Assembly: GCA_964349825.1 (NCBI GenBank)
Contig: CAYGHM010000004.1
Coordinates: 1-49,744, forward strand
Source: an uncultured Gammaproteobacteria bacterium
GTDB taxonomy: Bacteria > Patescibacteriota > Patescibacteriia > Magasanikbacterales > UBA922
Length of the DNA stretch: 49,744 nucleotides
Reading direction: 5' to 3'
Made by a program: the position numbers and the translations under genes. Under the pieces are notes generated by a model. The model was given only the letters and a program-made list of their open reading frames with translations, was not told the DNA's origin and did not search any database. Of the stretch, positions 1 through 49,744 are shown one piece after another. The first letter of the stretch is position 1. The number at the start of each line of letters is the position of its first letter.

Positions 1-32
1 ACTTTATACTGTATACTTTATTCTATAAATAT

Positions 33-677
33 ATGTCTGTTCAAGATATCTCAAAACTTCGTGAAATCACCGGTGCCGGCATGATGGATTGTAAAAAAGC
101 ACTCGATGAGGTGAATGGTAATTTTGATGCTGCTATTGATTTACTCCGCACAAAAGGAATTGCCAAAGCGGCAAAACGCGCAGATAAAGTTGCTGCAGAA
201 GGACTTGTGGGAAGTTATATTCATGGTGCAGGTAAAATCGGTGTATTGGTAGAAGTAAATTGTGAAACCGATTTTGTTGCCAAAAATGAAAATTTTCAAG
301 CATTTGTGTCTGATATTTCCATGCATATTGCTGCTGCGGCCCCACAATATGTGTCACCGGATCAAATTCCAGCTGATGTATTGGAACGAGAAAAAGCGGT
401 GTATCATGATCAATTAAAAAATGAAGGAAAACCAGCTGAAATGATTGAAAAGATTTTGGAAGGAAAACTCAATAAATTTTACGCCGAAGTGTGTTTGCTG
501 CAGCAAGCCTATATTAAAGATGAAGATAAAACGATTGAGCAATTGCTTGCTGAAAAAACTGCGGAGATTGGAGAAAAGGTGAGTGTTCGTCGTTTTTCCC
601 GCTTTGTCGTTGGGGAAGGAATTGAGAAAAAACAGGTAGATTATCTTGCTGAAGTGCAGGAACAACTCGCAGCATAA
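33..677 (+). CDS. tsf: Elongation factor Ts (short form, 214 aa)
   Basis: N-terminal UBA-like motif ISKLREITGAGMMDCKKAL, TKGIAKAAKRADKVAAEGLV, and VLVEVNCETDFVAKNENF core typical of EF-Ts. Complete ORF ending in TAA. Confidence 0.93.
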   Translation: MSVQDISKLREITGAGMMDCKKALDEVNGNFDAAIDLLRTKGIAKAAKRADKVAAEGLVGSYIHGAGKIGVLVEVNCETDFVAKNENFQAFVSDISMHIAAAAPQYVSPDQIPADVLEREKAVYHDQLKNEGKPAEMIEKILEGKLNKFYAEVCLLQQAYIKDEDKTIEQLLAEKTAEIGEKVSVRRFSRFVVGEGIEKKQVDYLAEVQEQLAA

Positions 678-702
678 ATAGCGAACCAAATCTGTGCACA
701 GA

Positions 703-727
703 CCTCCGATCTCTCGGAGGTTTTTTG
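703..727 (+). terminator. Intrinsic terminator after tsf
   Basis: Perfect 7-bp stem CCTCCGA/TCGGAGG with loop TCTC (703-720), followed by TTTTTT (721-726). Confidence 0.8.
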
Positions 728-740
728 TTGAGTCAAAATA

Positions 741-749
741 TGGTACAAT
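741..749 (+). promoter_or_regulatory. Extended -10 promoter element (TGGTACAAT) for the giant surface protein gene
   Basis: TGnTAnnnT match lying 14 nt upstream of ATG 763 and directly after the tsf terminator. Confidence 0.45.
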
Positions 750-762
750 CAGCGTACAAGTT

Positions 763-3700
763 ATGCGACAAATTTTACGAACGTATAAACGATTTGCACT
801 TATTTCATTCCTCATCTTTAGTGTAGTGTGGAATTTTGTTATTGGCGCGATTTTTTCGTTTGATCATCAGGAAGTACAGGCTTTGGCGGTGACGTGGGTT
901 GGTGCGGCAGCAGGAACATGGGAAACGGCAGCAAATTGGAGTTCTGGAGTTGTGCCGACTATCGATGATAATGTTTCGATTACGAGTTCAACGGCCAATA
1001 TTGTGGTTACTATATCTTCGGGACAGACGGCTTTGTTTAATCAGCTCATACTCGGGGGAGACGCGACGTACACGGCAGAATTAATTTTGGTAGGGAATCT
1101 AAGCACAAGCGGATCGGCACTTGGGAATATTACCGTTGCTTCAAAAGGAATAATTACTCAAAACAATACAACCACTCAAACAATTATCGGCACTCTTTTA
1201 GTTGAAAGTGGTGGTGTTTTGACGCATACAGCGAATACTGCAGCACATCTATACGAGGTTGATTTTTCTGCTGCGACTATAACGTTGAACGCAGGTGGTT
1301 TTGTTAGTTCTACTGGTCGTGGTTTTGTCGGAGGGACACTTGCGAATAACGGATCAGGTCCAGGGGGAGGAATATATAATGGGGGCAGTGATGGAGGAAT
1401 TAGTACTGATGCCGGAAGTGGCGGTGGACATGGGGGGAATGGGGGATATCATAAAGATGGTCTCGGTGCGGGTATAGGATATTGTGATGTAAGTTCAGTA
1501 TCAACATTGGGTTCAGGAGGGGGTGGCGGAGGAAATGCAACTGGAGGAGCCGGGGGAGGACTTATCCGATTACAAGCCTCAGGAACAGCAACTATTAATG
1601 GAACATTGAGCGCTCTCGGTACAGATGGCGGCGAGGACGGAGCACGTGATGCTGGTGGAGGTGCTGGTGGAGGAATTTATGTCAGTGCCAATACGATTGC
1701 CGGTTCTCCGGATAGTCTTTCAGTAGTAGGAGGAGGAAGTGGAAATGGAAATTCCGGGGGTGCCGGTGGTGGCGGATGTATTTTATTTTCTTATGTTAAT
1801 ACGAATTCTATTACTAGTGCGACCATGAATGGTGGGGTAGGATATCAGAATGCAGGTTCAGGAAAATTTCTTTATAAAAAAACCGGTGAAAACGGAACCT
1901 TAGTAGTCACGGGGTCTAGCTCTGATGGGGCGTACACACCACAAGCAGTGTCGAGCCTCACTGTCGATGACTTGAGATTGGCAAATAGTGCTATTTATAC
2001 AGTTACCTCTTCAGAAGCGCTTATTCTTTCGGCTGCGAGCCCTTTTTCTTCTGGTGATGGCACAGGAAAACTTATTATAGAGAGTGGGGGAACCTTTACT
2101 CCGACATCGACCGTCAATTTTACTATTGCCAATGCTACGTTGCAACTATCTCGAAACGCGACATTTACTAGTTCTTCAACACTGGATATTATTATTGGAA
2201 ATTCAGGTACATTTGATTTGCGCAATTATACCGTGTCAGCGCCATTGACACTGGATACGCTTACTATCCAAAGTGGAGGAACTATGACACATGGCGCTAA
2301 TACAACAGCACAAACTCATGTGGTATTCGTGAGCGCTACTACAGTTGATATTCAATCGGGGGGTACTGTTAATGTGACAGGCAAGGGATATACAGGTGGT
2401 GCTGCATTGGCTGCGGGAAACGGACCTGGGGCCGGTGTGTATGCAACTGCTGAAGCTGGTTCTGGAGCTGGACATGGTGGAGCCGGAGGAGCTGATGCAA
2501 ATAGCGATGCTGGAGGTGCAGCATATTGTGTGACAACTACTCCTGCAACTATCGGGTCCGGCGGTGGAGGTGGAGGGGACGCAATTGGTGGTGCTGGAGG
2601 TGGATTAGCAAGTTTTACAACAACAGGTAATTTAACGGTTGCAGGATCAATTGTGGCAAGCGGATCTGCGGGTGCGGCTGGTGGCACTGGCGCACGTGAT
2701 GCGGGTGGCGGAGCTGGTGGTGCGATTAAGTTGTATGGTGTAGGAAGCGTCACCGTGAGCGGTTCTTTAACAGTAAATGGTGGAGCGAGTGGAGCAAACG
2801 GTGCACAAGATGGTGGTGGCGGTGGTGGCGGATGTACATATATTGAATACGGAAGTTTAACTTTAAGTGGTTCCCATAGTGAGAGTGGTGGTACCGGGTC
2901 AACAGCCGGATCTTCGGGAAATTATGGAGCGGCTGCACTTAATGGTACCCCAACAGTTACTTCATATATTTCACCCTCCGTCGCAAGAGATGGAGAAGGG
3001 AACGTAACGGTTACTACGACAGTATCAGATGCGGATAATAATACGGTGTCATTATATGTTGACCATTCATTAGATGGTGGTAGTACCTGGGCATCCTCGA
3101 GTATTATGAGTGCGTCAGCTACTTCAGGTTCTCCTTCTGCTGGGACTGGTGTTATTACGTCTATTTCTAATACATCAGGAGGAAATGCGCTTACATTCGT
3201 ATGGTCATCGTTTGATGATGCGGTGACATCAACCTCAAATGTAAAATTACGTATCACTCCTTTTGATGGAACTATTAGTGGAACAACAGTTTCTTCTTCT
3301 TTGTTTACAATTGATAATATTGAGCCGACAGTGCCGGGAAATTTAAGTGCGTCAGTCACATCGACCACAAGTTTGACACTTGGATTTGGTTCAGTATCAA
3401 GCGATACAAATTTTTCAGAGTATAAAATACTTTATCATACTGGTTCCTCGTTTAATCTTGCCAGCTCAACAGCATTCTCTTCTTCTTCTGATCTGAATCT
3501 TGGTTCGGTTAGTTTTGGTGGTGCTGCCACAACAACGATTTCAGGCCTTACCGCGAATACACAATATGTTTTTAGAACAGCTGTCTACGATAGTTATGGT
3601 AATACAAATTTTTCTGCTGCATCTTTGGCGGGATATACTGCTGCTAGCACTCCGTCGTCTGTGTCAGGTTCATTGAGTGGAAGTGCGGCGACAATTTCTT

Positions 3701-6099
3701 GGTCAAGTAATGCAACATCCTATTATGTGGAAAATACAACCGCAGGAACCAATTCTGGTTGGACAGGAGCGACTTCGTATGAATTTAGTGGCCTTGTTTG
3801 TGGGCGTACCTATTCTTTTACTGTAAAGGGAAGAAATGGTGATTTAGTGGAAACTGCTACTGCTTCGACATCAGTAACTACCGCGACCTGTCCTTCGTCT
3901 GGATTTATTCCACCGCCGACTCCAACACCAACACCGGAACCAGCACCAGAGCCTGTTGCAGAACCAGTTATTGAAGCACCTGTGGTGGACGAACCAGTGG
4001 TAGCAGAACCCGAGCCTGAACCAGTACAAGAAGCTAAGGTAGTTAAACCGCAAGAAAAATCAGTTGAGAAAGCAGTGGTGCCCCCCGCAACAACTGCAGA
4101 ACAGGTAGCACCAAATACACAGGGGTCAGATCCTGCTCCTATTGCGAGTGCTCCCGGTTCAACAGGTGTGCCGATCAGTACGGTTAATCTTCCTGAAGTA
4201 GGGGTAAAAGTGGTGAAGTTTGGGGAAGTATTAAAAGTAACCAACAATCGATTGGTTGATTTGGCTTTAGATACAACATATCCAAAAGTAAGTATTCAAG
4301 ACCAGTCAGGAAAGAGTATTGAGCAAATAAATGCAGATGCGACTATACCCTGGGAACTTAATGGTGAAGATGGCCGAAAGTGTATTACCGCGACATTTTA
4401 TGATGTCAACGGAAACATGGCAAAACAAAAAGTTACCTGTGTTGATTTGGATACGATAGCGCCACCTCCTCCACAAGTTAATATAGTTGATACAAAAATT
4501 TCATTTGAACAGCAGGGAAAGAAAGTAACCGTTCGTGGTAATGGTGAACCAGAATCGGTTATTGAACTTCGTATTTATCGTATTGGGTCGCTTCCAAAAA
4601 CAGCGATGAACGCATCGTCTTTATGGGATATGTTTATTGCCCCTGCTTATGCGGCAACAGAAGGTTTTTTCTTGACTAAGACTGATGCGAATGGAAAATG
4701 GTCATTTACTTTTCCTGATATTTTTGAAGAGGGAAAATATGAAATTGAAGCAATGGCAAAAGATGAAGCAGGGAATACGTCAGCTCCGGTAAAAACGAGT
4801 TTTTTAGTGGCTATTGAAACAGCAGAAGCCGTAGTTCAGGCAGTGGCAGAAGTTATTAATAATCCAGAAGTTGAGCGTATTAATGAAACATACGTCGCGC
4901 CTGCTATCGTGGGTGTTGGTGTTGCCAATGTTGCGGCGACCGGCTCTCAGCTTCCTCAAGTACTTATTTATTTGAAATTTTTGTTCACACAGCCAATTTT
5001 ATTATTACGCCGTAGAAAACATAAAACATGGGGAACGGTGTACAATGCATTTACCAAACAACCTGTTGATCTTGCCACTGTACGGTTAGTTCATCATGAA
5101 CAAGGAAATATAATCCGCTCCCAAGTAACAGATACACAGGGACGTTATTATATGTTTGGTGAGCCGGGAGAATATCGTTTAGAGGTTGATAAAAATGGAT
5201 TCGGTGGTATTAGTGGTATTGTGAAAGAAAAAGAAGAAGATGGTACCTATTTGCGTTTGTATCACGGAGATCCATTGAAGATAAATAGTGAACATACAGA
5301 GATTAATTACAGTATTCCACTTGAACCGCTTGGCCAGGATAAACCTGTAGAAAAATTAATTCGCGAACGCGCCATCCAATTTGTTCAGCATACTATTTCT
5401 TTGGCCGGTGTTACTGCAACAGGTGTGTCTTTTATCATTTCCCCTGAATTGAAAGTTGGTCTTTTCTTTGCCTTGCATCTCGTTTTCTATGCTATTTCTT
5501 ATAAATTTACTCATATAAAATTACCAGAATCTTTTGGTACGGTTCGTGCGGCAAATAATAAAAAAGGACTTCATAATGTTGTCGTTCGTGTTTTTGATTC
5601 AGCATATAATAAACTAGTCACTACTACACTTACTGATAGAAAAGGAAGATATGCAGCGCTTGTGGGTCCGAGTGTCTATTACGTTGCCTACGAAAAGCCG
5701 GGATATGAAACCAAAAAGAGCGAAACTATTGATTATGGCAGCAATAAAACTCAAGGCATGGGTGGTATGATTGTGCGAGATGAAGAGTTACCGCCGTTTG
5801 TTGCTGGGAAAACAAGTAAAGAAACGATTGTTTCTTTACCAACTTCAGAAGAAAAATCGCCTGTTGCTGTTGTAAAAAATAAACTGCGCGCATCATCTGC
5901 ACCATTATCTGCCAAGTCGGAAAAATATACGGTTATGCCAACGGTGGAAGAAAAAAAACCCGTGGTTACCCAGGCAAAACCTGTGTTAGATAGTACATCA
6001 ATGAATGTGGATATGCCGATATTGCCAAAGAAAAAAAGTAAGAGTGATGATGACTCTATTGCTGACGATATCATTGCACAGTGGAAGCAGAATCACTAA
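763..6099 (+). CDS. Giant membrane-anchored surface protein (about 1,778 aa). It has two Gly-rich beta-helix-like modules, FN3/Ig-like segments, a Pro-rich linker, and C-terminal TM helices interleaved with CarboxypepD_reg-like domains.
   Basis: ORF track gives 694..6099, but ATG 694 lies inside the tsf terminator, so the start was moved to ATG 763 (MRQILRTYKRF plus hydrophobic helix). Duplicated Gly-rich modules lie at about nt 1189-1891 and 2257-2926. Linker is PTPTPTPEPAPEPVAEP. C-terminal segments GTVYNAFTKQPV..GRYYMFGEPGEYRLEV and GTVRAANNKKGL..GRYAALVGPSVYYVAYEKPGYE are flanked by hydrophobic helices. Confidence 0.8.
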   Translation: MRQILRTYKRFALISFLIFSVVWNFVIGAIFSFDHQEVQALAVTWVGAAAGTWETAANWSSGVVPTIDDNVSITSSTANIVVTISSGQTALFNQLILGGDATYTAELILVGNLSTSGSALGNITVASKGIITQNNTTTQTIIGTLLVESGGVLTHTANTAAHLYEVDFSAATITLNAGGFVSSTGRGFVGGTLANNGSGPGGGIYNGGSDGGISTDAGSGGGHGGNGGYHKDGLGAGIGYCDVSSVSTLGSGGGGGGNATGGAGGGLIRLQASGTATINGTLSALGTDGGEDGARDAGGGAGGGIYVSANTIAGSPDSLSVVGGGSGNGNSGGAGGGGCILFSYVNTNSITSATMNGGVGYQNAGSGKFLYKKTGENGTLVVTGSSSDGAYTPQAVSSLTVDDLRLANSAIYTVTSSEALILSAASPFSSGDGTGKLIIESGGTFTPTSTVNFTIANATLQLSRNATFTSSSTLDIIIGNSGTFDLRNYTVSAPLTLDTLTIQSGGTMTHGANTTAQTHVVFVSATTVDIQSGGTVNVTGKGYTGGAALAAGNGPGAGVYATAEAGSGAGHGGAGGADANSDAGGAAYCVTTTPATIGSGGGGGGDAIGGAGGGLASFTTTGNLTVAGSIVASGSAGAAGGTGARDAGGGAGGAIKLYGVGSVTVSGSLTVNGGASGANGAQDGGGGGGGCTYIEYGSLTLSGSHSESGGTGSTAGSSGNYGAAALNGTPTVTSYISPSVARDGEGNVTVTTTVSDADNNTVSLYVDHSLDGGSTWASSSIMSASATSGSPSAGTGVITSISNTSGGNALTFVWSSFDDAVTSTSNVKLRITPFDGTISGTTVSSSLFTIDNIEPTVPGNLSASVTSTTSLTLGFGSVSSDTNFSEYKILYHTGSSFNLASSTAFSSSSDLNLGSVSFGGAATTTISGLTANTQYVFRTAVYDSYGNTNFSAASLAGYTAASTPSSVSGSLSGSAATISWSSNATSYYVENTTAGTNSGWTGATSYEFSGLVCGRTYSFTVKGRNGDLVETATASTSVTTATCPSSGFIPPPTPTPTPEPAPEPVAEPVIEAPVVDEPVVAEPEPEPVQEAKVVKPQEKSVEKAVVPPATTAEQVAPNTQGSDPAPIASAPGSTGVPISTVNLPEVGVKVVKFGEVLKVTNNRLVDLALDTTYPKVSIQDQSGKSIEQINADATIPWELNGEDGRKCITATFYDVNGNMAKQKVTCVDLDTIAPPPPQVNIVDTKISFEQQGKKVTVRGNGEPESVIELRIYRIGSLPKTAMNASSLWDMFIAPAYAATEGFFLTKTDANGKWSFTFPDIFEEGKYEIEAMAKDEAGNTSAPVKTSFLVAIETAEAVVQAVAEVINNPEVERINETYVAPAIVGVGVANVAATGSQLPQVLIYLKFLFTQPILLLRRRKHKTWGTVYNAFTKQPVDLATVRLVHHEQGNIIRSQVTDTQGRYYMFGEPGEYRLEVDKNGFGGISGIVKEKEEDGTYLRLYHGDPLKINSEHTEINYSIPLEPLGQDKPVEKLIRERAIQFVQHTISLAGVTATGVSFIISPELKVGLFFALHLVFYAISYKFTHIKLPESFGTVRAANNKKGLHNVVVRVFDSAYNKLVTTTLTDRKGRYAALVGPSVYYVAYEKPGYETKKSETIDYGSNKTQGMGGMIVRDEELPPFVAGKTSKETIVSLPTSEEKSPVAVVKNKLRASSAPLSAKSEKYTVMPTVEEKKPVVTQAKPVLDSTSMNVDMPILPKKKSKSDDDSIADDIIAQWKQNH

Positions 6100-6157
6100 A
6101 TCGTCAAAGCATTAAAATATAAAAACATAAAAGCATTAGAGTATTAATTTTTTTTAA

Positions 6158-6166
6158 TGATATAAT
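6158..6166 (+). promoter_or_regulatory. Extended -10 promoter (TGATATAAT) for gap; the mRNA is probably leaderless or near-leaderless
   Basis: TG-n-TATAAT ends 8 nt before ATG 6175. No Shine-Dalgarno sequence lies between them. Confidence 0.5.
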
Positions 6167-6174
6167 AAATCTCT

Positions 6175-7179
6175 ATGTCAAAAGTACGCATTGCTATTAA
6201 TGGCTTCGGTCGTATCGGGCGTCACACACTCAAGGTTGCCGCAAAGAAAAAAAATATTGAAATTGTCGCAATCAATGATTTAACAGATACAAAAACATTG
6301 GCGCATTTATTGAAATATGATACCTCATATCCAGATTTTGATATGACAGTATCTCATGATGAAAAGCATTTGATTGTGGGAAAAAAGAAAGTACTTGCCT
6401 TTGCTGAGAAAGATCCGGCTATGTTGCCATGGAAAAAATTAAAAGTGGATGTGGTAATAGAATCTACCGGAAGGTTTACTGATGTTGCTGGGGCAGGTCT
6501 CCATCTGAAGGCAGGGGCAAAGAAGGTGATCATTTCCGCTCCGAGTAAAAATGATGAAATACATACATATGTACGCGGAGTAAATTCCGATGCGTATGCG
6601 AAAGAGGTGATAATTGATAATGCATCCTGTACCACAAATAGCGCTGCACCGGTCATGATGGTGCTTGAGCGTGTGTTTGGTGTGGAGAAAGCTATGCTTT
6701 CAACTATTCATTCTTATACTGCTGATCAGAATCTTCAGGACGGTCCGCATCGTGATTTGCGACGTGCGCGTGCGGCAGCTCAAAATATAGTTCCGACATC
6801 AACTGGAGCTGCTATTGCGGTAACTCGTGTTATCCCGAGTTTGGTAAATAAATTTGATGGCACATCATTTCGTGTACCGACTGCTACTGTATCGCTTACT
6901 GATCTCACCGTGCTCCTTAAAAAAGATGTGGCGGTAGACCAAGTAAATGCAGCGCTTGTAAAAGCATCAAAAACATATTTGAAAGGTATATTGGCTGTCA
7001 CTGACGAACCGTTGGTATCAAGTGATTTTATTGGTAACCCGGCATCTTCTATCGTAGACCTAGAACTTACTGCAGTTGTCGGGGGCAATCTTCTCAAGGT
7101 TGTTGCTTGGTATGACAATGAATGGGGATATGCGAATAGATTGGTTGAAATGGCGGAAATCATGGGAAAGAAAAAATAA
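6175..7179 (+). CDS. gap: Glyceraldehyde-3-phosphate dehydrogenase
   Basis: INGFGRIGR Rossmann motif, catalytic SCTTNS, and C-terminal WYDNEWGYANRLVEM. Confidence 0.95.
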   Translation: MSKVRIAINGFGRIGRHTLKVAAKKKNIEIVAINDLTDTKTLAHLLKYDTSYPDFDMTVSHDEKHLIVGKKKVLAFAEKDPAMLPWKKLKVDVVIESTGRFTDVAGAGLHLKAGAKKVIISAPSKNDEIHTYVRGVNSDAYAKEVIIDNASCTTNSAAPVMMVLERVFGVEKAMLSTIHSYTADQNLQDGPHRDLRRARAAAQNIVPTSTGAAIAVTRVIPSLVNKFDGTSFRVPTATVSLTDLTVLLKKDVAVDQVNAALVKASKTYLKGILAVTDEPLVSSDFIGNPASSIVDLELTAVVGGNLLKVVAWYDNEWGYANRLVEMAEIMGKKK

Positions 7180-7185
7180 TTTATT

Positions 7186-8373
7186 ATGCCAACCCTTCCA
7201 TCATTAAAACAAATCCGTAAATTAGACGGCAAACGCGTATTGGTACGGGTTGATTTTAATGTTCCTGTCGTGAAGAAAAAAGTGATGGATGAAGCGCGTT
7301 TAATTGCAACATTACCAACAATTCAGTATCTAACAGAACGTGGTGCGCGAGTTATTTTGGTAAGCCATCTGGGAAGACCGGAAGGAAAAAAGAAAGTAGC
7401 TCTTTCGTTGCAGCCGGTTGCAGAAAGACTTTCACAACTTCTTCGAAAAAAGGTGATACAGTTACCTGACTATAAAGGGGAAAAAGTGGAGCAAGTAATT
7501 GCTCGTATGAAACCGGGAGGTATTGTTATGTTGGAAAATATTCGTTTTTCTAAAGATGAAGAAGGAAATAAGGGGGCACTTGGAGAATATCTTTCTACAT
7601 TGGCGGATGTATTTGTTCTTGATGGATTTGGTGTGGCGCATCGTGCTGACGCATCAGTGGTTGGGGTAACACCACATCTTCCAAGCTATGCAGGATTACT
7701 TCTTGAAAAAGAAATAGATGGTCTTTCGTATATTATGAAAGCCAAACGACATCCAGGCGTATTTGTTTTGGGTGGTGCAAAAAGTGAGACAAAAATTCCT
7801 GTATTAAAAAATTTCTTATCTCGCGCAGATGCTATCCTTCTTGGTGGCGCATTGTATAATACGTATCTTTTTTCATTAGGGTATAAAATAGGTGATTCAT
7901 TGGTAGATGTGAAGATGGTAAAAGAAGCAAAAAAATATGCTGGACATGCCAAGGTCATTACACCGATTGACGTTATTGTTGGGAAAAAAGATGGCTCTGA
8001 ATACCGCCAAGTTCGTATCAAAAAATTTCAAAAAACAATTTGTCAAAAAGGGGAGGCTATCCTTGATATCGGTCCTGAAACTATCGGCTTATTTGCTTCC
8101 TATATTAAAGAAGCAAAAATTATCATATGGAATGGCGCGCTTGGATATTTTGAGCAGCCGCCATACGATATTGGTACCAAGTCTATTGCGCGACTCGTTG
8201 CTGCGCGATCCAAAGGGAAAGCGTATGGTGTGATTGGAGGGGGAGAGACGGTTCAAGTGATGGATCAAGTACACATGTCCCAGTATATTGATCTTGTATC
8301 TACAGGCGGGGGAGCTATGTTGGAATTTTTGTCTGGAAAAAATCTTCCTGGTATTGACGCACTTCGAAAATAG
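7186..8373 (+). CDS. pgk: Phosphoglycerate kinase
   Basis: KRVLVRVDFNVP, VSHLGRP, ENIRF and GGGETV..STGGGAMLEFL motifs. Starts 6 nt after the gap stop. Confidence 0.95.
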   Translation: MPTLPSLKQIRKLDGKRVLVRVDFNVPVVKKKVMDEARLIATLPTIQYLTERGARVILVSHLGRPEGKKKVALSLQPVAERLSQLLRKKVIQLPDYKGEKVEQVIARMKPGGIVMLENIRFSKDEEGNKGALGEYLSTLADVFVLDGFGVAHRADASVVGVTPHLPSYAGLLLEKEIDGLSYIMKAKRHPGVFVLGGAKSETKIPVLKNFLSRADAILLGGALYNTYLFSLGYKIGDSLVDVKMVKEAKKYAGHAKVITPIDVIVGKKDGSEYRQVRIKKFQKTICQKGEAILDIGPETIGLFASYIKEAKIIIWNGALGYFEQPPYDIGTKSIARLVAARSKGKAYGVIGGGETVQVMDQVHMSQYIDLVSTGGGAMLEFLSGKNLPGIDALRK

Positions 8374-8383
8374 TTGTGTGGTG

Positions 8384-8392
8384 TGGTATAAT
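8384..8392 (+). promoter_or_regulatory. Extended -10 element (TGGTATAAT) upstream of the SIMPL-like gene
   Basis: TGnTATAAT 11 nt after the pgk stop and about 80 nt upstream of ATG 8472. Confidence 0.4.
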
Positions 8393-8471
8393 AAAAAAGA
8401 ATAAAAGTTATTAGGCTTGTTTTTTCTTTTTTATTATACTATTCCTCAAATTTTTTCATTATCTTATTTAT

Positions 8472-9344
8472 ATGTCTGTCAAATCTCGTTCTTCTAAATC
8501 TGCTTCCCACAAAGAAGTGGAAGAAATGATTCCTGTCGCTTGCTGTGTCGACGGAACATGCGATAGTTGCTACACCCCGATGATGGGACGCAATACGCGC
8601 AAAATTTTTTATACCTTACTTGGTATTTTACTTGTGTATGTTATTGTATGGATGGCAACATTAATTCGTAATAATTTGGTTCGTTACGACCATATTGGTC
8701 AGGCAGATAGACAGGAACGCCAAATTACTTTGAGTGCTGATGCAAAGGTAACCGCATCTCCAGATATTGCAATGACTACGGTTGGTATGAACAGCCAAGG
8801 AAAAACAGTAGCTGAAGCACAGCAACAAAATACCCAAGTCATGAATGGATTAATTGAAAAAATGAAGGCACTTGGTATTGATGAGAAAGATATTCAAACC
8901 AGCAATTACAACATTTATCCACAATATAATTATACAGAAAAAGAAGGGCAAGTATTGAAGGGATATGAAGTAAGTCAGTCTGTTACGGTAAAAATTCGTG
9001 ATATTCAAAAAGCAAATCAAGTATTGGCTGCTGCGGGAGAAGCTGGGGCAAATAATGTCGGCGGTCTTCAATTTACTATTGATAATCCAGAAACATATTT
9101 AGCTGAAGCGCGAGAAAAAGCACTCGAAAAAATTGCTGAGAAAAAAGCGGCACTGGAAGAGAGTCTCGGTGTTCAGCTTGGTGAAATTATTTCTTATTAC
9201 GAAAGTGAGGGGCAAAATGGCGCATACCCAATGTACAAATCAGTAGCAGAGGACGCAATGGGTGGAGCTGCTGCACCAAATATTCAGTCAGGAAGTATGG
9301 ATGTTGTTCTTATGGTAAATGTTGCATACCAAGTACGATCATAA
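8472..9344 (+). CDS. Membrane-anchored SIMPL/DUF541-like protein
   Basis: Cys-rich N-terminus (ACCVDGTCDSCY), one TM helix (IFYTLLGILLVYVIVWMATL), then a SIMPL-like pattern: ITLSADAKVTASPDIA..AEAQQQNTQVMNGLIEKMKALGI..IQTSNYNIYPQY..GYEVSQSVTVKIRD. Confidence 0.65.
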   Translation: MSVKSRSSKSASHKEVEEMIPVACCVDGTCDSCYTPMMGRNTRKIFYTLLGILLVYVIVWMATLIRNNLVRYDHIGQADRQERQITLSADAKVTASPDIAMTTVGMNSQGKTVAEAQQQNTQVMNGLIEKMKALGIDEKDIQTSNYNIYPQYNYTEKEGQVLKGYEVSQSVTVKIRDIQKANQVLAAAGEAGANNVGGLQFTIDNPETYLAEAREKALEKIAEKKAALEESLGVQLGEIISYYESEGQNGAYPMYKSVAEDAMGGAAAPNIQSGSMDVVLMVNVAYQVRS

Positions 9345-9353
9345 ATAAATAAT

Positions 9354-9563
9354 ATGGATCACAATGATTTGACCAAAGAAGAACAGGCTCGTTTGGCAGA
9401 AATCTTTGCTGATCCTAAAAGAAAATTTCAATTTTTAACGGTTGTGGCTGCGCATATACATGATTTTGAGAATTGGTATGCGCAGGAACTCCATAAAGAA
9501 AGAAAAACCATAGATGATGCTGATGTGGTGAATAAATTGAGAAAATTAATTGCTGATTCTTAG
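9354..9563 (+). CDS. Small helical protein, copy 1 of a duplicated two-gene module (69 aa)
   Basis: Paralogous to 11113..11328. Shared KEEQ/KDEQ, ADPKRKFQFL/ADPKKRYQLL, FENW/FGEW and LRKLI/LRRLI. Confidence 0.6.
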   Translation: MDHNDLTKEEQARLAEIFADPKRKFQFLTVVAAHIHDFENWYAQELHKERKTIDDADVVNKLRKLIADS

Positions 9564-9569
9564 AACTCT

Positions 9570-11078
9570 ATGGGCTTTAGAAATATATTTTCATCATTCC
9601 GGAGCGAGGGCGCTCAGCCAGATCCTTCGGAGTTGTCCAATAGTGACGCACAGAAAAGTCCCGATCAAGTAGGGGCTGTGCATTCCTTGTCTGAAACTGA
9701 GCCCTACTCGGATTTTAGCGCTCGCATGGATCAAGTTTCTATTCCGGAAGATCCCATAGAACTTGCCCATAATACAGATGAGCTTTCTGGTCAGGTAGAT
9801 CAATTTCAAGATAGTCTTGATTCAGATAGCCATAAGAAGGGTGCTTTTGGTCGATGGGGATCCAAAAAAGGTGGCTCTGTGGGGTTTATTTCAAAATTAT
9901 TTTCTCGAGATAAAAAGAAAATAGAACCACAGCCGTCTTTGTCTGATGCATCCGCAGAAAATGTGGATGATTTGGTGTATCCAACAGAATCTGATGAGGC
10001 GACTTTAGGAGAACAAACAGAAGATAAAGATAATGAAGATGATAGAGAGGAACGTTCGGAAAGAAATACCTATCTTCACGATGGCGATGATGTTTTTATT
10101 GTCACAGAAGAAAACATAAAGGAATTACGCAATCTTGCAGCATTTGATACAGCTGGCTCTTATGACAAAAAAGAAGAACAGAAATTTCTTACATGGCTGA
10201 AAAAAAGAGAAAAATCGTCTGGTTTATCTAAAATGATGAAAGATCATTATGGATATTTGAAACAAACACTCATTGAAAACAATAAAAAAATAGATGCAGA
10301 ATATCAGCAATTAGAATCGCAGTCAACGCCTGATTGTAGCATCTATAAAAATTATGACCAGATGTTTAGTCTGGTGTATAGTGATCCAAACCAGCCAAAA
10401 GGATTTTCTGAAAAGATGTTTACCAGTTGGACAGAGGCAAAGCAGGCATTCTTAATGAGAAAAGAAGAAAAAAAGAGACAGCAAGAAGAGGATCAGAGGG
10501 AGTTATCGATACTCCAAGGTCAAAATACCGATGAGGTGTCTATTCATTTCAGTGGTGATCAGTATCAAGTGGTATGTCCGAATGATTTAGAGGGTGGGGC
10601 ATTATTTGAATTCATATTTAATGGCTTTGGAGCAGCAAAAGAATTTTTTCAAGAACAGCGAGCAAAACATTCGATTGCCCGGAAACCCTTAGTGGATAAT
10701 ACATCGTTACATAGCCTTCTTTTTCCTACGGCAGCTGAGGTGCGTTCTCAAGAACCAGCACCTTTGCCACCAATACAAAGTGGATTTTCATCGCGTGGTG
10801 GTGGAGAACGCGGTCCGCGAGGGGCAGATCAAGAGATTGCAGATGTGAAAGCAGATTTTTTGCCTAATTTTTTGATTAAGAAAACAGGTATTGATCTCTT
10901 TGAAGTGGTGAGTCCTACTCATTACGATAACCATTCAAAATCTTTTGTTGGTGGAGGAAACACAAAAAAGTTTACTGATGTTCTGGAAGCAAAAAGATAT
11001 TTTTTAAAAGAAAAGCAGCGACTTATTGATTTAGGGCTGTCGTTTAATAAAAAAGATCCGTTTGATTTTGCGGCGTAA
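9570..11078 (+). CDS. Acidic/charged low-complexity protein with three repeats of a roughly 40-aa motif (502 aa); large partner, copy 1
   Basis: Long uninterrupted ORF 7 nt after the small gene. Repeats: FSLVYSDPNQ..FTSWTEAKQAFL, YQVVCPNDLE..FGAAKEFF, FEVVSPTHYD..FTDVLEAKRYFL. Confidence 0.6.
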   Translation: MGFRNIFSSFRSEGAQPDPSELSNSDAQKSPDQVGAVHSLSETEPYSDFSARMDQVSIPEDPIELAHNTDELSGQVDQFQDSLDSDSHKKGAFGRWGSKKGGSVGFISKLFSRDKKKIEPQPSLSDASAENVDDLVYPTESDEATLGEQTEDKDNEDDREERSERNTYLHDGDDVFIVTEENIKELRNLAAFDTAGSYDKKEEQKFLTWLKKREKSSGLSKMMKDHYGYLKQTLIENNKKIDAEYQQLESQSTPDCSIYKNYDQMFSLVYSDPNQPKGFSEKMFTSWTEAKQAFLMRKEEKKRQQEEDQRELSILQGQNTDEVSIHFSGDQYQVVCPNDLEGGALFEFIFNGFGAAKEFFQEQRAKHSIARKPLVDNTSLHSLLFPTAAEVRSQEPAPLPPIQSGFSSRGGGERGPRGADQEIADVKADFLPNFLIKKTGIDLFEVVSPTHYDNHSKSFVGGGNTKKFTDVLEAKRYFLKEKQRLIDLGLSFNKKDPFDFAA

Positions 11079-11112
11079 TTATTGAATATAATATACGAAG
11101 TTTTTATATACT

Positions 11113-11328
11113 ATGTCTCAGGTAACGCTGGCAAAAGATGAACAGAAAATCGTCCATGCTTTATTAGCTGATCCAAAAAAACGATATCAGTTGCTTGTGT
11201 TATTGGAACGAGAATTGGATCAATTTGGGGAATGGCAATTAAGAGAGAAAAAGAAAACTGGTCACATGCAGGAGGATGATAAAAAAATATCATTTTTGCG
11301 ACGACTTATTTCCCGATTTAATTCATAA
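11113..11328 (+). CDS. Small helical protein, copy 2 of the duplicated module (71 aa)
   Basis: Paralog of 9354..9563 (see the motifs there). Confidence 0.6.
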   Translation: MSQVTLAKDEQKIVHALLADPKKRYQLLVLLERELDQFGEWQLREKKKTGHMQEDDKKISFLRRLISRFNS

Positions 11329-11337
11329 TAAAGAAAT

Positions 11338-14540
<3,203 letters not shown>

Positions 14541-14560
14541 TAATAAAAACAGAAATATCT

Positions 14561-14630
14561 AATGCCTAATGTCTAATGCCTAATGAGAAATACTGATATT
14601 TCATTAGATATTTGACATTAGGCATTTTTA
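14561..14630 (+). terminator. Compound hairpin/terminator after eno, built from CTAATG(C) units
   Basis: AATGCCTAATGTC (14561-73) pairs perfectly with GACATTAGGCATT (14614-26), followed by TTTT. An inner stem is CTAATGA/TCATTAG. Direct repeat TAATGCCTAATG occurs twice. Confidence 0.6.
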
Positions 14631-14851
14631 ATTTAGTGTCTAAATGATTGACAAAACAAACTATTTGTGTTATGTTTTTTTATCAATCTACTACACATGT
14701 TTCTTGTTTTCTTTCTTTATTTTATATCAGAATACAGAGAGAAGATCGGAAATCCTTCTGACTTCGTTTCTTTCCTACTTGGTGAATCAACTACGTGTCC
14801 GAAAGGTTCGGATCCGTTATTGTCTACCGGTGGGCGAGAGGAGTATGTATC

Positions 14852-15421
14852 ATGGCAGATACTGATGTGAGGATCGAACAGCTCTTCAAATTGGACGACG
14901 AAATTCGTGCCGGTCGCATCGACCGGGCGATCTTGCATCAATTTCTGGAACGTCCTCAGGCCTTCAACCACAACGTCGGTCGCTGGGGTCGTATCTGGCC
15001 CGTGACCATCGATGGCAACTTGAGCGTCGAGAAGCATATCGATCTCGGCAACTACGGTTGGAAGAACCCCGAAGCTACGGCTGATCATTTCCCTTACCTC
15101 CGTAGTGGCCACACCAAAGTCAACGTCGAGCTCGCTGAGTTCGATGACACGGTCACCGGTCCCGAGGCGGAGGAGTGGCTGGACAATAACGGCTACAAGC
15201 TCGAGGATTCCGACGCTTTGTTGAACTTCGGGAGTGATTACCCTATCGAGCAGCGTCGTCGTCCGATCGTCTGTATTGGGAAGAACTCTCGCTGGCTGGG
15301 CCCGGGCCGCCTCAGGTACGTGCTGTGCCTCGACAACGGCCTCTTGGGCCGTGGCCTGTGTATGTGCAGCTTCGGAAATCGGTTCGCCCTATGCTGCCGG
15401 TTCCTCGTTTCCCCTAAGTAA
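14852..15421 (+). CDS. Hypothetical cytoplasmic protein encoded on a GC-rich island (189 aa from ATG 14852)
   Basis: ORF 14795..15421. The chosen start is ATG 14852 because GAGAGGAG sits about 8 nt upstream. GC is about 55-60% in sampled lines, against about 40% for neighbours. No family recognised. Confidence 0.5.
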   Translation: MADTDVRIEQLFKLDDEIRAGRIDRAILHQFLERPQAFNHNVGRWGRIWPVTIDGNLSVEKHIDLGNYGWKNPEATADHFPYLRSGHTKVNVELAEFDDTVTGPEAEEWLDNNGYKLEDSDALLNFGSDYPIEQRRRPIVCIGKNSRWLGPGRLRYVLCLDNGLLGRGLCMCSFGNRFALCCRFLVSPK

Positions 15422-15596
15422 GTCCTCGGACTCTTGGACGCTTTGCCCGCCGACGTGGGCGGGCTTGGGCTCCTGGTCCTTGGACTTCCCGACCCTCACA
15501 TACAAAAGCTTCGGCTGGAGTATGTGGGGGTCGTGTTCGTTATAAAGGGTTTTGCGGATTGAATTACTGCTTCACATCACGTATACTGTGGATATT

Positions 15597-17159
15597 ATGA
15601 AAAAAGATTTGTTACATCAGCCTCCCATCGTTTTAGTTATCCTCGATGGTTTTGGTCTCGCTGATCCAAAACTTCCTGGTAATGTTATTACTCCGAAAAC
15701 CGCTCCGGCTATTTTTTCCTATATGAAGAAATATCCTTCGACAAAACTCGCGGCACATGGCAAAGCGGTGGGGTTATTTCCTGGCCAAGAAGGAAATTCT
15801 GAGGCAGGACATTTAACCATTGGCGCTGGCCGAGTAGTAAAACAGGATTTAGTGATTATTTCGGAGGCAATTAAAAATGGAACATTTTTTAAAAACGAAT
15901 CATTTCATCAAGCAATTGAACATACCAAAAAACACAAAAGCCGTCTGCATGTGATGGGTCTTCTCACCAATGGTCAAAGTGCCCATGCCAATCACGACCA
16001 TCTGTATGCCGTATTGGAGTATGCGCGTCGACACCAGGTGTCCCAAGTATTTATCCATTTATTTACTGATGGACGTGATGCCTCTCCTCATGGTGCTATT
16101 TCTTTTTTACGCCAATTAAGAAAACATATGACGCCGGGGCAGGAGATTGCATCGGTAACAGGACGTTTTTATGCGATGGATCGGAGTAAAACATGGGAAA
16201 GAACAGAGCGGGCATACAATGCATTGGTCTCGGGAAAAGGATCTTGTGCGGTGAGCGCAGAAGATGCGATTGATCAGGCGTATAATTGTGGTCATACAGA
16301 TGAATATATAGAGCCGACTATTATCATGAATGGCAAAAAACCCGTTGCGACGATAGGAGATAATGATGCGATTATTTTTTTCAATGCCAGAAGCGACCGA
16401 GCTCGTCAAATTACAAAAGCCTTTGTTCAGCATGATTTTACCAAACATAATCCAGGCGCATTCCGAAGAAAAAAAACATTGAAACAGCTTTGTTTTGTCG
16501 CTATGACTGATTTTGGTCCAGATCTTTCAGATATTCTGACTGCTTTTCCCAGTCCAGATATTTATAATTGTCTGGCAAAAGCGGTAGGAGAAAATCGTAA
16601 GCAATTATATATATCAGAAATGGAAAAATATGCCCATGTCACTTTTTTCATTAATGGCGGATATCCGGAACCAATTAACGGAGAAAAGCGAGAAGTGATA
16701 CAATCAATCAAAGAATATACCTATGTGAAACGTCCACAAATGAGTGCGCGTGAAGTCACAAAACGTATTCTTTGTTATTTGAAACATGACGAATATAATT
16801 TTATTGTGGTCAATTATCCGAATGCCGACATGTTGGGTCATACAGGTAATATGGCCGCGGCAAAAAAGGCGATTACTATCCTAGATCAAGAAGTGAAAAA
16901 AATTGTTGATATTGTTATAAAAAATAAGGGAACGGTGATTATTACTTCAGATCATGGGAATGCGGAAGATATGCAAGACCTGAAGACGGGGGAAATTATA
17001 ACCGAACATAGTATCAATCCCGTACCGTTTATTATCGTGTCAAAAAATAAGCTAGGACGAGCCCTTAAAAAGGGTGGACTTGCCGACATAACCCCTACCG
17101 TGTTAAAAATAATGGGGCTTCAGAAGCCAAAAGAAATGACTGGAAAGGCATTGTTTTAA
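15597..17159 (+). CDS. gpmI: 2,3-bisphosphoglycerate-independent phosphoglycerate mutase, copy 1
   Basis: ILDGFG, catalytic-Ser motif GNSEAGH, DGRD, RFYAMDRSKTW, FNARSDRARQ, EKYAHVTFFINGG, ADMLGHTG and SDHGNAE. Start moved to ATG 15597 (MKKDLL), 9 nt after a TATACT box. Confidence 0.9.
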   Translation: MKKDLLHQPPIVLVILDGFGLADPKLPGNVITPKTAPAIFSYMKKYPSTKLAAHGKAVGLFPGQEGNSEAGHLTIGAGRVVKQDLVIISEAIKNGTFFKNESFHQAIEHTKKHKSRLHVMGLLTNGQSAHANHDHLYAVLEYARRHQVSQVFIHLFTDGRDASPHGAISFLRQLRKHMTPGQEIASVTGRFYAMDRSKTWERTERAYNALVSGKGSCAVSAEDAIDQAYNCGHTDEYIEPTIIMNGKKPVATIGDNDAIIFFNARSDRARQITKAFVQHDFTKHNPGAFRRKKTLKQLCFVAMTDFGPDLSDILTAFPSPDIYNCLAKAVGENRKQLYISEMEKYAHVTFFINGGYPEPINGEKREVIQSIKEYTYVKRPQMSAREVTKRILCYLKHDEYNFIVVNYPNADMLGHTGNMAAAKKAITILDQEVKKIVDIVIKNKGTVIITSDHGNAEDMQDLKTGEIITEHSINPVPFIIVSKNKLGRALKKGGLADITPTVLKIMGLQKPKEMTGKALF

Positions 17160-17238
17160 ACAATTTGTTGAATTTACCCTGTTTTTCTTTGATATATTTG
17201 CACTATTTTATTATCCTGTTAATCTACCACTACGCTCT

Positions 17239-18819
17239 ATGGCCAAGAGACCAAAACCAGTAGTACTGGCAATCCTTGACGGGTGGGGAATCGCGCCTGC
17301 CACCGATGGAAATGCTATCACTCGTGCTGAAACACCAAACTTTAAGCGGTTTATTGCAGAATATCCTGTTATGACCCTGTATGCTTCTGGAAATGAAGTT
17401 GGGTTATCTTATGGAGAAATGGGAAATTCTGAAGTGGGACATCTCAATATCGGAGCCGGTCGAGTTTATTATCAAACATTGCCTCGCATCAATAAAGAAA
17501 TTCAGGATAAAACATTTCTAAAGAATGAGGCATTTTTGAAAGCAATTGAACATGTTGATGACCATGATTCCGCATTGCATCTCATTGGTTTGGTAAGCCC
17601 AGGAAATGTTCATGCAAGTCAGGAGCATCTCTGGACCCTGCTTGAATTAGCTAAGAAACAAAAAGTAAAACAGGTATTTGTCCATGCCATTATTGATGGG
17701 CGCGATGTTGGATATAATACGGCAAAAGATTTTATCGTTTTGCTTCAAAATAAAATGAAGGAATTAAAGGTAGGAAAAATTGCTACCGTATCGGGACGAT
17801 ACTATGCTATGGACCGCGATAATCGCTGGGATCGAGTTGAAAAAGCTTACCGTGCTATGGTAGATGGTGTCGCTGATGAATATTTTACTGATCCTATTGA
17901 AGCGATTGACGCGTCCTATGCAAAAAAAGTGTATGACGAAGAATTTATTCCTGTTGTTATTGGCAAAAAAGGTGAGCCTGTCGGGCATGTCCAGGCAGAT
18001 GACGCATGTATTTTCTTTAATTTCCGTCCTGATCGTTCTCGTCAATTAACACAAGCGTTTGTCTTGCCAAGTTTCTCAAAATTTGATCGGGCATATCTCA
18101 AAGATCTCATGTTTGTTACGATGACAGAATATGAAAAAGAAATTCCCGTGACCGTCGCATATTCGCCTGTGGTGATTCAGAATTGTCTTGCAGAAGTATT
18201 GAGCAAAGAAGGTCTTTCGCAGTTTCATATTGCTGAGACAGAAAAATATGCTCATGTCACGTTCTTTTTAAATGGAACAATCGAAGATCCATTTCCAAAA
18301 GAAGATAGAAAAATTATTCCATCGCCCAAGGTTGCTTCCTATGACAAGGCACCAGAAATGTCGACTGCGGGGATAGCAAAAGAAATAATCAAAGTTATCG
18401 AAGCAGAGGAATATGATGTTATTTTGTTTAACTTCGCGAATGCGGACATGGTTGGACATACGGGAAATTTGAATGCAACGATAAAAGGTGTTGAGGCGGT
18501 TGATAAAGCGCTCGGTGAAATTGCTCAGCATGTGCTCGCAAAAGATGGTATGTTGTTTATCACCGCTGATCATGGAAATGGAGAAGAAGTGGTCAATTTA
18601 CAAACGGGTACCATGGATAAAGAACATAGTACAAATCCAGTTCCATTTATTGTTATGAGTAATGATTTAAAAGGAAAAGCAGGTCCTTCCGGAGATCCAC
18701 CAGAAGGTGATCTCAGTCTTCTACAACCGGTTGGTATGCTTGCTGATGTCGCACCGACCATGCTTAAACTGATGGGTGTCAAAAAGCCAAAGGATATGAC
18801 TGGCCGTGCGTTGATGTAA
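17239..18819 (+). CDS. gpmI: 2,3-bisphosphoglycerate-independent phosphoglycerate mutase, copy 2
   Basis: ILDGWG, MGNSEVGH, DGRD, RYYAMDRDNRW, FNFRPDRSRQ, EKYAHVTFFLNG, ADMVGHTG and ADHGNGE. Confidence 0.93.
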   Translation: MAKRPKPVVLAILDGWGIAPATDGNAITRAETPNFKRFIAEYPVMTLYASGNEVGLSYGEMGNSEVGHLNIGAGRVYYQTLPRINKEIQDKTFLKNEAFLKAIEHVDDHDSALHLIGLVSPGNVHASQEHLWTLLELAKKQKVKQVFVHAIIDGRDVGYNTAKDFIVLLQNKMKELKVGKIATVSGRYYAMDRDNRWDRVEKAYRAMVDGVADEYFTDPIEAIDASYAKKVYDEEFIPVVIGKKGEPVGHVQADDACIFFNFRPDRSRQLTQAFVLPSFSKFDRAYLKDLMFVTMTEYEKEIPVTVAYSPVVIQNCLAEVLSKEGLSQFHIAETEKYAHVTFFLNGTIEDPFPKEDRKIIPSPKVASYDKAPEMSTAGIAKEIIKVIEAEEYDVILFNFANADMVGHTGNLNATIKGVEAVDKALGEIAQHVLAKDGMLFITADHGNGEEVVNLQTGTMDKEHSTNPVPFIVMSNDLKGKAGPSGDPPEGDLSLLQPVGMLADVAPTMLKLMGVKKPKDMTGRALM

Positions 18820-18826
18820 TAGAACA

Positions 18827-18906
18827 TACGAATTACGAATCCCCGAAGACGGGGTACGAATAGCGAATTATAAAAAGAAAGTATATTTATATATTCGCAA
18901 TTCGCA
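18827..18906. repeat. Heptamer-unit (TACGAAT / ATTCGCA) hairpin array after gpmI copy 2; probable terminator region
   Basis: TACGAAT x2 in tandem (18827-40). GC hairpin CCCCG-AAGA-CGGGG (18841-54). TACGAATAGCGAAT (18855-68) pairs, with 2 mismatches, to ATTCGCAATTCGCA (18893-906). Confidence 0.55.
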
Positions 18907-18934
18907 TGTTATTTGATCTTAAATAAAAAAATCT

Positions 18935-19483
18935 ATGGAGGGAAAATATACCAAACTGGTTCGTGAGAACCGGGTTGAGCTTGGTGCACTTTTGTTTTTC
19001 GTTTGTTGTTTGATTGCGGCAGTGGCATTGTTTATATTTCTTTTACCAGCACCATCCGGTACGGCGTTTGCTGTACAAAAACGGAATGGTGCTTTTGTTA
19101 TTACACACCGTAAAGAAAAATATCAAACAACGTTACCTGATATTGTGACGGAACAGCCAGATCCGCAGACTTTGGATTTCTATTCCAAAGAGGGGAATTG
19201 CCGGTTGACTGTCGAAGAGAATACAAAACAAGGAGGTGAACAGCTTGATGCGTGGATACATACTGATGAAGAACAGTTGCAGCAATTTACGCTGATATAT
19301 CAAGACAAACAATTTTTTAATCCGGAACGTTCGCGTGTATTGTATCGTGTAGAAACCGTTGAAACAGGGAAAACAGATATCTATTATGAAGATAAAGGAA
19401 GTTATATTTTTGAAATGCGTATGTTTGGTGATGATTCTTCTTGCTATGAAACATTTGAAACATATATAAAAAATATTCAATAA
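18935..19483 (+). CDS. Hypothetical protein with an N-terminal TM anchor (182 aa)
   Basis: Hydrophobic helix LGALLFFVCCLIAAVALFIFLL, then a mixed beta-rich domain. No family recognised. Confidence 0.5.
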   Translation: MEGKYTKLVRENRVELGALLFFVCCLIAAVALFIFLLPAPSGTAFAVQKRNGAFVITHRKEKYQTTLPDIVTEQPDPQTLDFYSKEGNCRLTVEENTKQGGEQLDAWIHTDEEQLQQFTLIYQDKQFFNPERSRVLYRVETVETGKTDIYYEDKGSYIFEMRMFGDDSSCYETFETYIKNIQ

Positions 19484-19529
19484 GAAAATAAATAATATAT
19501 GAAATAATTAAGTATTTAATTTTGCCTAT

Positions 19530-22500
19530 ATGTTAAGGAGGGTTTTATTTTTAGTATGCTGTTCTTTTTGTTTTGTATTGCCGGCAACTGCCGCAGAATT
19601 ATTGCGATTACCATACGCGGCGGGAGAATCCATGCTGGTATCACGCGGATACGATACGCCCGCCACACATGTGAATAAAGATCGTTACGCATTAGATTTT
19701 GTTCAGGGTGGTTGTATAAGTTTTGGAAAAGAAGTTCGCGCGGTTCGCTCGGGCGTCGTGTCATTCGTGAATACAAAAGATACGTGGGGCGGGGGATATG
19801 GAAGGAATGTGATATTGGATCATGAAGACGGAACAATATCACGCTATGCCCATTTTAGTGCGTATGCAAACCAGATTGGAAAAGGCATGTTTATTTTGCG
19901 CGGACAAACTATTGGATATCAGGGAAACACGGGAAATGTTCTCGGTGCTGCGTGCAAAGAACATCCTGGTACACATCTTCATTTTTCTTTTTTGCAACAG
20001 GGTCAACCTATCAAACCAGAACCAATGTCGTTGTATGAACAGTTTGTTCCTGGAAATTGGTATCGATCGGATAATATTTATCCTGATTCAGGAGTGGACA
20101 ATATAATAAAACAAGATGTACCTTCATCTCAGATAATAAACAAGCCAGAAGAAAGTTGGATAATATCTTTATGGCGTGCAGTTACATCTTTTTTTCATAC
20201 GGATAGTAATCAAGAACAGGTAAAACAGGAACAGAATAATTCGGATCAAAAAGATGTACAGTTGAATCAAGTTATCTTGCCTGCAAAAGAAAATATCCAG
20301 CCTCTTTCTGTACAGGGAGCGTTTGAATTACAAGAAATTATCGTTGATGTTCCTGTTGGTGCGAAGGAAATATCTGTCCCTGTTCGAGTGCAAAATACGG
20401 GAAAGAGTACCTGGCCTTCATCGTCGATTTCATTAAATGTTGTTGGTGGAGAAAAGATAGCTCTACCGTTCCATCATTCAACATGGGCAACATATTTACG
20501 GCCGTCAGTGATTAAAGAAGAAGTAAAACCAAATACAGGAAATATTATTCCAGTCATGATTACCATTCCTGCAGATACACAATATAACGAAATACAATTT
20601 CAGTTAGTGTATTTTAATGAAAAACAATTTTCACGAATTGATACTGCATATGTAAAAATAAAACTTGTTCGAACATCGTCGGATGTAGTTATGTTACCTG
20701 AAGAAAAATTAAATGCACCTCAAGAAATAGCGGTGTCTCACACACCTTCCCTTGCGCCGGCATTATTGTATATACCGGAAGTAAAACCAAGTAATGTGCC
20801 TGTGTCATCGGGACCGAATATTCAGCTTGCCTATACATCAAATCCCGAGACACCATTGGTCGTTGCAATGGCACCTGATATTTTCTATTCGCAACCATAT
20901 GCCGATCCTGTGCCATTATATTTATCAACGTCTTCTGTTCAAACGGTTTCTTCCACACCGCTCGAAGTACATACGACTTCAACTATTTCTATTGAACAGG
21001 TGGTGGATATTACTACTTCCTCACCTCCAATTATAGAAGAAATAGGTATCCCTTCTATTGAGAATGGTACCGTGATAACGTTGCCATCATCAACACCAAA
21101 TACTTTTTCAACATCAACTGACATTGTTGTTACATCTTCTGAAAAAATATCACCAATTGTTGATACGGGACCGATGATAACCATTCCTCTTTATTGTGGA
21201 GGGATACCGGGAGCGAATATAGTTTCATCAACAGGATATCTCGATATTATTGAGGCGCAGTATCTTCGAACGAGTATGTTTGATGATAAAAATACTGTTT
21301 TGCTTACAGCAGAAAATGGACCATATGTTTTTGGGCCGGATACACGTATTCCAAAAGGAAAGATTTTACTTATACAAGAAGGAGTGGTTCTCATGGGTGT
21401 AGATAAAAATGCGATGTTTGAAGTAGAAGGGGAGATTCGTGCAGATGGATCAGAAAACAAGCCTATTCGCATGACGTCGGCCTGTGATGAAAAAGCTCAG
21501 CAACCCGGTGATTGGTCCTATATTCATATTGCGCCAGGAGGTGTGGGGACATTAAAACGTGTTCATATCACCTACGCGGGCAATCCGTTTACTCTATCCT
21601 ATGGGACACTTGCTTCATCGGATGTCGTTTCACGTGTGATATTCAATCAGGGCGGCACACTTCAACTTGATCAAGTAAAAATAGACAAAAGTTATGTGTT
21701 GACGACAAACGAACTGTTAAATGCATATGTATGGACAGAACATGCGAGTGATTTTTCTCCTACGACGGTAAGTGAATACAGTTCGTATTCAGATGGATTT
21801 GCTGCAATTCATTATGAAGGAAAAAATGATAATCAACGCATCACAGGAAAGATTATAGGAAATACATTTACACACTTTTCTTCATCGCGGGGACCATTGA
21901 GTTTCTATCGAGATATGCCATTTATGGGGAGTGTTTTTATGGAAAATAATGTAAATAATAGTATCTATCTTAGTGATGTACACATAATTGATTCAGTACA
22001 ATTGCAAAAAGATATAACGTATTTATTATCCGGCATAACAATAGAAAAAAATGCATCATTATATGTGCCAGCCGGTATTGTATTTCGTTTGCTCCCGGGC
22101 ACTGATATATTCGTTAATGGCGAATTGATTGTTGAGGGAACAGAAGAACATCCTGTTATTATTCAGGCGGATTCAACATTATGGGGAAGTATTATTTTTT
22201 CTGAGGCAAAAGGTAAAATGGTCGGTGTTGATATGTCTGGCGGTGGATTGAGCCTTAGTACTCCTCCAGGGCGTTCCCGGATGGTATATGTGGTAAATTC
22301 AACCGTGTCTGTCGATGATGCATATATCCATGATAGTCGAGTGCCTGGTGCATTGGTTGAGGCTGATCACTCTACGATGATTATTTCAAATAGCATATTT
22401 TCTTGGGCATCACGACCGATCGTTTCTTCGTGGATAACGTATGGAATATTTATGAATGATGGTGAAGTGTCATTGGATGATAATATATTTCATAATGTTG

Positions 22501-22574
22501 TTATGCCTTTGTATACCACGCAAAAAACAATCATCAAAGAAACAGAAACGGAAGAAGTGTTTGAATCAGTATAA
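19530..22574 (+). CDS. Secreted M23 (LytM-type) peptidase fused to a long C-terminal beta-helix-like region (1,014 aa)
   Basis: Signal peptide MLRRVLFLVCCSFCFVLPATAAE. M23 motifs HVNKDRYALD (HxxxD), GGGYGRNVILDHEDGTISRYAH, GYQGNTG and GTHLHFSF (HxH). A Pro/Ser/Thr linker is followed by about 450 aa with repetitive beta-helix-like periodicity. Confidence 0.8.
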   Translation: MLRRVLFLVCCSFCFVLPATAAELLRLPYAAGESMLVSRGYDTPATHVNKDRYALDFVQGGCISFGKEVRAVRSGVVSFVNTKDTWGGGYGRNVILDHEDGTISRYAHFSAYANQIGKGMFILRGQTIGYQGNTGNVLGAACKEHPGTHLHFSFLQQGQPIKPEPMSLYEQFVPGNWYRSDNIYPDSGVDNIIKQDVPSSQIINKPEESWIISLWRAVTSFFHTDSNQEQVKQEQNNSDQKDVQLNQVILPAKENIQPLSVQGAFELQEIIVDVPVGAKEISVPVRVQNTGKSTWPSSSISLNVVGGEKIALPFHHSTWATYLRPSVIKEEVKPNTGNIIPVMITIPADTQYNEIQFQLVYFNEKQFSRIDTAYVKIKLVRTSSDVVMLPEEKLNAPQEIAVSHTPSLAPALLYIPEVKPSNVPVSSGPNIQLAYTSNPETPLVVAMAPDIFYSQPYADPVPLYLSTSSVQTVSSTPLEVHTTSTISIEQVVDITTSSPPIIEEIGIPSIENGTVITLPSSTPNTFSTSTDIVVTSSEKISPIVDTGPMITIPLYCGGIPGANIVSSTGYLDIIEAQYLRTSMFDDKNTVLLTAENGPYVFGPDTRIPKGKILLIQEGVVLMGVDKNAMFEVEGEIRADGSENKPIRMTSACDEKAQQPGDWSYIHIAPGGVGTLKRVHITYAGNPFTLSYGTLASSDVVSRVIFNQGGTLQLDQVKIDKSYVLTTNELLNAYVWTEHASDFSPTTVSEYSSYSDGFAAIHYEGKNDNQRITGKIIGNTFTHFSSSRGPLSFYRDMPFMGSVFMENNVNNSIYLSDVHIIDSVQLQKDITYLLSGITIEKNASLYVPAGIVFRLLPGTDIFVNGELIVEGTEEHPVIIQADSTLWGSIIFSEAKGKMVGVDMSGGGLSLSTPPGRSRMVYVVNSTVSVDDAYIHDSRVPGALVEADHSTMIISNSIFSWASRPIVSSWITYGIFMNDGEVSLDDNIFHNVVMPLYTTQKTIIKETETEEVFESV

Positions 22575-22645
22575 AGCATTGAACGTGAGTCAATTTGGGA
22601 ATACATGGACACATTCCTGTTTTCTAAGGTTAATAAATAATGGTC

Positions 22646-22674
22646 TTGCACCCTTTCTCTCAATCGGGTACAGT
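22646..22674 (+). promoter_or_regulatory. Candidate promoter TTGCAC-17-TACAGT for rsmA; implies a leaderless mRNA
   Basis: The -10 box ends 9 nt before ATG 22684, and there is no SD. Confidence 0.4.
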
Positions 22675-22683
22675 ATTATCACT

Positions 22684-23514
22684 ATGAACTCTCAACTCTT
22701 CAATCCATCATATCTCAAAGAGCTTTGCGTGCAGTACCATTTGCAACCAAGCAAAGAATATGGCCAGAATTATCTCCTCAATGCTGCACCGATCCTCGCA
22801 ATGGTTAAGGCTGGGGCAATAGAAAAGACAGACACGATTGTTGAAGTTGGACCAGGGTTTGGGGTTTTAACTTTTGCTCTTTTGGAACAGGCTGGACATA
22901 TTATTGCGTTTGAAATTGAAAAAAAGATATTTGGCTATTGGGATGCACTTCAGGAAACCCATTCAAATCTTGATGTACGGTGGGGGAATGTTCTCAGAGA
23001 GTTTCCGGTTATGCAGCATACAATCAATGGGCCGTATAAAGTGATAGCAAATGTTCCGTATCATATTACCGCCTTATTATTGCGATTATTTTTGGAAGCA
23101 GAGCATAAACCGGAGCGAATTGTTATCATGGTTCAAAAAGAAGTGGCAGATCGCATGTGCGCAAAACCAGGGGATATGAGTTTATTATCCGCCTCTGTTC
23201 AATTTTACGGAAAACCAAAGATTATTACCAAAGTATCAAAAGGAAATTTTTGGCCACAACCAAAAGTTGATTCTGCTGTCATTGCAATCACTGATATTGA
23301 GAGTCGGGAAGATTCTGCTACTTTTTTTACTCTTGCCCGCGCAGGATTTGCGAACAAACGTAAGCAGTTGTGGAGAAATCTTGCTGATGCAACAGGAATT
23401 CCAGGTCCAGAAATGCAAAAGGTATTAGAAGAAGTGACAGGAGATGCCCGAGCGCGTGCCCAAGAATTGTCCATTGACCAATGGGTCAAACTAGGAAGTA
23501 TCCTCAAGATTTAA
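22684..23514 (+). CDS. rsmA: 16S rRNA (adenine1518/1519-N6)-dimethyltransferase
   Basis: KEYGQNYL, VEVGPGFGVLT SAM-binding motif and ANVPYHIT. ORF 22456 overlaps the previous gene, so the start was moved to ATG 22684 (MNSQLFNPSYL). Confidence 0.9.
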   Translation: MNSQLFNPSYLKELCVQYHLQPSKEYGQNYLLNAAPILAMVKAGAIEKTDTIVEVGPGFGVLTFALLEQAGHIIAFEIEKKIFGYWDALQETHSNLDVRWGNVLREFPVMQHTINGPYKVIANVPYHITALLLRLFLEAEHKPERIVIMVQKEVADRMCAKPGDMSLLSASVQFYGKPKIITKVSKGNFWPQPKVDSAVIAITDIESREDSATFFTLARAGFANKRKQLWRNLADATGIPGPEMQKVLEEVTGDARARAQELSIDQWVKLGSILKI

Positions 23515-23558
23515 TCTATTCATGCTGTGCAAACAGCATGGAAATGTACCCCAAGTGG

Positions 23559-23583
23559 CAGCGCGATTTATCGCGCTGTTTTT
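23559..23583 (+). terminator. Intrinsic terminator after rsmA
   Basis: 8-bp stem CAGCGCGA/TCGCGCTG with loop TTTA, followed by TTTTT. It is preceded by a second perfect hairpin CATGCTGT-GCAA-ACAGCATG (23521-40). Confidence 0.8.
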
Positions 23584-23643
23584 GTATCCTCTACCTGTTA
23601 ATAAAATCCCCTACACAATTACATTCCTCTCTTCTTTTTTTTG

Positions 23644-23652
23644 TGCTATACT
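23644..23652 (+). promoter_or_regulatory. Extended -10 element (TGCTATACT)
   Basis: TGnTAnnnT lying 19 nt upstream of ATG 23671. Confidence 0.45.
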
Positions 23653-23670
23653 GTGAGTATCTATTTCCCT

Positions 23671-24366
23671 ATGTCACTGAACGAATTTGAGTCCCAGTTG
23701 ACCAAAGAGCAAAAGACAGGTTTTGTCTTGTTGCTTCTTTTTGCTATCATGACGGTGGGGCTTGGTTTTTTGCAGCTTCGTAATACGATTTATTCTCCAT
23801 TTGTCATTCGTCTTTCGAACAAAGAAAAAACGATTGAAATTCAGGATGATGCAACTCGTCTGCAATCTATCGATACAGATAGAGATGGGTTAAATGATTA
23901 TGACGAAATTACCTTTTACCAAACAAGTGCCTATTTGCCGGACACTGATTCTGATGGAAAAACGGATAAGCAAGAGATAGATGCCAAAACCAATCCACTT
24001 TGTGCGGAAGGAAAAATCTGTGATACGTCAGATCTCCCCGAATCGGATAGCGCCGAAAAAGAATTGGTGGATAAAGCAAGTAAGACACAAACACCGCTTG
24101 ATGTAACTGGTGGTTCTCTCAATAATACCGGGCAAGCGAGTGTCCAGCCAACACAACAAGCGTCTGGAGTGCCGGATGTCAATGCGCTCATAAATGATCC
24201 CAAACAGTTACGAACGTATTTACTCGGGACAGGAAAAATTACCGAACAGCAGCTCTCACAAATTGATGATGCAACCCTCCTTGAAAGTTTTAAGGCAGCA
24301 TATCAGCAGACTGCGGCCCAGTCACCAGGAGCGGTGACCACTTCTACTAAAACGTCCTCACCATAA
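23671..24366 (+). CDS. Membrane-anchored protein with thrombospondin-type-3-like Ca-binding repeats
   Basis: TM helix GFVLLLLFAIMTVGLGFL. DTDRDGLNDYDE and DTDSDGKTDKQE (DxDxDGxxDxxE) at nt 23872-24003. The start was chosen at ATG 23671, downstream of the -10 box. Confidence 0.6.
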   Translation: MSLNEFESQLTKEQKTGFVLLLLFAIMTVGLGFLQLRNTIYSPFVIRLSNKEKTIEIQDDATRLQSIDTDRDGLNDYDEITFYQTSAYLPDTDSDGKTDKQEIDAKTNPLCAEGKICDTSDLPESDSAEKELVDKASKTQTPLDVTGGSLNNTGQASVQPTQQASGVPDVNALINDPKQLRTYLLGTGKITEQQLSQIDDATLLESFKAAYQQTAAQSPGAVTTSTKTSSP

Positions 24367-24370
24367 CGGT

Positions 24371-27300
24371 ATGAATAGGAATTCCTCCCCCAAAAAACAA
24401 CGGCTAGGTATCAGTATATTATTGAGCGTATTTGTCACAGTCCAATTTTTGGGCTTTTTTGCTTTTCCAAGCCAAGTAAAAGCGCAAGGAGCCCCTGTCT
24501 TCGATGCGGCAAACTTTGGACAATTAGTAAAAAACGGAATTGTTGAAGTGTTGGAAGCTTCTGCTATGGGCGCACTTTTGAACGGAGCATCATATTTCAT
24601 GCGAAAAATCGCGTATGATACTGCGAGCTATCTTGCAAATGGAGGAAAAGGGCAATCTGCGCTTGTCTTTAAAAAAGGATGGGGAAGTTATCTTGAAGAT
24701 GTGAGTGGAAATGCGGCGGCATCTGCCATTGATCAATTAGGGAAACCATTTGGATTAGACCTCTGTAAGATGCCAAGCGTTGGTTTTCAAGTTGATTTAC
24801 AGATTGGCTTAAGAAGTTTATATGGAACACCGTCGTTAGATGGTGTGGGTGCTGGCCCTGAACCAAGCTGTAGTTTTCAGAAATTAAAAGAGGGGTGGAA
24901 AGATTGGGATAATCTTGATGTCCAAGGAGAAAAATTGTCCAATGCTTTCGGAGCGTCTCTTACTGTGAGTCAATCTGATTTTGGTATTGCTTTAAATGCG
25001 GTTGAACAGGTGGACCGTTTGGTTGCCAAACAACGTTTTGAGAAGTTGGCTGAACGTGGTGAAGGCGGCGGATTTAAAGCTGTCACTGATTACATTTCTG
25101 GGGATATTAAAACTCCGGCAGAAGTGGTGAAGGAAGAATCAAAAACATTGAGTGGACCAAATCAAACTCAGTTGACCATGAGTCAAATTGCTGGTGTTTA
25201 TGGATCGGGTGCTTTACAGGTATTTTCCATGGCCGGATCAGTATTTCTTAATACCCTTATTTCACAGGGCTTAAATAATCTGTTCACCAAAGGATTGGTC
25301 CCAAATAATAAAGGAACAAGCGCGGTAGTGGATTTTTACGCACAAAGCATACTTAATAATAAAAAAGCAGTTGAAAAAGCATTTAATTATTTATTTACAG
25401 CCGTACCTAAAAAACAGATTACTAAATACGAAGCGCTTGTTGAGCTTGAGGCATGCTCTGATCAACCAGGATTGAATAACTGTGTTATTGATAATAAGCT
25501 ACGTGATCTTATTGCATTGGCAAAACTTGAAAAACCGTTGACGATTCGCGAAGCGATGAATAAAAATTATCTCAATAAAGGATGGCCACTTATTTCCCCA
25601 GCTCGAGACGAAAATGATGATTTTGATTGCCGGAATAAGGGATATTGTTATTCTAATTTGCAAAAATTAAGAAAATTACGCGTATTTCCAATCGGTTTTG
25701 AATTAGCGGCATTACGTTCTGATCCAGATCAGCCATGGACACTTGAACAAGTTGTTAATGGGTTTGAAGATTGTACGATTGATTCAGTTACCGGAAAAGC
25801 AATTCCTGATTCAAAAAAACCATTTTGCCATTTGATTGATCCAAATTGGATTGTTCGTTTGCCGGAAGCTCATTGTGAAAGTAAGGTCTATGGGCCAGTA
25901 CTATTGTCAGCACAGACGGCAGATCGTCGTGAGGAATGTGTGGATATTACCACTTGTATTACCGAAGGACCGAATGGCGAATGTGTTAACGATCAAACAT
26001 ATGCATACTGCACACGGGAAAAGAATATTTGGCGTATTGGCGCAAACAGTTGTTTGCCTCAGTATAATACTTGTAAAAGTTATCTAGATAATAAGGGCAC
26101 AGTTCGTTCTTATCTTTCTCGTACACTTGATTATGGTACTTGTAGCGCCCAGTCTGTTGGTTGTGCCGCATATAGTTTTGCGCAAAATGTAAATGGGTGG
26201 GTGAGTACTCCTAACGTTTCAATTGATAAAAAAATTGCCGGTGATGTGCAAGTTGCCTTCTTTAATAAGAATGTCGCAAATTATTCCTGTGTTCCAGATG
26301 ACGAGGGAACATCAGAATTTTATCAAGTAAAGAAGGAAGGGGATGTATATGTAAAAAATACAGATCCAGAAATTAAGCCGGTTTATCTTAAAAAAGCGCC
26401 AGATTATCTTGGGTGTTATGATATTGATGGTGGAACACCGGGTATTCAGTATCCAAAAAATACTATTGATCTTGATAAACTTCCTCAAAAAGAAGAGTGT
26501 AAACAATTTGCAAGCGCATGTTTGCCAGAAGAAACACAATGTCAATCATTTACCCCAAAGAAGGGCGGCGAACCGATTCCAGGTATTATTGGCGCAAATG
26601 GTTGTGCAGCATCGTGTGTAGGCTATGATACCTTCAAACAAGAGCCAACCCAATTTGAAGTAGCTAAATATCCTTTATATTTCATTCCTGCTAAGGGAGA
26701 GAGTTGTTCATCAGACCACGCTGGATGTACTGAGTTTACCAATTTAGAAGGCGGTGCGAACGGAGAAGAATTGGCCTATTTTAGCGCGATTAAATATTGT
26801 GAAAAACCAACAGGCAGTAATTTAAAGACATATTATTCTTGGGAAGGTGACCAAGAAAAAGGGTATGTCTTAAAAGTGCATAAATTGCGTCCGTTTACCG
26901 CTCAGGATGCGGATTATATCAATCAGCTTCAGGATGTAAATATTTCTGCACAGTTTGTTGCGGGGACACCAGCCTATGCTGATGATAGAAAGCAAGAGCT
27001 TGTTGGGAATGCGGCAGTGTGTAATGAAAAATTATATAATGCCTATATTAATGGAACCAAAGATCAAGAGAAATTTAATGTCGATTGTCGGGCATTCTAT
27101 GATGAAGCAGGACAAGTTTCCTATCGTTTACTTGCAAAAACAATTACCATATCTGAAGATTGCGCGGTACTCCGAAAAACTACATCTGAATTCCATAAAG
27201 ATGACTATATTAAAGATGTAAAAATTTGTACCGATAGAGGTGGTAAATTTGAAAATAATTTCTGTATGCGCTGTACAGGCGGCGGATTCTTTAAAGACAA

Positions 27301-30300
27301 TAGTTGTGTCTATAGCGCTATTGTCGGTGAAGAGGGTTCTACTGGCTGTCCTGCAGAAGCAAATGGTTGTCGTGAATATACGGGAAACTCTGGAAATAAT
27401 ACGATCCCTGTTCTTACCAATGACTTTGAAGGGACTACCGCTCTTGCTGGCTGGTCTGTGGATGGCGGTGGAGATGTAAAAGTTGCTGCTGAGTCCATTC
27501 AAGTAGGATTACACTCCCTACAAGTTACCGGTGAGACGACAAAACGTGAATTGCCATCTGCTGTGACTGAAGACGGTTGGTATGAGCTTAGTTTTTGGGT
27601 GCGTGGTACGCCTCAAGCACTTACCATTTCTTTTGGACCGAGTACGGAAGCGTCACCGGCAGTAGAATTTACCAAAAATCCACAAACCAATGTATCAACT
27701 CCAATTTCTATTAATAATAGCTGGAGATTGTACAGACTCGGCCCTGTTTATTTGCCAAAAGGTGCTGCAAAAAATAATATTTCATTTAGTCGAAGCGGAA
27801 ATACCGCATACTTCTTGGATTCACTTGAGCTTCGTCAGGTAACTGGGGACGACAATTTATTCCGTATCAAAGATTCTTGGAAACAAACTGTTCCGTTTGG
27901 CGCTGATGTGGTGAATGCTGATGTACCGCTTATTTGCGATCCTGACCCAACGGATGATCTTCCAGGATTTGCTTTGGGTTGTTCTGCATATACAGATGGA
28001 AATGGACAAGATAAATTTGCTACGGGATTTGAACAATTATGTCGTCCAGAAGCAGTAGGCTGCCAACCATTGATTGATACATATAATACCGTCGAAGGAA
28101 CTGATGAAGAAAAAGCACATGTATATAATGCTATTTGTGCTGTTCCTGCCGATGTATCAACGGTGACGCCATGTAAGATTGTGGTTGCAGGAAAAGAATA
28201 TGGTAATGGCTGTTCAATTTTGATTGGGGAAAAGAGCTGTGCGGTAAAAGATTTTGCTGCCACAACCGGAGAGTTGCAGGCATTAAAACCATACATTACC
28301 GCTTCAACGATCGTTATTCCTGCAGATACGCTCGCGTCTGATCCGGTATTTCTAACGAATAGAGCGAACTTCCGTCGCAGTCCACAAGTATTGGGATGTC
28401 AAAAAGTAGCGCGTGAAAATCAAAAGATTCCAGGTGTTCAGACATCCGCGTATACATTTGAAAAAGAACAATTTATAAAGAATAATCCTGCGAATTATGG
28501 CACGATTCTTTGTGATGCAACCCAGGTAGGTTGTAGTGAATTTTCGGACGACAATACAAAATCGTATTTCAAAGATCCGCTTTTGAGTGGAAATGCATTA
28601 TGTGAATATCACGAGATAAAAGTGGGATTGGATACATTCTCAGGTTGGTTTAAATCTGGTGTTGGAGAATGTGCGAATAATCCTGCACAATTGTGTCGTG
28701 AAGATACTTCGGATACAGATTGCGGAAAAGGCATTGCATGTAATAAAGTAGGCGAATTGCAGTGTTACAACAATTATATTGATCAAGCGGGACAATATGG
28801 TATTTGGTCAAATAAATCTAATAACTATACCGGTCTTGTAGGTATTTGTGGTGAAGATCAGAATCAATGTAATGAAATCGTTGATCCACAAGATGTTTCC
28901 CTTCAGAATCCAAAAGGAAAACCGTATTATGTCATTTTTGATGACGAGGTAAAAGACCGTCAGGCAAAATGTTCTGGTGTTAGTCTTGATGAGGGTTGTA
29001 TCCTTTTTGATAAAACCGAAGATCCGAACAAAAAATATTCTAGTGAATTAACGTATAAGGAAAGTCGAAAGAACGGAAATAAAGTGGTAGCGCCAAAAAA
29101 TGCAACCGGACAATTTTTGGGTGATACAAATATTGTTTTAAAAGTAGATCGCGATCGACAGTGTAGTGAATGGCTATCATGTAGTAATTCGATGGTAATA
29201 AAAGATAAAGATACAGGAGAAAATCAGAGAATTTGTGCTGATTATCGTGCTTGTGTGAAAGATGATAAAGGTAAATGTTTATCTTGGAAACAAAATACCC
29301 ATAATGATGCGTATCTTTCCGAGGAAGATTATATTTCGCGAGATACAGATTGGTATGCAAATGAATATGTTGGATACTCTCTCTTGAATAAGTATCAGGT
29401 GCATTATTATTCCTATATTCGAGTATCGAGTACTGCATACGCCGTGTATAAGATGGATGAATCATCATTTGATGATTATCCAGATCTATCTTGTTTGAAG
29501 ACGGATGATACACCAAAAGATGATTGGATTGAATGCGGCTTTAGTCAAGATAAAAACGGAAATGGACAGGGGCGTTGCTATAAGGGTGCGTGTATTTATC
29601 CGTTGACGGGTAAATTCCCAGATAAAATGTCAGCAAGTAAAGATAATTTTGAACAAGCATTGCAAGTATTGGGACCTGAACGGTATCAGTGTAAAGCATT
29701 TCCTGAACCAACAAGTCCGTATCCTCGTACTATTGTAAAGAAATTTGAAACGAGACCTTCTGATTTTGGCCCAAGAGATATTTTCCTAACAAAAGCAACA
29801 GGTTTTGGTGAGGCAAACGTATGTCAAAATGGAGATTGTTCATGTAAATACACTAAGGTAGAGTATAAAGGAATATCAGAAGTAGATTATTGGGATGTCG
29901 GAAAAAATATACAAGACATGGGTGTTTGTCAGGGTGGAGACAAAGACGGAAGATTCTGTAAAACAAATACTGATTGCGAAGGTGGAAACGGTATATTTAG
30001 TGGTAGCACCTGTGCAAAAATAAGCAAAATAGAAACACGAGAAGGATTACATGGTCTTTGTTTGGAAGAAGACAGAAGCCGTTTGATTAACGGGGCGGAT
30101 CAACAGTCATGTCTTACTTGGTTGCCGGTTGATTCAGGATTTAATGGAGTGGATAATTATAATTTTGTTCCAGAATCTGGGTACTATCCTTCTTTGGATT
30201 CCTCAAAAGACGGTGGTGAACTTTATTGTGTTGCAGGAGCAACAGGAAGAGACAGAACTCAGGATCCAGCACATCAAGTACCTCATAATGTACCGAGTTC

Positions 30301-32917
30301 AATGGCCAACCACCTGTTTGGTGGTACGACTTTCCTTGACGGTTATGATGCAAGCATCATCAAAGATATTGACAATTCTCTTTCCTACGGTCCGATTAAT
30401 ACACTCAAAATAGGTGCTTCCTGCTATTATAACGAGTTTATTATTGGAGACATGTATGACAAGAATGGGGCTGATTATGCGGTATGTGGCCCTGTTCAAT
30501 ACGCAGTTTTTCACAAAAAATGTCTTATTGACGGGGAATGTTATTGGCCGGGTATAACAATAGAACCAAAAAAATATACGTTGCAAGAGGTTGTTTATTC
30601 TATGATGCAAAACGTTGGACAGGATAAGAATCCAGGAACTAATTTGGCCACCGTTTGGTTTGTCGACGATACGGATAATTGGGTAAATTATTCCAAAGAT
30701 TCATTTGCCTCCTTTGAAAATACCACAGGAGCGACTTGTGCGGACGATGTGCGTGCTGAGGGTAAAGGAACTGTAGACAATTGGAAGTGTAACTATTATC
30801 CACCATGGCGCGCGCAAAAGGCCATAGAATATTTTTATGGCTTAAAAGACATGCCGACAGATTCAGTAGTGAGTCCATACATTCCAGAATTTTCTAAGAA
30901 TGTATATGAGGGAACAGTGCAGAGAATTTATTTTTCACCGATAATTCTTCCTTTTGCATTTGAGGCAGAGGCCTGTAACTTATGGGGAAATGATTACTGT
31001 AATCCAACAGGAGACTATGTTATGGATTATGCCCACTACAATGAAGTATATTTTGATTTTACTGAAATAAATAATAAACAAGAAGGATCCATCCATAAAA
31101 TAGAGATGAAAACAGAACGCTCCTTGTTGAAAAATCCTGGTGATAAATATGTTATATATCAAAAAAAAGGCATCATGACTGATGCAAGTGGAACAAAAAA
31201 GACCAGATATGTTTTAGTTCTTTCTTTGCAGAAAGATTTTGATGAGAACAAGGCAACTAAGTGGATTGATGAGTATCTTAAAAATAGTGAGCTAGACGGT
31301 GACATGAAAAATCCTCAGAATGATAATTTTGTGGTTATTTATACTGATTTTGACAAAACAACAGGAAAAATAATTCCGCAAAAAAATGGTAAGCCATTTT
31401 ATAGTAAAATGATTGGATCACTGCCAGGAAATTATGCCGGTACCGATGGGATATCACAGGGAGATATCTATAAAAAGTACATGAAGTCAAATCCTGTAGC
31501 GGCTTCTACTATTCTTTATTGGCCTTTTTGTACCGCTTTTGAACAGGTGTTTAATTCCTCAGTGGAGATAGGGCAGGGATTATCAACAAATAAAGCGTGG
31601 ACAAACCGTGTCTGGAGCGCAGCCCCAGAGGCTACCAACTTGGATATAGCTGAAAAAGTGCCAACAAGATCAACTACATTTGCACCTTATGCGACTATTA
31701 GTTTAAGAACTGGAGATACCAAACAGGAGAAACTAGCAAATTATCCTTTCCAAGATTTTATAAAGGACGGACGACCATTGGCTTGCAACGATAAACTTGT
31801 GAAAGGATTTGGGGGAATATTGTCGAGTCTTGCTGATGATTGCATATCTAATTCAGGAGCTGGATATGGAAAATTACCGGGGTATGCTGATTATACGGAT
31901 TATTTATTTGCCTACGAGTTCAATAAATATGTTATCCAGGATAATAATGCAGCATTTAAAGATCAATTAGCTGGTTCTGGAAAAGACCTGAGTGATAAAA
32001 TGAAAGGAAATCAAGCTCCAAAAATATATTCTCTCAATCCCGCAACTTGTTTCACTGCCGGAATTGGAAAAACAACCTGTTCTGCCGGAGAAGTAAATAA
32101 CTTTACGGTAAAGCAGAGAAACGCCACGAATAAAGATTATGATTTGAACGGTATCCCAGATGAAGATCCATCAAAGAAGGGGAATGAGGAAGCGCATATT
32201 TCGACCGGTGGATTTTTCTTCGCAGATGCAAAATTCTTTGCCTTTGCTGATGACAATCAAATGCCGATTAAACGGGTTATGGTGAATTGGGGAGATGATA
32301 TGCCTGTAACAAATATGGATACGTATGGCAGATACAAGAACCATAAGCCATACTGTGCGGCAAGTGAAGGAGACGTTGTTGGTTTGTGTGGAAAAGCTGG
32401 TGTAGGTGGTAAAGAAACCACCGAAACGCCAAGCCTTCTCACCTGTGCCACGGATAAAGAATGTGGTATCGTAGATCCATCATTTGTCTGTCTCATGAAA
32501 GATCACAAAGATCCGACGCATAAACTTCCTGGAAAATTAAAAGACCAAGATGCTTTCGACGTCGCGCGTTTCGGTAATATGCCCCGCGCTTGTGAAGCAA
32601 CATATTTTGACTTTGCTCACGTGTACACCTGTTCAAAGGGAAATAAATATAGATTCAAAGTATCTGATCCTGCAAACAAGTTGAGTCCCGCAACAAAAGG
32701 ACGACTTGCTGCACATGGTGTTAAAGATAGTGACGAAGTGTGTGTCTATAAGCCAGGAGTGCAGATATTGGATAACTGGGATTGGTGTAACGGTATAGAT
32801 AATGTGTTGAATAATAATTTTGTGGGGAGACATGGAGATGCATGTAATTCTGCGAGTGATCCTACTCACTTCACGCCTTACAAAGGTCAAATTGTGGTAG
32901 TCCCTGAGAAACAATAG
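24371..32917 (+). CDS. Giant secreted/anchored Cys-rich protein (2,848 aa) with a TrbJ/VirB5-like N-terminal motif and an internal CBM/jelly-roll-like domain
   Basis: Signal/anchor ISILLSVFVTVQFLGFFAFPSQVKAQG, then APVFDAANFGQ. About 100 Cys by my count, with only 2 in the first roughly 360 aa. A Cys-free segment at nt 27419-27841 (NDFEGTTALAGWSVDGG..WYELSFWVRG..YFLDSLELRQV) looks like a carbohydrate-binding jelly roll. Confidence 0.8.
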   Translation: MNRNSSPKKQRLGISILLSVFVTVQFLGFFAFPSQVKAQGAPVFDAANFGQLVKNGIVEVLEASAMGALLNGASYFMRKIAYDTASYLANGGKGQSALVFKKGWGSYLEDVSGNAAASAIDQLGKPFGLDLCKMPSVGFQVDLQIGLRSLYGTPSLDGVGAGPEPSCSFQKLKEGWKDWDNLDVQGEKLSNAFGASLTVSQSDFGIALNAVEQVDRLVAKQRFEKLAERGEGGGFKAVTDYISGDIKTPAEVVKEESKTLSGPNQTQLTMSQIAGVYGSGALQVFSMAGSVFLNTLISQGLNNLFTKGLVPNNKGTSAVVDFYAQSILNNKKAVEKAFNYLFTAVPKKQITKYEALVELEACSDQPGLNNCVIDNKLRDLIALAKLEKPLTIREAMNKNYLNKGWPLISPARDENDDFDCRNKGYCYSNLQKLRKLRVFPIGFELAALRSDPDQPWTLEQVVNGFEDCTIDSVTGKAIPDSKKPFCHLIDPNWIVRLPEAHCESKVYGPVLLSAQTADRREECVDITTCITEGPNGECVNDQTYAYCTREKNIWRIGANSCLPQYNTCKSYLDNKGTVRSYLSRTLDYGTCSAQSVGCAAYSFAQNVNGWVSTPNVSIDKKIAGDVQVAFFNKNVANYSCVPDDEGTSEFYQVKKEGDVYVKNTDPEIKPVYLKKAPDYLGCYDIDGGTPGIQYPKNTIDLDKLPQKEECKQFASACLPEETQCQSFTPKKGGEPIPGIIGANGCAASCVGYDTFKQEPTQFEVAKYPLYFIPAKGESCSSDHAGCTEFTNLEGGANGEELAYFSAIKYCEKPTGSNLKTYYSWEGDQEKGYVLKVHKLRPFTAQDADYINQLQDVNISAQFVAGTPAYADDRKQELVGNAAVCNEKLYNAYINGTKDQEKFNVDCRAFYDEAGQVSYRLLAKTITISEDCAVLRKTTSEFHKDDYIKDVKICTDRGGKFENNFCMRCTGGGFFKDNSCVYSAIVGEEGSTGCPAEANGCREYTGNSGNNTIPVLTNDFEGTTALAGWSVDGGGDVKVAAESIQVGLHSLQVTGETTKRELPSAVTEDGWYELSFWVRGTPQALTISFGPSTEASPAVEFTKNPQTNVSTPISINNSWRLYRLGPVYLPKGAAKNNISFSRSGNTAYFLDSLELRQVTGDDNLFRIKDSWKQTVPFGADVVNADVPLICDPDPTDDLPGFALGCSAYTDGNGQDKFATGFEQLCRPEAVGCQPLIDTYNTVEGTDEEKAHVYNAICAVPADVSTVTPCKIVVAGKEYGNGCSILIGEKSCAVKDFAATTGELQALKPYITASTIVIPADTLASDPVFLTNRANFRRSPQVLGCQKVARENQKIPGVQTSAYTFEKEQFIKNNPANYGTILCDATQVGCSEFSDDNTKSYFKDPLLSGNALCEYHEIKVGLDTFSGWFKSGVGECANNPAQLCREDTSDTDCGKGIACNKVGELQCYNNYIDQAGQYGIWSNKSNNYTGLVGICGEDQNQCNEIVDPQDVSLQNPKGKPYYVIFDDEVKDRQAKCSGVSLDEGCILFDKTEDPNKKYSSELTYKESRKNGNKVVAPKNATGQFLGDTNIVLKVDRDRQCSEWLSCSNSMVIKDKDTGENQRICADYRACVKDDKGKCLSWKQNTHNDAYLSEEDYISRDTDWYANEYVGYSLLNKYQVHYYSYIRVSSTAYAVYKMDESSFDDYPDLSCLKTDDTPKDDWIECGFSQDKNGNGQGRCYKGACIYPLTGKFPDKMSASKDNFEQALQVLGPERYQCKAFPEPTSPYPRTIVKKFETRPSDFGPRDIFLTKATGFGEANVCQNGDCSCKYTKVEYKGISEVDYWDVGKNIQDMGVCQGGDKDGRFCKTNTDCEGGNGIFSGSTCAKISKIETREGLHGLCLEEDRSRLINGADQQSCLTWLPVDSGFNGVDNYNFVPESGYYPSLDSSKDGGELYCVAGATGRDRTQDPAHQVPHNVPSSMANHLFGGTTFLDGYDASIIKDIDNSLSYGPINTLKIGASCYYNEFIIGDMYDKNGADYAVCGPVQYAVFHKKCLIDGECYWPGITIEPKKYTLQEVVYSMMQNVGQDKNPGTNLATVWFVDDTDNWVNYSKDSFASFENTTGATCADDVRAEGKGTVDNWKCNYYPPWRAQKAIEYFYGLKDMPTDSVVSPYIPEFSKNVYEGTVQRIYFSPIILPFAFEAEACNLWGNDYCNPTGDYVMDYAHYNEVYFDFTEINNKQEGSIHKIEMKTERSLLKNPGDKYVIYQKKGIMTDASGTKKTRYVLVLSLQKDFDENKATKWIDEYLKNSELDGDMKNPQNDNFVVIYTDFDKTTGKIIPQKNGKPFYSKMIGSLPGNYAGTDGISQGDIYKKYMKSNPVAASTILYWPFCTAFEQVFNSSVEIGQGLSTNKAWTNRVWSAAPEATNLDIAEKVPTRSTTFAPYATISLRTGDTKQEKLANYPFQDFIKDGRPLACNDKLVKGFGGILSSLADDCISNSGAGYGKLPGYADYTDYLFAYEFNKYVIQDNNAAFKDQLAGSGKDLSDKMKGNQAPKIYSLNPATCFTAGIGKTTCSAGEVNNFTVKQRNATNKDYDLNGIPDEDPSKKGNEEAHISTGGFFFADAKFFAFADDNQMPIKRVMVNWGDDMPVTNMDTYGRYKNHKPYCAASEGDVVGLCGKAGVGGKETTETPSLLTCATDKECGIVDPSFVCLMKDHKDPTHKLPGKLKDQDAFDVARFGNMPRACEATYFDFAHVYTCSKGNKYRFKVSDPANKLSPATKGRLAAHGVKDSDEVCVYKPGVQILDNWDWCNGIDNVLNNNFVGRHGDACNSASDPTHFTPYKGQIVVVPEKQ

Positions 32918-32924
32918 TGAAATG

Positions 32925-32953
32925 AAAACCGTCGGTATGTCCGGCGGTTTTTT
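32925..32953 (+). terminator. Intrinsic terminator after the giant gene
   Basis: Stem ACCGTCGG/CCGGCGGT (one G-U pair) with loop TATGT, followed by TTTTTT. Confidence 0.7.
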
Positions 32954-32958
32954 GTACC

Positions 32959-33060
32959 TTTGTCATTGCGAGGAATGAGTCCCCGAATGACGCGGCAATC
33001 CCGCTCATGTAAAGACGTTCGAGTAGAGTGAGATTGCTTCGCTTTGCTCGCAATGACAAA
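32959..33060. repeat. 102-bp element bounded by perfect 14-bp inverted repeats
   Basis: TTTGTCATTGCGAG (32959-72) and CTCGCAATGACAAA (33047-60). The interior has partial secondary complementarity (GCGGCAATC / GATTGCTTCGC). Confidence 0.55.
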
Positions 33061-33065
33061 AATAC

Positions 33066-33096
33066 AAAAAATAACCGATAAAACGGTTATTTTTTA
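33066..33096. terminator. Bidirectional-looking hairpin terminator
   Basis: AAAAA-ATAACCG-ATAAAA-CGGTTAT-TTTTT. The A-run and T-run flank a 7-bp stem. Confidence 0.5.
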
Positions 33097-33188
33097 GACG
33101 CATCAATATTGAATATATAATTCAATCTTCATGCGTCACTCCTGTTCGTCCTAGGAAAGGGCGAACAGGGGACGCGTGGGAGAGGGGG

Positions 33189-33653
33189 CTACTCGATGAT
33201 GACACAGTGGATCGTTTTCTGGTCCTGGGGTTCGAAGTAGCTGAATTCCTTCTTGGTCTTGTCGCAGGTTAGCTTGGACGTGAGCATGGGTTCGAAGATT
33301 TTCGCATCGACCCAGCAGGCGTTCTGCTTTACCTCGATCTTCAGCTTGATGTCCCAGTCCAAGCTTCCAGGGCACTTCCACTGATACGCTTTCATCCAGT
33401 TCCAGTCCGCGCACGGGTCCGGCTTGGCGACGCAGGTGCCGGTTTGGCAGATTTGGTCGGCCGAGCACAGGCTGCACGGATCGGGCGGGATGTCTTCGGC
33501 GGGGGCAGCATCAGCTTCAGAGACTTGGCCGCTGTCGGGATGGTTACCGGCATCGGCGTAGGTCGTCGGGGAATTGGCAGTGGCACCAAGTTGTTCCTCA
33601 CAGCCGCAAATAGCCAGCAGGAACAGGATCAAGATCCAGGGGAAAGTACGCAT
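33189..33653 (-). CDS. Secreted/lipoprotein-like Cys-rich protein on a GC-rich island (154 aa from MRTFPW)
   Basis: The only convincing minus-strand gene. AGGAG lies 6 nt upstream of the second ATG (33653). Signal peptide MRTFPWILILFLLAICGC. CSLCSADQICQTGTCV Cys-repeat. GC is about 60-67% in sampled lines. Confidence 0.55.
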   Translation of the reverse strand: MRTFPWILILFLLAICGCEEQLGATANSPTTYADAGNHPDSGQVSEADAAPAEDIPPDPCSLCSADQICQTGTCVAKPDPCADWNWMKAYQWKCPGSLDWDIKLKIEVKQNACWVDAKIFEPMLTSKLTCDKTKKEFSYFEPQDQKTIHCVIIE

Positions 33654-34118
33654 AGCACGCTCCTGCATGGCCCCATAGATGGGGACGTTTGGGACAAACC
33701 TTCGAAAGTCGACATGACTCCGTTGGCGATGTTGGGGTTGTGTATAAACTTATTGATATAAGTACAGACACGACCCCAACAGAGCCAATATATTTTTCCT
33801 CTCACACGCATAAATTGTTGCTTCAACAAATCTTTTTTATGCACAAAAGACTTATGTGAAGACTCTAAAGAACGGGCGGATATCCCGAGAGGGACTTCCG
33901 ACATTAGCATAGCATAGCGGAGTTGTCAATAGTAGATGGGTGTGGGGATAAATAGTTAAAGACGCAAATATTCAAATATTTCAAATAGATAACGTTGAAA
34001 TTAAAATACCTTATACAGAGTTTTTTCTTAAGCACCCAGTATTTTTTTGCTTATTTGCCTACTTGAATATTTGCGCATTTCAACACCATGTTATCAACTG
34101 TTCTCTGCACAATAAGTA

Positions 34119-34127
34119 TGCTATACT
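34119..34127 (+). promoter_or_regulatory. Extended -10 element (TGCTATACT) heading the T4SS-like operon
   Basis: TGnTAnnnT lying 22 nt upstream of ATG 34150. Confidence 0.45.
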
Positions 34128-34149
34128 GTATTCAAATAAAAGCGTTACC

Positions 34150-37100
34150 ATGCAAACGCGCATTGCTCGTAATTTGAGCTTGCTGAAACAATATATTAAA
34201 GCGGCGTTGCCACAAACAAAAAAACACTGGATAGTTAGTGTGTCTTTTGCTATCGTACTTTTTGGCTTGTGTTTGTTTATTACAAATACCGTACACGCAG
34301 AAGAAGCAGCCGCGGCAGCCGCTCCAGCATCTGAACCTGGAACCATGGCAAATATTGGTACGTATATTTTGACAATGATTACCAAGGCCATTTTGATGAT
34401 TGCGCAGATTTGTATCAAGATGACTATTTTTGCACTGGAATTTTTCGTGAAGCTGGCGAAGTATAATGGATATGTGGATGCACCAATCGTGATTCTCGGA
34501 TGGACCATGATTCGTGATATAGCGAATATGTTTTTTGTGGTTGTTCTCTTGGTCATCGCATTTGGAACTATCTTGGGACTTGAACAGTATGAATGGAAAA
34601 AGACCATGGTCAATTTTATTCTTGCAGCAATTTTTATTAACTTTAGTAAATTGATTGCTGGATTGATTATCGACGTGGCCCATGTGTTCACTATGACATT
34701 TACCAATGCTATTGCCGCAACGGCGGGTGGAAATATTATCAACATGTTCCATTTGAGCGATATTGTGTCGATTGTGTCAGGTGGTTTCCAAACAGGCGAT
34801 CCGACTCCGGATATCGTACTTGAAGTTTTTGGTGGTGCAGTGATGGCGCTTGTGTTTGCCGTTTTAGCCATGGTTACGATGGGGGCATATCTTATTGTCA
34901 TGGTTGCTCGAATCGTGGTGTTGTGGGCACTTATTATTTTGTCACCTCTTGCATATATTTTGAATGTTATTCCGCAAACAAAGAGTTATGCGGACACATG
35001 GTGGAGTGAGTTTGGAAAACACGTCATGGTGGCTCCAATTATGGTGTTCTTTTTATGGCTCGGGTTTGCTACTTTGGGAAGTGGAAGTTTTGTACAAAAT
35101 GATTTAGGTATAGCCTTTGGATCAGATGCGACGGCAACAGATAAAGCGCTCGGTCTTCCTGCGGCATCTATTGAGCGACCAAAAGTGAGTGTTTCTAATG
35201 TCAGTACATGGGAAAATATGGCGAATTTTATTTTGGCCATTGCTTTCTTGTGGGTTGGTATTGAACAAGTACAAAAAACGGGTGTCCGTGGTGGAGAAAT
35301 GCTTTCTCATGCAAAAAGTTTTGCTACTAAAGCGGCACTTATTGGTAGTGGATATGCTCTTGGTCGTTGGTTGACCGGCGAAGCAGGGGACCTTGGTGGA
35401 AAGGGATTAAAACAAGTCGGATATCGTATTCCTCTTGTTGGTGGACGTGCATGGCAGACCCGTGGATACAATGCGCTTGAAAAGTATGGTCGTGCGCAGG
35501 AATGGATAGATAATAAAGCAAAAGGATTGGATTCCGGTTATCGTGATTTGCAAAAAGGTAAATTGACAGCAAAATATGAGGGAGGATCTACTGCGCAATA
35601 CAGCAGCTTTAATCCAGCAAATATTCGTGCTGTTGCAGGACGTTTTGCTGCATCTGTTATTGAAACAGGCGGACGTAAAGATAAAATTCGTGATGATTAT
35701 AAAGAAGCGTATGAACGCCGCATGACAGTCGTGGAAGAAAGTTATTCTACGAGTGGATTGCCCGGCGGATCTTTGAAGCAGGAAGTCACTGGTCAATTGA
35801 AATTTGTCGAAGCTTTGGGTAAGGCAAAATCAGAGGCAAAAGTCAAAGATATTATGGGCCTGATTTTGGCAAACAACGATTCTTTTAAGGCATATGCCAA
35901 GCCAGCCATGGTTGCTGAAGAAAAAGCGCGTGTATCTGATCCAAAAGAAAAAATTGAAAGAGGAAAACGGTTGGGCTCTATGCGTAGTTTCGGCGACGGT
36001 CTGAAAACAGATGAAAAAGCTGCTAAGCTTGAAATAGAGTCACAAAAACGAGAGGAAATTATTAAAGAAAAACAGAATATATTGATGGGAAAGACTGATG
36101 GAAAATTTACTAATACAAATCCTTTAGCTGGTGTTCTCGCTGACACCAAAGCTGCGGCGCAATTACAACAGGCAATCGCCAAAGGATTTGAAGAGATCCA
36201 TCTTGATGAGGCGCTTGGAAGTTTATTCCAGGATATCTCCAATAATTCATTAGCGCAGGTGTATCTTGCGATGCAACAGCAAAAAGTAGAAGCGGTTTCA
36301 AAGAAAGAACGATATGAAAAAGAAAGGGAGAAAACCGTCAAAGGAAAAGAGCCAGGAATTTCTCGTGCTGAAGAAATTGCAAAACATAAAGCTATTACTG
36401 AAAATTTACAGAAAACGATTTCTCGTGCTTCAGATATTCAGCTTGCAACCGCCCGTGCCGTACAATATAAACAGAATGGCCAATTTTTGAAAGCAGACCA
36501 AACCTTGCAGAGTGTATATCAAAGACATGAAGAAGAGGACAGTAAAGAAATTTCTGGTTTGAACCGTCAGCAGAGAAAAGACGTGGCAAGTCAATTGCTC
36601 ACTTCATTGGGATCAACAACTGACCCCGAAGAAAAAGCCCAGATTACCCGTGATTTGACACGTTTGGTTACTGTAAGCGCAAATAAAGGTGCTGATGACT
36701 TTAAATCTTTGATGGAGAGTGCTTTGCCAGAAATTTATAATGGCGACACGGTTGATTTAAAAGAAGAAGATGCGAGTAAACATTTTTTGGAAATGGTTAC
36801 AGGAAAGAAAATTTCTTCAGAAGCGGAATACAACGACGCGTTTAAAGCATTTAATGTCTCATTTGAAGCAGGTAAGCCAAGAGATGCTGCAACTGGATTG
36901 ATCACTCCACAAGGAGAGAAAGCTGCAAAATCAGAACAGCAGGCAGTCCTTGCATCTTTATCCAATGCATTTTGGGCTCAGGGTGAAAGCGGTGGTCTTA
37001 ATTTTTCTGCTGCCGTAGGATCGAATATTGAGTCTGATCCGGATAAGCCTATATTAAAGAGAAAAGTTTTTGAAATTCGTCCCTCTTATAGTATTTCTCG

Positions 37101-37569
37101 TGATGAAAACGAGGATCGAAAAGGAAATATCGATGCATTGTCCAATGAATATCTGGTAACCCGTGATGTTATGTCGATCATCGACATGGTAAACTCACAA
37201 ATGAAAGCAGATCCATCAGGAAAAGTTGATAAGAAGGGTAAAAGAGTATATCAAGATAGAAAAGTGACCGAAGTTACATCAGATCAAATGTCCCGTCTTA
37301 AATCCTGGCTTACAAGCTTTAGTGATACACGAGAAGTGGCTCAGATCAACCGTGCTTTTTCAGTGTCAACACAGGATAAAAATTTCGAAGATGGTGCAAA
37401 AAAACAAATGGCAAAATTATTTAAGGAATTACAGGATGATTTGAAAGGCAAAGGTTTAAGTTCTGTTTATGCAAAAATTATGCAGACGCAGTTTTCTGAT
37501 TTGTATAATGACGCAATTGTTCAAGCAGAAATGGGTAGTGATTGGAAAAAATTAGAAGATTTAAAATAA
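34150..37569 (+). CDS. Polytopic VirB6/TrbL-like membrane protein with a roughly 700-aa charged, coiled-coil-like C-terminal extension
   Basis: Start moved to ATG 34150 (MQTRIARNL). Signal-like helix plus an AEEAAAAAAPASE spacer, then at least 6 hydrophobic helices over about 400 aa in a TrbL/VirB6-type arrangement. The rest is a Lys/Glu/Ala-rich hydrophilic tail. Confidence 0.55.
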   Translation: MQTRIARNLSLLKQYIKAALPQTKKHWIVSVSFAIVLFGLCLFITNTVHAEEAAAAAAPASEPGTMANIGTYILTMITKAILMIAQICIKMTIFALEFFVKLAKYNGYVDAPIVILGWTMIRDIANMFFVVVLLVIAFGTILGLEQYEWKKTMVNFILAAIFINFSKLIAGLIIDVAHVFTMTFTNAIAATAGGNIINMFHLSDIVSIVSGGFQTGDPTPDIVLEVFGGAVMALVFAVLAMVTMGAYLIVMVARIVVLWALIILSPLAYILNVIPQTKSYADTWWSEFGKHVMVAPIMVFFLWLGFATLGSGSFVQNDLGIAFGSDATATDKALGLPAASIERPKVSVSNVSTWENMANFILAIAFLWVGIEQVQKTGVRGGEMLSHAKSFATKAALIGSGYALGRWLTGEAGDLGGKGLKQVGYRIPLVGGRAWQTRGYNALEKYGRAQEWIDNKAKGLDSGYRDLQKGKLTAKYEGGSTAQYSSFNPANIRAVAGRFAASVIETGGRKDKIRDDYKEAYERRMTVVEESYSTSGLPGGSLKQEVTGQLKFVEALGKAKSEAKVKDIMGLILANNDSFKAYAKPAMVAEEKARVSDPKEKIERGKRLGSMRSFGDGLKTDEKAAKLEIESQKREEIIKEKQNILMGKTDGKFTNTNPLAGVLADTKAAAQLQQAIAKGFEEIHLDEALGSLFQDISNNSLAQVYLAMQQQKVEAVSKKERYEKEREKTVKGKEPGISRAEEIAKHKAITENLQKTISRASDIQLATARAVQYKQNGQFLKADQTLQSVYQRHEEEDSKEISGLNRQQRKDVASQLLTSLGSTTDPEEKAQITRDLTRLVTVSANKGADDFKSLMESALPEIYNGDTVDLKEEDASKHFLEMVTGKKISSEAEYNDAFKAFNVSFEAGKPRDAATGLITPQGEKAAKSEQQAVLASLSNAFWAQGESGGLNFSAAVGSNIESDPDKPILKRKVFEIRPSYSISRDENEDRKGNIDALSNEYLVTRDVMSIIDMVNSQMKADPSGKVDKKGKRVYQDRKVTEVTSDQMSRLKSWLTSFSDTREVAQINRAFSVSTQDKNFEDGAKKQMAKLFKELQDDLKGKGLSSVYAKIMQTQFSDLYNDAIVQAEMGSDWKKLEDLK

Positions 37570-37611
37570 TTTGGTAAGTATTGTCTATTCTCTTTAATAA
37601 AAGATGCGCGT

Positions 37612-38577
37612 ATGGCTTCCTTTAAGCCAACAATTCTCACTCAAGAACAAACCGCTCAGCTGCGTGAATTGTTCTTTATCACATATTCCGCAGACAGTGA
37701 AGTTCTTTTTGACGCATTCAAAGAAATGGATGAATTTTTTAGCGCCCCTCAAGGGGGAAGCTATATTGAAACATATCGAAATACATTTTGGGAATGGTAT
37801 GTATTTGCCAGCTGGAAGTTATTGTATCAATTACCGAATGATAAAGTTCTTCAGATTGTTCAAAATCAAATTCCTGATGCAATTCGACAAGGGGAAAATG
37901 TGGAATTTCGACTGCTTACCTATATGGCAGCACACGTGCCTGATGTAGAACCGTTGATGGCATTTTATCGTACGCTGAAAAAGAATATTCTTGAATCTAC
38001 TGCAGTGCTTGGCAAAGAAAATAATGTCGCAGTATCATTGTCTCAAATTGTTGTTGATTTGAATAAAATAAATCAAAATTTTGATGCGCTGAAGTATTCT
38101 GAATTTAAAATGAGAGTGGGGAAAATTCTTTCTCAATCACAATTCGAACATGAATATTTGTTTACTCCGCCAGCAAAAATACTGAGTAACTTATTGAATT
38201 TACTCAATTTTTTGTCTGCAACCGATGAAACTACTATTTTTGTCGCGGTTGATGCGCATACTAAACCCGTTTTGTATAAGAAATTAGAACGAGGTGACTT
38301 TGCTCGACAAGCACAAGATGTTAATACAGAATCACCCGTAGAAAAGTTTGGTCCCCCAGTGACGCTTCCGCCAGAAAAATTCCTGGAGGTAAAAGAATTT
38401 TTACTCTCCAAATTCCCTCAAGATGAATCCGGACAATTTCAAGATTTTGATGGAGTAATGTCGCTTTTGGATGATACGGCCCTTGCGATGGGGGATGAAC
38501 GAATTAGAGATTTGTACATGTTCAACGAAGACAGTGGTGAGTTTGAATGGAATCAACAGTTATTGGCGATGGCATAA
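37612..38577 (+). CDS. Hypothetical cytoplasmic protein (321 aa) in the T4SS-like operon
   Basis: Uninterrupted ORF 42 nt after the previous stop. No TM helix and no recognised motif. Confidence 0.55.
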   Translation: MASFKPTILTQEQTAQLRELFFITYSADSEVLFDAFKEMDEFFSAPQGGSYIETYRNTFWEWYVFASWKLLYQLPNDKVLQIVQNQIPDAIRQGENVEFRLLTYMAAHVPDVEPLMAFYRTLKKNILESTAVLGKENNVAVSLSQIVVDLNKINQNFDALKYSEFKMRVGKILSQSQFEHEYLFTPPAKILSNLLNLLNFLSATDETTIFVAVDAHTKPVLYKKLERGDFARQAQDVNTESPVEKFGPPVTLPPEKFLEVKEFLLSKFPQDESGQFQDFDGVMSLLDDTALAMGDERIRDLYMFNEDSGEFEWNQQLLAMA

Positions 38578-38587
38578 TTTTTTTCCT

Positions 38588-39856
38588 ATGTCGGAGGGTA
38601 CCTCACAGACAAAAATATCAGTCAAAAAGTCAGACGGGACAGTCGTGCGCATGACACTGGCTGAATTTAAGGAATATAAAAAACAATTAACAAATAATAC
38701 TCCAACGGTCAGTCAATCAGTCACTGATTCAGAAACCACAACACCTGTTTTACCGCCAGTTACTGTTGTAGAAGAGCAAAAAATGAGTGATACCCCTATT
38801 GAACCTTCTTTGATTTCTCCTGTTTCACCTCCAGCTTCTCAACCTACTCAAGAATTGGTGGCTATTACTCATCAGGAGCTCGCGACAACAACACCGGTGG
38901 CGGATTTGTTTGTGAATGAAGCAAGAGCAAAAATGTGGAATAGTGATGATCATACATCGCTTCTCGATGAAGAGTTGGCTGATAATGATGTAAAAATAAA
39001 AGATGCCGAAATTCCGCAGCTTCCATCACGGAATTCTGCTTTGCTTACCGCGGTCATGGCAGCACTGCCATTCCCAGTACCAGAACAGGTTACTGGGCGT
39101 TTGCAATCGCTTATTGAATCTCGGGTAAAAGATGTGCGGACTGATGATGATGTATTGGCATATGGAACTCGACCGGCGGTAGACGGGGGATTGGGACTGT
39201 CTCCGGAAGACGCCGCAACATTATTAGAAACTATTGTCGATACACTCAATTTACCACCATCCCAGACTTCGGTTACTCCATCAGAAGAGGTGGTTCCGGA
39301 TGATTTGGTATCTGATGCTGTTGAATCATCTGACCCGATTGAAGAAGTGGTAGTTCCAGAAGAACTTCAATCAAAAGAAAAAAAATCAACAGGTTTTTCT
39401 TATGATCAATCACGGGATGAAATACCGTGGCAGCCTCGGTTTAGTCCAGATGCAGCGCGTCAACCAACCTCAGCCATTCCTATGACCAGCGAGGGTCGAC
39501 CGCTTGTTCATGATGTACAAGCGCCTTCGCAGTCAAACGTGCGCACTATGGGGCCGGTGGATGAGTTTCGTGCGTTTACTTTGACCGATCTGCATCGTCT
39601 CGGAAATACCAAAGAAAAAATGACGACATCTATGGTTGATAAATTTATCGTATTGCGTGACGATTCGTTTGTTTTATATCTTGACGCCATTGATGCATTT
39701 CGACAAAGTCCGTTGTATCGACAATACCAGGAACATATTCTTACCTCTATCAATGAAAGTATTTCCCTTCAGACCTCACTTGATTATGATGAAGAGGGTA
39801 TGACATTAAACGATGTTGAATGTATCGTGAATACAATGAAAGCCGTGGGCTACTAA
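38588..39856 (+). CDS. Hypothetical protein with a Pro/Ser/Thr-rich centre (422 aa)
   Basis: The ORF 38471 start overlaps the upstream gene, so the start was moved to ATG 38588 (MSEGTSQTK), 10 nt after the previous stop. Confidence 0.55.
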   Translation: MSEGTSQTKISVKKSDGTVVRMTLAEFKEYKKQLTNNTPTVSQSVTDSETTTPVLPPVTVVEEQKMSDTPIEPSLISPVSPPASQPTQELVAITHQELATTTPVADLFVNEARAKMWNSDDHTSLLDEELADNDVKIKDAEIPQLPSRNSALLTAVMAALPFPVPEQVTGRLQSLIESRVKDVRTDDDVLAYGTRPAVDGGLGLSPEDAATLLETIVDTLNLPPSQTSVTPSEEVVPDDLVSDAVESSDPIEEVVVPEELQSKEKKSTGFSYDQSRDEIPWQPRFSPDAARQPTSAIPMTSEGRPLVHDVQAPSQSNVRTMGPVDEFRAFTLTDLHRLGNTKEKMTTSMVDKFIVLRDDSFVLYLDAIDAFRQSPLYRQYQEHILTSINESISLQTSLDYDEEGMTLNDVECIVNTMKAVGY

Positions 39857-39857
39857 T

Positions 39858-39983
39858 ATACGTCCGAATCTACGAATTTGCCCTAATCTACAAATTCTAC
39901 CAATTTACGAATTGTCGACACTGTTGGTATCTGTAGGTTCGTAGAATTCGTAGGTTAGGAAAGATTTGTAGATTCGGACGTAT
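39858..39983. repeat. 126-nt imperfect long hairpin whose arms are built from CTACnAAT/TACGAAT units
   Basis: ATACGTCCGAATCTAC (39858-73) pairs perfectly with GTAGATTCGGACGTAT (39968-83). Pairing continues for about 50 positions, and 6 of the 10 non-Watson-Crick positions I tallied are G-U compatible. Confidence 0.6.
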
Positions 39984-39993
39984 TATCTTCCGT

Positions 39994-40431
39994 ATGCAAC
40001 AGTTTGTCGTTCCACAATTTATTGATGTTGAAGATAAAATTTTTGGTCCGGTTACTACGCGGCAGTTTTTGATTTTGCTTGTCGGAAGTCTGACTATTTT
40101 TTTGGGATTTCGTTTTGGTGATTTCATGACCTTTGTTCTGGTGCTTATTTTTGTCGGAGGCGGATCACTTATTCTTGCCTTCGTGAAGATTAATGGACAA
40201 AATTTTCACATGTTTTTATTGAATATTTTTCAAACACTCAAAAAACCAAGTTTGCGCATTTGGAATAAGTCCTATACTGATCAGGATTTGGATTATTTGC
40301 GAAAGCGTGATTCAGAAATCATTATTACTGAAAAGCAAGAACGGAAAGCCGTGCGACATGAACATATCCGTGATTTATCCCTTATTGTAAATACAGGTGG
40401 GTACTATAAGCCAGAGGATGATCAATGGTAA
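39994..40431 (+). CDS. PrgI-family (VirB3-like) small membrane protein
   Basis: N-terminal VVPQFIDVEDKIFGPVTTRQFLILLVGSL followed by two TM helices. This matches the PrgI/VirB3-like pattern of Gram-positive-type T4SS. Confidence 0.65.
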   Translation: MQQFVVPQFIDVEDKIFGPVTTRQFLILLVGSLTIFLGFRFGDFMTFVLVLIFVGGGSLILAFVKINGQNFHMFLLNIFQTLKKPSLRIWNKSYTDQDLDYLRKRDSEIIITEKQERKAVRHEHIRDLSLIVNTGGYYKPEDDQW

Positions 40432-40440
40432 CCCCACACG

Positions 40441-40484
40441 GCACGCCGACGTCGGCGTGCTCGACCTCCCCTTGGTAGGGGAGG
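40441..40484. repeat. Two adjacent GC-rich hairpins, the first a perfect 20-bp palindrome
   Basis: GCACGCCGAC|GTCGGCGTGC (40441-60). CCTCCCC-TTGGTA-GGGGAGG (40465-84). No T-tract follows. Confidence 0.6.
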
Positions 40485-40539
40485 TAACAAGGTGAAAATA
40501 AGGGTATTATAATTTAGCAATTACAAACAGGTTTATTCG

Positions 40540-40548
40540 TGCTATAAT
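40540..40548 (+). promoter_or_regulatory. Extended -10 promoter (TGCTATAAT), internal to the T4SS-like locus
   Basis: Perfect TGnTATAAT 27 nt upstream of ATG 40575. A GGAG lies 8 nt before the ATG. Confidence 0.5.
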
Positions 40549-40574
40549 GCACAAAACGCTATCGGAGAAGAACT

Positions 40575-41267
40575 ATGGATAAAAAGATGCAACAAAAGAA
40601 AAATCAGAAAGCAAAACGCCCGTCCACCCAGGCGCATACTCCTATTGCCGAGATTAAGGATGGTGTTGTTGTATTGAAAGATGGCAGCATGAGAAAAGTT
40701 CTTTTAACATCGAGTATTAATTTTGCGTTAAAATCAGAAGATGAGCAGAACGCATTGATTTCTTCGTATGTAGGTTTTTTAAATTCTATTGATTTTCCAC
40801 TGCAGATTGTTGCACAGTCGAGACGGCTCCAGATTCAGCCGTATCTTGATAAATTGATTGCTATTGAAAAAGAACAGCCAAATGAATTATTGCGTGTGCA
40901 AATCGCAGATTACAGATCCTTTATTCAGGAGTTGGTTGATATTGGACAGATCATGACGAAGCGATTTTATGTTGTGGTGCCGTATGATCCGATGTCCCAT
41001 AAACAAAAAGGTTTTTTTGCTCGCCTCAAAGAAATTATTGCTCCGGCAATAACGATCCGATTAAAAGAAGATCGATTCCAACAGAAAAAAGCTGATTTGG
41101 ATATGCGTGTTCGACAAGTAGGCGGCGGACTCGGAAGCATGGGGCTTCAAGTTGTTGAGCTCAATACTCAGGCGCTTATTGAATTATTTTATACCACCTA
41201 TAATCCTGATATTTCTTTTGCAGAAAGTCTTGGCAAGCTAGAAGATATTCAAATTGAAAGCCTGTAG
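40575..41267 (+). CDS. Hypothetical protein resembling a stand-alone VirB4 N-terminal domain (230 aa)
   Basis: IAEIKDGVVVLKDGSMRKVLLTSSINFALKSEDEQNALISSYVGFLNSIDFPLQIV follows the same pattern as the N-domain of VirB4-type ATPases. It has no Walker motifs. Confidence 0.4.
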   Translation: MDKKMQQKKNQKAKRPSTQAHTPIAEIKDGVVVLKDGSMRKVLLTSSINFALKSEDEQNALISSYVGFLNSIDFPLQIVAQSRRLQIQPYLDKLIAIEKEQPNELLRVQIADYRSFIQELVDIGQIMTKRFYVVVPYDPMSHKQKGFFARLKEIIAPAITIRLKEDRFQQKKADLDMRVRQVGGGLGSMGLQVVELNTQALIELFYTTYNPDISFAESLGKLEDIQIESL

Positions 41268-41287
41268 CTAGCATATCGTAATATATT

Positions 41288-43165
41288 ATGCCGTTTAAAC
41301 CTATATCATCTAAATCAAATTCGCTGAAAACCGGTATTCTTCAGGATAAGCAAAAAAAAGGATACGATTCTCAACCAGATTTGATTAGCCTTGAAGAGGA
41401 AAAAGTATATCGCCAAGGAACCGTGGCTATCCGAGATCTTGTTGCGCCATCAGCTATGCGTATCGAATCAAACTATATTCAGCTTGGTGATGTTTTTTTG
41501 CGGACTATTTACGTGATTACCTATCCACGATATATTTCTGTCGGTTGGAGTTCTCCTATTTTGAACTTGAATTTGACCATGGATGTGGCCATGTTTTTTT
41601 ATCCGATTGAATCGCCGATTATTTTAAAACAATTAAAGAAAAAGGTAGGTGCGCTTCAAGCACAATTGTCATCAGATGCTGAAAAAGGCGCTCCGCGTGA
41701 TCCATTGCGTGAAACCGCACTCCGAGATATTGAACAATTGCGAGATGATTTGACTCAAGGGATTGAGCATTTTTTCCAATTTGGTTTTTATGTGACGCTC
41801 TATTCAAAAGATAAAATTGAATTGGATCGTATCACACAGGATATTGAAAATATTTTTGGATCAAAACTTATTTATAGCAAAAACGTTTTGTATCAAGCAG
41901 AACAAGGATTTACCTCTACGTTGCCGCTGGCGATTGACGAACTTATGGTATCGTTCAATATGAATTCTTCGCCAATCGCGTCTTCATTCCCATTCATGTC
42001 CTCGGAACTCACGAGTGATGATGGTGTGCTATATGGTATTAATCGTCATAATAATAGCTTGATTTTATTTGATCGTTTTTCTTTGCAAAATGCGAATGCC
42101 GTGGTATTTGCATCGTCTGGTGCAGGTAAATCGTATGCGGTAAAATTGGAAGTGCTGCGTAGTCTTATGCTCGGTGTTGATGTTATTATTATCGATCCGG
42201 AAATGGAGTATATTCATTTAACGGAAGCGGTGGGAGGAACATTCGTCAATATTTCACTTGCATCAGAAAGTAAGGTTAATCCATTTGATTTGCCTCGTCC
42301 GGTCGGGCAACAGGTATCGACTGAAGACGTCATTCGAAGCGCGGTTATTACCATTAAAGGGTTGCTGCGTATTATGCTTGGTACTGTTTCGGCGCAGGAA
42401 GATTCCACACTGGATCGAGCGCTTCTCGAAACATATGCGAAAAAAGATATTACACCATCATCAGATCTCGCGACCGTTGAGCCACCGATTATTCAGGATT
42501 TGGTGGATGTCTTAGAAGGAATGGATGGAGCAGAGACGTTGGTATTAAAATTAAAAAAATATACGGAAGGAACATTTTCTGGATTGTTCAATGCGCCGAC
42601 AAATGTGCAGATGAATAATCAGTTGGTTGTCTTTAGTGTTCGTGATTTGGAAGATGAGTTGCGTCCGCTTGCGATTTACTCGCTGGTCAATTATATTTGG
42701 AATATTGTTCGCAGTGAACGAAAGAAGCGTGTCCTCGTGATTGATGAAGCTTGGTGGCTTATGCAGCATGAAGACAGTGCAAAATTTATCTTTGCATTGG
42801 TAAAACGTTGTCGAAAATATTACTTGGGTGTTACCACTATTACTCAAGATGTAAACGACTTTTTACGTTCGCAATACGGTCAAGCCATTGTAACAAACTC
42901 TTCTTTGCAATTGCTTCTTCGTCAATCTCCCGCGTCAATTGATATGATTCAGAAAGTATTCATGCTTACTGAAGGAGAAAAATATTTACTTCTTGAAAGT
43001 GGTGTCGGTGAAGGAATATTTTTTGCAGGATTGAAGCATGCGGCGATCAAAGTAATTGCATCATATACGGAAGATCAGCTTATCACCTCAGATCCGAAGC
43101 AGTTATTGGAAATTGAAAAAGCAAAAAAAGAATTTGAACAGCAGATGATACGAGGAAAACAATAA
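41288..43165 (+). CDS. virB4: VirB4-family T4SS ATPase (625 aa)
   Basis: N-domain pattern LVAPSAMRIESNYIQLGDVFLRTIYVITYPRYISVGW. Walker A FASSGAGKSYAVK (about nt 42113-42136). Walker B RVLVIDEAWWLM (about nt 42731-42754). ITQDV motif. Confidence 0.85.
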   Translation: MPFKPISSKSNSLKTGILQDKQKKGYDSQPDLISLEEEKVYRQGTVAIRDLVAPSAMRIESNYIQLGDVFLRTIYVITYPRYISVGWSSPILNLNLTMDVAMFFYPIESPIILKQLKKKVGALQAQLSSDAEKGAPRDPLRETALRDIEQLRDDLTQGIEHFFQFGFYVTLYSKDKIELDRITQDIENIFGSKLIYSKNVLYQAEQGFTSTLPLAIDELMVSFNMNSSPIASSFPFMSSELTSDDGVLYGINRHNNSLILFDRFSLQNANAVVFASSGAGKSYAVKLEVLRSLMLGVDVIIIDPEMEYIHLTEAVGGTFVNISLASESKVNPFDLPRPVGQQVSTEDVIRSAVITIKGLLRIMLGTVSAQEDSTLDRALLETYAKKDITPSSDLATVEPPIIQDLVDVLEGMDGAETLVLKLKKYTEGTFSGLFNAPTNVQMNNQLVVFSVRDLEDELRPLAIYSLVNYIWNIVRSERKKRVLVIDEAWWLMQHEDSAKFIFALVKRCRKYYLGVTTITQDVNDFLRSQYGQAIVTNSSLQLLLRQSPASIDMIQKVFMLTEGEKYLLLESGVGEGIFFAGLKHAAIKVIASYTEDQLITSDPKQLLEIEKAKKEFEQQMIRGKQ

Positions 43166-43203
43166 TTTCTTGCCTACATAATTTTTTCCATTCTTTTATT
43201 CCT

Positions 43204-43794
43204 ATGATTGACCTACGCACCCGACTTCTTCTTGCCATCGGTGGAGCAGTACTTCTCGTTGCTCTTATTATCGGCGGTATTTTTATTGGAAAAAAAGTGA
43301 ATAATGGAACAGAGGAAATTGTCACGGAAACACCGGCAACAGAGGAAATAAGTGAGGGGCAACCAATTGCGGTTGACGAAACACCGGTCATCGATATTCC
43401 TATTACTCCTGCACCGATACCACAAACAACAGAAGAAAAGCAGGCTTTGTATGTCCGACAACTTTCTCGTGATTTCATCGAACGGTTTTTGAGTTTTTCC
43501 AATAAAAATAATGATAAGCACTTGGTTGATGTTGAATCATCCGTTACCGCAACCATGTTGGAGTGGGTAAAATTACAGACAACATCAGGTATGTCTGGAA
43601 CTGTATCTCAGAATACAAAAGTTATCTCAACATCACTGAATAGTATAGAAGGGGATAGCGCTTCAGTATCCATCGGTGTTCAACAAATCATAAAAGATGA
43701 TAGCGGAACGAAAGCGGTGTATAAAAATGGCCGTGTAGAATTGTTGCGCATTGGCGGCGTATGGAAAATAGACGGATTATTTTGGGAAGAATAA
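43204..43794 (+). CDS. Bitopic membrane protein; VirB8/PrgL-like candidate (196 aa)
   Basis: TM helix LLLAIGGAVLLVALIIGGIFIG, a linker, then a C-terminal domain ending VYKNGRVELLRIGGVWKIDGLFWEE, which suggests an NTF2-like fold. The position after VirB4 fits. The assignment is inference only. Confidence 0.4.
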   Translation: MIDLRTRLLLAIGGAVLLVALIIGGIFIGKKVNNGTEEIVTETPATEEISEGQPIAVDETPVIDIPITPAPIPQTTEEKQALYVRQLSRDFIERFLSFSNKNNDKHLVDVESSVTATMLEWVKLQTTSGMSGTVSQNTKVISTSLNSIEGDSASVSIGVQQIIKDDSGTKAVYKNGRVELLRIGGVWKIDGLFWEE

Positions 43795-43813
43795 ATTATT
43801 TTAATAGGAGCAT

Positions 43814-44521
43814 ATGAGGAGGGGGTTATTACGTTTTTTTAGTATTATCCAAGAATATCTTTTTCCGCTTTTTTGTCTTTCATGCGAAAAAGAAGGGGAT
43901 TGGGTATGTGTAGATTGTTTTTCGCGTCGGATAATTATTTCCGGCGTTTTTTATTGCCCGATTTGTCATATGGTGACAGAAGGTGGTGCGGCTTGTGATG
44001 CGTGTCGTCATAGCACGTATATAACACGACATACTGCACTCATGCCTTACCATGAAAAAGCATTTATTGCAGAATTACTTCACACGATAAAATATAACTT
44101 TAGTGAAAGCGCATTCGGGGTTTTGGATTGTTGTGTGACATTATTTTTTAAGGATCGTATTGATATACTGTCGGGTATAGATTTAATTGTGCCTGTACCC
44201 CTCCACGCTCGACGTTTCGCTGAACGGGGTTTTAATCAGGCTGAGAAGATTGCATCACATGTCGCAACCTGTACTGCCATACCTATACATACGGGCGGAT
44301 TATCCCGACCAAGAAAAACATTGCAGCAGGCATTATTATCAAAGAGCGAGCGAGAAAAAAATGTCGAAAATGCCTTTGTCGCACGCCCTGTATATAAAGG
44401 AAAAACCATCCTTTTGGTCGATGATGTCTATACCACCGGAAGTACCATGCAAGCCTGTGCCAAAGCCTTGCTCGCCGCCGGGGCAAAAGAGGTTCGAGGG
44501 TTCAGTATTGCACGAGGTTGA
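43814..44521 (+). CDS. comFC: ComF-family protein (ComFC-type phosphoribosyltransferase-fold competence protein)
   Basis: N-terminal Cys4-type zinc finger (CLSCEKEG..CVDC, CPICH..CDAC), PVPLHARRFAERGFNQAE, and PRT motif ILLVDDVYTTGST. AGGAG lies 5 nt before the ATG. Confidence 0.85.
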   Translation: MRRGLLRFFSIIQEYLFPLFCLSCEKEGDWVCVDCFSRRIIISGVFYCPICHMVTEGGAACDACRHSTYITRHTALMPYHEKAFIAELLHTIKYNFSESAFGVLDCCVTLFFKDRIDILSGIDLIVPVPLHARRFAERGFNQAEKIASHVATCTAIPIHTGGLSRPRKTLQQALLSKSEREKNVENAFVARPVYKGKTILLVDDVYTTGSTMQACAKALLAAGAKEVRGFSIARG

Positions 44522-44607
44522 CGAATGATAAAAAATTCGATATCATATGCCCGTTAACAAAAGATAACACGGTTACCCTTTTAGAGGGGTAAACGAGGTG
44601 TATTTTT

Positions 44608-44694
44608 GGAGAGATGGCTGAGCGGTTTAAGGCGGCGGTCTTGAAAACCGTTGGGGATGAAAGTCTCCCGGGGGTTCGAATCCCTCTCTCTCCG
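44608..44694 (+). tRNA. tRNA-Ser (anticodon UGA); CCA not encoded
   Basis: Acceptor GGAGAGA/TCTCTCC. Anticodon arm GCGGT-CTTGAAA-ACCGT. Long variable arm. T-loop GGGGG-TTCGAAT-CCCTC. Discriminator G is followed by CCT. Confidence 0.9.
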
Positions 44695-44699
44695 CCTTT

Positions 44700-44840
44700 G
44701 CCCGCCATAGCGTCTTCGCGACGGCGGGTTCACTGGACTACATCATACGTACTTCAACGTATGATGTAGTATTGCTCAGGCTTCGGCGGACACAGTCCGC
44801 CAAAAGCATTACATCGTAGCTACCTATGGTGTAATGCTTT
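44700..44840 (+). other. Four consecutive stable hairpins in the spacer between the two tRNA-Ser genes
   Basis: CCCGCC/GGCGGG (44701-28). Perfect 13-bp CTACATCATACGT/ACGTATGATGTAG (44738-69). GGCGGAC-ACA-GTCCGCC (44785-801). 10-bp AAAGCATTAC/GTAATGCTTT (44803-40), followed by a T-rich tract. Confidence 0.55.
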
Positions 44841-44864
44841 TAAGTTTTTATACTTTAAAGATAC

Positions 44865-44954
<90 letters not shown>

Positions 44955-45091
44955 GATTGCCAAGTTCAAACCCAAGCAAAATAAGGGTTTTTGGATAACG
45001 AAAAACTGATTTTTTAGAAAGTCAGTTTTTTTGTTCTATTTTTGGAACAGTGGTATTGTGTAATTAATATATTTCAATCGAGAACAAATTT

Positions 45092-45817
45092 ATGTCTACA
45101 ATTGGAAAGAATTTAAAAAAGTCACAGGAACAAAAAGAGATATTTCAAGATAAATCGCCTAAACTTGCAGATATTTCTTCAAATTTTGAAGCTAAATGCG
45201 TTCGATCAAAATACGATAGTTTTTCTAAAGAATGGGATACAAAATGGGATCGCTATTTTCCTGATAAAAATGATTTAAAGAATCAAATTATGGGTTTAGA
45301 ATATGGAAAATTTTATGATGTAAATAATGCATTTGGAAAACTAAATAAAGCATTGCAAATATGTGCTTTTTTGCATAAACTTTCAAAATCAAAATCGTCT
45401 CAAGACACAGAAAAAATTATAATCACTATACTTGTTTCTTGTGCTGAAGCAATTTATAGGATCAATAAGCCCGATGAGTCAATTAGTGAACATTTAGTCA
45501 AAGGATTTTTTAAATCTGTTAAAAAACAGCTTAAAATTAAAGGCCGTGTTGGTAAAGAAATATTTGAACCAGCAGAAGTATTGTATCTGGTAAGAAATGA
45601 CTACATTCATAATGGTAATTTTACAGGATCTTTCTTTAAGAAGATGGGTTTGGAGGATTATGTTTGCAATTGGGGAAGTTTCTATTATTCAAAAAAGGAA
45701 GACAAGCTAAAGTTGATACAAGTATATTCTGAATGCAAATTGACCTATCAAGATTTTCTAAAAATATTTCTTGAAGCGTTTATAAAAAATATTGAGAAAT
45801 ATTGTGAAAAAAAATAA
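45092..45817 (+). CDS. Lys-rich hypothetical protein with an RNxxxH (HEPN-like) motif (241 aa)
   Basis: LYLVRNDYIHNG (R at 45593, H at 45608) in a predicted helical context. The gene is visibly more AT-rich than its neighbours and lies just 3' of the tRNA pair. The family assignment is tentative. Confidence 0.4.
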   Translation: MSTIGKNLKKSQEQKEIFQDKSPKLADISSNFEAKCVRSKYDSFSKEWDTKWDRYFPDKNDLKNQIMGLEYGKFYDVNNAFGKLNKALQICAFLHKLSKSKSSQDTEKIIITILVSCAEAIYRINKPDESISEHLVKGFFKSVKKQLKIKGRVGKEIFEPAEVLYLVRNDYIHNGNFTGSFFKKMGLEDYVCNWGSFYYSKKEDKLKLIQVYSECKLTYQDFLKIFLEAFIKNIEKYCEKK

Positions 45818-46090
45818 TTGTCTTAGATATTATCTCAAAATAAAAATCTAATTCTGCCCGACAAATTTTTGTCGGTAAAGTACCTGATCCAACATTGCAG
45901 ATTGAACAAATTACAATCGGGAGATCGTTTCCATATCATCAAAACGATAGAAAATTTTTAAATTTTTTAATAATATACAACTTCAAGTTGATTCATTTAC
46001 ATTCATTTTTGATAGAAACAACTATGAAATGATGGTTGTCTCTACCTCCCCGTTATGATACACTCCCCTCCATACTATTAAATTTTCTCT

Positions 46091-46714
46091 ATGGAAAATA
46101 ATCATCGTCGAGTCGGTATTATCGTAGCGTTTGTTATTGTTGTACTCGCGCTCATCGTAGGAGGTATTACTTGGAAAAATAAACAAGAATCAACGCAACT
46201 TGCTGCAACATACAAAGAATTGCTTGCCCAGGAAGGCGCGAGAGCACAGATAAAAGAAGAAGCTGCTGCATGGCAAGTATTTACTCCAGAAACAGAAACG
46301 TTTAGTGTTACTTTTCCAGGAAAACCGGAATTTAAAACACAAACCATGGCTCTTCCTAACAATACGGACCAAGCAGTGTTTAATTCATATGAAGTAATTG
46401 ATGTCGATGCTGCAATGTACGGCGTATATGAAATTTCTGGTATATCATTTACCGGCAATCAAGCTGATCTTGAAAATGCATTAGCAAATTATATAAAATC
46501 AAATAGTAAATATATCCTTGTATCTTCAGCTCCAAGTACATTTTTAGGACATACAGCATTAGACTTTCTTATCCAAGTACAGGGTAATTATTATCTAAAA
46601 GGAAAGTACGTGGCCACAGATGATCGTTTGTATCAAATTAATGTATTGTATGATAAAAGTACCTATAATGAAGCGACATTTGATACATTTGTGAATTCAT
46701 TTAAGGTAGAGTAG
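46091..46714 (+). CDS. Hypothetical protein with an N-terminal TM anchor (207 aa)
   Basis: VGIIVAFVIVVLALIVGGI helix, then a beta-rich domain (FSVTFPGKPEF..). A TGATACACT box lies at 46056-64. Confidence 0.5.
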   Translation: MENNHRRVGIIVAFVIVVLALIVGGITWKNKQESTQLAATYKELLAQEGARAQIKEEAAAWQVFTPETETFSVTFPGKPEFKTQTMALPNNTDQAVFNSYEVIDVDAAMYGVYEISGISFTGNQADLENALANYIKSNSKYILVSSAPSTFLGHTALDFLIQVQGNYYLKGKYVATDDRLYQINVLYDKSTYNEATFDTFVNSFKVE

Positions 46715-46736
46715 GACCACGATAAGAGTATTGAAA

Positions 46737-46770
46737 AATAACCAACATATACGTGTTGGTTATTTATTTA
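46737..46770 (+). terminator. Intrinsic terminator
   Basis: Stem ATAACCAACA/TGTTGGTTAT with loop TATACG, followed by a T-rich tract. Confidence 0.65.
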
Positions 46771-46804
46771 CTTTTTTGCATAAATTTCGTATAATATACG
46801 GTAT

Positions 46805-47221
46805 ATGCAAGATTTTTCATCGCAATCTACGGCTTTCCCTATGTCTTTCAATCATTCTGAGCAGAGTGCTTGGCAAGGAGCGAGCCAAGAGGGGCAGCTG
46901 GCAATGGATGTATTTGAGACAGAGACGGAGGTGTTGATTGTTTCTCCTATGGCAGGGGTGAGTTCTGAAACGATTGATGTCCAGGTGCACAATAATGACC
47001 TACTCACGATCCGTGGTGAACGGCATTTGCCAGTAAAAAAAGGAACTGATATGATCCCTGTACATCAGGAATGTTTTTGGGGTAAATTTTCTCGTACCGT
47101 GGTCCTTCCCGTCCATGTGAGAGGAGACGCCGCAAAGGCAGATTATAAAAATGGCGTATTAACTGTCCGTATACCCAAATACCGCCCGCATGCGTCTATT
47201 CCTATTGAGATCGTAGAGTAA
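46805..47221 (+). CDS. Hsp20/alpha-crystallin family small heat-shock protein
   Basis: Alpha-crystallin domain: AMDVFETETEVLIVSPMAGV, DVQVHNNDLLTIRGER, GKFSRTVVLP and ADYKNGVLTVRIPK. A TATAAT box at 46790-95 ends 9 nt before the ATG. Confidence 0.9.
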   Translation: MQDFSSQSTAFPMSFNHSEQSAWQGASQEGQLAMDVFETETEVLIVSPMAGVSSETIDVQVHNNDLLTIRGERHLPVKKGTDMIPVHQECFWGKFSRTVVLPVHVRGDAAKADYKNGVLTVRIPKYRPHASIPIEIVE

Positions 47222-47312
47222 TTATAGGCATTACAAAAAATATACTTATCAATATAATTTTTCTTCTGTGGAATTACCTCTCCCAAATCTTCCGACAAGT
47301 TCAAACGCCTCC

Positions 47313-49226
47313 ATGTCTCCAGCCGCAAAACGCGCGCTGATTTCTTTGGTCATCTTTGTGGGCGTTGTGGTGGTAACAATCTCTGGCGCGCTCGTGTATG
47401 CGAGTAATTATACGGACAAAGTTCTGCCTGGGATCTTTGTGGAAAGTATTCCTGTTGGAAAGATGACTCGAGATGAGGTAAAAAATTATTTTGATGGACT
47501 TGATAAAAAACTGTCTCATGAGCCGATTCATTTATCGGTTGATATGAACGATGTGACACAACAGGTCGTATTCAGCCCAGAGCAGGGAACACATAGTATT
47601 GTTCGTCTTGATTCTGATAAGATTGCAGACTATCTTATTTCATTTGGAAAACAAGGAAATGTTTTTGTGCGCGCGTGGCAGGTGTTCAATTCTTCCTTGC
47701 ATATGAGGTTGCCGACTGATTTTGTGGTTGTATATGAAGAAGAACTATTAGGATCTCTAAAAAGAGAATTGGGGCAATTTGAAACCAAGGCTGAAGATGC
47801 TCAACTGACAATTACTTCAATTGATCCGTATGCATTTACCGTAACGCCGTCAGTTATTGGTCTAGAATTTAATTATCAGACAATAGCAAAAGAAATTGAA
47901 CAGCGTTGGTTTGTATTACAGGCACCGACACTCACCGTAAAGCCGCAAATGACCACCCCTCAGATTTCAGAAGCACAGGTAACTCAGGCAGCTGAAGCAG
48001 GAAAAAATATTTTGGCACAGGGAAATATCTCGTTTACTTATCATGATGAACACACAAAACGTGATTTGACCTGGAAGGCGACACCGACACAGATTGCCAA
48101 ATGGCTTCAGCCACAGAGCAGGGAAGGGGATACCTCTATCGTTCTCGGCGCTGAACAGTTGACGGTTGAAGAATATTTAAAACAAACTATTGAACCATCT
48201 ATTCACCGCGAACCTCGTGACGCGAAGTTTTCTATGGTGGATGGAAAAGTTGTAGAATTTTTGGGATCTCAATCAGGGACAACACTGAAATACGAAGAAG
48301 CATATCAGGCGATTAACACGCTTCTTGTTGATCGTTCTATCGGAGGCAATACGGTGACAAGTACGATTGCTTTAGCAGTGACCACTATTGAACCAGAAAT
48401 AACAACAGGGGAAGTAAATGATCTTGGCATCGAAGATGTTCTGGGTGTTGGTTATTCTTCTTATAAAGGAAGTCCTGCCAATCGTATAAAAAATATTCGT
48501 TTTGCTGTTACCAAAAAATTAAATGGAATTATCGTCAAACCAGGAGAAATTTTTTCCATGTTAGATTCGTTGAAGCCGTTTACTATTGAAGGAGGCTATC
48601 TTCCAGAATTAGTTATTAAAGGGGATCGTATTAAACCTGAGATCGGCGGTGGTTTATGTCAGGTGGGAAGTACTATGTTCCGCGCAGCAATGAATTCCGG
48701 CCTTTCTATAGAAGAACGACGTAATCATTCTCTGGTCGTAAGTTATTACAATGATCCGCGCAATAATATGCCGGGAGCGGACGCAACGATTTATGACCCT
48801 GCGCCAGATTTTAAATTCAAAAATGATACAGATTCAAATATTTTGATTACCACGGAGATGAATGAAAAAACACAAGAGCTGTTTTTCACTCTTTGGGGCA
48901 AAAGCGATGGAAGAAAAGGGCATTATGATCCGCCAATCTTGCACAAATGGATTCCTGCTGGCCCTACGCAGGAAGTAATGACCGATGAACTAGCTCCGGG
49001 ACAGAAAAAATGTCAGGAACCGCATCCTGGTGCGGTGGCATCGCTGGCTTATTATATAGATAAGCCAAATGGGGAGACCATAAAGCGTGTATTTGAAAGT
49101 TATTATCGGCCATTGCCTCGCATTTGCTTGGTAGGTGGCATACCAGTCCCACCAACTTCCCCTGATGTGGTCACACCGATCGTCCCTGCCCCAGGTCCAG
49201 CCGATACAGCCATTCCTATAGAATAG
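47313..49226 (+). CDS. VanW-family protein with an N-terminal TM anchor
   Basis: TM helix ALISLVIFVGVVVVTISGAL. VanW core GGGLCQVGSTMFRAAMNSGLSIEERRNHSLVVSYY. Pro-rich C-terminus. The start could instead be GTG 47268. Confidence 0.85.
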   Translation: MSPAAKRALISLVIFVGVVVVTISGALVYASNYTDKVLPGIFVESIPVGKMTRDEVKNYFDGLDKKLSHEPIHLSVDMNDVTQQVVFSPEQGTHSIVRLDSDKIADYLISFGKQGNVFVRAWQVFNSSLHMRLPTDFVVVYEEELLGSLKRELGQFETKAEDAQLTITSIDPYAFTVTPSVIGLEFNYQTIAKEIEQRWFVLQAPTLTVKPQMTTPQISEAQVTQAAEAGKNILAQGNISFTYHDEHTKRDLTWKATPTQIAKWLQPQSREGDTSIVLGAEQLTVEEYLKQTIEPSIHREPRDAKFSMVDGKVVEFLGSQSGTTLKYEEAYQAINTLLVDRSIGGNTVTSTIALAVTTIEPEITTGEVNDLGIEDVLGVGYSSYKGSPANRIKNIRFAVTKKLNGIIVKPGEIFSMLDSLKPFTIEGGYLPELVIKGDRIKPEIGGGLCQVGSTMFRAAMNSGLSIEERRNHSLVVSYYNDPRNNMPGADATIYDPAPDFKFKNDTDSNILITTEMNEKTQELFFTLWGKSDGRKGHYDPPILHKWIPAGPTQEVMTDELAPGQKKCQEPHPGAVASLAYYIDKPNGETIKRVFESYYRPLPRICLVGGIPVPPTSPDVVTPIVPAPGPADTAIPIE

Positions 49227-49233
49227 CCTTTAA

Positions 49234-49258
49234 CCCTCCTCTCACAGGAGGGTTTTTT
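49234..49258 (+). terminator. Intrinsic terminator after the VanW gene
   Basis: CCCTCCT-CTCAC-AGGAGGG followed by TTTTTT. Confidence 0.8.
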
Positions 49259-49323
49259 ATACCCCCATTGTTGATATTTTTGGCTAATTTAAGCCTTTTT
49301 TGTTATTTCCTCCCCAGCCCCCC

Positions 49324-49352
49324 TTGACAAAGATGGTTCTTTGTGCTATAAT
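49324..49352 (+). promoter_or_regulatory. Full consensus sigma-70 promoter: TTGACA, 17-nt spacer, TGc, TATAAT
   Basis: TTGACA at 49324-29, a 17-nt spacer, TG at 49344-45 and TATAAT at 49347-52. This is the best promoter match in the window. Confidence 0.7.
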
Positions 49353-49357
49353 GCTCA

Positions 49358-49737
49358 GTTGTCATAAAGACAGTCAATCCAAGCCAGTAACACTATACTA
49401 TATATACCAAAAGACTGGACCGAAGACGAAATATAATGACAATTGTGGAGATCTAGAGCAAATACTTGGTTTAAAAGGAGACTGATAAAGCAAGTACCTC
49501 TCAAGACCTTCATCCTGTGCCCGGGGATGTAGAAAGCTGTGTTCGTTTCGATCCAAGTGGTCAAAAACGAACTTGCCTTTCTGCATCCACGACAAGCATG
49601 GGGGTGTGCTTATAGGCTTTGGCTGGCTCAGGCTCGCGATAGACCAATGACACACCTTCTTGGATGCAGTATCCCACTTCGGTGGAATAAACCCAAACAT
49701 CATAAGTCCCCGGCATTTGTCCGGGGCTTTGTTATTT
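49358..49737 (+). ncRNA. Candidate structured non-coding RNA of unknown class (about 380 nt)
   Basis: Lies between the consensus promoter and a terminator. No plus-strand ORF of 60 aa or more. Perfect helices: CTGCATCCA/TGGATGCAG (49581-89 with 49661-69), GTTCGTTT/AAACGAAC (49541-48 with 49565-72), GGTGTG/CACACC, CCAC-UUCG-GTGG (49674-85) and TTGTCAT/ATGACAA. Confidence 0.4.
49708..49737 (+). terminator. Intrinsic terminator (or riboswitch-type attenuator) at the end of the structured region
   Basis: CCCCGG-CATTTGT-CCGGGG followed by CTTTGTTATTT. Confidence 0.6.
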
Positions 49738-49744
49738 ATAAACA

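Follow-up and report, generated by a model that had tools for sequence, protein, structure and literature searches.

A conserved type IV secretion gene block that ends with comFC in a Magasanikbacteria-like genome

We analyzed a 49,744-nucleotide stretch of DNA (the window), which is an entire contig from a Magasanikbacteria-like genome of the class ABY1. Positions 34150-44521 contain genes for parts of a type IV secretion system (T4SS), followed by comFC; in this genome, two tRNA genes mark where the block ends downstream:

34150..37569, + strand: extended VirB6/TrbL-like polytopic membrane protein, 1139 aa (by its TM pattern and the TrbL matches of its orthologues)
37612..38577, + strand: u321, a soluble protein of 321 aa with no TM segment
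38588..39856, + strand: u422, a soluble protein of 422 aa at a conserved position before PrgI
39994..40431, + strand: PrgI/VirB3-like small membrane protein, 145 aa, two TM segments (Pfam PrgI)
40575..41267, + strand: TrsD-like protein, 230 aa, equivalent to the N-terminal domain of VirB4 but with a gene of its own (NCBIfam)
41288..43165, + strand: VirB4-family ATPase, 625 aa, with Walker A GAGKS and Walker B VLVIDEAW (NCBIfam and Pfam)
43204..43794, + strand: VirB8-like bitopic protein, 196 aa (AlphaFold2 and Foldseek)
43814..44521, + strand: ComFC, with a ComF-family zinc ribbon and a phosphoribosyltransferase-like domain; last gene of the conserved block
44608..44954, + strand: two tRNA-Ser genes (TGA and GCT; ARAGORN and Rfam)

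Every gene in the block is on the + strand, and the intergenic gaps are 10-143 nt. In order, these are 42 nt (VirB6-like to u321), 10 nt (u321 to u422), 137 nt (u422 to PrgI), 143 nt (PrgI to TrsD-like), 20 nt (TrsD-like to VirB4), 38 nt (VirB4 to VirB8-like), and 19 nt (VirB8-like to ComFC). The ORF coordinates agree with an initial annotation of the region, made from the sequence alone, in boundaries, gene order, common strand, and tight spacing; it had comFC starting 20 nt past the VirB8-position gene. A hairpin and terminator scan found no terminator-like site of note within 34150-44521, and an 18-bp terminator-like hairpin lies at 44802-44841, between the two tRNA-Ser genes. ComFC and the T4SS genes form one conserved block, which is probably co-transcribed. 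It lies among housekeeping genes, with glycolysis genes and ksgA on its upstream side and tRNA-Ser and hsp20 on its downstream side. The GC content of the window is uniform (about 0.40), with no compositional island.

The initial annotation had named most of these components, and profile and structure searches sustain its assignments of PrgI, VirB6, and VirB8, as well as both VirB4 parts. The PrgI-like protein exceeds the gathering score of Pfam PrgI (E = 1.2e-7, 32.7 bits versus a cutoff of 27). VirB4 matches NCBIfam's conju_CD1110 over profile positions 176-728 (E = 2.9e-100, 336.6 bits versus a cutoff of 325), along with Pfam's P-loop_TraG (8e-26) and AAA_10. It has 8,000 homologs; the best 120 are all at least 79% identical, and those with named sources are from Magasanikbacteria or Patescibacteria. 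The TrsD-like protein aligns to CD1110 positions 11-105 and to VirB4_CagE positions 4-179 (NCBIfam). It also matches VirB4_plasma (7e-8) and TrsD/TraD (6e-7), under their curated cutoffs, and its orthologs match Pfam's TraC-like family.

The VirB6-like protein has six TM-like segments, all within aa 27-306, and a charged C-terminal tail of 689 aa (aa 451-1139; 32% D/E/K/R), close to the tail of roughly 700 aa noted before. The copy in the window has no match in Pfam and no sequence match in the PDB; among its orthologs, 13 of 46 match Pfam's TrbL (best E = 1.2e-5), and the one in locus L082 matches TrbL_3 weakly. The VirB8-like protein was modeled with an N-terminal TM helix, a disordered linker, and an NTF2-like domain (pLDDT 85-97 in the domain; helices at 4-29 and 76-130 and four strands in 133-194). 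In the PDB, Foldseek matches this model to the VirB8 domain of PrgL (7aed, 6e-5), TcpC (3ub1), OrfG (8s7l), TraH (5aiw), CagV (6iqt, TMt 0.70), and a Rickettsia VirB8 (4o3v); the generic NTF2 proteins ARC6 and the CaMKII hub are also among the matches. The orthologs have weak matches to SnoaL_4, VirB8, and NTF2_YvbJ. The inner-membrane translocon set is present: VirB6-like, PrgI/VirB3, a VirB4 split into TrsD-like protein and ATPase, and a VirB8-fold protein. The remaining two proteins are lineage-specific and without matches, u321 in Pfam or NCBIfam and u422 in Pfam or the PDB.

We scanned the long ORFs of the window, 36 on the + strand, and 2 ORFs on the minus strand with Pfam and found no relaxase, coupling protein (T4CP), VirB11, or integrase. 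The annotated lack of the first three across 50 kb stands for the window. Nor did we find in the window a candidate effector, or a pilin, adhesin, or cell-wall hydrolase attributable to the block.

We compared the locus across the best 80 of the 576 GTDB species that have a relative of this VirB4; these 80 are Magasanik-, Uhr-, and Falkowbacteria. VirB4 is the most conserved gene of the neighborhood (70-83% identity); identities of the adjacent genes do not exceed 24-61%. Almost all of the 80 loci share the order VirB6-(x)-u422-PrgI-TrsD-VirB4-VirB8-ComFC. The VirB6-like gene opens the block in 59 loci, the PrgI-like gene is present in 77 of 80 (median identity 57%), and the TrsD-like gene in 79 of 80 (median identity 61%). 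u422 is found in 61-73 of the 80 loci, invariably adjoining PrgI on the upstream side; its C-terminal ~110 aa are conserved, and a homolog holds the same position in the cluster of a Kerfeldbacteria relative. Homologs of u321 occupy its position in 22 of 80 loci, and other ORFs are there in the rest, so u321 appears to be lineage-restricted. The genes past ComFC and ahead of VirB6 vary widely. Because the outer flanks vary and the block is constant, the rearrangement breakpoints fall outside ComFC.

The identity of VirB4, together with synteny from VirB6 to ComFC in nearly all 80 species, argues for a vertically inherited core system rather than an integrative conjugative element (ICE). An ordinary ICE or its remnant, whose relaxase, T4CP, and oriT would lie just beyond the window, is very improbable. 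It is true that the best model for VirB4 is a conjugative family (CD1110), that one relative (L073) has a VirD4-like T4CP gene directly upstream of VirB6, and that the contig ends with the window, leaving the flanks out of view. But 80 species share both the block and its housekeeping surroundings, VirB4 diverges like a core gene, and there is neither an integrase nor a compositional island. L073 is the only one of the 80 loci with a T4CP-like gene within 10 kb of the block; the other flanking P-loop ORFs that we checked in the relatives are not T4CPs. Also, a survey of Patescibacteria found just 109 relaxase homologs, in 103 of 3,035 genomes, and reported that inter-class transfer is rare (PMC12102498). 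We conclude that 34150-44521 is almost certainly a chromosomal, vertically inherited T4SS of the Patescibacteria clade, with the gene order that we saw in relatives labeled Magasanik-, Uhr-, and Falkowbacteria. The earlier reading against a conjugation system is supported by the housekeeping context, uniform GC, order conserved in 80 species, comFC adjacency in 69 of 73 loci (which the initial annotation had itself named as a test), and the sustained VirB6 and VirB8 assignments. Its claim that a coupling ATPase is lacking holds for the window but not genome-wide: of the 3,035 Patescibacteria genomes surveyed, 2,918 have VirD4-like homologs, in most cases at a large distance from virB4 (PMC12102498). 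This genome probably encodes a VirD4-like T4CP elsewhere.

Upstream of the block are three more genes:

23671..24366, + strand: membrane-anchored, TSP3_bac-like protein, 231 aa, one N-terminal TM segment
24371..32917, + strand: giant Cys-rich protein, secreted or anchored, 2848 aa, one N-terminal hydrophobic segment
33189..33668, - strand: lipoprotein-like ORF, 159 aa, with a hydrophobic N-terminus and then ...LAIC|GC

The initial annotation placed a giant secreted protein ahead of the cluster. It is indeed upstream, but it is not contiguous: 1,232 nt, containing an ORF on the opposite strand, intervene. The giant protein has 100 Cys, many of them invariant among its homologs, and no match in Pfam. 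It has 337 homologs; the 120 listed are 2,260-3,295 aa long, are annotated as hypothetical, and, where the source is named, are mostly from Magasanikbacteria. Conservation covers aa 1-1950 and 2400-2848, and aa 2000-2400 are variable. The AlphaFold2 model of aa 36-560 has low confidence (pLDDT 51), and Foldseek found no matches for it. The 231-aa gene stops 4 nt ahead of the giant gene, and its thrombospondin-type-3 repeat is weak (TSP3_bac, E = 0.002, under the cutoff). In L081, L082, and L083, ksgA and the giant homolog flank a protein of 204-230 aa whose TSP3 match is weak or faint. The giant homolog adjoins the T4SS in L082, L083, L085, and 14 loci found with tblastn, but not in L081. The giant protein is part of a conserved ksgA–TSP3–giant module that is separate from the T4SS.

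The 159-aa ORF is the sole minus-strand gene and is divergent from the T4SS genes. Its GC content is 0.57, versus ~0.40 for the window, and it has no match in Pfam. All nine relatives examined have a minus-strand ORF of 168-278 aa at the equivalent position (GC 0.45-0.65, versus 0.37-0.44 for the locus). The ORF in the window has no homolog among the ORFs of these nine relatives, and the N-termini appear to be unrelated. This hypervariable lipoprotein-like gene stands between the giant module and the T4SS. The TSP3-like, giant, and lipoprotein genes are a neighboring cell-surface set, outside the T4SS operon.

ComFC is a competence protein that binds single-stranded DNA. The assignment is clear from TIGR00201 (comF, 1.6e-27), GntX (1.2e-25), Pfam's Pribosyltran (7e-10), and DZR_2 (a double zinc ribbon). 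As the initial annotation would predict, its gene directly follows the VirB8-like gene, in the same orientation, in 69 of 73 species; these are related and do not count as independent events. The gap is mostly under 30 nt. comFC is displaced in L011 and L065, and in the Kerfeldbacteria relative, the adjacency is absent and a 244-aa membrane protein is at the position of comFC. The adjacency is limited to part of ABY1. RecG and RadA come after ComFC in at least 8 loci.

All of this has precedent: that the T4SS, which is nearly universal in ultra-small CPR/Patescibacteria, lacks a relaxase and is linked to comF, and the idea of import, were published in 2023-2025. Quiñonero-Coronel et al. 2025 (Microb Genom; PMC12102498) reported that comF, recG, and radA co-localize with the T4SS in ABY1 and proposed import. 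The earlier remark that the role of VirB4 and PrgI genes in CPR genomes is unsettled accords with this literature, where import is offered as a hypothesis.

The best overall explanation, which we hold to be somewhat better than an even bet, is that an exapted Patescibacteria T4SS brings nucleic acid into the cell and passes it to ComFC. A VirB4 hexamer would be held at the single membrane by PrgI and the TrsD-like protein, and VirB6 and VirB8 would form a conduit through membrane and wall. This machine, exapted from conjugation, would move a macromolecule at contact with a host cell; these reduced-genome bacteria presumably depend on a host. The block ends with ComFC, and recG and radA are next in some related lineages, so nucleic acid, inward, would be the likeliest cargo in this lineage. 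ComFC would take up the incoming nucleic acid on the cytoplasmic side. Both direction and cargo are our inference.

Uptake is the part of the initial annotation's proposal (uptake or host contact rather than conjugation) that fares less well. In S. epibionticum, the only system studied by experiment, epibiotic growth requires the T4SS but can do without comEC, comF, and dprA (Wang et al. 2023, Cell; PMC10633639). At least in Saccharibacteria, therefore, the conserved essential role of this machine is something other than Com-dependent uptake of DNA. Wang et al. proposed that the missing recognizable coupling and relaxase proteins point to protein export or another role (PMC10633639). There is a substantial minority chance that the same T4SS works outward: it would either export proteins or effectors (or DNA), or assemble a structure, on the surface or like a pilus, with which the cell attaches to and manipulates its host. 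ComFC would then be a co-regulated or historically linked neighbor with an ordinary role in ComEC-dependent transformation. That T4SS pili may connect to the host as a conduit has been suggested in a FEMS review and in a 2026 preprint; Kerfeldbacteria and several Uhr- and Falkowbacteria-like loci have T4SS_pilin-domain proteins and DsbA close to the cluster; the Kerfeldbacteria block does without comFC; and cell-surface genes (the giant protein, the lipoprotein, and an M23 peptidase) adjoin the cluster. Against the outward reading, we found no candidate effector or pilin in the window. Retention of ComFC in the block, across so many species and with very short gaps while the flanks vary, exceeds what we would expect from passive synteny, and recG and radA are co-located too (PMC12102498).

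We consider it unlikely that the block is a degenerate T4SS that transports no macromolecule and serves as an envelope or host-contact scaffold, for adhesion or for organizing the wall or membrane. The recognizable components are inner-membrane only, no function is known for the conserved partners u321 and u422 or for the long tail of VirB6, and the block has no substrate-recruiting T4CP. However, both Walker motifs of VirB4 are intact and it is the top-conserved gene, which implies selection on ATPase activity. To our knowledge, every characterized system with VirB4 translocates something or assembles a pilus.

Among known systems, we compared the block with the archaeal Ced system (CedA/CedB) of Sulfolobales, whose VirB4/HerA-like ATPase imports DNA between cells. 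Against the CedB model, our VirB4 gives a match over part of the P-loop region (E = 2e-12, residues 448-525, 46 bits versus a cutoff of 700). This is only the generic ATPase core, and we identified no CedA-like component. In Helicobacter pylori, ComB, which acts with ComEC/ComFC, is a VirB-type machine that imports DNA and has neither relaxase nor T4CP, and ComFC handles single-stranded DNA at the inner membrane. The initial annotation drew on ComB as a functional analogy, and we do not claim membership: ComB belongs to the diderm MPF_T type and has a VirB7/9/10 outer-membrane core, which is absent here, and its VirB4 lineage differs from the one here.

Our best explanation includes derivation from monoderm MPF_FATA conjugation machinery. 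The block shares with MPF_FATA systems the CD1110-family VirB4 model, the TrsD-like protein, and PrgI, and its VirB8-like NTF2 protein structurally resembles PrgL, TraH, TcpC, and OrfG. There is likewise no outer-membrane core and no VirB11, which monoderm-type T4SSs normally lack. Unlike them, the block has no relaxase, T4CP, oriT, VirB1-type hydrolase, or PrgB-type adhesin; it is inherited vertically rather than carried on a mobile element; and its VirB6 (1139 aa) far exceeds the ~300 residues of MPF_FATA VirB6 proteins.

The closest relatives are the Patescibacteria T4SSs, whose VirB4 proteins form a monophyletic clade nested in MPF_FATA, and in which TrsD, PrgI, and VirB6 are widespread (PMC12102498). 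Compared with these systems (S. epibionticum SEML1_0006-0019 and the 3,035-genome survey), we see no peptidase or lysozyme directly 3' of virB4, the cluster is not seen beside dnaA, VirB6 is of an extended type with a ~690-aa tail, and the giant Cys-rich neighbor is confined to the Magasanikbacteria lineage. Saccharibacteria have an essential array of VirB2-like pilins, whereas these 50 kb contain no VirB2-like gene or array. In other respects they agree: both are chromosomal, without an associated relaxase, and encode a TrsD-like N-domain protein apart from VirB4, as well as PrgI/VirB3 and VirB6, with ksgA nearby. Co-localized comF, and a VirB8 of the kind detected mainly in ABY1 (PMC12102498), are further likenesses.

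The window is an entire contig (49.7 kb). Nearly all of its genes are on the + strand, and its GC content is about 0.40, staying within 0.37-0.46 throughout, so there is no compositional island. The initial annotation had described a run of tightly spaced, same-strand genes at 34150-44521, and our measurements agree: the intergenic gaps are, in order, 42, 10, 137, 143, 20, 38, and 19 nt. Promoter and terminator scans of 32500-45200 gave counts that were not clearly above those from shuffled sequence (42 vs. 32 ± 4.6 and 13 vs. 10 ± 3.3, respectively), so these scans do not yield an operon map.

Features of the window around the T4SS-like block, in order. Percentages are median identities across 80 related loci.
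Upstream: housekeeping genes (tsf, gap, pgk, eno, two tandem iPGM genes, ksgA) and genes for several large surface-type proteins
23671-24366: TSP3-like membrane protein
24371-32917, + strand: giant protein
33189-33668, - strand: lipoprotein-like ORF
34150-37569, + strand: VirB6-like protein (38%, N-terminal region)
Between the VirB6-like gene and prgI, + strand: u321 and u422, soluble proteins of 321 aa and 422 aa (u422, 27%)
39994-40431, + strand: PrgI/VirB3 (57%)
40575-41267, + strand: TrsD-like protein, 230 aa (61%)
41288-43165, + strand: VirB4 ATPase (75%)
43204-43794, + strand: VirB8-like protein, 196 aa (28%)
Ending at 44521, + strand: ComFC (37%)
Downstream: two tRNA-Ser genes, hsp20, and a VanW-domain gene

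We searched one genome per GTDB species for relatives of VirB4; at least 576 species have one. The best 80, which are related to each other and are labeled as Magasanik-, Uhr-, or Falkowbacteria, have VirB4 proteins that are 70-83% identical to the one in the window. With hardly an exception, these loci share one gene order: VirB6, one to three variable ORFs, u422, PrgI, TrsD-like protein, VirB4, VirB8-like protein, and ComFC. VirB4 is the most conserved gene of the neighborhood, so it behaves as a core gene, unlike a mobile one. The initial annotation had asked if the linkage to comFC is conserved, and it is: of the 73 loci whose sequence extends far enough, 69 have comFC directly downstream in the same orientation, mostly after a very short gap. 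(It is displaced in L011 and L065, two of the related loci.) Gene content before VirB6 and beyond ComFC varies widely while ComFC is kept, which implies that the conserved block ends at comFC. In at least eight loci, RecG and RadA are encoded behind ComFC. Synteny in 80 species and the housekeeping flanks indicate that the block is chromosomal and, as judged from gene order, vertically inherited.

The flanks of the block have features of their own. At 44521-45817, behind comFC, an 18-bp hairpin separates the two tRNA-Ser genes. Beyond them, GC content is low (0.366) in a stretch that encodes a 241-aa protein without a family; among the 80 related loci, we found no convincing homolog of it, just one weak match of 67 aa (in L055). 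This stretch may be a small variable islet. On the other side, 15594-17159 and 17239-18819 are tandem paralogs that both encode cofactor-independent phosphoglycerate mutase (iPGM). This duplication is also present in the relative L083, where a 23S_rRNA_IVP-type gene lies between the copies. Further upstream, two small paralogous ORFs (9354-9563, 69 aa, and 11113-11328, 71 aa) have the common motif ...ADPK+K+Q.L... and each precedes a large, highly charged protein (9570-11078, 502 aa, and 11338-13290, 650 aa) that has no Pfam family. The ORF pairs at 9354-13290 look like a duplicated two-gene unit.

The block includes a complete set of inner-membrane T4SS translocon components that is vertically inherited, with comFC inside it. 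The ATPase scores above the curated NCBIfam cutoff for CD1110, an MPF_FATA-type family of VirB4-like conjugal ATPases and the best curated model for this protein (E = 2.9e-100). It aligns to profile positions 176-728 only. The 230-aa protein encoded before it, whose gene ends 20 nt 5' of virB4 and is found in 79 of the 80 loci, aligns with the N-terminal parts of four VirB4 models and matches the TrsD/TraD family (NCBIfam, 6e-7). This implies that VirB4 is split into two proteins, as had been guessed from the sequence. Similarly, PrgI had been recognized correctly: it scores above the Pfam gathering threshold and has two transmembrane segments. We found 8,000 database homologs of VirB4; the best 120 of these are at least 79% identical, and the named ones among those 120 are from Magasanikbacteria or Patescibacteria. 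VirB4 proteins from Patescibacteria form a monophyletic clade nested in MPF_FATA (PMC12102498). Identity and the profile match, rather than a tree, are strongly consistent with placing the VirB4 from the window in this clade.

The VirB6-like protein has six TM-like segments, followed by a tail of 689 aa in which 32% of the residues are charged. It has no Pfam match itself, and a profile search of PDB sequences gave no meaningful match. Among its orthologs, 13 of 46 match TrbL in Pfam, and one has a weak precomputed match to TrbL_3. The proposed VirB6/TrbL-like identity therefore holds up transitively, via the orthologs and the transmembrane segments, and we consider this protein a putative VirB6. 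It fits the “extended VirB6” type of a 2025 FEMS review. For u422, a profile search against PDB sequences gave no meaningful match, and Pfam gave nothing consistent across 37 orthologs.

The protein in the VirB8 position has one N-terminal transmembrane helix. Its AlphaFold2 model, built on an alignment of nine sequences, contains a confident NTF2-like domain. Foldseek neighbors of the model include PrgL, TcpC, OrfG, TraH, CagV, VirB8 from Rickettsia, and VirB8 from R388 (E = 6e-5 to 6e-4). The NTF2 fold is generic, as ARC6 and the CaMKII hub score equally with the VirB8 proteins, and a profile search of PDB sequences gave no meaningful match, so sequence homology to VirB8 was not seen. Fold, topology, and position together are thus the basis of the assignment. 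The predicted structure supports a VirB8-family bitopic component, in line with the original proposal.

ComFC matches DZR_2 (zinc ribbons) and Pribosyltran (a PRTase-like domain) in Pfam. Its match to TIGR00201 (E = 1.6e-27) is under the curated cutoff of 233 bits. The translation includes the motifs CLSC...CVDC and LLVDDVYTTGST. By these motifs and domains, it is clearly a ComF-family protein, with one or more Cys4 zinc ribbons at the N-terminus and a C-terminal PRTase-like domain with a PRPP-loop motif.

The initial annotation had stated that no relaxase or coupling ATPase was present. Within the 50-kb window this stands: Pfam gave neither a relaxase nor a coupling protein, VirB11, or integrase for 36 long ORFs on the + strand and two on the - strand, and NCBIfam also gave no relaxase (MOB) among the ORFs scanned. 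The statement does not extend to whole genomes, since VirD4-like proteins are usual elsewhere in Patescibacteria: homologs are found in 2,918 of 3,035 genomes, rarely near virB4 (PMC12102498). Among the 80 loci, a T4CP-like gene is present in one, L073, from a Falkowbacteria-like relative whose record is mislabeled as Methylomirabilis. The gene (L073:2607-4220) is directly 5' of the VirB6-like gene and encodes a 537-aa protein with matches to TrwB_AAD_bind (1.7e-11) and T4SS-DNA_transf. A tblastn search of the window with this protein gave no match, and the ORFs scanned in the window include no VirD4 or TcpA.

We considered if the block could be part of an integrative conjugative element. The ORFs scanned in the window include no relaxase, T4CP, or integrase, its GC content is uniform, and the chromosomal context is the same in the relatives. 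Synteny effectively excludes such an element, and the earlier view that this is not an ordinary conjugative system was correct.

We also looked for other T4SS parts. No VirB2-like pilin is apparent: no intergenic region contains a small ORF with two transmembrane segments, and tblastn with a T4SS_pilin protein from Kerfeldbacteria gave no match in the window. In Kerfeldbacteria (L084/L085:10624-14241), the genes behind that of the VirB8-like protein encode, in order, a membrane protein (244 aa), a further protein (413 aa), a DsbA-like thioredoxin, the T4SS_pilin (PF18895) protein, which has 297 aa and a Cys-rich tail, RadA, and RecG. Homologs with the pilin domain, often paired, are found 7-10 kb 3' of virB4 in six Uhr-/Falkowbacteria-like loci (L058, L062, L067, L069, L070, and L080). 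Two genes 5' of the giant gene, 19530-22574 encodes a protein of 1014 aa whose N-terminal part is an M23 peptidase domain. In relatives, such peptidases are found repeatedly around the cluster, in varying positions (L020, L049, L069, L072, and L081), and M23-containing VirB1 candidates were noted in a 2025 paper (PMC12102498). The M23 protein could be a candidate cell-wall hydrolase of the T4SS; nothing ties its gene to the block.

The giant protein had been described as preceding the T4SS. It is indeed the upstream neighbor, but it is not in the same operon: the spacer between its gene and VirB6 is 1,232 nt and holds the opposite-strand lipoprotein-like ORF. The giant protein (2848 aa) contains 100 cysteines and a hydrophobic segment at the N-terminus; Pfam gave no known domain. 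Its family has 337 members. The 120 listed range from 2,260 to 3,295 aa, and most of those with a name are from Magasanikbacteria. Many of the cysteines are invariant, and aa 2000-2400 are variable. The giant gene belongs to a conserved trio (22666-32917) with ksgA and the TSP3-like membrane protein (~200-230 aa). The trio is also present in three relatives from Magasanikbacteria (L081, L082, and L083), with giant proteins of 2,869-3,121 aa. The T4SS usually follows the trio (in L082, L083, L085, and 14 of the 80 loci). It does not do so in L081, which implies that the trio is a separate module. ksgA is common near the T4SS of Patescibacteria (PMC12102498).

A VirB5/TrbJ-like domain at the N-terminus of the giant protein is not supported. 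The idea came from its “PVFDAAN..Q” start. There is no Pfam match, and the AlphaFold2 model of aa 36-560 has low confidence (pLDDT 51; confident at aa ~375-505 only) and no Foldseek match in the PDB below E = 3. A non-coding RNA in the GC-rich spacer (32918-34149) is likewise unsupported, as Rfam yields just the two tRNAs across the window.

A lipoprotein-like ORF occupies the same slot, also on the opposite strand, in all nine relatives examined (L023:1953-2630, L026:3037-3543, L027:2632-3156, L029:3041-3619, L030:2680-3210, L036:1930-2493, L038:2277-2888, L042:2901-3548, and L043:1117-1953). The one from the window has no homolog among the ORFs of these relatives. Their N-termini look unrelated, and several are acidic with DSDTD-type repeats. 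These ORFs are GC-rich (0.45-0.65, and 0.57 in the window, vs. 0.37-0.44 for the loci). This is a positionally conserved but hypervariable surface gene. It might encode a host-specificity factor or an accessory lipoprotein.

Much of the diversity of uncultured bacteria belongs to the Patescibacteria, which seem to live at the expense of host cells. What is at stake is what their near-universal T4SS, which is essential in the one species tested (PMC10633639), transports. Quiñonero-Coronel et al. (2025, Microb Genom, PMC12102498) surveyed 3,035 Patescibacteria genomes and found VirB4 in 2,417. TrsD was its most frequent partner, PrgI and VirB6 were widespread, and VirB8 was almost solely from class ABY1; just 109 relaxase homologs were found, in 103 of the 3,035 genomes. 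Their supplementary table lists Magasanikbacteria as ABY1 and VirB4-positive, and they proposed import of host DNA or other macromolecules. The system, its missing relaxase, the co-location of comF, and the import hypothesis are already published; the window is a further example, with numbers. What we add is numbers for the end of the block at comFC, a structure-based assignment of an ABY1 protein to VirB8, the distinction between the giant-protein module and the T4SS, and the positionally conserved, hypervariable, GC-rich lipoprotein gene between them. Many public MAG records that contain this cluster, which is typical of Patescibacteria, have the title “uncultured Gammaproteobacteria bacterium” (L002, L004, L005, and others) and one “Candidatus Methylomirabilis sp.”; these labels are evidently wrong.

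How might the system work? The VirB4 ATPase would be tethered to the membrane by PrgI and the TrsD-like protein, VirB6 and VirB8 would form a conduit, and the T4SS would move a macromolecule at host contact. Given the linkage to ComFC (and to recG/radA), inward-moving nucleic acid would be the single most likely cargo in this lineage. The tight linkage to ComFC, kept in 69 of 73 species with the conserved block stopping right at comFC, is the clearest hint from the genomes that the cargo in ABY1 could be nucleic acid. The step to this cargo is weakened by two observations. First, the T4SS of Saccharibacteria, which is Gram-positive-like and lacks recognizable coupling or relaxase proteins, is essential for epibiotic growth, while the transformation genes comEC, comF, and dprA are not required (Wang et al. 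2023, Cell, PMC10633639). Second, the Kerfeldbacteria cluster has the 244-aa membrane protein instead of ComFC in the slot behind VirB8. The initial reading as an uptake or host-contact apparatus is supported in part: the rejection of conjugation stands, by synteny, and uptake is weakened. Protein export, or a role as a pilus or in contact, is a serious rival to nucleic acid import.

A more far-reaching proposal is that the VirB6-to-ComFC block of Magasanik-, Uhr-, and Falkowbacteria may be a dedicated monoderm nucleic-acid importer, with ComFC handling the substrate in the cytoplasm and the giant protein and lipoprotein providing host-specific contact. We think that this is rather unlikely to be right. 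If it is, host DNA would be what the CPR T4SS of this lineage imports. Unlike the ComB-type T4SS for DNA uptake, which has an outer-membrane core of VirB7, VirB9, and VirB10, the window has no VirB9 or VirB10 domains by Pfam. In function, the proposed importer would resemble ComB or Ced, with ComFC in place of a VirD4-type coupling protein.

What the first reader, a model, noticed from the sequence alone, without database searches (positions are those of the whole stretch)
24371..32917. 2,848-aa protein with about 100 cysteines, a TrbJ/VirB5-like N-terminus and an embedded jelly-roll domain
Seen: after a signal/anchor helix the mature N-terminus reads GAPVFDAANFGQLVKN. From memory, TrbJ/VirB5-family proteins start right after their signal peptide with a (I/V)PV(I/F)DxxNxxQ motif. 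The first roughly 360 aa contain only 2 Cys and look helical. The remaining roughly 2,500 aa carry about 98 Cys at fairly regular spacing (CxxxxC, CxC, GxC patterns). One Cys-free block (nt 27419-27841) resembles a CBM/LamG-like jelly roll.
Inference: this may be a VirB5-like minor-pilin or tip module fused to a huge disulfide-stabilised adhesin. That would make it the host- or substrate-contacting end of the downstream machine.
Basis: partly seen in the sequence, partly recalled or inferred. Interest (0 to 1): 0.7.

Follow-up and report, generated by a model that had tools for sequence, protein, structure and literature searches.

The report
Giant cysteine-rich surface protein, Magasanikbacteria
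This is a real 2,848-residue secreted protein with about 100 conserved cysteines, from an uncharacterised family in ultra-small Candidatus Magasanikbacteria; it looks like a sugar-binding surface adhesin often encoded beside a type IV secretion system, and its proposed VirB5/TrbJ relationship rests on one short motif.

Summary
ORF 24371-32917 encodes 2,848 aa with 100 Cys, only 2 of them in the first 360 aa. It has a Sec signal peptide and a Cys-free block that models as a CBM22/CBM4_9-like jelly roll.

The protein belongs to a large unnamed family of about 2,500-3,300 aa proteins. All named members are from Candidatus Magasanikbacteria or other Patescibacteria. In distant homologues, 92 of the 100 Cys are at least 90% conserved. 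Residues ~1955-2400 are hypervariable.

The VirB5/TrbJ reading is not supported. R388 TrwJ does begin AQ|GIPVFD, against AQ|GAPVFD here. But this motif lies in a variable leader and is strictly kept in only 10 of 152 family members. Pfam, NCBIfam, PDB profile searches and hhalign (probability 0.25%) find no relationship. The AlphaFold model of the N-domain is helical but low-confidence.

The constant genomic partner is a 231-aa membrane protein with TSP3-like calcium-binding repeats, found directly upstream in 53 of 54 loci. Terminator-like hairpins flank the two genes.

The VirB6-like/VirB3/VirB4 cluster lies within 10 kb downstream in 11 of 30 loci, spread over several deep branches. In one checked exception it lies 22 kb away.

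Best reading: a disulfide-stabilised, fast-evolving host-binding surface protein that probably works alongside the type IV system but is not shown to be part of it.

The parts
23557..23580 (+). Terminator-like hairpin after the upstream KsgA gene; marks the 5' boundary of the two-gene unit
   Evidence: Stem of 10 pairs (6 G-C) followed by a T-run; sequence read.
23671..24366 (+). Partner gene ('up241'; 231 aa from the ATG). Short cytoplasmic N-terminus, one transmembrane helix (aa ~24-48 of the 241-aa ORF), then two DxDxDG TSP3-like calcium-binding repeats and a Ser/Thr/Gln-rich tail. Its stop is 4 nt before the giant's ATG.
   Evidence: Translation; hydropathy; weak Pfam TSP3_bac hit; called as 231 aa on the source contig. 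A homologue lies directly upstream of the giant in 53 of 54 loci.
24371..32917 (+). Giant gene: 2,848 aa, 100 Cys
   Evidence: More than 337 homologues of about 2,700-3,300 aa.
24371..24484 (+). Sec-type signal peptide (aa 1-38), with predicted cleavage after V-K-A
   Evidence: Single strong hydrophobic segment at aa 11-34. A38 is invariant in the family.
24485..24532 (+). Variable mature N-terminal leader carrying QGAPVFDAANFGQLVK, the VirB5-like short motif
   Evidence: Alignment. Compare R388 TrwJ AQ|GIPVFD. Strict motif in 10 of 152 family members.
24533..25450 (+). Conserved, family-specific N-domain (aa ~55-360). Predicted all-helical, with 2 Cys.
   Evidence: AlphaFold gives helices at pLDDT <50. 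An HMM of this domain finds 1,286 clusters; the 150 best are all giants or truncated copies, with the domain always at aa ~35-370. No VirB5 similarity.
25451..25885 (+). Most conserved compact domain (aa 361-505), containing the motifs NPGLNNCVID, YCYSNLQKLRK and CHLIDPNW
   Evidence: pLDDT about 90; highest identity block, 0.57; no PDB fold match.
25886..27394 (+). Cys-rich beta region I (aa 506-1008)
   Evidence: AlphaFold pLDDT 70-90 from aa ~600; invariant cysteines; hairpin motif at aa 591, 717, 779 and 993.
27395..27910 (+). Cys-free CBM4_9/CBM22-like jelly-roll domain (aa ~1009-1180)
   Evidence: Pfam CBM_4_9 E 6e-4, below cut-off. PDB profile hits to CBM4-2 xylanase modules, E 0.3-1.1. 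Foldseek match to CBM22 4xuo_A: E 1e-6, TM 0.71. Homologue P0079 carries a precomputed PF02018 hit.
27935..30235 (+). Cys-rich region II (aa 1189-1955), conserved
   Evidence: All 120 homologues align through about aa 1955; invariant cysteines.
30236..31570 (+). Hypervariable region (aa ~1956-2400). Alignable only with the closest relatives (P0001-P0004 align over the whole length); holds the 8 non-conserved Cys.
   Evidence: Coverage falls to 6-13 of 120 homologues. Column identity 0.10-0.15 and 33-53% gaps.
31571..32914 (+). Conserved C-terminal region (aa 2401-2848), including FFAFADDN-MPI-RVMV-WGDD and 14 conserved Cys. No LPXTG motif and no hydrophobic tail.
32926..32955 (+). Hairpin plus T-run 9 nt after the giant's stop codon; a candidate intrinsic terminator
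   Evidence: AAAACCGTCGG-TATGT-CCGGCGGTTTTTTG, read directly from the sequence. The scan did not list it.
34150..37569 (+). Context: VirB6-like polytopic membrane protein (about 6-7 hydrophobic segments plus a long hydrophilic C-terminal part). First gene of the T4SS cluster.
   Evidence: Hydropathy. The homologue in L074 has a weak TrbL_3 hit. Most frequent downstream neighbour of the giant, in 14 loci.
39994..40431 (+). Context: PrgI/VirB3-like protein
   Evidence: Pfam PF12666, E 1.2e-7.
40575..43165 (+). Context: split VirB4. TrsD/TraC-like N-domain gene at 40575-41267; CD1110-family ATPase at 41288-43165.
   Evidence: NCBIfam NF045971 E 2.9e-100 and NF041427 E 6e-7; Pfam.

Best explanation
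The gene encodes a Sec-exported, disulfide-cross-linked giant surface protein of a Candidatus Magasanikbacteria (Patescibacteria/CPR) cell. It is made from a two-gene operon together with a small single-pass membrane protein that carries calcium-binding TSP3-like repeats.

Shown:
- The protein has an export signal.
- 92 cysteines are conserved across the family.
- The architecture is non-repetitive, multi-domain and mostly beta.
- It contains a CBM22/CBM4_9-like lectin-type jelly roll.
- A ~450-residue internal segment has diverged beyond alignment, while both flanks stay conserved.
- The partner gene is strictly co-inherited.
- The VirB6-like/VirB3/VirB4 cluster is a frequent but non-obligate neighbour.
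- The giant evolves much faster (about 40% identity) than the neighbouring VirB4 (80-92%).

Inferred:
- After signal-peptide cleavage, the conserved helical N-domain holds the protein at the cell surface, probably through the membrane partner.
- The rigid disulfide-stapled body projects outward.
- The lectin-like domain and the hypervariable segment bind cell-wall glycans or other surface structures of a host or partner cell.
- In this way it supplies the cell-to-cell contact that the adjacent monoderm-type T4SS needs.

On this reading it acts as an adhesin working alongside the T4SS, comparable in role to PrgB of pCF10. It is not a VirB5 homologue, and it is not demonstrably a structural subunit of the channel.
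For: Export: signal peptide with an invariant -1 Ala.

Disulfide scaffold: 92 of 100 Cys are at least 90% conserved; the 8 others all lie in the hypervariable segment.

Lectin domain: Foldseek match to CBM22 (E 1e-6, TM 0.71), a sub-threshold Pfam CBM_4_9 hit, and a PF02018 hit in homologue P0079.

Hypervariable cassette.

Partner and operon: a homologue of the partner lies directly upstream in 53 of 54 loci. The intergenic gap is 4 nt. Terminator-like hairpins sit on both sides.

T4SS linkage:
- T4SS genes lie within 10 kb downstream in 11 of 30 loci, spread over several deep branches.
- One locus scored as non-adjacent has VirB4 22 kb downstream.
- Other secreted CBM_4_9 proteins occupy the same slot upstream of the VirB6-like gene in L073 and L076.

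Rate contrast: giant about 40% identity against VirB4 80-92%.

Literature:
- Large Cys-rich extracellular proteins of CPR bacteria have been proposed to act in attachment (PMC4736985).
- The Patescibacteria T4SS is MPF_FATA-like, and no adhesin had been detected for it (PMC12102498).
- KsgA is reported as common near virB4 (PMC12102498, section 14). That fits the KsgA-partner-giant-T4SS order seen here.
Against: - No binding, localisation or expression data exist.
- The CBM hit is below Pfam's cut-off for this protein, and the ligand-binding residues were not examined.
- 19 of 30 loci have no T4SS gene within 10 kb. In those loci the downstream neighbours are housekeeping genes such as ScpA, ScpB and an S11 carboxypeptidase.
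- The protein has no LPXTG motif or other recognised wall or membrane anchor. Retention at the surface is therefore inferred only from the partner gene.
- The N-domain, the aa 361-505 domain and the C-terminal region have no known relatives, so an enzymatic or structural role cannot be excluded.
- Magasanikbacteria have not been cultured, and their hosts are unknown.
Confidence: 0.55

Rival explanations
1. One reading: the N-terminal ~320 residues are a VirB5/TrbJ-type minor pilin or tip module. It would dock on the VirB6-like platform of the downstream T4SS and be fused to a giant adhesin, making the protein a structural extracellular part of the secretion machine.
For: - The mature N-terminus QGAPVFD closely matches R388 TrwJ QGIPVFD and the VirB5 consensus.
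- Looser G-phi-P-V variants recur in scattered family members.
- The N-domain is predicted helical, as VirB5 is.
- The gene lies directly upstream of the VirB6-like gene on the same strand, here and in 11 of 30 loci.
- VirB2-like pilins are reported for Patescibacteria T4SSs (PMC12102498, PMC12857230).
Against: - No VirB5/TrbJ hit for any of 26 N-domains in Pfam at E<=10, for this protein's N-domain in NCBIfam, or for the N-domain profile against PDB sequences.
- hhalign probability is 0.25%.
- The motif lies in a leader of variable length and sequence. It is strict in only 10 of 152 members.
- The motif does not track T4SS adjacency.
- Terminator-like hairpins isolate the operon from the T4SS genes.
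- 19 of 30 loci lack an adjacent T4SS.
- The Pfam scans of the window's larger ORFs returned no VirB2-type pilin family.
- The Foldseek hits contain no VirB5, although the model is too weak to count as a real test.
Confidence: 0.12
2. A structural envelope protein (S-layer-like or wall-associated scaffold) that is part of the core cell surface of Magasanikbacteria. On this reading its proximity to the T4SS is inherited synteny in a small, gene-dense genome.
For: - In the loci examined the gene sits in a housekeeping neighbourhood: KsgA, Sua5, RF-1, glycolysis genes, ScpA/B.
- The partner gene is strictly conserved.
- The overall size is strongly conserved.
- The protein has no recognisable enzymatic domain.
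Against: - The sequence is non-repetitive, and only the CBM-like domain has known relatives.
- A hypervariable internal segment and fast evolution fit ligand or host interaction better than a lattice protein.
- T4SS adjacency persists across deep branches.
Confidence: 0.15
3. A secreted effector or enzyme, for example a wall-degrading or toxic protein delivered to neighbouring cells. The hypervariable segment would be an exchangeable activity or specificity cassette.
For: - There is an export signal but no anchor motif.
- Variable cassette.
- An M23 peptidase recurs in the neighbourhood.
- Foldseek returns binary-toxin and Vip3 components.
Against: - Those Foldseek matches have rmsd above 18-35 A and are probably driven by the CBM-type sandwich.
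- No toxin or hydrolase family is detected in any segment.
- The variable segment is internal, not C-terminal as in polymorphic toxins, and no immunity-gene pattern was seen.
- No DNA repeats or diversity-generating cassette were found.
Confidence: 0.08

Closest known systems
VirB5/TrbJ family (Pfam PF07996; e.g. R388 TrwJ, pKM101 TraC)
   Same: Both have a Sec signal peptide followed by a mature N-terminus reading G-phi-P-V-F-D. Both have a helical N-terminal region. In this window the gene is next to VirB6-like, VirB3 and VirB4 genes.
   Different: - There is no sequence or profile similarity beyond about 7 residues.
- The motif is not conserved in the giant family.
- The protein is 2,848 aa, against about 220-250 aa.
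- It is 3.5% Cys.
- It is transcriptionally separate from the T4SS genes and often not adjacent to them.
PrgB/aggregation-substance-type adhesins of monoderm (MPF_FATA) conjugation systems such as pCF10
   Same: Both are large secreted surface proteins encoded just upstream of, and on the same strand as, a Gram-positive-type T4SS. The proposed role of making cell-to-cell contact is the same.
   Different: There is no LPXTG sortase signal and no PrgB-type domain. This protein is chromosomal core rather than plasmid-borne, Cys-rich, and paired with a TM partner. No homology was detected. PMC12102498 reports no PrgB-like adhesin in Patescibacteria.
Large cysteine-rich extracellular proteins of CPR bacteria (Peribacteria; PMC4736985)
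   Same: Both come from a CPR genome. Both have a signal peptide, exceed 1,000 aa, carry many cysteines and lack functional annotation. Both are proposed to act in attachment and are a source of strain-level variation.
   Different: This is a different lineage (Magasanikbacteria). It is one conserved gene rather than a 14-gene cluster. Its Cys content is 3.5%, against about 7%. Homology to those proteins was not tested. The partner gene, CBM-like domain and T4SS synteny were not described there.
CBM4/CBM9/CBM22 carbohydrate-binding modules (Pfam PF02018)
   Same: Aa ~1009-1180 model as the same beta-sandwich: TM 0.71 and 21% identity to CBM22-1 of Paenibacillus Xyn10C.
   Different: The Pfam score for this protein is below the curated cut-off. 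The module is embedded in a non-enzymatic giant protein rather than attached to a glycoside hydrolase. The ligand is unknown.

Membership tests
VirB5/TrbJ (PF07996, TIGR02791/TIGR02780) | Significant match to the family HMMs | tested here: not met
   No hit at E<=10 for aa 39-360 in Pfam or NCBIfam, nor for any of 26 family N-domains in Pfam.
VirB5/TrbJ (PF07996, TIGR02791/TIGR02780) | Profile-profile similarity to an alignment of bona fide VirB5 proteins | tested here: not met
   hhalign of alignment A4 against 117 PF07996 proteins: probability 0.25%, E 0.24.
VirB5/TrbJ (PF07996, TIGR02791/TIGR02780) | Signal peptide followed by a mature N-terminal (G/Q)-phi-P-V-x-D motif | tested here: met
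   AQ|GAPVFD here against AQ|GIPVFD in TrwJ. The strict motif occurs in only 10 of 152 giants, against 62 of 120 VirB5.
VirB5/TrbJ (PF07996, TIGR02791/TIGR02780) | Three-helix-bundle fold with a globular appendage (TraC/TrwJ structures) | tested here: inconclusive
   AlphaFold gives long helices at pLDDT <50. The best Foldseek hit against the PDB has E 2.9, and no VirB5 appears.
VirB5/TrbJ (PF07996, TIGR02791/TIGR02780) | Small (about 220-250 aa) stand-alone protein encoded inside the T4SS operon | tested here: not met
   The protein is 2,848 aa. It forms its own two-gene unit bounded by hairpin-plus-T-run sites. T4SS genes are adjacent in 11 of 30 loci.
CBM_4_9 / CBM22 jelly roll (PF02018) | Pfam score above the gathering threshold | tested here: not met
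   20.6 bits against a cut-off of 25.9, E 6e-4. Homologue P0079 does carry PF02018.
CBM_4_9 / CBM22 jelly roll (PF02018) | Beta-sandwich fold superposable on solved CBM structures | tested here: met
   Foldseek match to 4xuo_A: E 1e-6, probability 1.00, TM 0.71, rmsd 4.0 A over 167 columns. Model pLDDT about 70-89 in that region.
CBM_4_9 / CBM22 jelly roll (PF02018) | Carbohydrate-binding cleft residues and sugar binding | not testable with these tools
PrgB-type monoderm T4SS adhesin | C-terminal LPXTG sortase signal and PrgB adhesin/polymer-adhesin domains | tested here: not met
   The C-terminus reads ...KGQIVVVPEKQ, with no LPXTG or hydrophobic tail. No Pfam domains were found.
PrgB-type monoderm T4SS adhesin | Encoded immediately upstream of the MPF_FATA-type T4SS genes on the same strand | tested here: met
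   Window order is giant, then VirB6-like, PrgI, TrsD, VirB4. This order recurs in 11 of 30 loci.
Myxococcus-type cysteine-rich repeat proteins (TIGR02232) | Match to the repeat HMM; tandem Cys-rich repeats | tested here: not met
   No NCBIfam hit at E<=10. No internal repeats by windowed hhalign.
Large Cys-rich extracellular CPR proteins (descriptive class, PMC4736985) | CPR origin, signal peptide, more than 1,000 aa, high Cys content, no annotation | tested here: met
   Magasanikbacteria homologues. Signal peptide. 2,848 aa and 3.5% Cys. No Pfam family.

The most novel reading that the evidence does not exclude
The giant and its TM partner are the missing extracellular host-contact module of the essential Patescibacteria-type T4SS. 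Its fast-evolving lectin and hypervariable domains would select the host cell. Its N-terminal region, including the VirB5-like mature N-terminus kept in some lineages, would dock on the VirB6-like platform. That would make it a monoderm functional counterpart of VirB5, arisen independently or diverged beyond recognition.
Probability: 0.2. Interest if true: 0.8.

Novelty: new variant of a known kind. Interest (0 to 1): 0.5.

Why it matters
Patescibacteria make up a large share of bacterial diversity, and the cultured members live attached to host cells. Their monoderm-type T4SS is essential in the one species tested, but its function is unknown. A 2025 survey (PMC12102498) found no adhesin associated with it.

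This family has 1,102 clusters at 50% identity with E<=1e-10. It is a concrete, testable candidate for the host-recognition component in one major lineage. It combines a rigid disulfide scaffold, a lectin-like domain, a hypervariable segment and a dedicated membrane partner. Most of its roughly 2,800 residues have no known relatives, so it is also a target for structure determination.

If it proves to be only a generic surface protein, the result still corrects an attractive but unsupported VirB5 annotation.

Tried and rejected
VirB5/TrbJ homology. Tested with Pfam and NCBIfam scans of the N-domain at E<=10. Also tested with Pfam scans of 26 family N-domains, a profile search of PDB sequences, hhalign against 117 PF07996 proteins fetched with R388 TrwJ, and Foldseek on the AlphaFold model. 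All were negative, or uninformative in the case of the fold search. Rejected as a family assignment.

Tandem Cys-rich repeat architecture. Windowed hhalign of the family alignment against itself (301 pairs) found only one 13-residue match. Rejected.

Diversity-generating retroelement or cassette switching for the hypervariable region. No direct DNA repeats in or around the gene. Rejected for this window.

Transmembrane N-domain. Only the signal peptide passes a hydropathy threshold. Aa 52-75 and 273-302 are mildly hydrophobic. Not supported.

Link between the VirB5-like motif and T4SS adjacency. The motif occurs in 4 of 8 adjacent loci (3 strict, 1 loose) and in 4 of 15 non-adjacent loci (1 strict, 3 loose). 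No clear association.

Homology between the giant and the other CBM_4_9 proteins found upstream of VirB6-like genes in L073 and L076. blastp found none.

Lookups and searches that led nowhere. Accessions BN000925 and BR000038 were not in the collections. One literature search was too loose to be useful.

A full-length 61-sequence alignment was too large for structure prediction. 26-sequence alignments were used instead, which probably limited model confidence for the N-domain.
Full report
**1. The observation**

The window has the gene content of a reduced Patescibacteria (CPR) genome. It encodes EF-Ts, GAPDH, PGK, enolase and two iPGM paralogues. It also encodes a 1,014-aa M23 peptidase, KsgA, ComFC, HSP20 and VanW.

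ORF 24371-32917 (+) is uninterrupted and encodes 2,848 aa. It has exactly 100 Cys. Only C132 and C167 fall in the first 360 residues. The three long Cys-free gaps are aa 167-362, 1000-1189 and 2210-2387.

The N-terminus is a typical monoderm Sec signal: basic residues, a 21-residue hydrophobic core, then V-K-A|QGAPVFDAANFGQLVKN. Hydropathy finds no other membrane-spanning segment.

**2. The family**

A search of 5.8 billion proteins returned 337 homologues. The listed ones are mostly 2,700-3,300 aa. All are unnamed or 'hypothetical', and all named ones come from Candidatus Magasanikbacteria or other Patescibacteria.

An HMM of the N-domain alone was run against 1.84 billion cluster representatives. 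It found 1,286 clusters at E<=1e-3 and 1,102 at E<=1e-10. The best 150 are all giants or contig-truncated copies, with the domain always at residues ~35-370.

All 120 listed homologues align over aa ~40-1955, and most again over ~2400-2848. Only 6-13 of them align across ~2000-2300.

In the family alignment, 92 of the 100 Cys are at least 90% conserved among sequences of about 40% identity. The eight that are not conserved all lie at aa 2018-2210, inside the hypervariable segment. There, column identity is 0.10-0.15, against 0.3-0.57 elsewhere.

Conserved, even-numbered cysteines in an exported protein indicate a disulfide-stapled extracellular fold.

'Regular spacing' is only partly right. 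C-x5-6-C is enriched (17 observed against 7.2 +/- 2.5 in shuffles), and a C-x5-6-(G)C-x-[EA]-[FY] hairpin motif recurs about nine times. However, 301 windowed profile-profile comparisons found no repeated domain beyond one 13-residue match. The protein is a unique multi-domain chain, not a repeat array.

**3. The jelly roll**

Whole-protein Pfam gives nothing. The isolated Cys-free block gives CBM_4_9 at E 6e-4, with 20.6 bits against a cut-off of 25.9. A family profile searched against PDB sequences gives only weak CBM4-2 xylanase-module hits, at E 0.3-1.1.

The AlphaFold model of aa 500-1699 was built from 26 sequences and has mean pLDDT 65.6. Aa ~600-1470 score 70-90 and are mostly beta.

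Foldseek finds CBM22-1 of Paenibacillus Xyn10C with E 1e-6, TM 0.71, rmsd 4.0 A over 167 columns and 21% identity. It also finds other CBM-type sandwiches.

The remaining top hits are GH101, iota-toxin Ib, Vip3, and phage tail proteins in BFVD. Their rmsd values are about 18-50 A. They are best explained by the same sandwich. The embedded jelly-roll claim is supported at the fold level.

**4. The VirB5/TrbJ claim**

R388 TrwJ (VirB5), fetched from NC_028464, begins AQ|GIPVFDGTRALDFVQQ. 62 of 120 VirB5 homologues carry phi-PV[FIVT]D near the N-terminus.

In the giant family, however, the 20-60 residues after the cleavage site vary in both length and sequence. The strict motif is present in 10 of 152 members and a loose version in 30. 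The conserved N-domain starts only at ...LGALVNGxSYFMRKLAYDTA.

That domain has no VirB5/TrbJ similarity in any of these tests:
- Pfam or NCBIfam at E<=10.
- Pfam scans of 26 family members.
- A profile search of PDB sequences.
- hhalign against an alignment of 117 PF07996 proteins. Probability was 0.25% and E 0.24, and the only visibly matched residues were the GxPVFD motif.

AlphaFold predicts long helices for aa 46-342, but at pLDDT below 50. Foldseek returns nothing below E 2.9 and no VirB5. The fold test is therefore inconclusive.

A defining feature (family HMM and profile similarity) was tested and not met, so the N-terminus should not be filed as VirB5/TrbJ. The motif remains an unexplained, patchily retained resemblance.

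**5. Genomic context**

Sixty-seven related loci from species-representative genomes were fetched with 10-kb flanks and searched with the window's proteins.

A homologue of the small upstream gene (window 23671-24366) lies directly upstream of the giant in 53 of 54 loci. KsgA usually precedes it. The small protein is 231 aa. It has one TM helix, two DxDxDG TSP3-like calcium-binding repeats and a Ser/Thr/Gln-rich tail.

In the window, the partner's stop codon is 4 nt from the giant's ATG. A strong hairpin plus T-run follows KsgA at 23557-23580. Another follows the giant's stop at 32926-32955. The partner and the giant therefore look like a separate two-gene operon.

Next comes a 1.1-kb spacer with an opposite-strand lipoprotein-like ORF. 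After it lies the T4SS cluster: a VirB6-like polytopic protein, two unknown genes, PrgI/VirB3, a TrsD-like VirB4 N-domain gene, a CD1110-family VirB4 ATPase, a 196-aa single-TM protein and ComFC. This matches the MPF_FATA-like arrangement published for Patescibacteria, including comF in class ABY1 (PMC12102498).

Genes of this cluster lie within 10 kb downstream of the giant in 11 of 30 loci with enough flank. The VirB6-like gene is the most frequent downstream neighbour. In the other loci the neighbours are housekeeping genes.

On a rough NJ tree of the giants, the adjacent arrangement appears in several deep branches, and one large clade lacks it.

VirB4 homologues from Magasanikbacteria are 80-92% identical to the window's, against about 40% for the giant. 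One locus scored as non-adjacent was checked and has VirB4 22 kb downstream on the same strand. So 11 of 30 may underestimate the linkage.

Seen from the T4SS side, the slot upstream of the VirB6-like gene is variable. It holds the giant here. In L073 and L076 it holds unrelated secreted CBM_4_9 proteins of 1,747 and 906 aa. In L075 an M23 peptidase lies further upstream, beyond two small opposite-strand genes. In L074 the upstream genes are small ORFs.

**6. Interpretation**

The evidence fits a fast-evolving surface protein best. It would be rigidified by about 46 conserved disulfides. It would be held at the cell by its conserved helical N-domain and its dedicated membrane partner. It would present a lectin-like domain and a hypervariable segment to the outside, making it a host- or substrate-binding adhesin.

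The recurrent, phylogenetically widespread position next to the T4SS suggests the two systems work together in cell-to-cell contact. So does the recurrence of other CBM-bearing secreted proteins in the same slot. PrgB-type adhesins work with monoderm conjugation systems in a similar way.

Nothing shows that the giant is a structural subunit of the channel. Three things argue against an obligate physical role: the separate transcription unit, the absence of an adjacent T4SS in many loci, and the negative VirB5 tests.

Three alternatives cannot be excluded, because most of the protein has no known relatives:
- an S-layer-like scaffold;
- a secreted enzyme or toxin;
- a true but unrecognisable VirB5 analogue.

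**7. Novelty**

Large Cys-rich extracellular proteins proposed to act in attachment were described for another CPR lineage in 2016 (PMC4736985). The general kind is therefore known.

In the literature searched, I found no description of this particular family. That covers its size, its conserved cysteine framework, its N-domain, its partner gene, its hypervariable segment and its T4SS synteny. The 2025 survey of Patescibacteria T4SSs explicitly found no adhesin and, in the Patescibacteria clade, no VirB5 (PMC12102498).

I rate it a new variant of a known kind, of moderate interest. It would rise to high interest if a physical link to the T4SS were shown.

Noticed in passing
window 33189-33668 (-): A 159-aa ORF on the opposite strand with a lipoprotein-like signal (MRTFPWILILFLLAICGC...) and several Cys. 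It sits in a GC-richer 1.1-kb spacer between the giant and the VirB6-like gene. It is called as a gene on the source contig.
   Followed up: no
window 40575-41267 and 41288-43165: VirB4 is split into a TrsD/TraC-like N-domain gene and a CD1110-family ATPase gene. The same split is seen in all related loci examined and is reported for Patescibacteria in PMC12102498.
   Followed up: partly
L073:1-829 and L076:110-2830: In two other Magasanikbacteria loci, the gene directly upstream of the VirB6-like gene is a different secreted protein with CBM_4_9 domains. One is 1,747 aa. The other is 906 aa, with about three CBM_4_9-like segments and no Cys. Neither is homologous to the giant. A carbohydrate-binding surface protein next to this T4SS may be a recurring theme.
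   Followed up: partly
window 41288-43165 compared with 24371-32917: There is a large rate contrast. VirB4 homologues across Magasanikbacteria are 80-92% identical. The giant's homologues are mostly 36-45% identical.
   Followed up: partly
window 19530-22574: A 1,014-aa secreted M23 peptidase lies three genes upstream of the giant. M23 homologues recur within 10 kb of the giant in L007, L010, L033, L042 and L069, and near the T4SS in L075. It may be the wall-hydrolase (VirB1-like) function for the system.
   Followed up: no
window 15552-17159 and 17239-18819: Two tandem paralogues of cofactor-independent phosphoglycerate mutase. They account for the only DNA repeats found in the window, at 71-73% identity.
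   Followed up: no
L060:2806-10007: This is the single locus without the partner gene. Here VirB6-like, orf461 and PrgI homologues lie directly upstream of the giant instead of downstream. It could be a rearrangement or an assembly join.
   Followed up: no
window 43204-43794: A 196-aa protein with one N-terminal TM helix lies immediately after VirB4. It is conserved in that position in L073-L076 (189-200 aa). Its size and topology fit a VirB8/PrgL-like component, but it has no Pfam hit.
   Followed up: no
window 694-6099: A second very large predicted surface protein (1,801 aa) with fn3 and Big_13 domains lies near the start of the window.
   Followed up: no
window 22456-23514: The KsgA ORF as listed (352 aa) overlaps the end of the M23 gene. 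The source contig calls it as 309 aa (window ~22585-23514), and homologues are 280-288 aa. The true start is therefore downstream of the listed one.
   Followed up: partly

Follow-up and report, generated by a model that had tools for sequence, protein, structure and literature searches.

A stand-alone gene for an undescribed structured RNA that is nearly universal in one class of Patescibacteria and confined to it

Introduction

Which product is made from a piece of DNA that begins with a perfect promoter, ends with a terminator and has no credible reading frame in between? This question is raised by the 3′ end of a 49,744-nt stretch of DNA, called the window in the following (contig CAYGHM010000004.1 of the assembly GCA_964349825.1). 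The window is one entire contig of a Magasanikbacterales genome of 974 kb in 39 contigs with a completeness of 98 %. In the original prediction, based on the letters of the window, a heavily base-paired transcript of roughly 380 nt and of unrecognised class was proposed, which should be either a novel structured small RNA (sRNA) or a long riboswitch-like leader of a gene beyond the end of the contig. The CPR/Patescibacteria, to which the organism belongs, represent a large part of the diversity of bacteria, and their genomes are very small and lack several "universal" machines including the SRP. Included in the analysis are counts over the class and the phylum, the exclusion of an SRP function via the missing proteins, the changes of orientation of the gene and a covarying leader hairpin.

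Promoter, transcript and terminator

The unit starts with a sigma-70-type promoter (Table 1), which was found as originally described and reaches a score of 12/12 together with the TG of an extended −10 box; no other such site is present on the plus strand of the region. Promoters with at most one mismatch per hexamer exist in 58/82 homologous loci at a distance of 30–331 nt from the hairpin described below, and the leaders of homologous loci span the same range of length (30–331 nt). The 61-aa open reading frame (ORF) whose start had been placed upstream of the transcription start does begin upstream of the −10 box. At the other end, a terminator scan agrees with the proposed terminal hairpin and its T-rich tail, and the contig stops 8 nt past this terminator. 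A terminator-like hairpin with a T-run follows 3′ of the conserved core in 69/82 homologous loci, with a median distance of 57 nt.

The predicted transcript of 377 nt folds at −120.5 kcal/mol (z = −4.0 in comparison to shuffles), and the 96-nt core folded alone reaches −38.5 kcal/mol (z = −3.6). The 3′ half is richer in GC (0.49; core 0.52) than the 5′ leader (0.40) and the window (0.41), in agreement with the earlier observation. Judged by these signals in the sequence, region 49324–49736 represents a stand-alone, promoter-to-terminator gene of a structured RNA with predicted transcript ends, and it is nearly certain that the gene and its structure are real. The public sequencing runs listed for the sequence comprise 14 DNA runs and no RNA run.

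Table 1 Features of the RNA gene at the 3′ end of the window
Feature	Position	Strand	Remarks
Sigma-70-type promoter	49324–49352	+	TTGACA 49324–49329, 17-nt spacer ending with TGc (extended −10), TATAAT 49347–49352
Lineage-specific 5′ leader	49358–49521	+	Start placed at about 49358–49360 according to the position of the −10 box
S1, 5′ strand of P0	49522–49536	+	CG-G-GGAUGUAGAAAG; pairs with 49577–49591
Apical part of P0	49537–49576	+	Includes the 8-bp helix 49541–48/49565–72
S2, shared strand	49577–49591	+	Pairs with S1 (P0) or, via 49581–49589, with 49661–49669 (P1)
Conserved core hairpin	49581–49669	+	P1, invariant bulge, P2, inner helices and tip
P1	49581–89/49661–69	+	9 bp, CUGCAUCCA/UGGAUGCAG
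Invariant 10-nt bulge	49590–49599	+	CGACAAGCAU; faces a single U at 49660
P2	49600–08/49651–59	+	Encloses a variable internal loop, short inner helices and the tip
Conserved tip	49622–49637	+	Two pairs, 1×1 mismatch, then G-U, G-C and C-G closing a 4-nt loop
Small 3′ hairpin P6	49674–49685	+	CCAC-UUCG-GUGG, perfect complement
Intrinsic terminator	49708–49736	+	CCCCGG, 7-nt loop, CCGGGG (49708–26), U-rich tail; found by terminator scan

The conserved core hairpin

A BLAST search against 60 relatives delimits the conserved part of the transcript to window positions 49580–49672 with 70–86 % identity. Within the same family 32/36 genomes possess this core, which is also present in several further families of the order, and 19 sequences align into one long hairpin of about 95 nt (49577–49672). 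The conserved unit is this hairpin and not all of the 380 nt. For the 5′ part of about 165 nt no homologue was detected in the 60 relatives or in the closest metagenome relatives, where the core alone aligns. A derivation of the leader from a decayed tandem copy of the core was rejected, the alignment score being lower than that of shuffles. At the place of P6 the relatives possess a short hairpin of unrelated sequence.

The long-range helices noted before, namely the 9-bp helix P1, the 8-bp helix in the apical part of P0 and the GGTGTG at 49603 with the CACACC at 49651, are perfect complements, and so is the stem of the UUCG-capped hairpin P6. A pseudoknot had also been suggested between AAGTGG (49555–60) and CCACTT (49674–79). 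The two strands are complementary, with −15.8 kcal/mol in the window, but their pairing is not conserved, since matched loci pair no better than mismatched ones.

The bulge CGACAAGCAU is invariant in 19/19 family sequences from BLAST and is also kept in members which the model found without using the motif. The hallmarks of the family are the invariant strands CCACGACAAGCAUGG and UUCUUGG and the conserved tip, all of which the window copy possesses. Within the tip, the G-U pair is kept in 65/68 sequences and the adjoining G-C pair in 67/68; the sequence of the loop is variable, with UCAG in the window copy and often UUCG or UACG elsewhere. The basal bulge and the G-U-bearing tip are two sequence-invariant surfaces located at the opposite ends of a rod of about 25 bp.

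The structure is strongly supported by covariation among the homologues. Compensatory changes affect 11/30 pairs in the 19 sequences. In an alignment of 68 distinct sequences (A2), 94.5 % of the pair cells are standard, in comparison to 36–51 % for slid partners. Changes on both sides were found in 22/30 pairs of this alignment and 0/500 shuffles reach the observed values, although such permutation figures overstate the significance because the related genomes are not independent. Many G-U pairs are compatible with the plus strand only, which is therefore regarded as the RNA strand. Species-representative genomes were scanned with a 17-mer, and in the loci obtained in this way a covariance model (R1) gave 71 matches on the plus strand and two weak ones on the reverse strand. 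For the window copy, the scores amount to 94.2 bits (R1) and 88.5 bits (the broader model R2).

The same data bear on a coding function, according to which the minus-strand ORF of 101 aa (49398–49703) or a small plus-strand ORF would be the real gene. Such ORFs do exist in the window. However, even the best frame across the core is open in only 49/84 loci, the substitutions in the helices are compensatory and indels of 1–2 nt are common, which leaves next to no chance for a protein.

Distribution among genomes

Model R2 detects the RNA in 131/151 genomes (about 87 %) sampled evenly from the class of the window, and in 123/136 if the high-quality genomes of the class are counted. It is almost always present as a single copy, apart from a few pairs in tandem. 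Among the genomes of an even phylum sample, the six belonging to the class all possess the RNA (6/6), whereas the covariance model found it in 0/144 phylum genomes outside the class, even at E ≤ 0.1. Public records with the motif bear the names Magasanik-, Uhr- and Komeilibacteria. The gene belongs to an undescribed structured RNA family which is confined to one class of Patescibacteria and nearly universal there; no paper describing the RNA was found in the literature searched. A protein family sharing the class-restricted distribution of the RNA was not found. VanW, encoded by the neighbouring gene (see below), was rejected as a specific partner, as VanW-like genes occur phylum-wide (117/151 genomes).

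Gene neighbourhood

In the window, the RNA gene directly follows a gene for a 652-aa protein with a VanW domain (PF04294, 4.6e-36). Elsewhere it occupies a gap flanked by a vanW-like gene and clpP, which converge; this synteny was observed in 66/90 loci. Within this gap it occurs in either orientation: vanW lies upstream on the same strand in 39 of the 90 loci and downstream and convergent in 22, and clpP is the convergent downstream gene in 30 and the upstream gene in 18. The presence in both orientations was counted as support for an action in trans. The closest metagenome relatives (records near the window left out; 59–62 % identity in the best segment of the C-terminal VanW query) show the order vanW, promoter, a leader of about 220 nt, core, terminator and then convergent clpP. 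The clpP gene is missing from the source genome assembly and therefore probably lies in the gap just past the end of the contig.

This arrangement also answers the second option of the original prediction, in which the RNA is a cis-acting leader or attenuator of a gene past the contig end. The contig stops so close behind the terminator that any downstream gene is outside of it, and in 5/90 loci a co-oriented downstream gene was found within 1.2 kb, in all cases vanW-like and 400–960 nt away. However, the RNA is followed by its own terminator in the homologous loci (90 loci), the next gene is convergent in 52/90 (clpP or vanW-like), the gap harbours the RNA gene in one orientation or the other and the closest metagenome relatives, together with the probable place of the missing clpP, point to a convergent neighbour here as well. 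The riboswitch-like leader was dropped on these grounds, and a cis-acting role of any kind seems highly improbable. The other option, a novel structured sRNA, agrees with the stand-alone unit, the strong covariation and the result of the Rfam searches.

Comparison with known RNA families

A search of the window and 19 homologous loci against Rfam 15 with gathering and E-value thresholds returned only tRNAs and noise, and no family reached the threshold or a credible E-value at the locus, which agrees with the unrecognised class stated before. Neither an Rfam match nor a conserved ORF, the two findings that had been named as contrary evidence, turned up. RNase P RNA (RF00010/RF00011) was rejected: nothing scores at the locus, and the relatives carry this RNA elsewhere. 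A match to it was found in 38/41 genomes (the source genome and 40 relatives), in 36 of them above the cut-off with 100–192 bits, and at loci other than the homologues of the hairpin RNA. Its absence from the source genome appears to reflect a gap in the assembly. The tmRNA (RF00023) was rejected as well, since the tmRNA of the genome is located at C5:42871-43266 (126.8 bits) and there is no match at the locus. The same applies to a detached fragment or mimic of rRNA; with its filters switched off, model R2 matches neither an E. coli rrn operon nor three 23S loci of the class.

The bacterial SRP (4.5S) RNA is similar in many respects. It is also a single long irregular hairpin of about 100 nt closed by the 5′ and 3′ ends, in which the conserved sequence is concentrated in the tip and an asymmetric internal loop, and its stand-alone gene is present once per genome and nearly everywhere within its range. 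Moreover, an SRP RNA was not detectable in any of the 41 genomes searched, which was counted in favour of a highly divergent version. However, neither SRP model (RF00169, RF01854) has a match at E ≤ 10 in the region or the source genome, and the protein side is missing too. For the Ffh M domain (PF02978) the count is 0/151 phylum genomes, and matches to the SRP GTPase domain (PF00448) are limited to Walker-A/P-loop scraps. Ffh and FtsY are absent from the source genome and were not detected in the 150 genomes sampled from the phylum. In the source genome, tblastn with E. coli Ffh yields nothing below E = 0.4, and the DTAGR motif is present in no ORF of at least 150 aa; the runs of N in this assembly are scaffold gaps of the usual kind, 10 or 100 bases long. 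That ffh and ffs are both not found in Parcubacteria has been published (Nelson and Stegen; PMC4508563). The loss of the SRP is phylum-wide, whereas the hairpin RNA is restricted to one class and the rest of the phylum lacks both, for which reason a function as stand-in for the lost SRP was also rejected. A divergent SRP RNA must be considered exceedingly improbable.

6S RNA is a rod of about 150–200 nt with a large two-sided central bubble. Together with the mycobacterial Ms1 RNA it has in common with the hairpin the rod-like shape, a strong promoter of its own and the lack of an adjoining gene to regulate, so by analogy the hairpin might be a second, minimal RNA of this kind which binds RNA polymerase. 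A promoter-driven and abundant-looking rod would be in line with this, and carriage by a phage (see below) would suit an RNA that modulates transcription. On the other hand, RF00013 gives no match on the plus strand, the core of about 95 nt is half as long and shows, instead of the bubble, a one-sided bulge of 10 nt facing 1 nt, and the genome already possesses a separate 6S-like locus downstream of ndk (C19:3584-3726, 36.7 bits). Furthermore, 6S RNAs keep their shape and not a sequence of 15 nt. Identity with 6S RNA was rejected for these reasons, and a 6S- or Ms1-like function appears quite unlikely.

The hairpin can also be compared with lineage-specific orphan structured RNAs (e.g. PMC5737381), which are likewise defined by covariation and conserved nucleotides and have a narrow range. 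It differs from them in being absent from Rfam 15 (20 homologues searched), and its presence in most genomes of the class makes it more housekeeping-like than most of these motifs.

The alternative leader hairpin P0

Next to P1, a second helix was found in the order of the window. About 55 loci of the order possess an equivalent of strand S1 (consensus CGAGGAUAUAGAG) 20–45 nt upstream of the core. Such strands are complementary to the 5′ strand of P1 and to 3–8 nt before P1, often also to the CG of the invariant CCACG, and form with them a hairpin of 12–17 bp, named P0. Its apical part is seen in minimum-free-energy folds and differs in sequence and length among the loci. As P0 and P1 share 8 nt, they exclude each other; P0 has a U-G pair at the site of a C-G pair of P1. 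The other orders are without P0 and have a P1 of 13 bp instead.

S1 and S2 covary in 50 distinct loci, where 0/2000 permutations reach the observed pairing, a significance that is overstated because the loci are related. At the variable position of P1, A-U occurs 33 times and G-C 15 times, and 98 % are paired in comparison to 76 % for cross-locus combinations. The extension outside P1 pairs to 72–82 % per position as against 43–59 % cross-locus, with a pairing of 4.30 vs 3.10. The covariation shows both P0 and P1 to be under selection.

If the leader is included, the predictions assign a higher stability to the P0 form than to the P1 form in 46/51 loci, whereas 5/51 favour P1. The advantage of P0 according to nearest-neighbour predictions has a median of −4.9 kcal/mol and reaches −10 kcal/mol in the window; the full transcript likewise adopts the P0 form in its minimum-free-energy fold. 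Because of this predicted stability the leader looks auto-inhibitory. P0 could, however, also be a transient co-transcriptional helix that has no regulatory meaning. In E. coli SRP RNA, non-native 5′ hairpins have been reported to rearrange during the co-transcriptional folding of the long hairpin. There, too, an early 5′ hairpin occupies a strand which is later needed by the 3′ end. The differences are that P0 is located partly in a leader outside the conserved RNA, that it is kept by covariation across the order and that it is predicted to be stabler than the final helix.

Two covarying, mutually exclusive helices and invariant nucleotides gathered in an internal loop might also be expected from a ligand-sensing or self-processing RNA, in which the asymmetric loop would be the pocket and P0/P1 the switch. 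Such an RNA would here be without a cis gene to control, P0 is missing from the other orders and from the phage copy, and there is no match to a riboswitch or ribozyme family in Rfam 15, which makes this explanation very unlikely.

A copy on a phage contig

One phage contig in IMG/VR carries a full-length copy of the RNA, which scores 52 bits and has its own compensated P2 with the pairing kept. The copy is located directly downstream of the gene for the large terminase, with the small terminase gene next to that. It is leaderless and lacks P0; its start lies a few bases 5′ of P1 and immediately behind an extended −10 box. No tRNAs were found on the fetched stretch of the phage contig. In IMG/VR, two scans for the exact motif yielded nothing but a chance match inside a gene, while a looser scan gave this one true copy among 53 matches; a search of INPHARED yielded no match to the RNA. 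The presence of the copy on a phage contig suggests a benefit of the RNA for a virus of these bacteria.

Proposed function

The invariant bulge with its flanks (CCACGACAAGCAUGG) could in principle be the seed of a base-pairing regulatory sRNA directed against a conserved mRNA or a stable RNA. In the P1 form the absolutely conserved bulge is single-stranded, and the source genome contains a perfect complement of 16 nt within the LLVVDA codons of a translational GTPase gene (C1:65225-65240). This site is perfect in the source genome only, and the relatives have at least two mismatches or no site. Four other exact 10-mer complements exist in the source genome, where about two are expected by chance, and none of them is a gene start. 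E. coli rRNA and three 23S loci of the class contain neither a complement nor a same-sense copy of the invariant stretch, and the tmRNA locus has no complement either. Since regulatory seeds are seldom invariant across about 90 families, a base-pairing sRNA seems rather unlikely.

The best guess is that the hairpin is a trans-acting, protein-bound housekeeping RNA with putative abundance and a putative partner. A protein-bound housekeeping role is favoured because of the two invariant surfaces, the covarying rod, the single copy, the consensus promoter and the near-universality. As the best explanation overall, for which a probability of about 0.55 is given, the locus is regarded as the gene of an undescribed family whose RNA acts in trans as a housekeeping RNA and is made as a leader-gated precursor.

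According to this model, an abundant housekeeping RNA would act in trans and its invariant surfaces would be read by a putative conserved partner, most likely a protein. In the order of the window, the primary transcript would be a precursor, as suggested by the two covarying and mutually exclusive helices. P0 would arise by folding of S1 onto the 5′ strand of the closing helix P1 and onto the beginning of the bulge. The mature hairpin would not form until the leader is removed by cleavage, the 3′ strand displaces it or the partner captures the P1 form. The leader would thereby serve as an auto-inhibitory element or folding gate. As a mechanism, this ribonucleoprotein role in trans with a gated precursor falls somewhat short of even odds. 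Still more tentative, and on balance doubtful, is the wider picture in which a hitherto unrecognised housekeeping ribonucleoprotein, with the hairpin as its RNA subunit, arose in one CPR class, the RNA is valuable enough for a phage to have a leaderless copy of its own and the Magasanikbacteria make an inactive "pro-RNA", whose leader hairpin would have to be removed or displaced to expose the binding surface.

Conclusions

A single copy in about 87 % of the class, an invariant stretch of 15 nt and a consensus promoter make a central role of the RNA in these bacteria very likely. The family model lets annotators explain intergenic regions which so far appear "empty", and the hairpin offers a short and well-defined bait for pull-downs. 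For RNA biologists, P0 and P1 are a natural case of two covarying, mutually exclusive helices, and the phage-borne copy provides a second route to the function of the family.

Arrangement of the hairpin RNA gene

The class-specific hairpin RNA is duplicated in tandem in a few genomes (locus L132 and genomes G269, G251 and G310), where a distance of about 40–120 nt separates the two copies. The 3′ strand of the first copy in L132 occupies the position which in Magasanikbacteria is held by S1, the upstream strand competing for the 5′ strand of the closing helix P1, and this hints at an origin of S1 from a decayed tandem copy. In about one third of 90 homologous loci the orientation of the RNA gene with respect to the neighbouring vanW-like gene and clpP is reversed, although it is still located in the same gap between genes, an arrangement which implies that small inversions would have affected the RNA gene alone, and repeatedly so.

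A copy is also present on a phage contig (IMG/VR 3300009529_000046), where it is flanked by the gene of the large terminase (4215–5822) and a 670-aa open reading frame (ORF). This copy is leaderless and has an extended −10 box immediately upstream. Among the records with a high-scoring copy of this CPR-specific RNA, many are TPA assemblies titled "uncultured Gammaproteobacteria bacterium", an organism name which looks wrong.

A 16-nt perfect complement to the RNA stretch GCAUCCACGACAAGCA is located in the source genome (G000) within a gene for a translational GTPase (BipA/LepA-like), across the codons for LLVVDA. Since it is not conserved in relatives, the match is probably due to chance.

Coordinates of features in the source genome (G000) and in related genomes and loci
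Feature	Location	Strand	Score (bits)
Tandem hairpin RNA copies	L132 3–99 and 140–250		
Hairpin RNA copy on phage contig	L204 4087–4183	−	
Complement to the hairpin RNA	G000 C1:65225–65240	+	
6S-like RNA	G000 C19:3584–3726 (= locus L032 1501–1643)	−	36.7
Long 23S rRNA genes	G009:C7:26487–30550; G220:C1:337400–341134		

Other RNA genes and probable assembly gaps

The source genome contains a 6S-like RNA about 1 kb downstream of ndk and on the same strand, which scores under the Rfam cut-off for 6S (46.4 bits); no ORF of at least 90 aa was found between the two. In class members (G009 and G220) the genes for 23S rRNA are 3.7–4.1 kb long versus 2.9 kb in the model and therefore contain large insertions.

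RNase P RNA, clpP and 16S rRNA were all not found in the 98%-complete assembly of the source genome. RNase P RNA is present in 38 of the 41 genomes searched, and all three absences are probably assembly gaps; clpP is expected just past the end of the window contig.

Signal recognition particle

Neither Ffh nor FtsY nor the RNA of the signal recognition particle (SRP) was detectable in a genome-wide search of the source genome. Loss of the SRP has already been published for Parcubacteria (PMC4508563). Among 151 evenly sampled Patescibacteria genomes, none matched the M domain of Ffh (PF02978), and the single match to PF00448 covered just the Walker A motif. This sample suggests that the loss extends to the whole phylum Patescibacteria.
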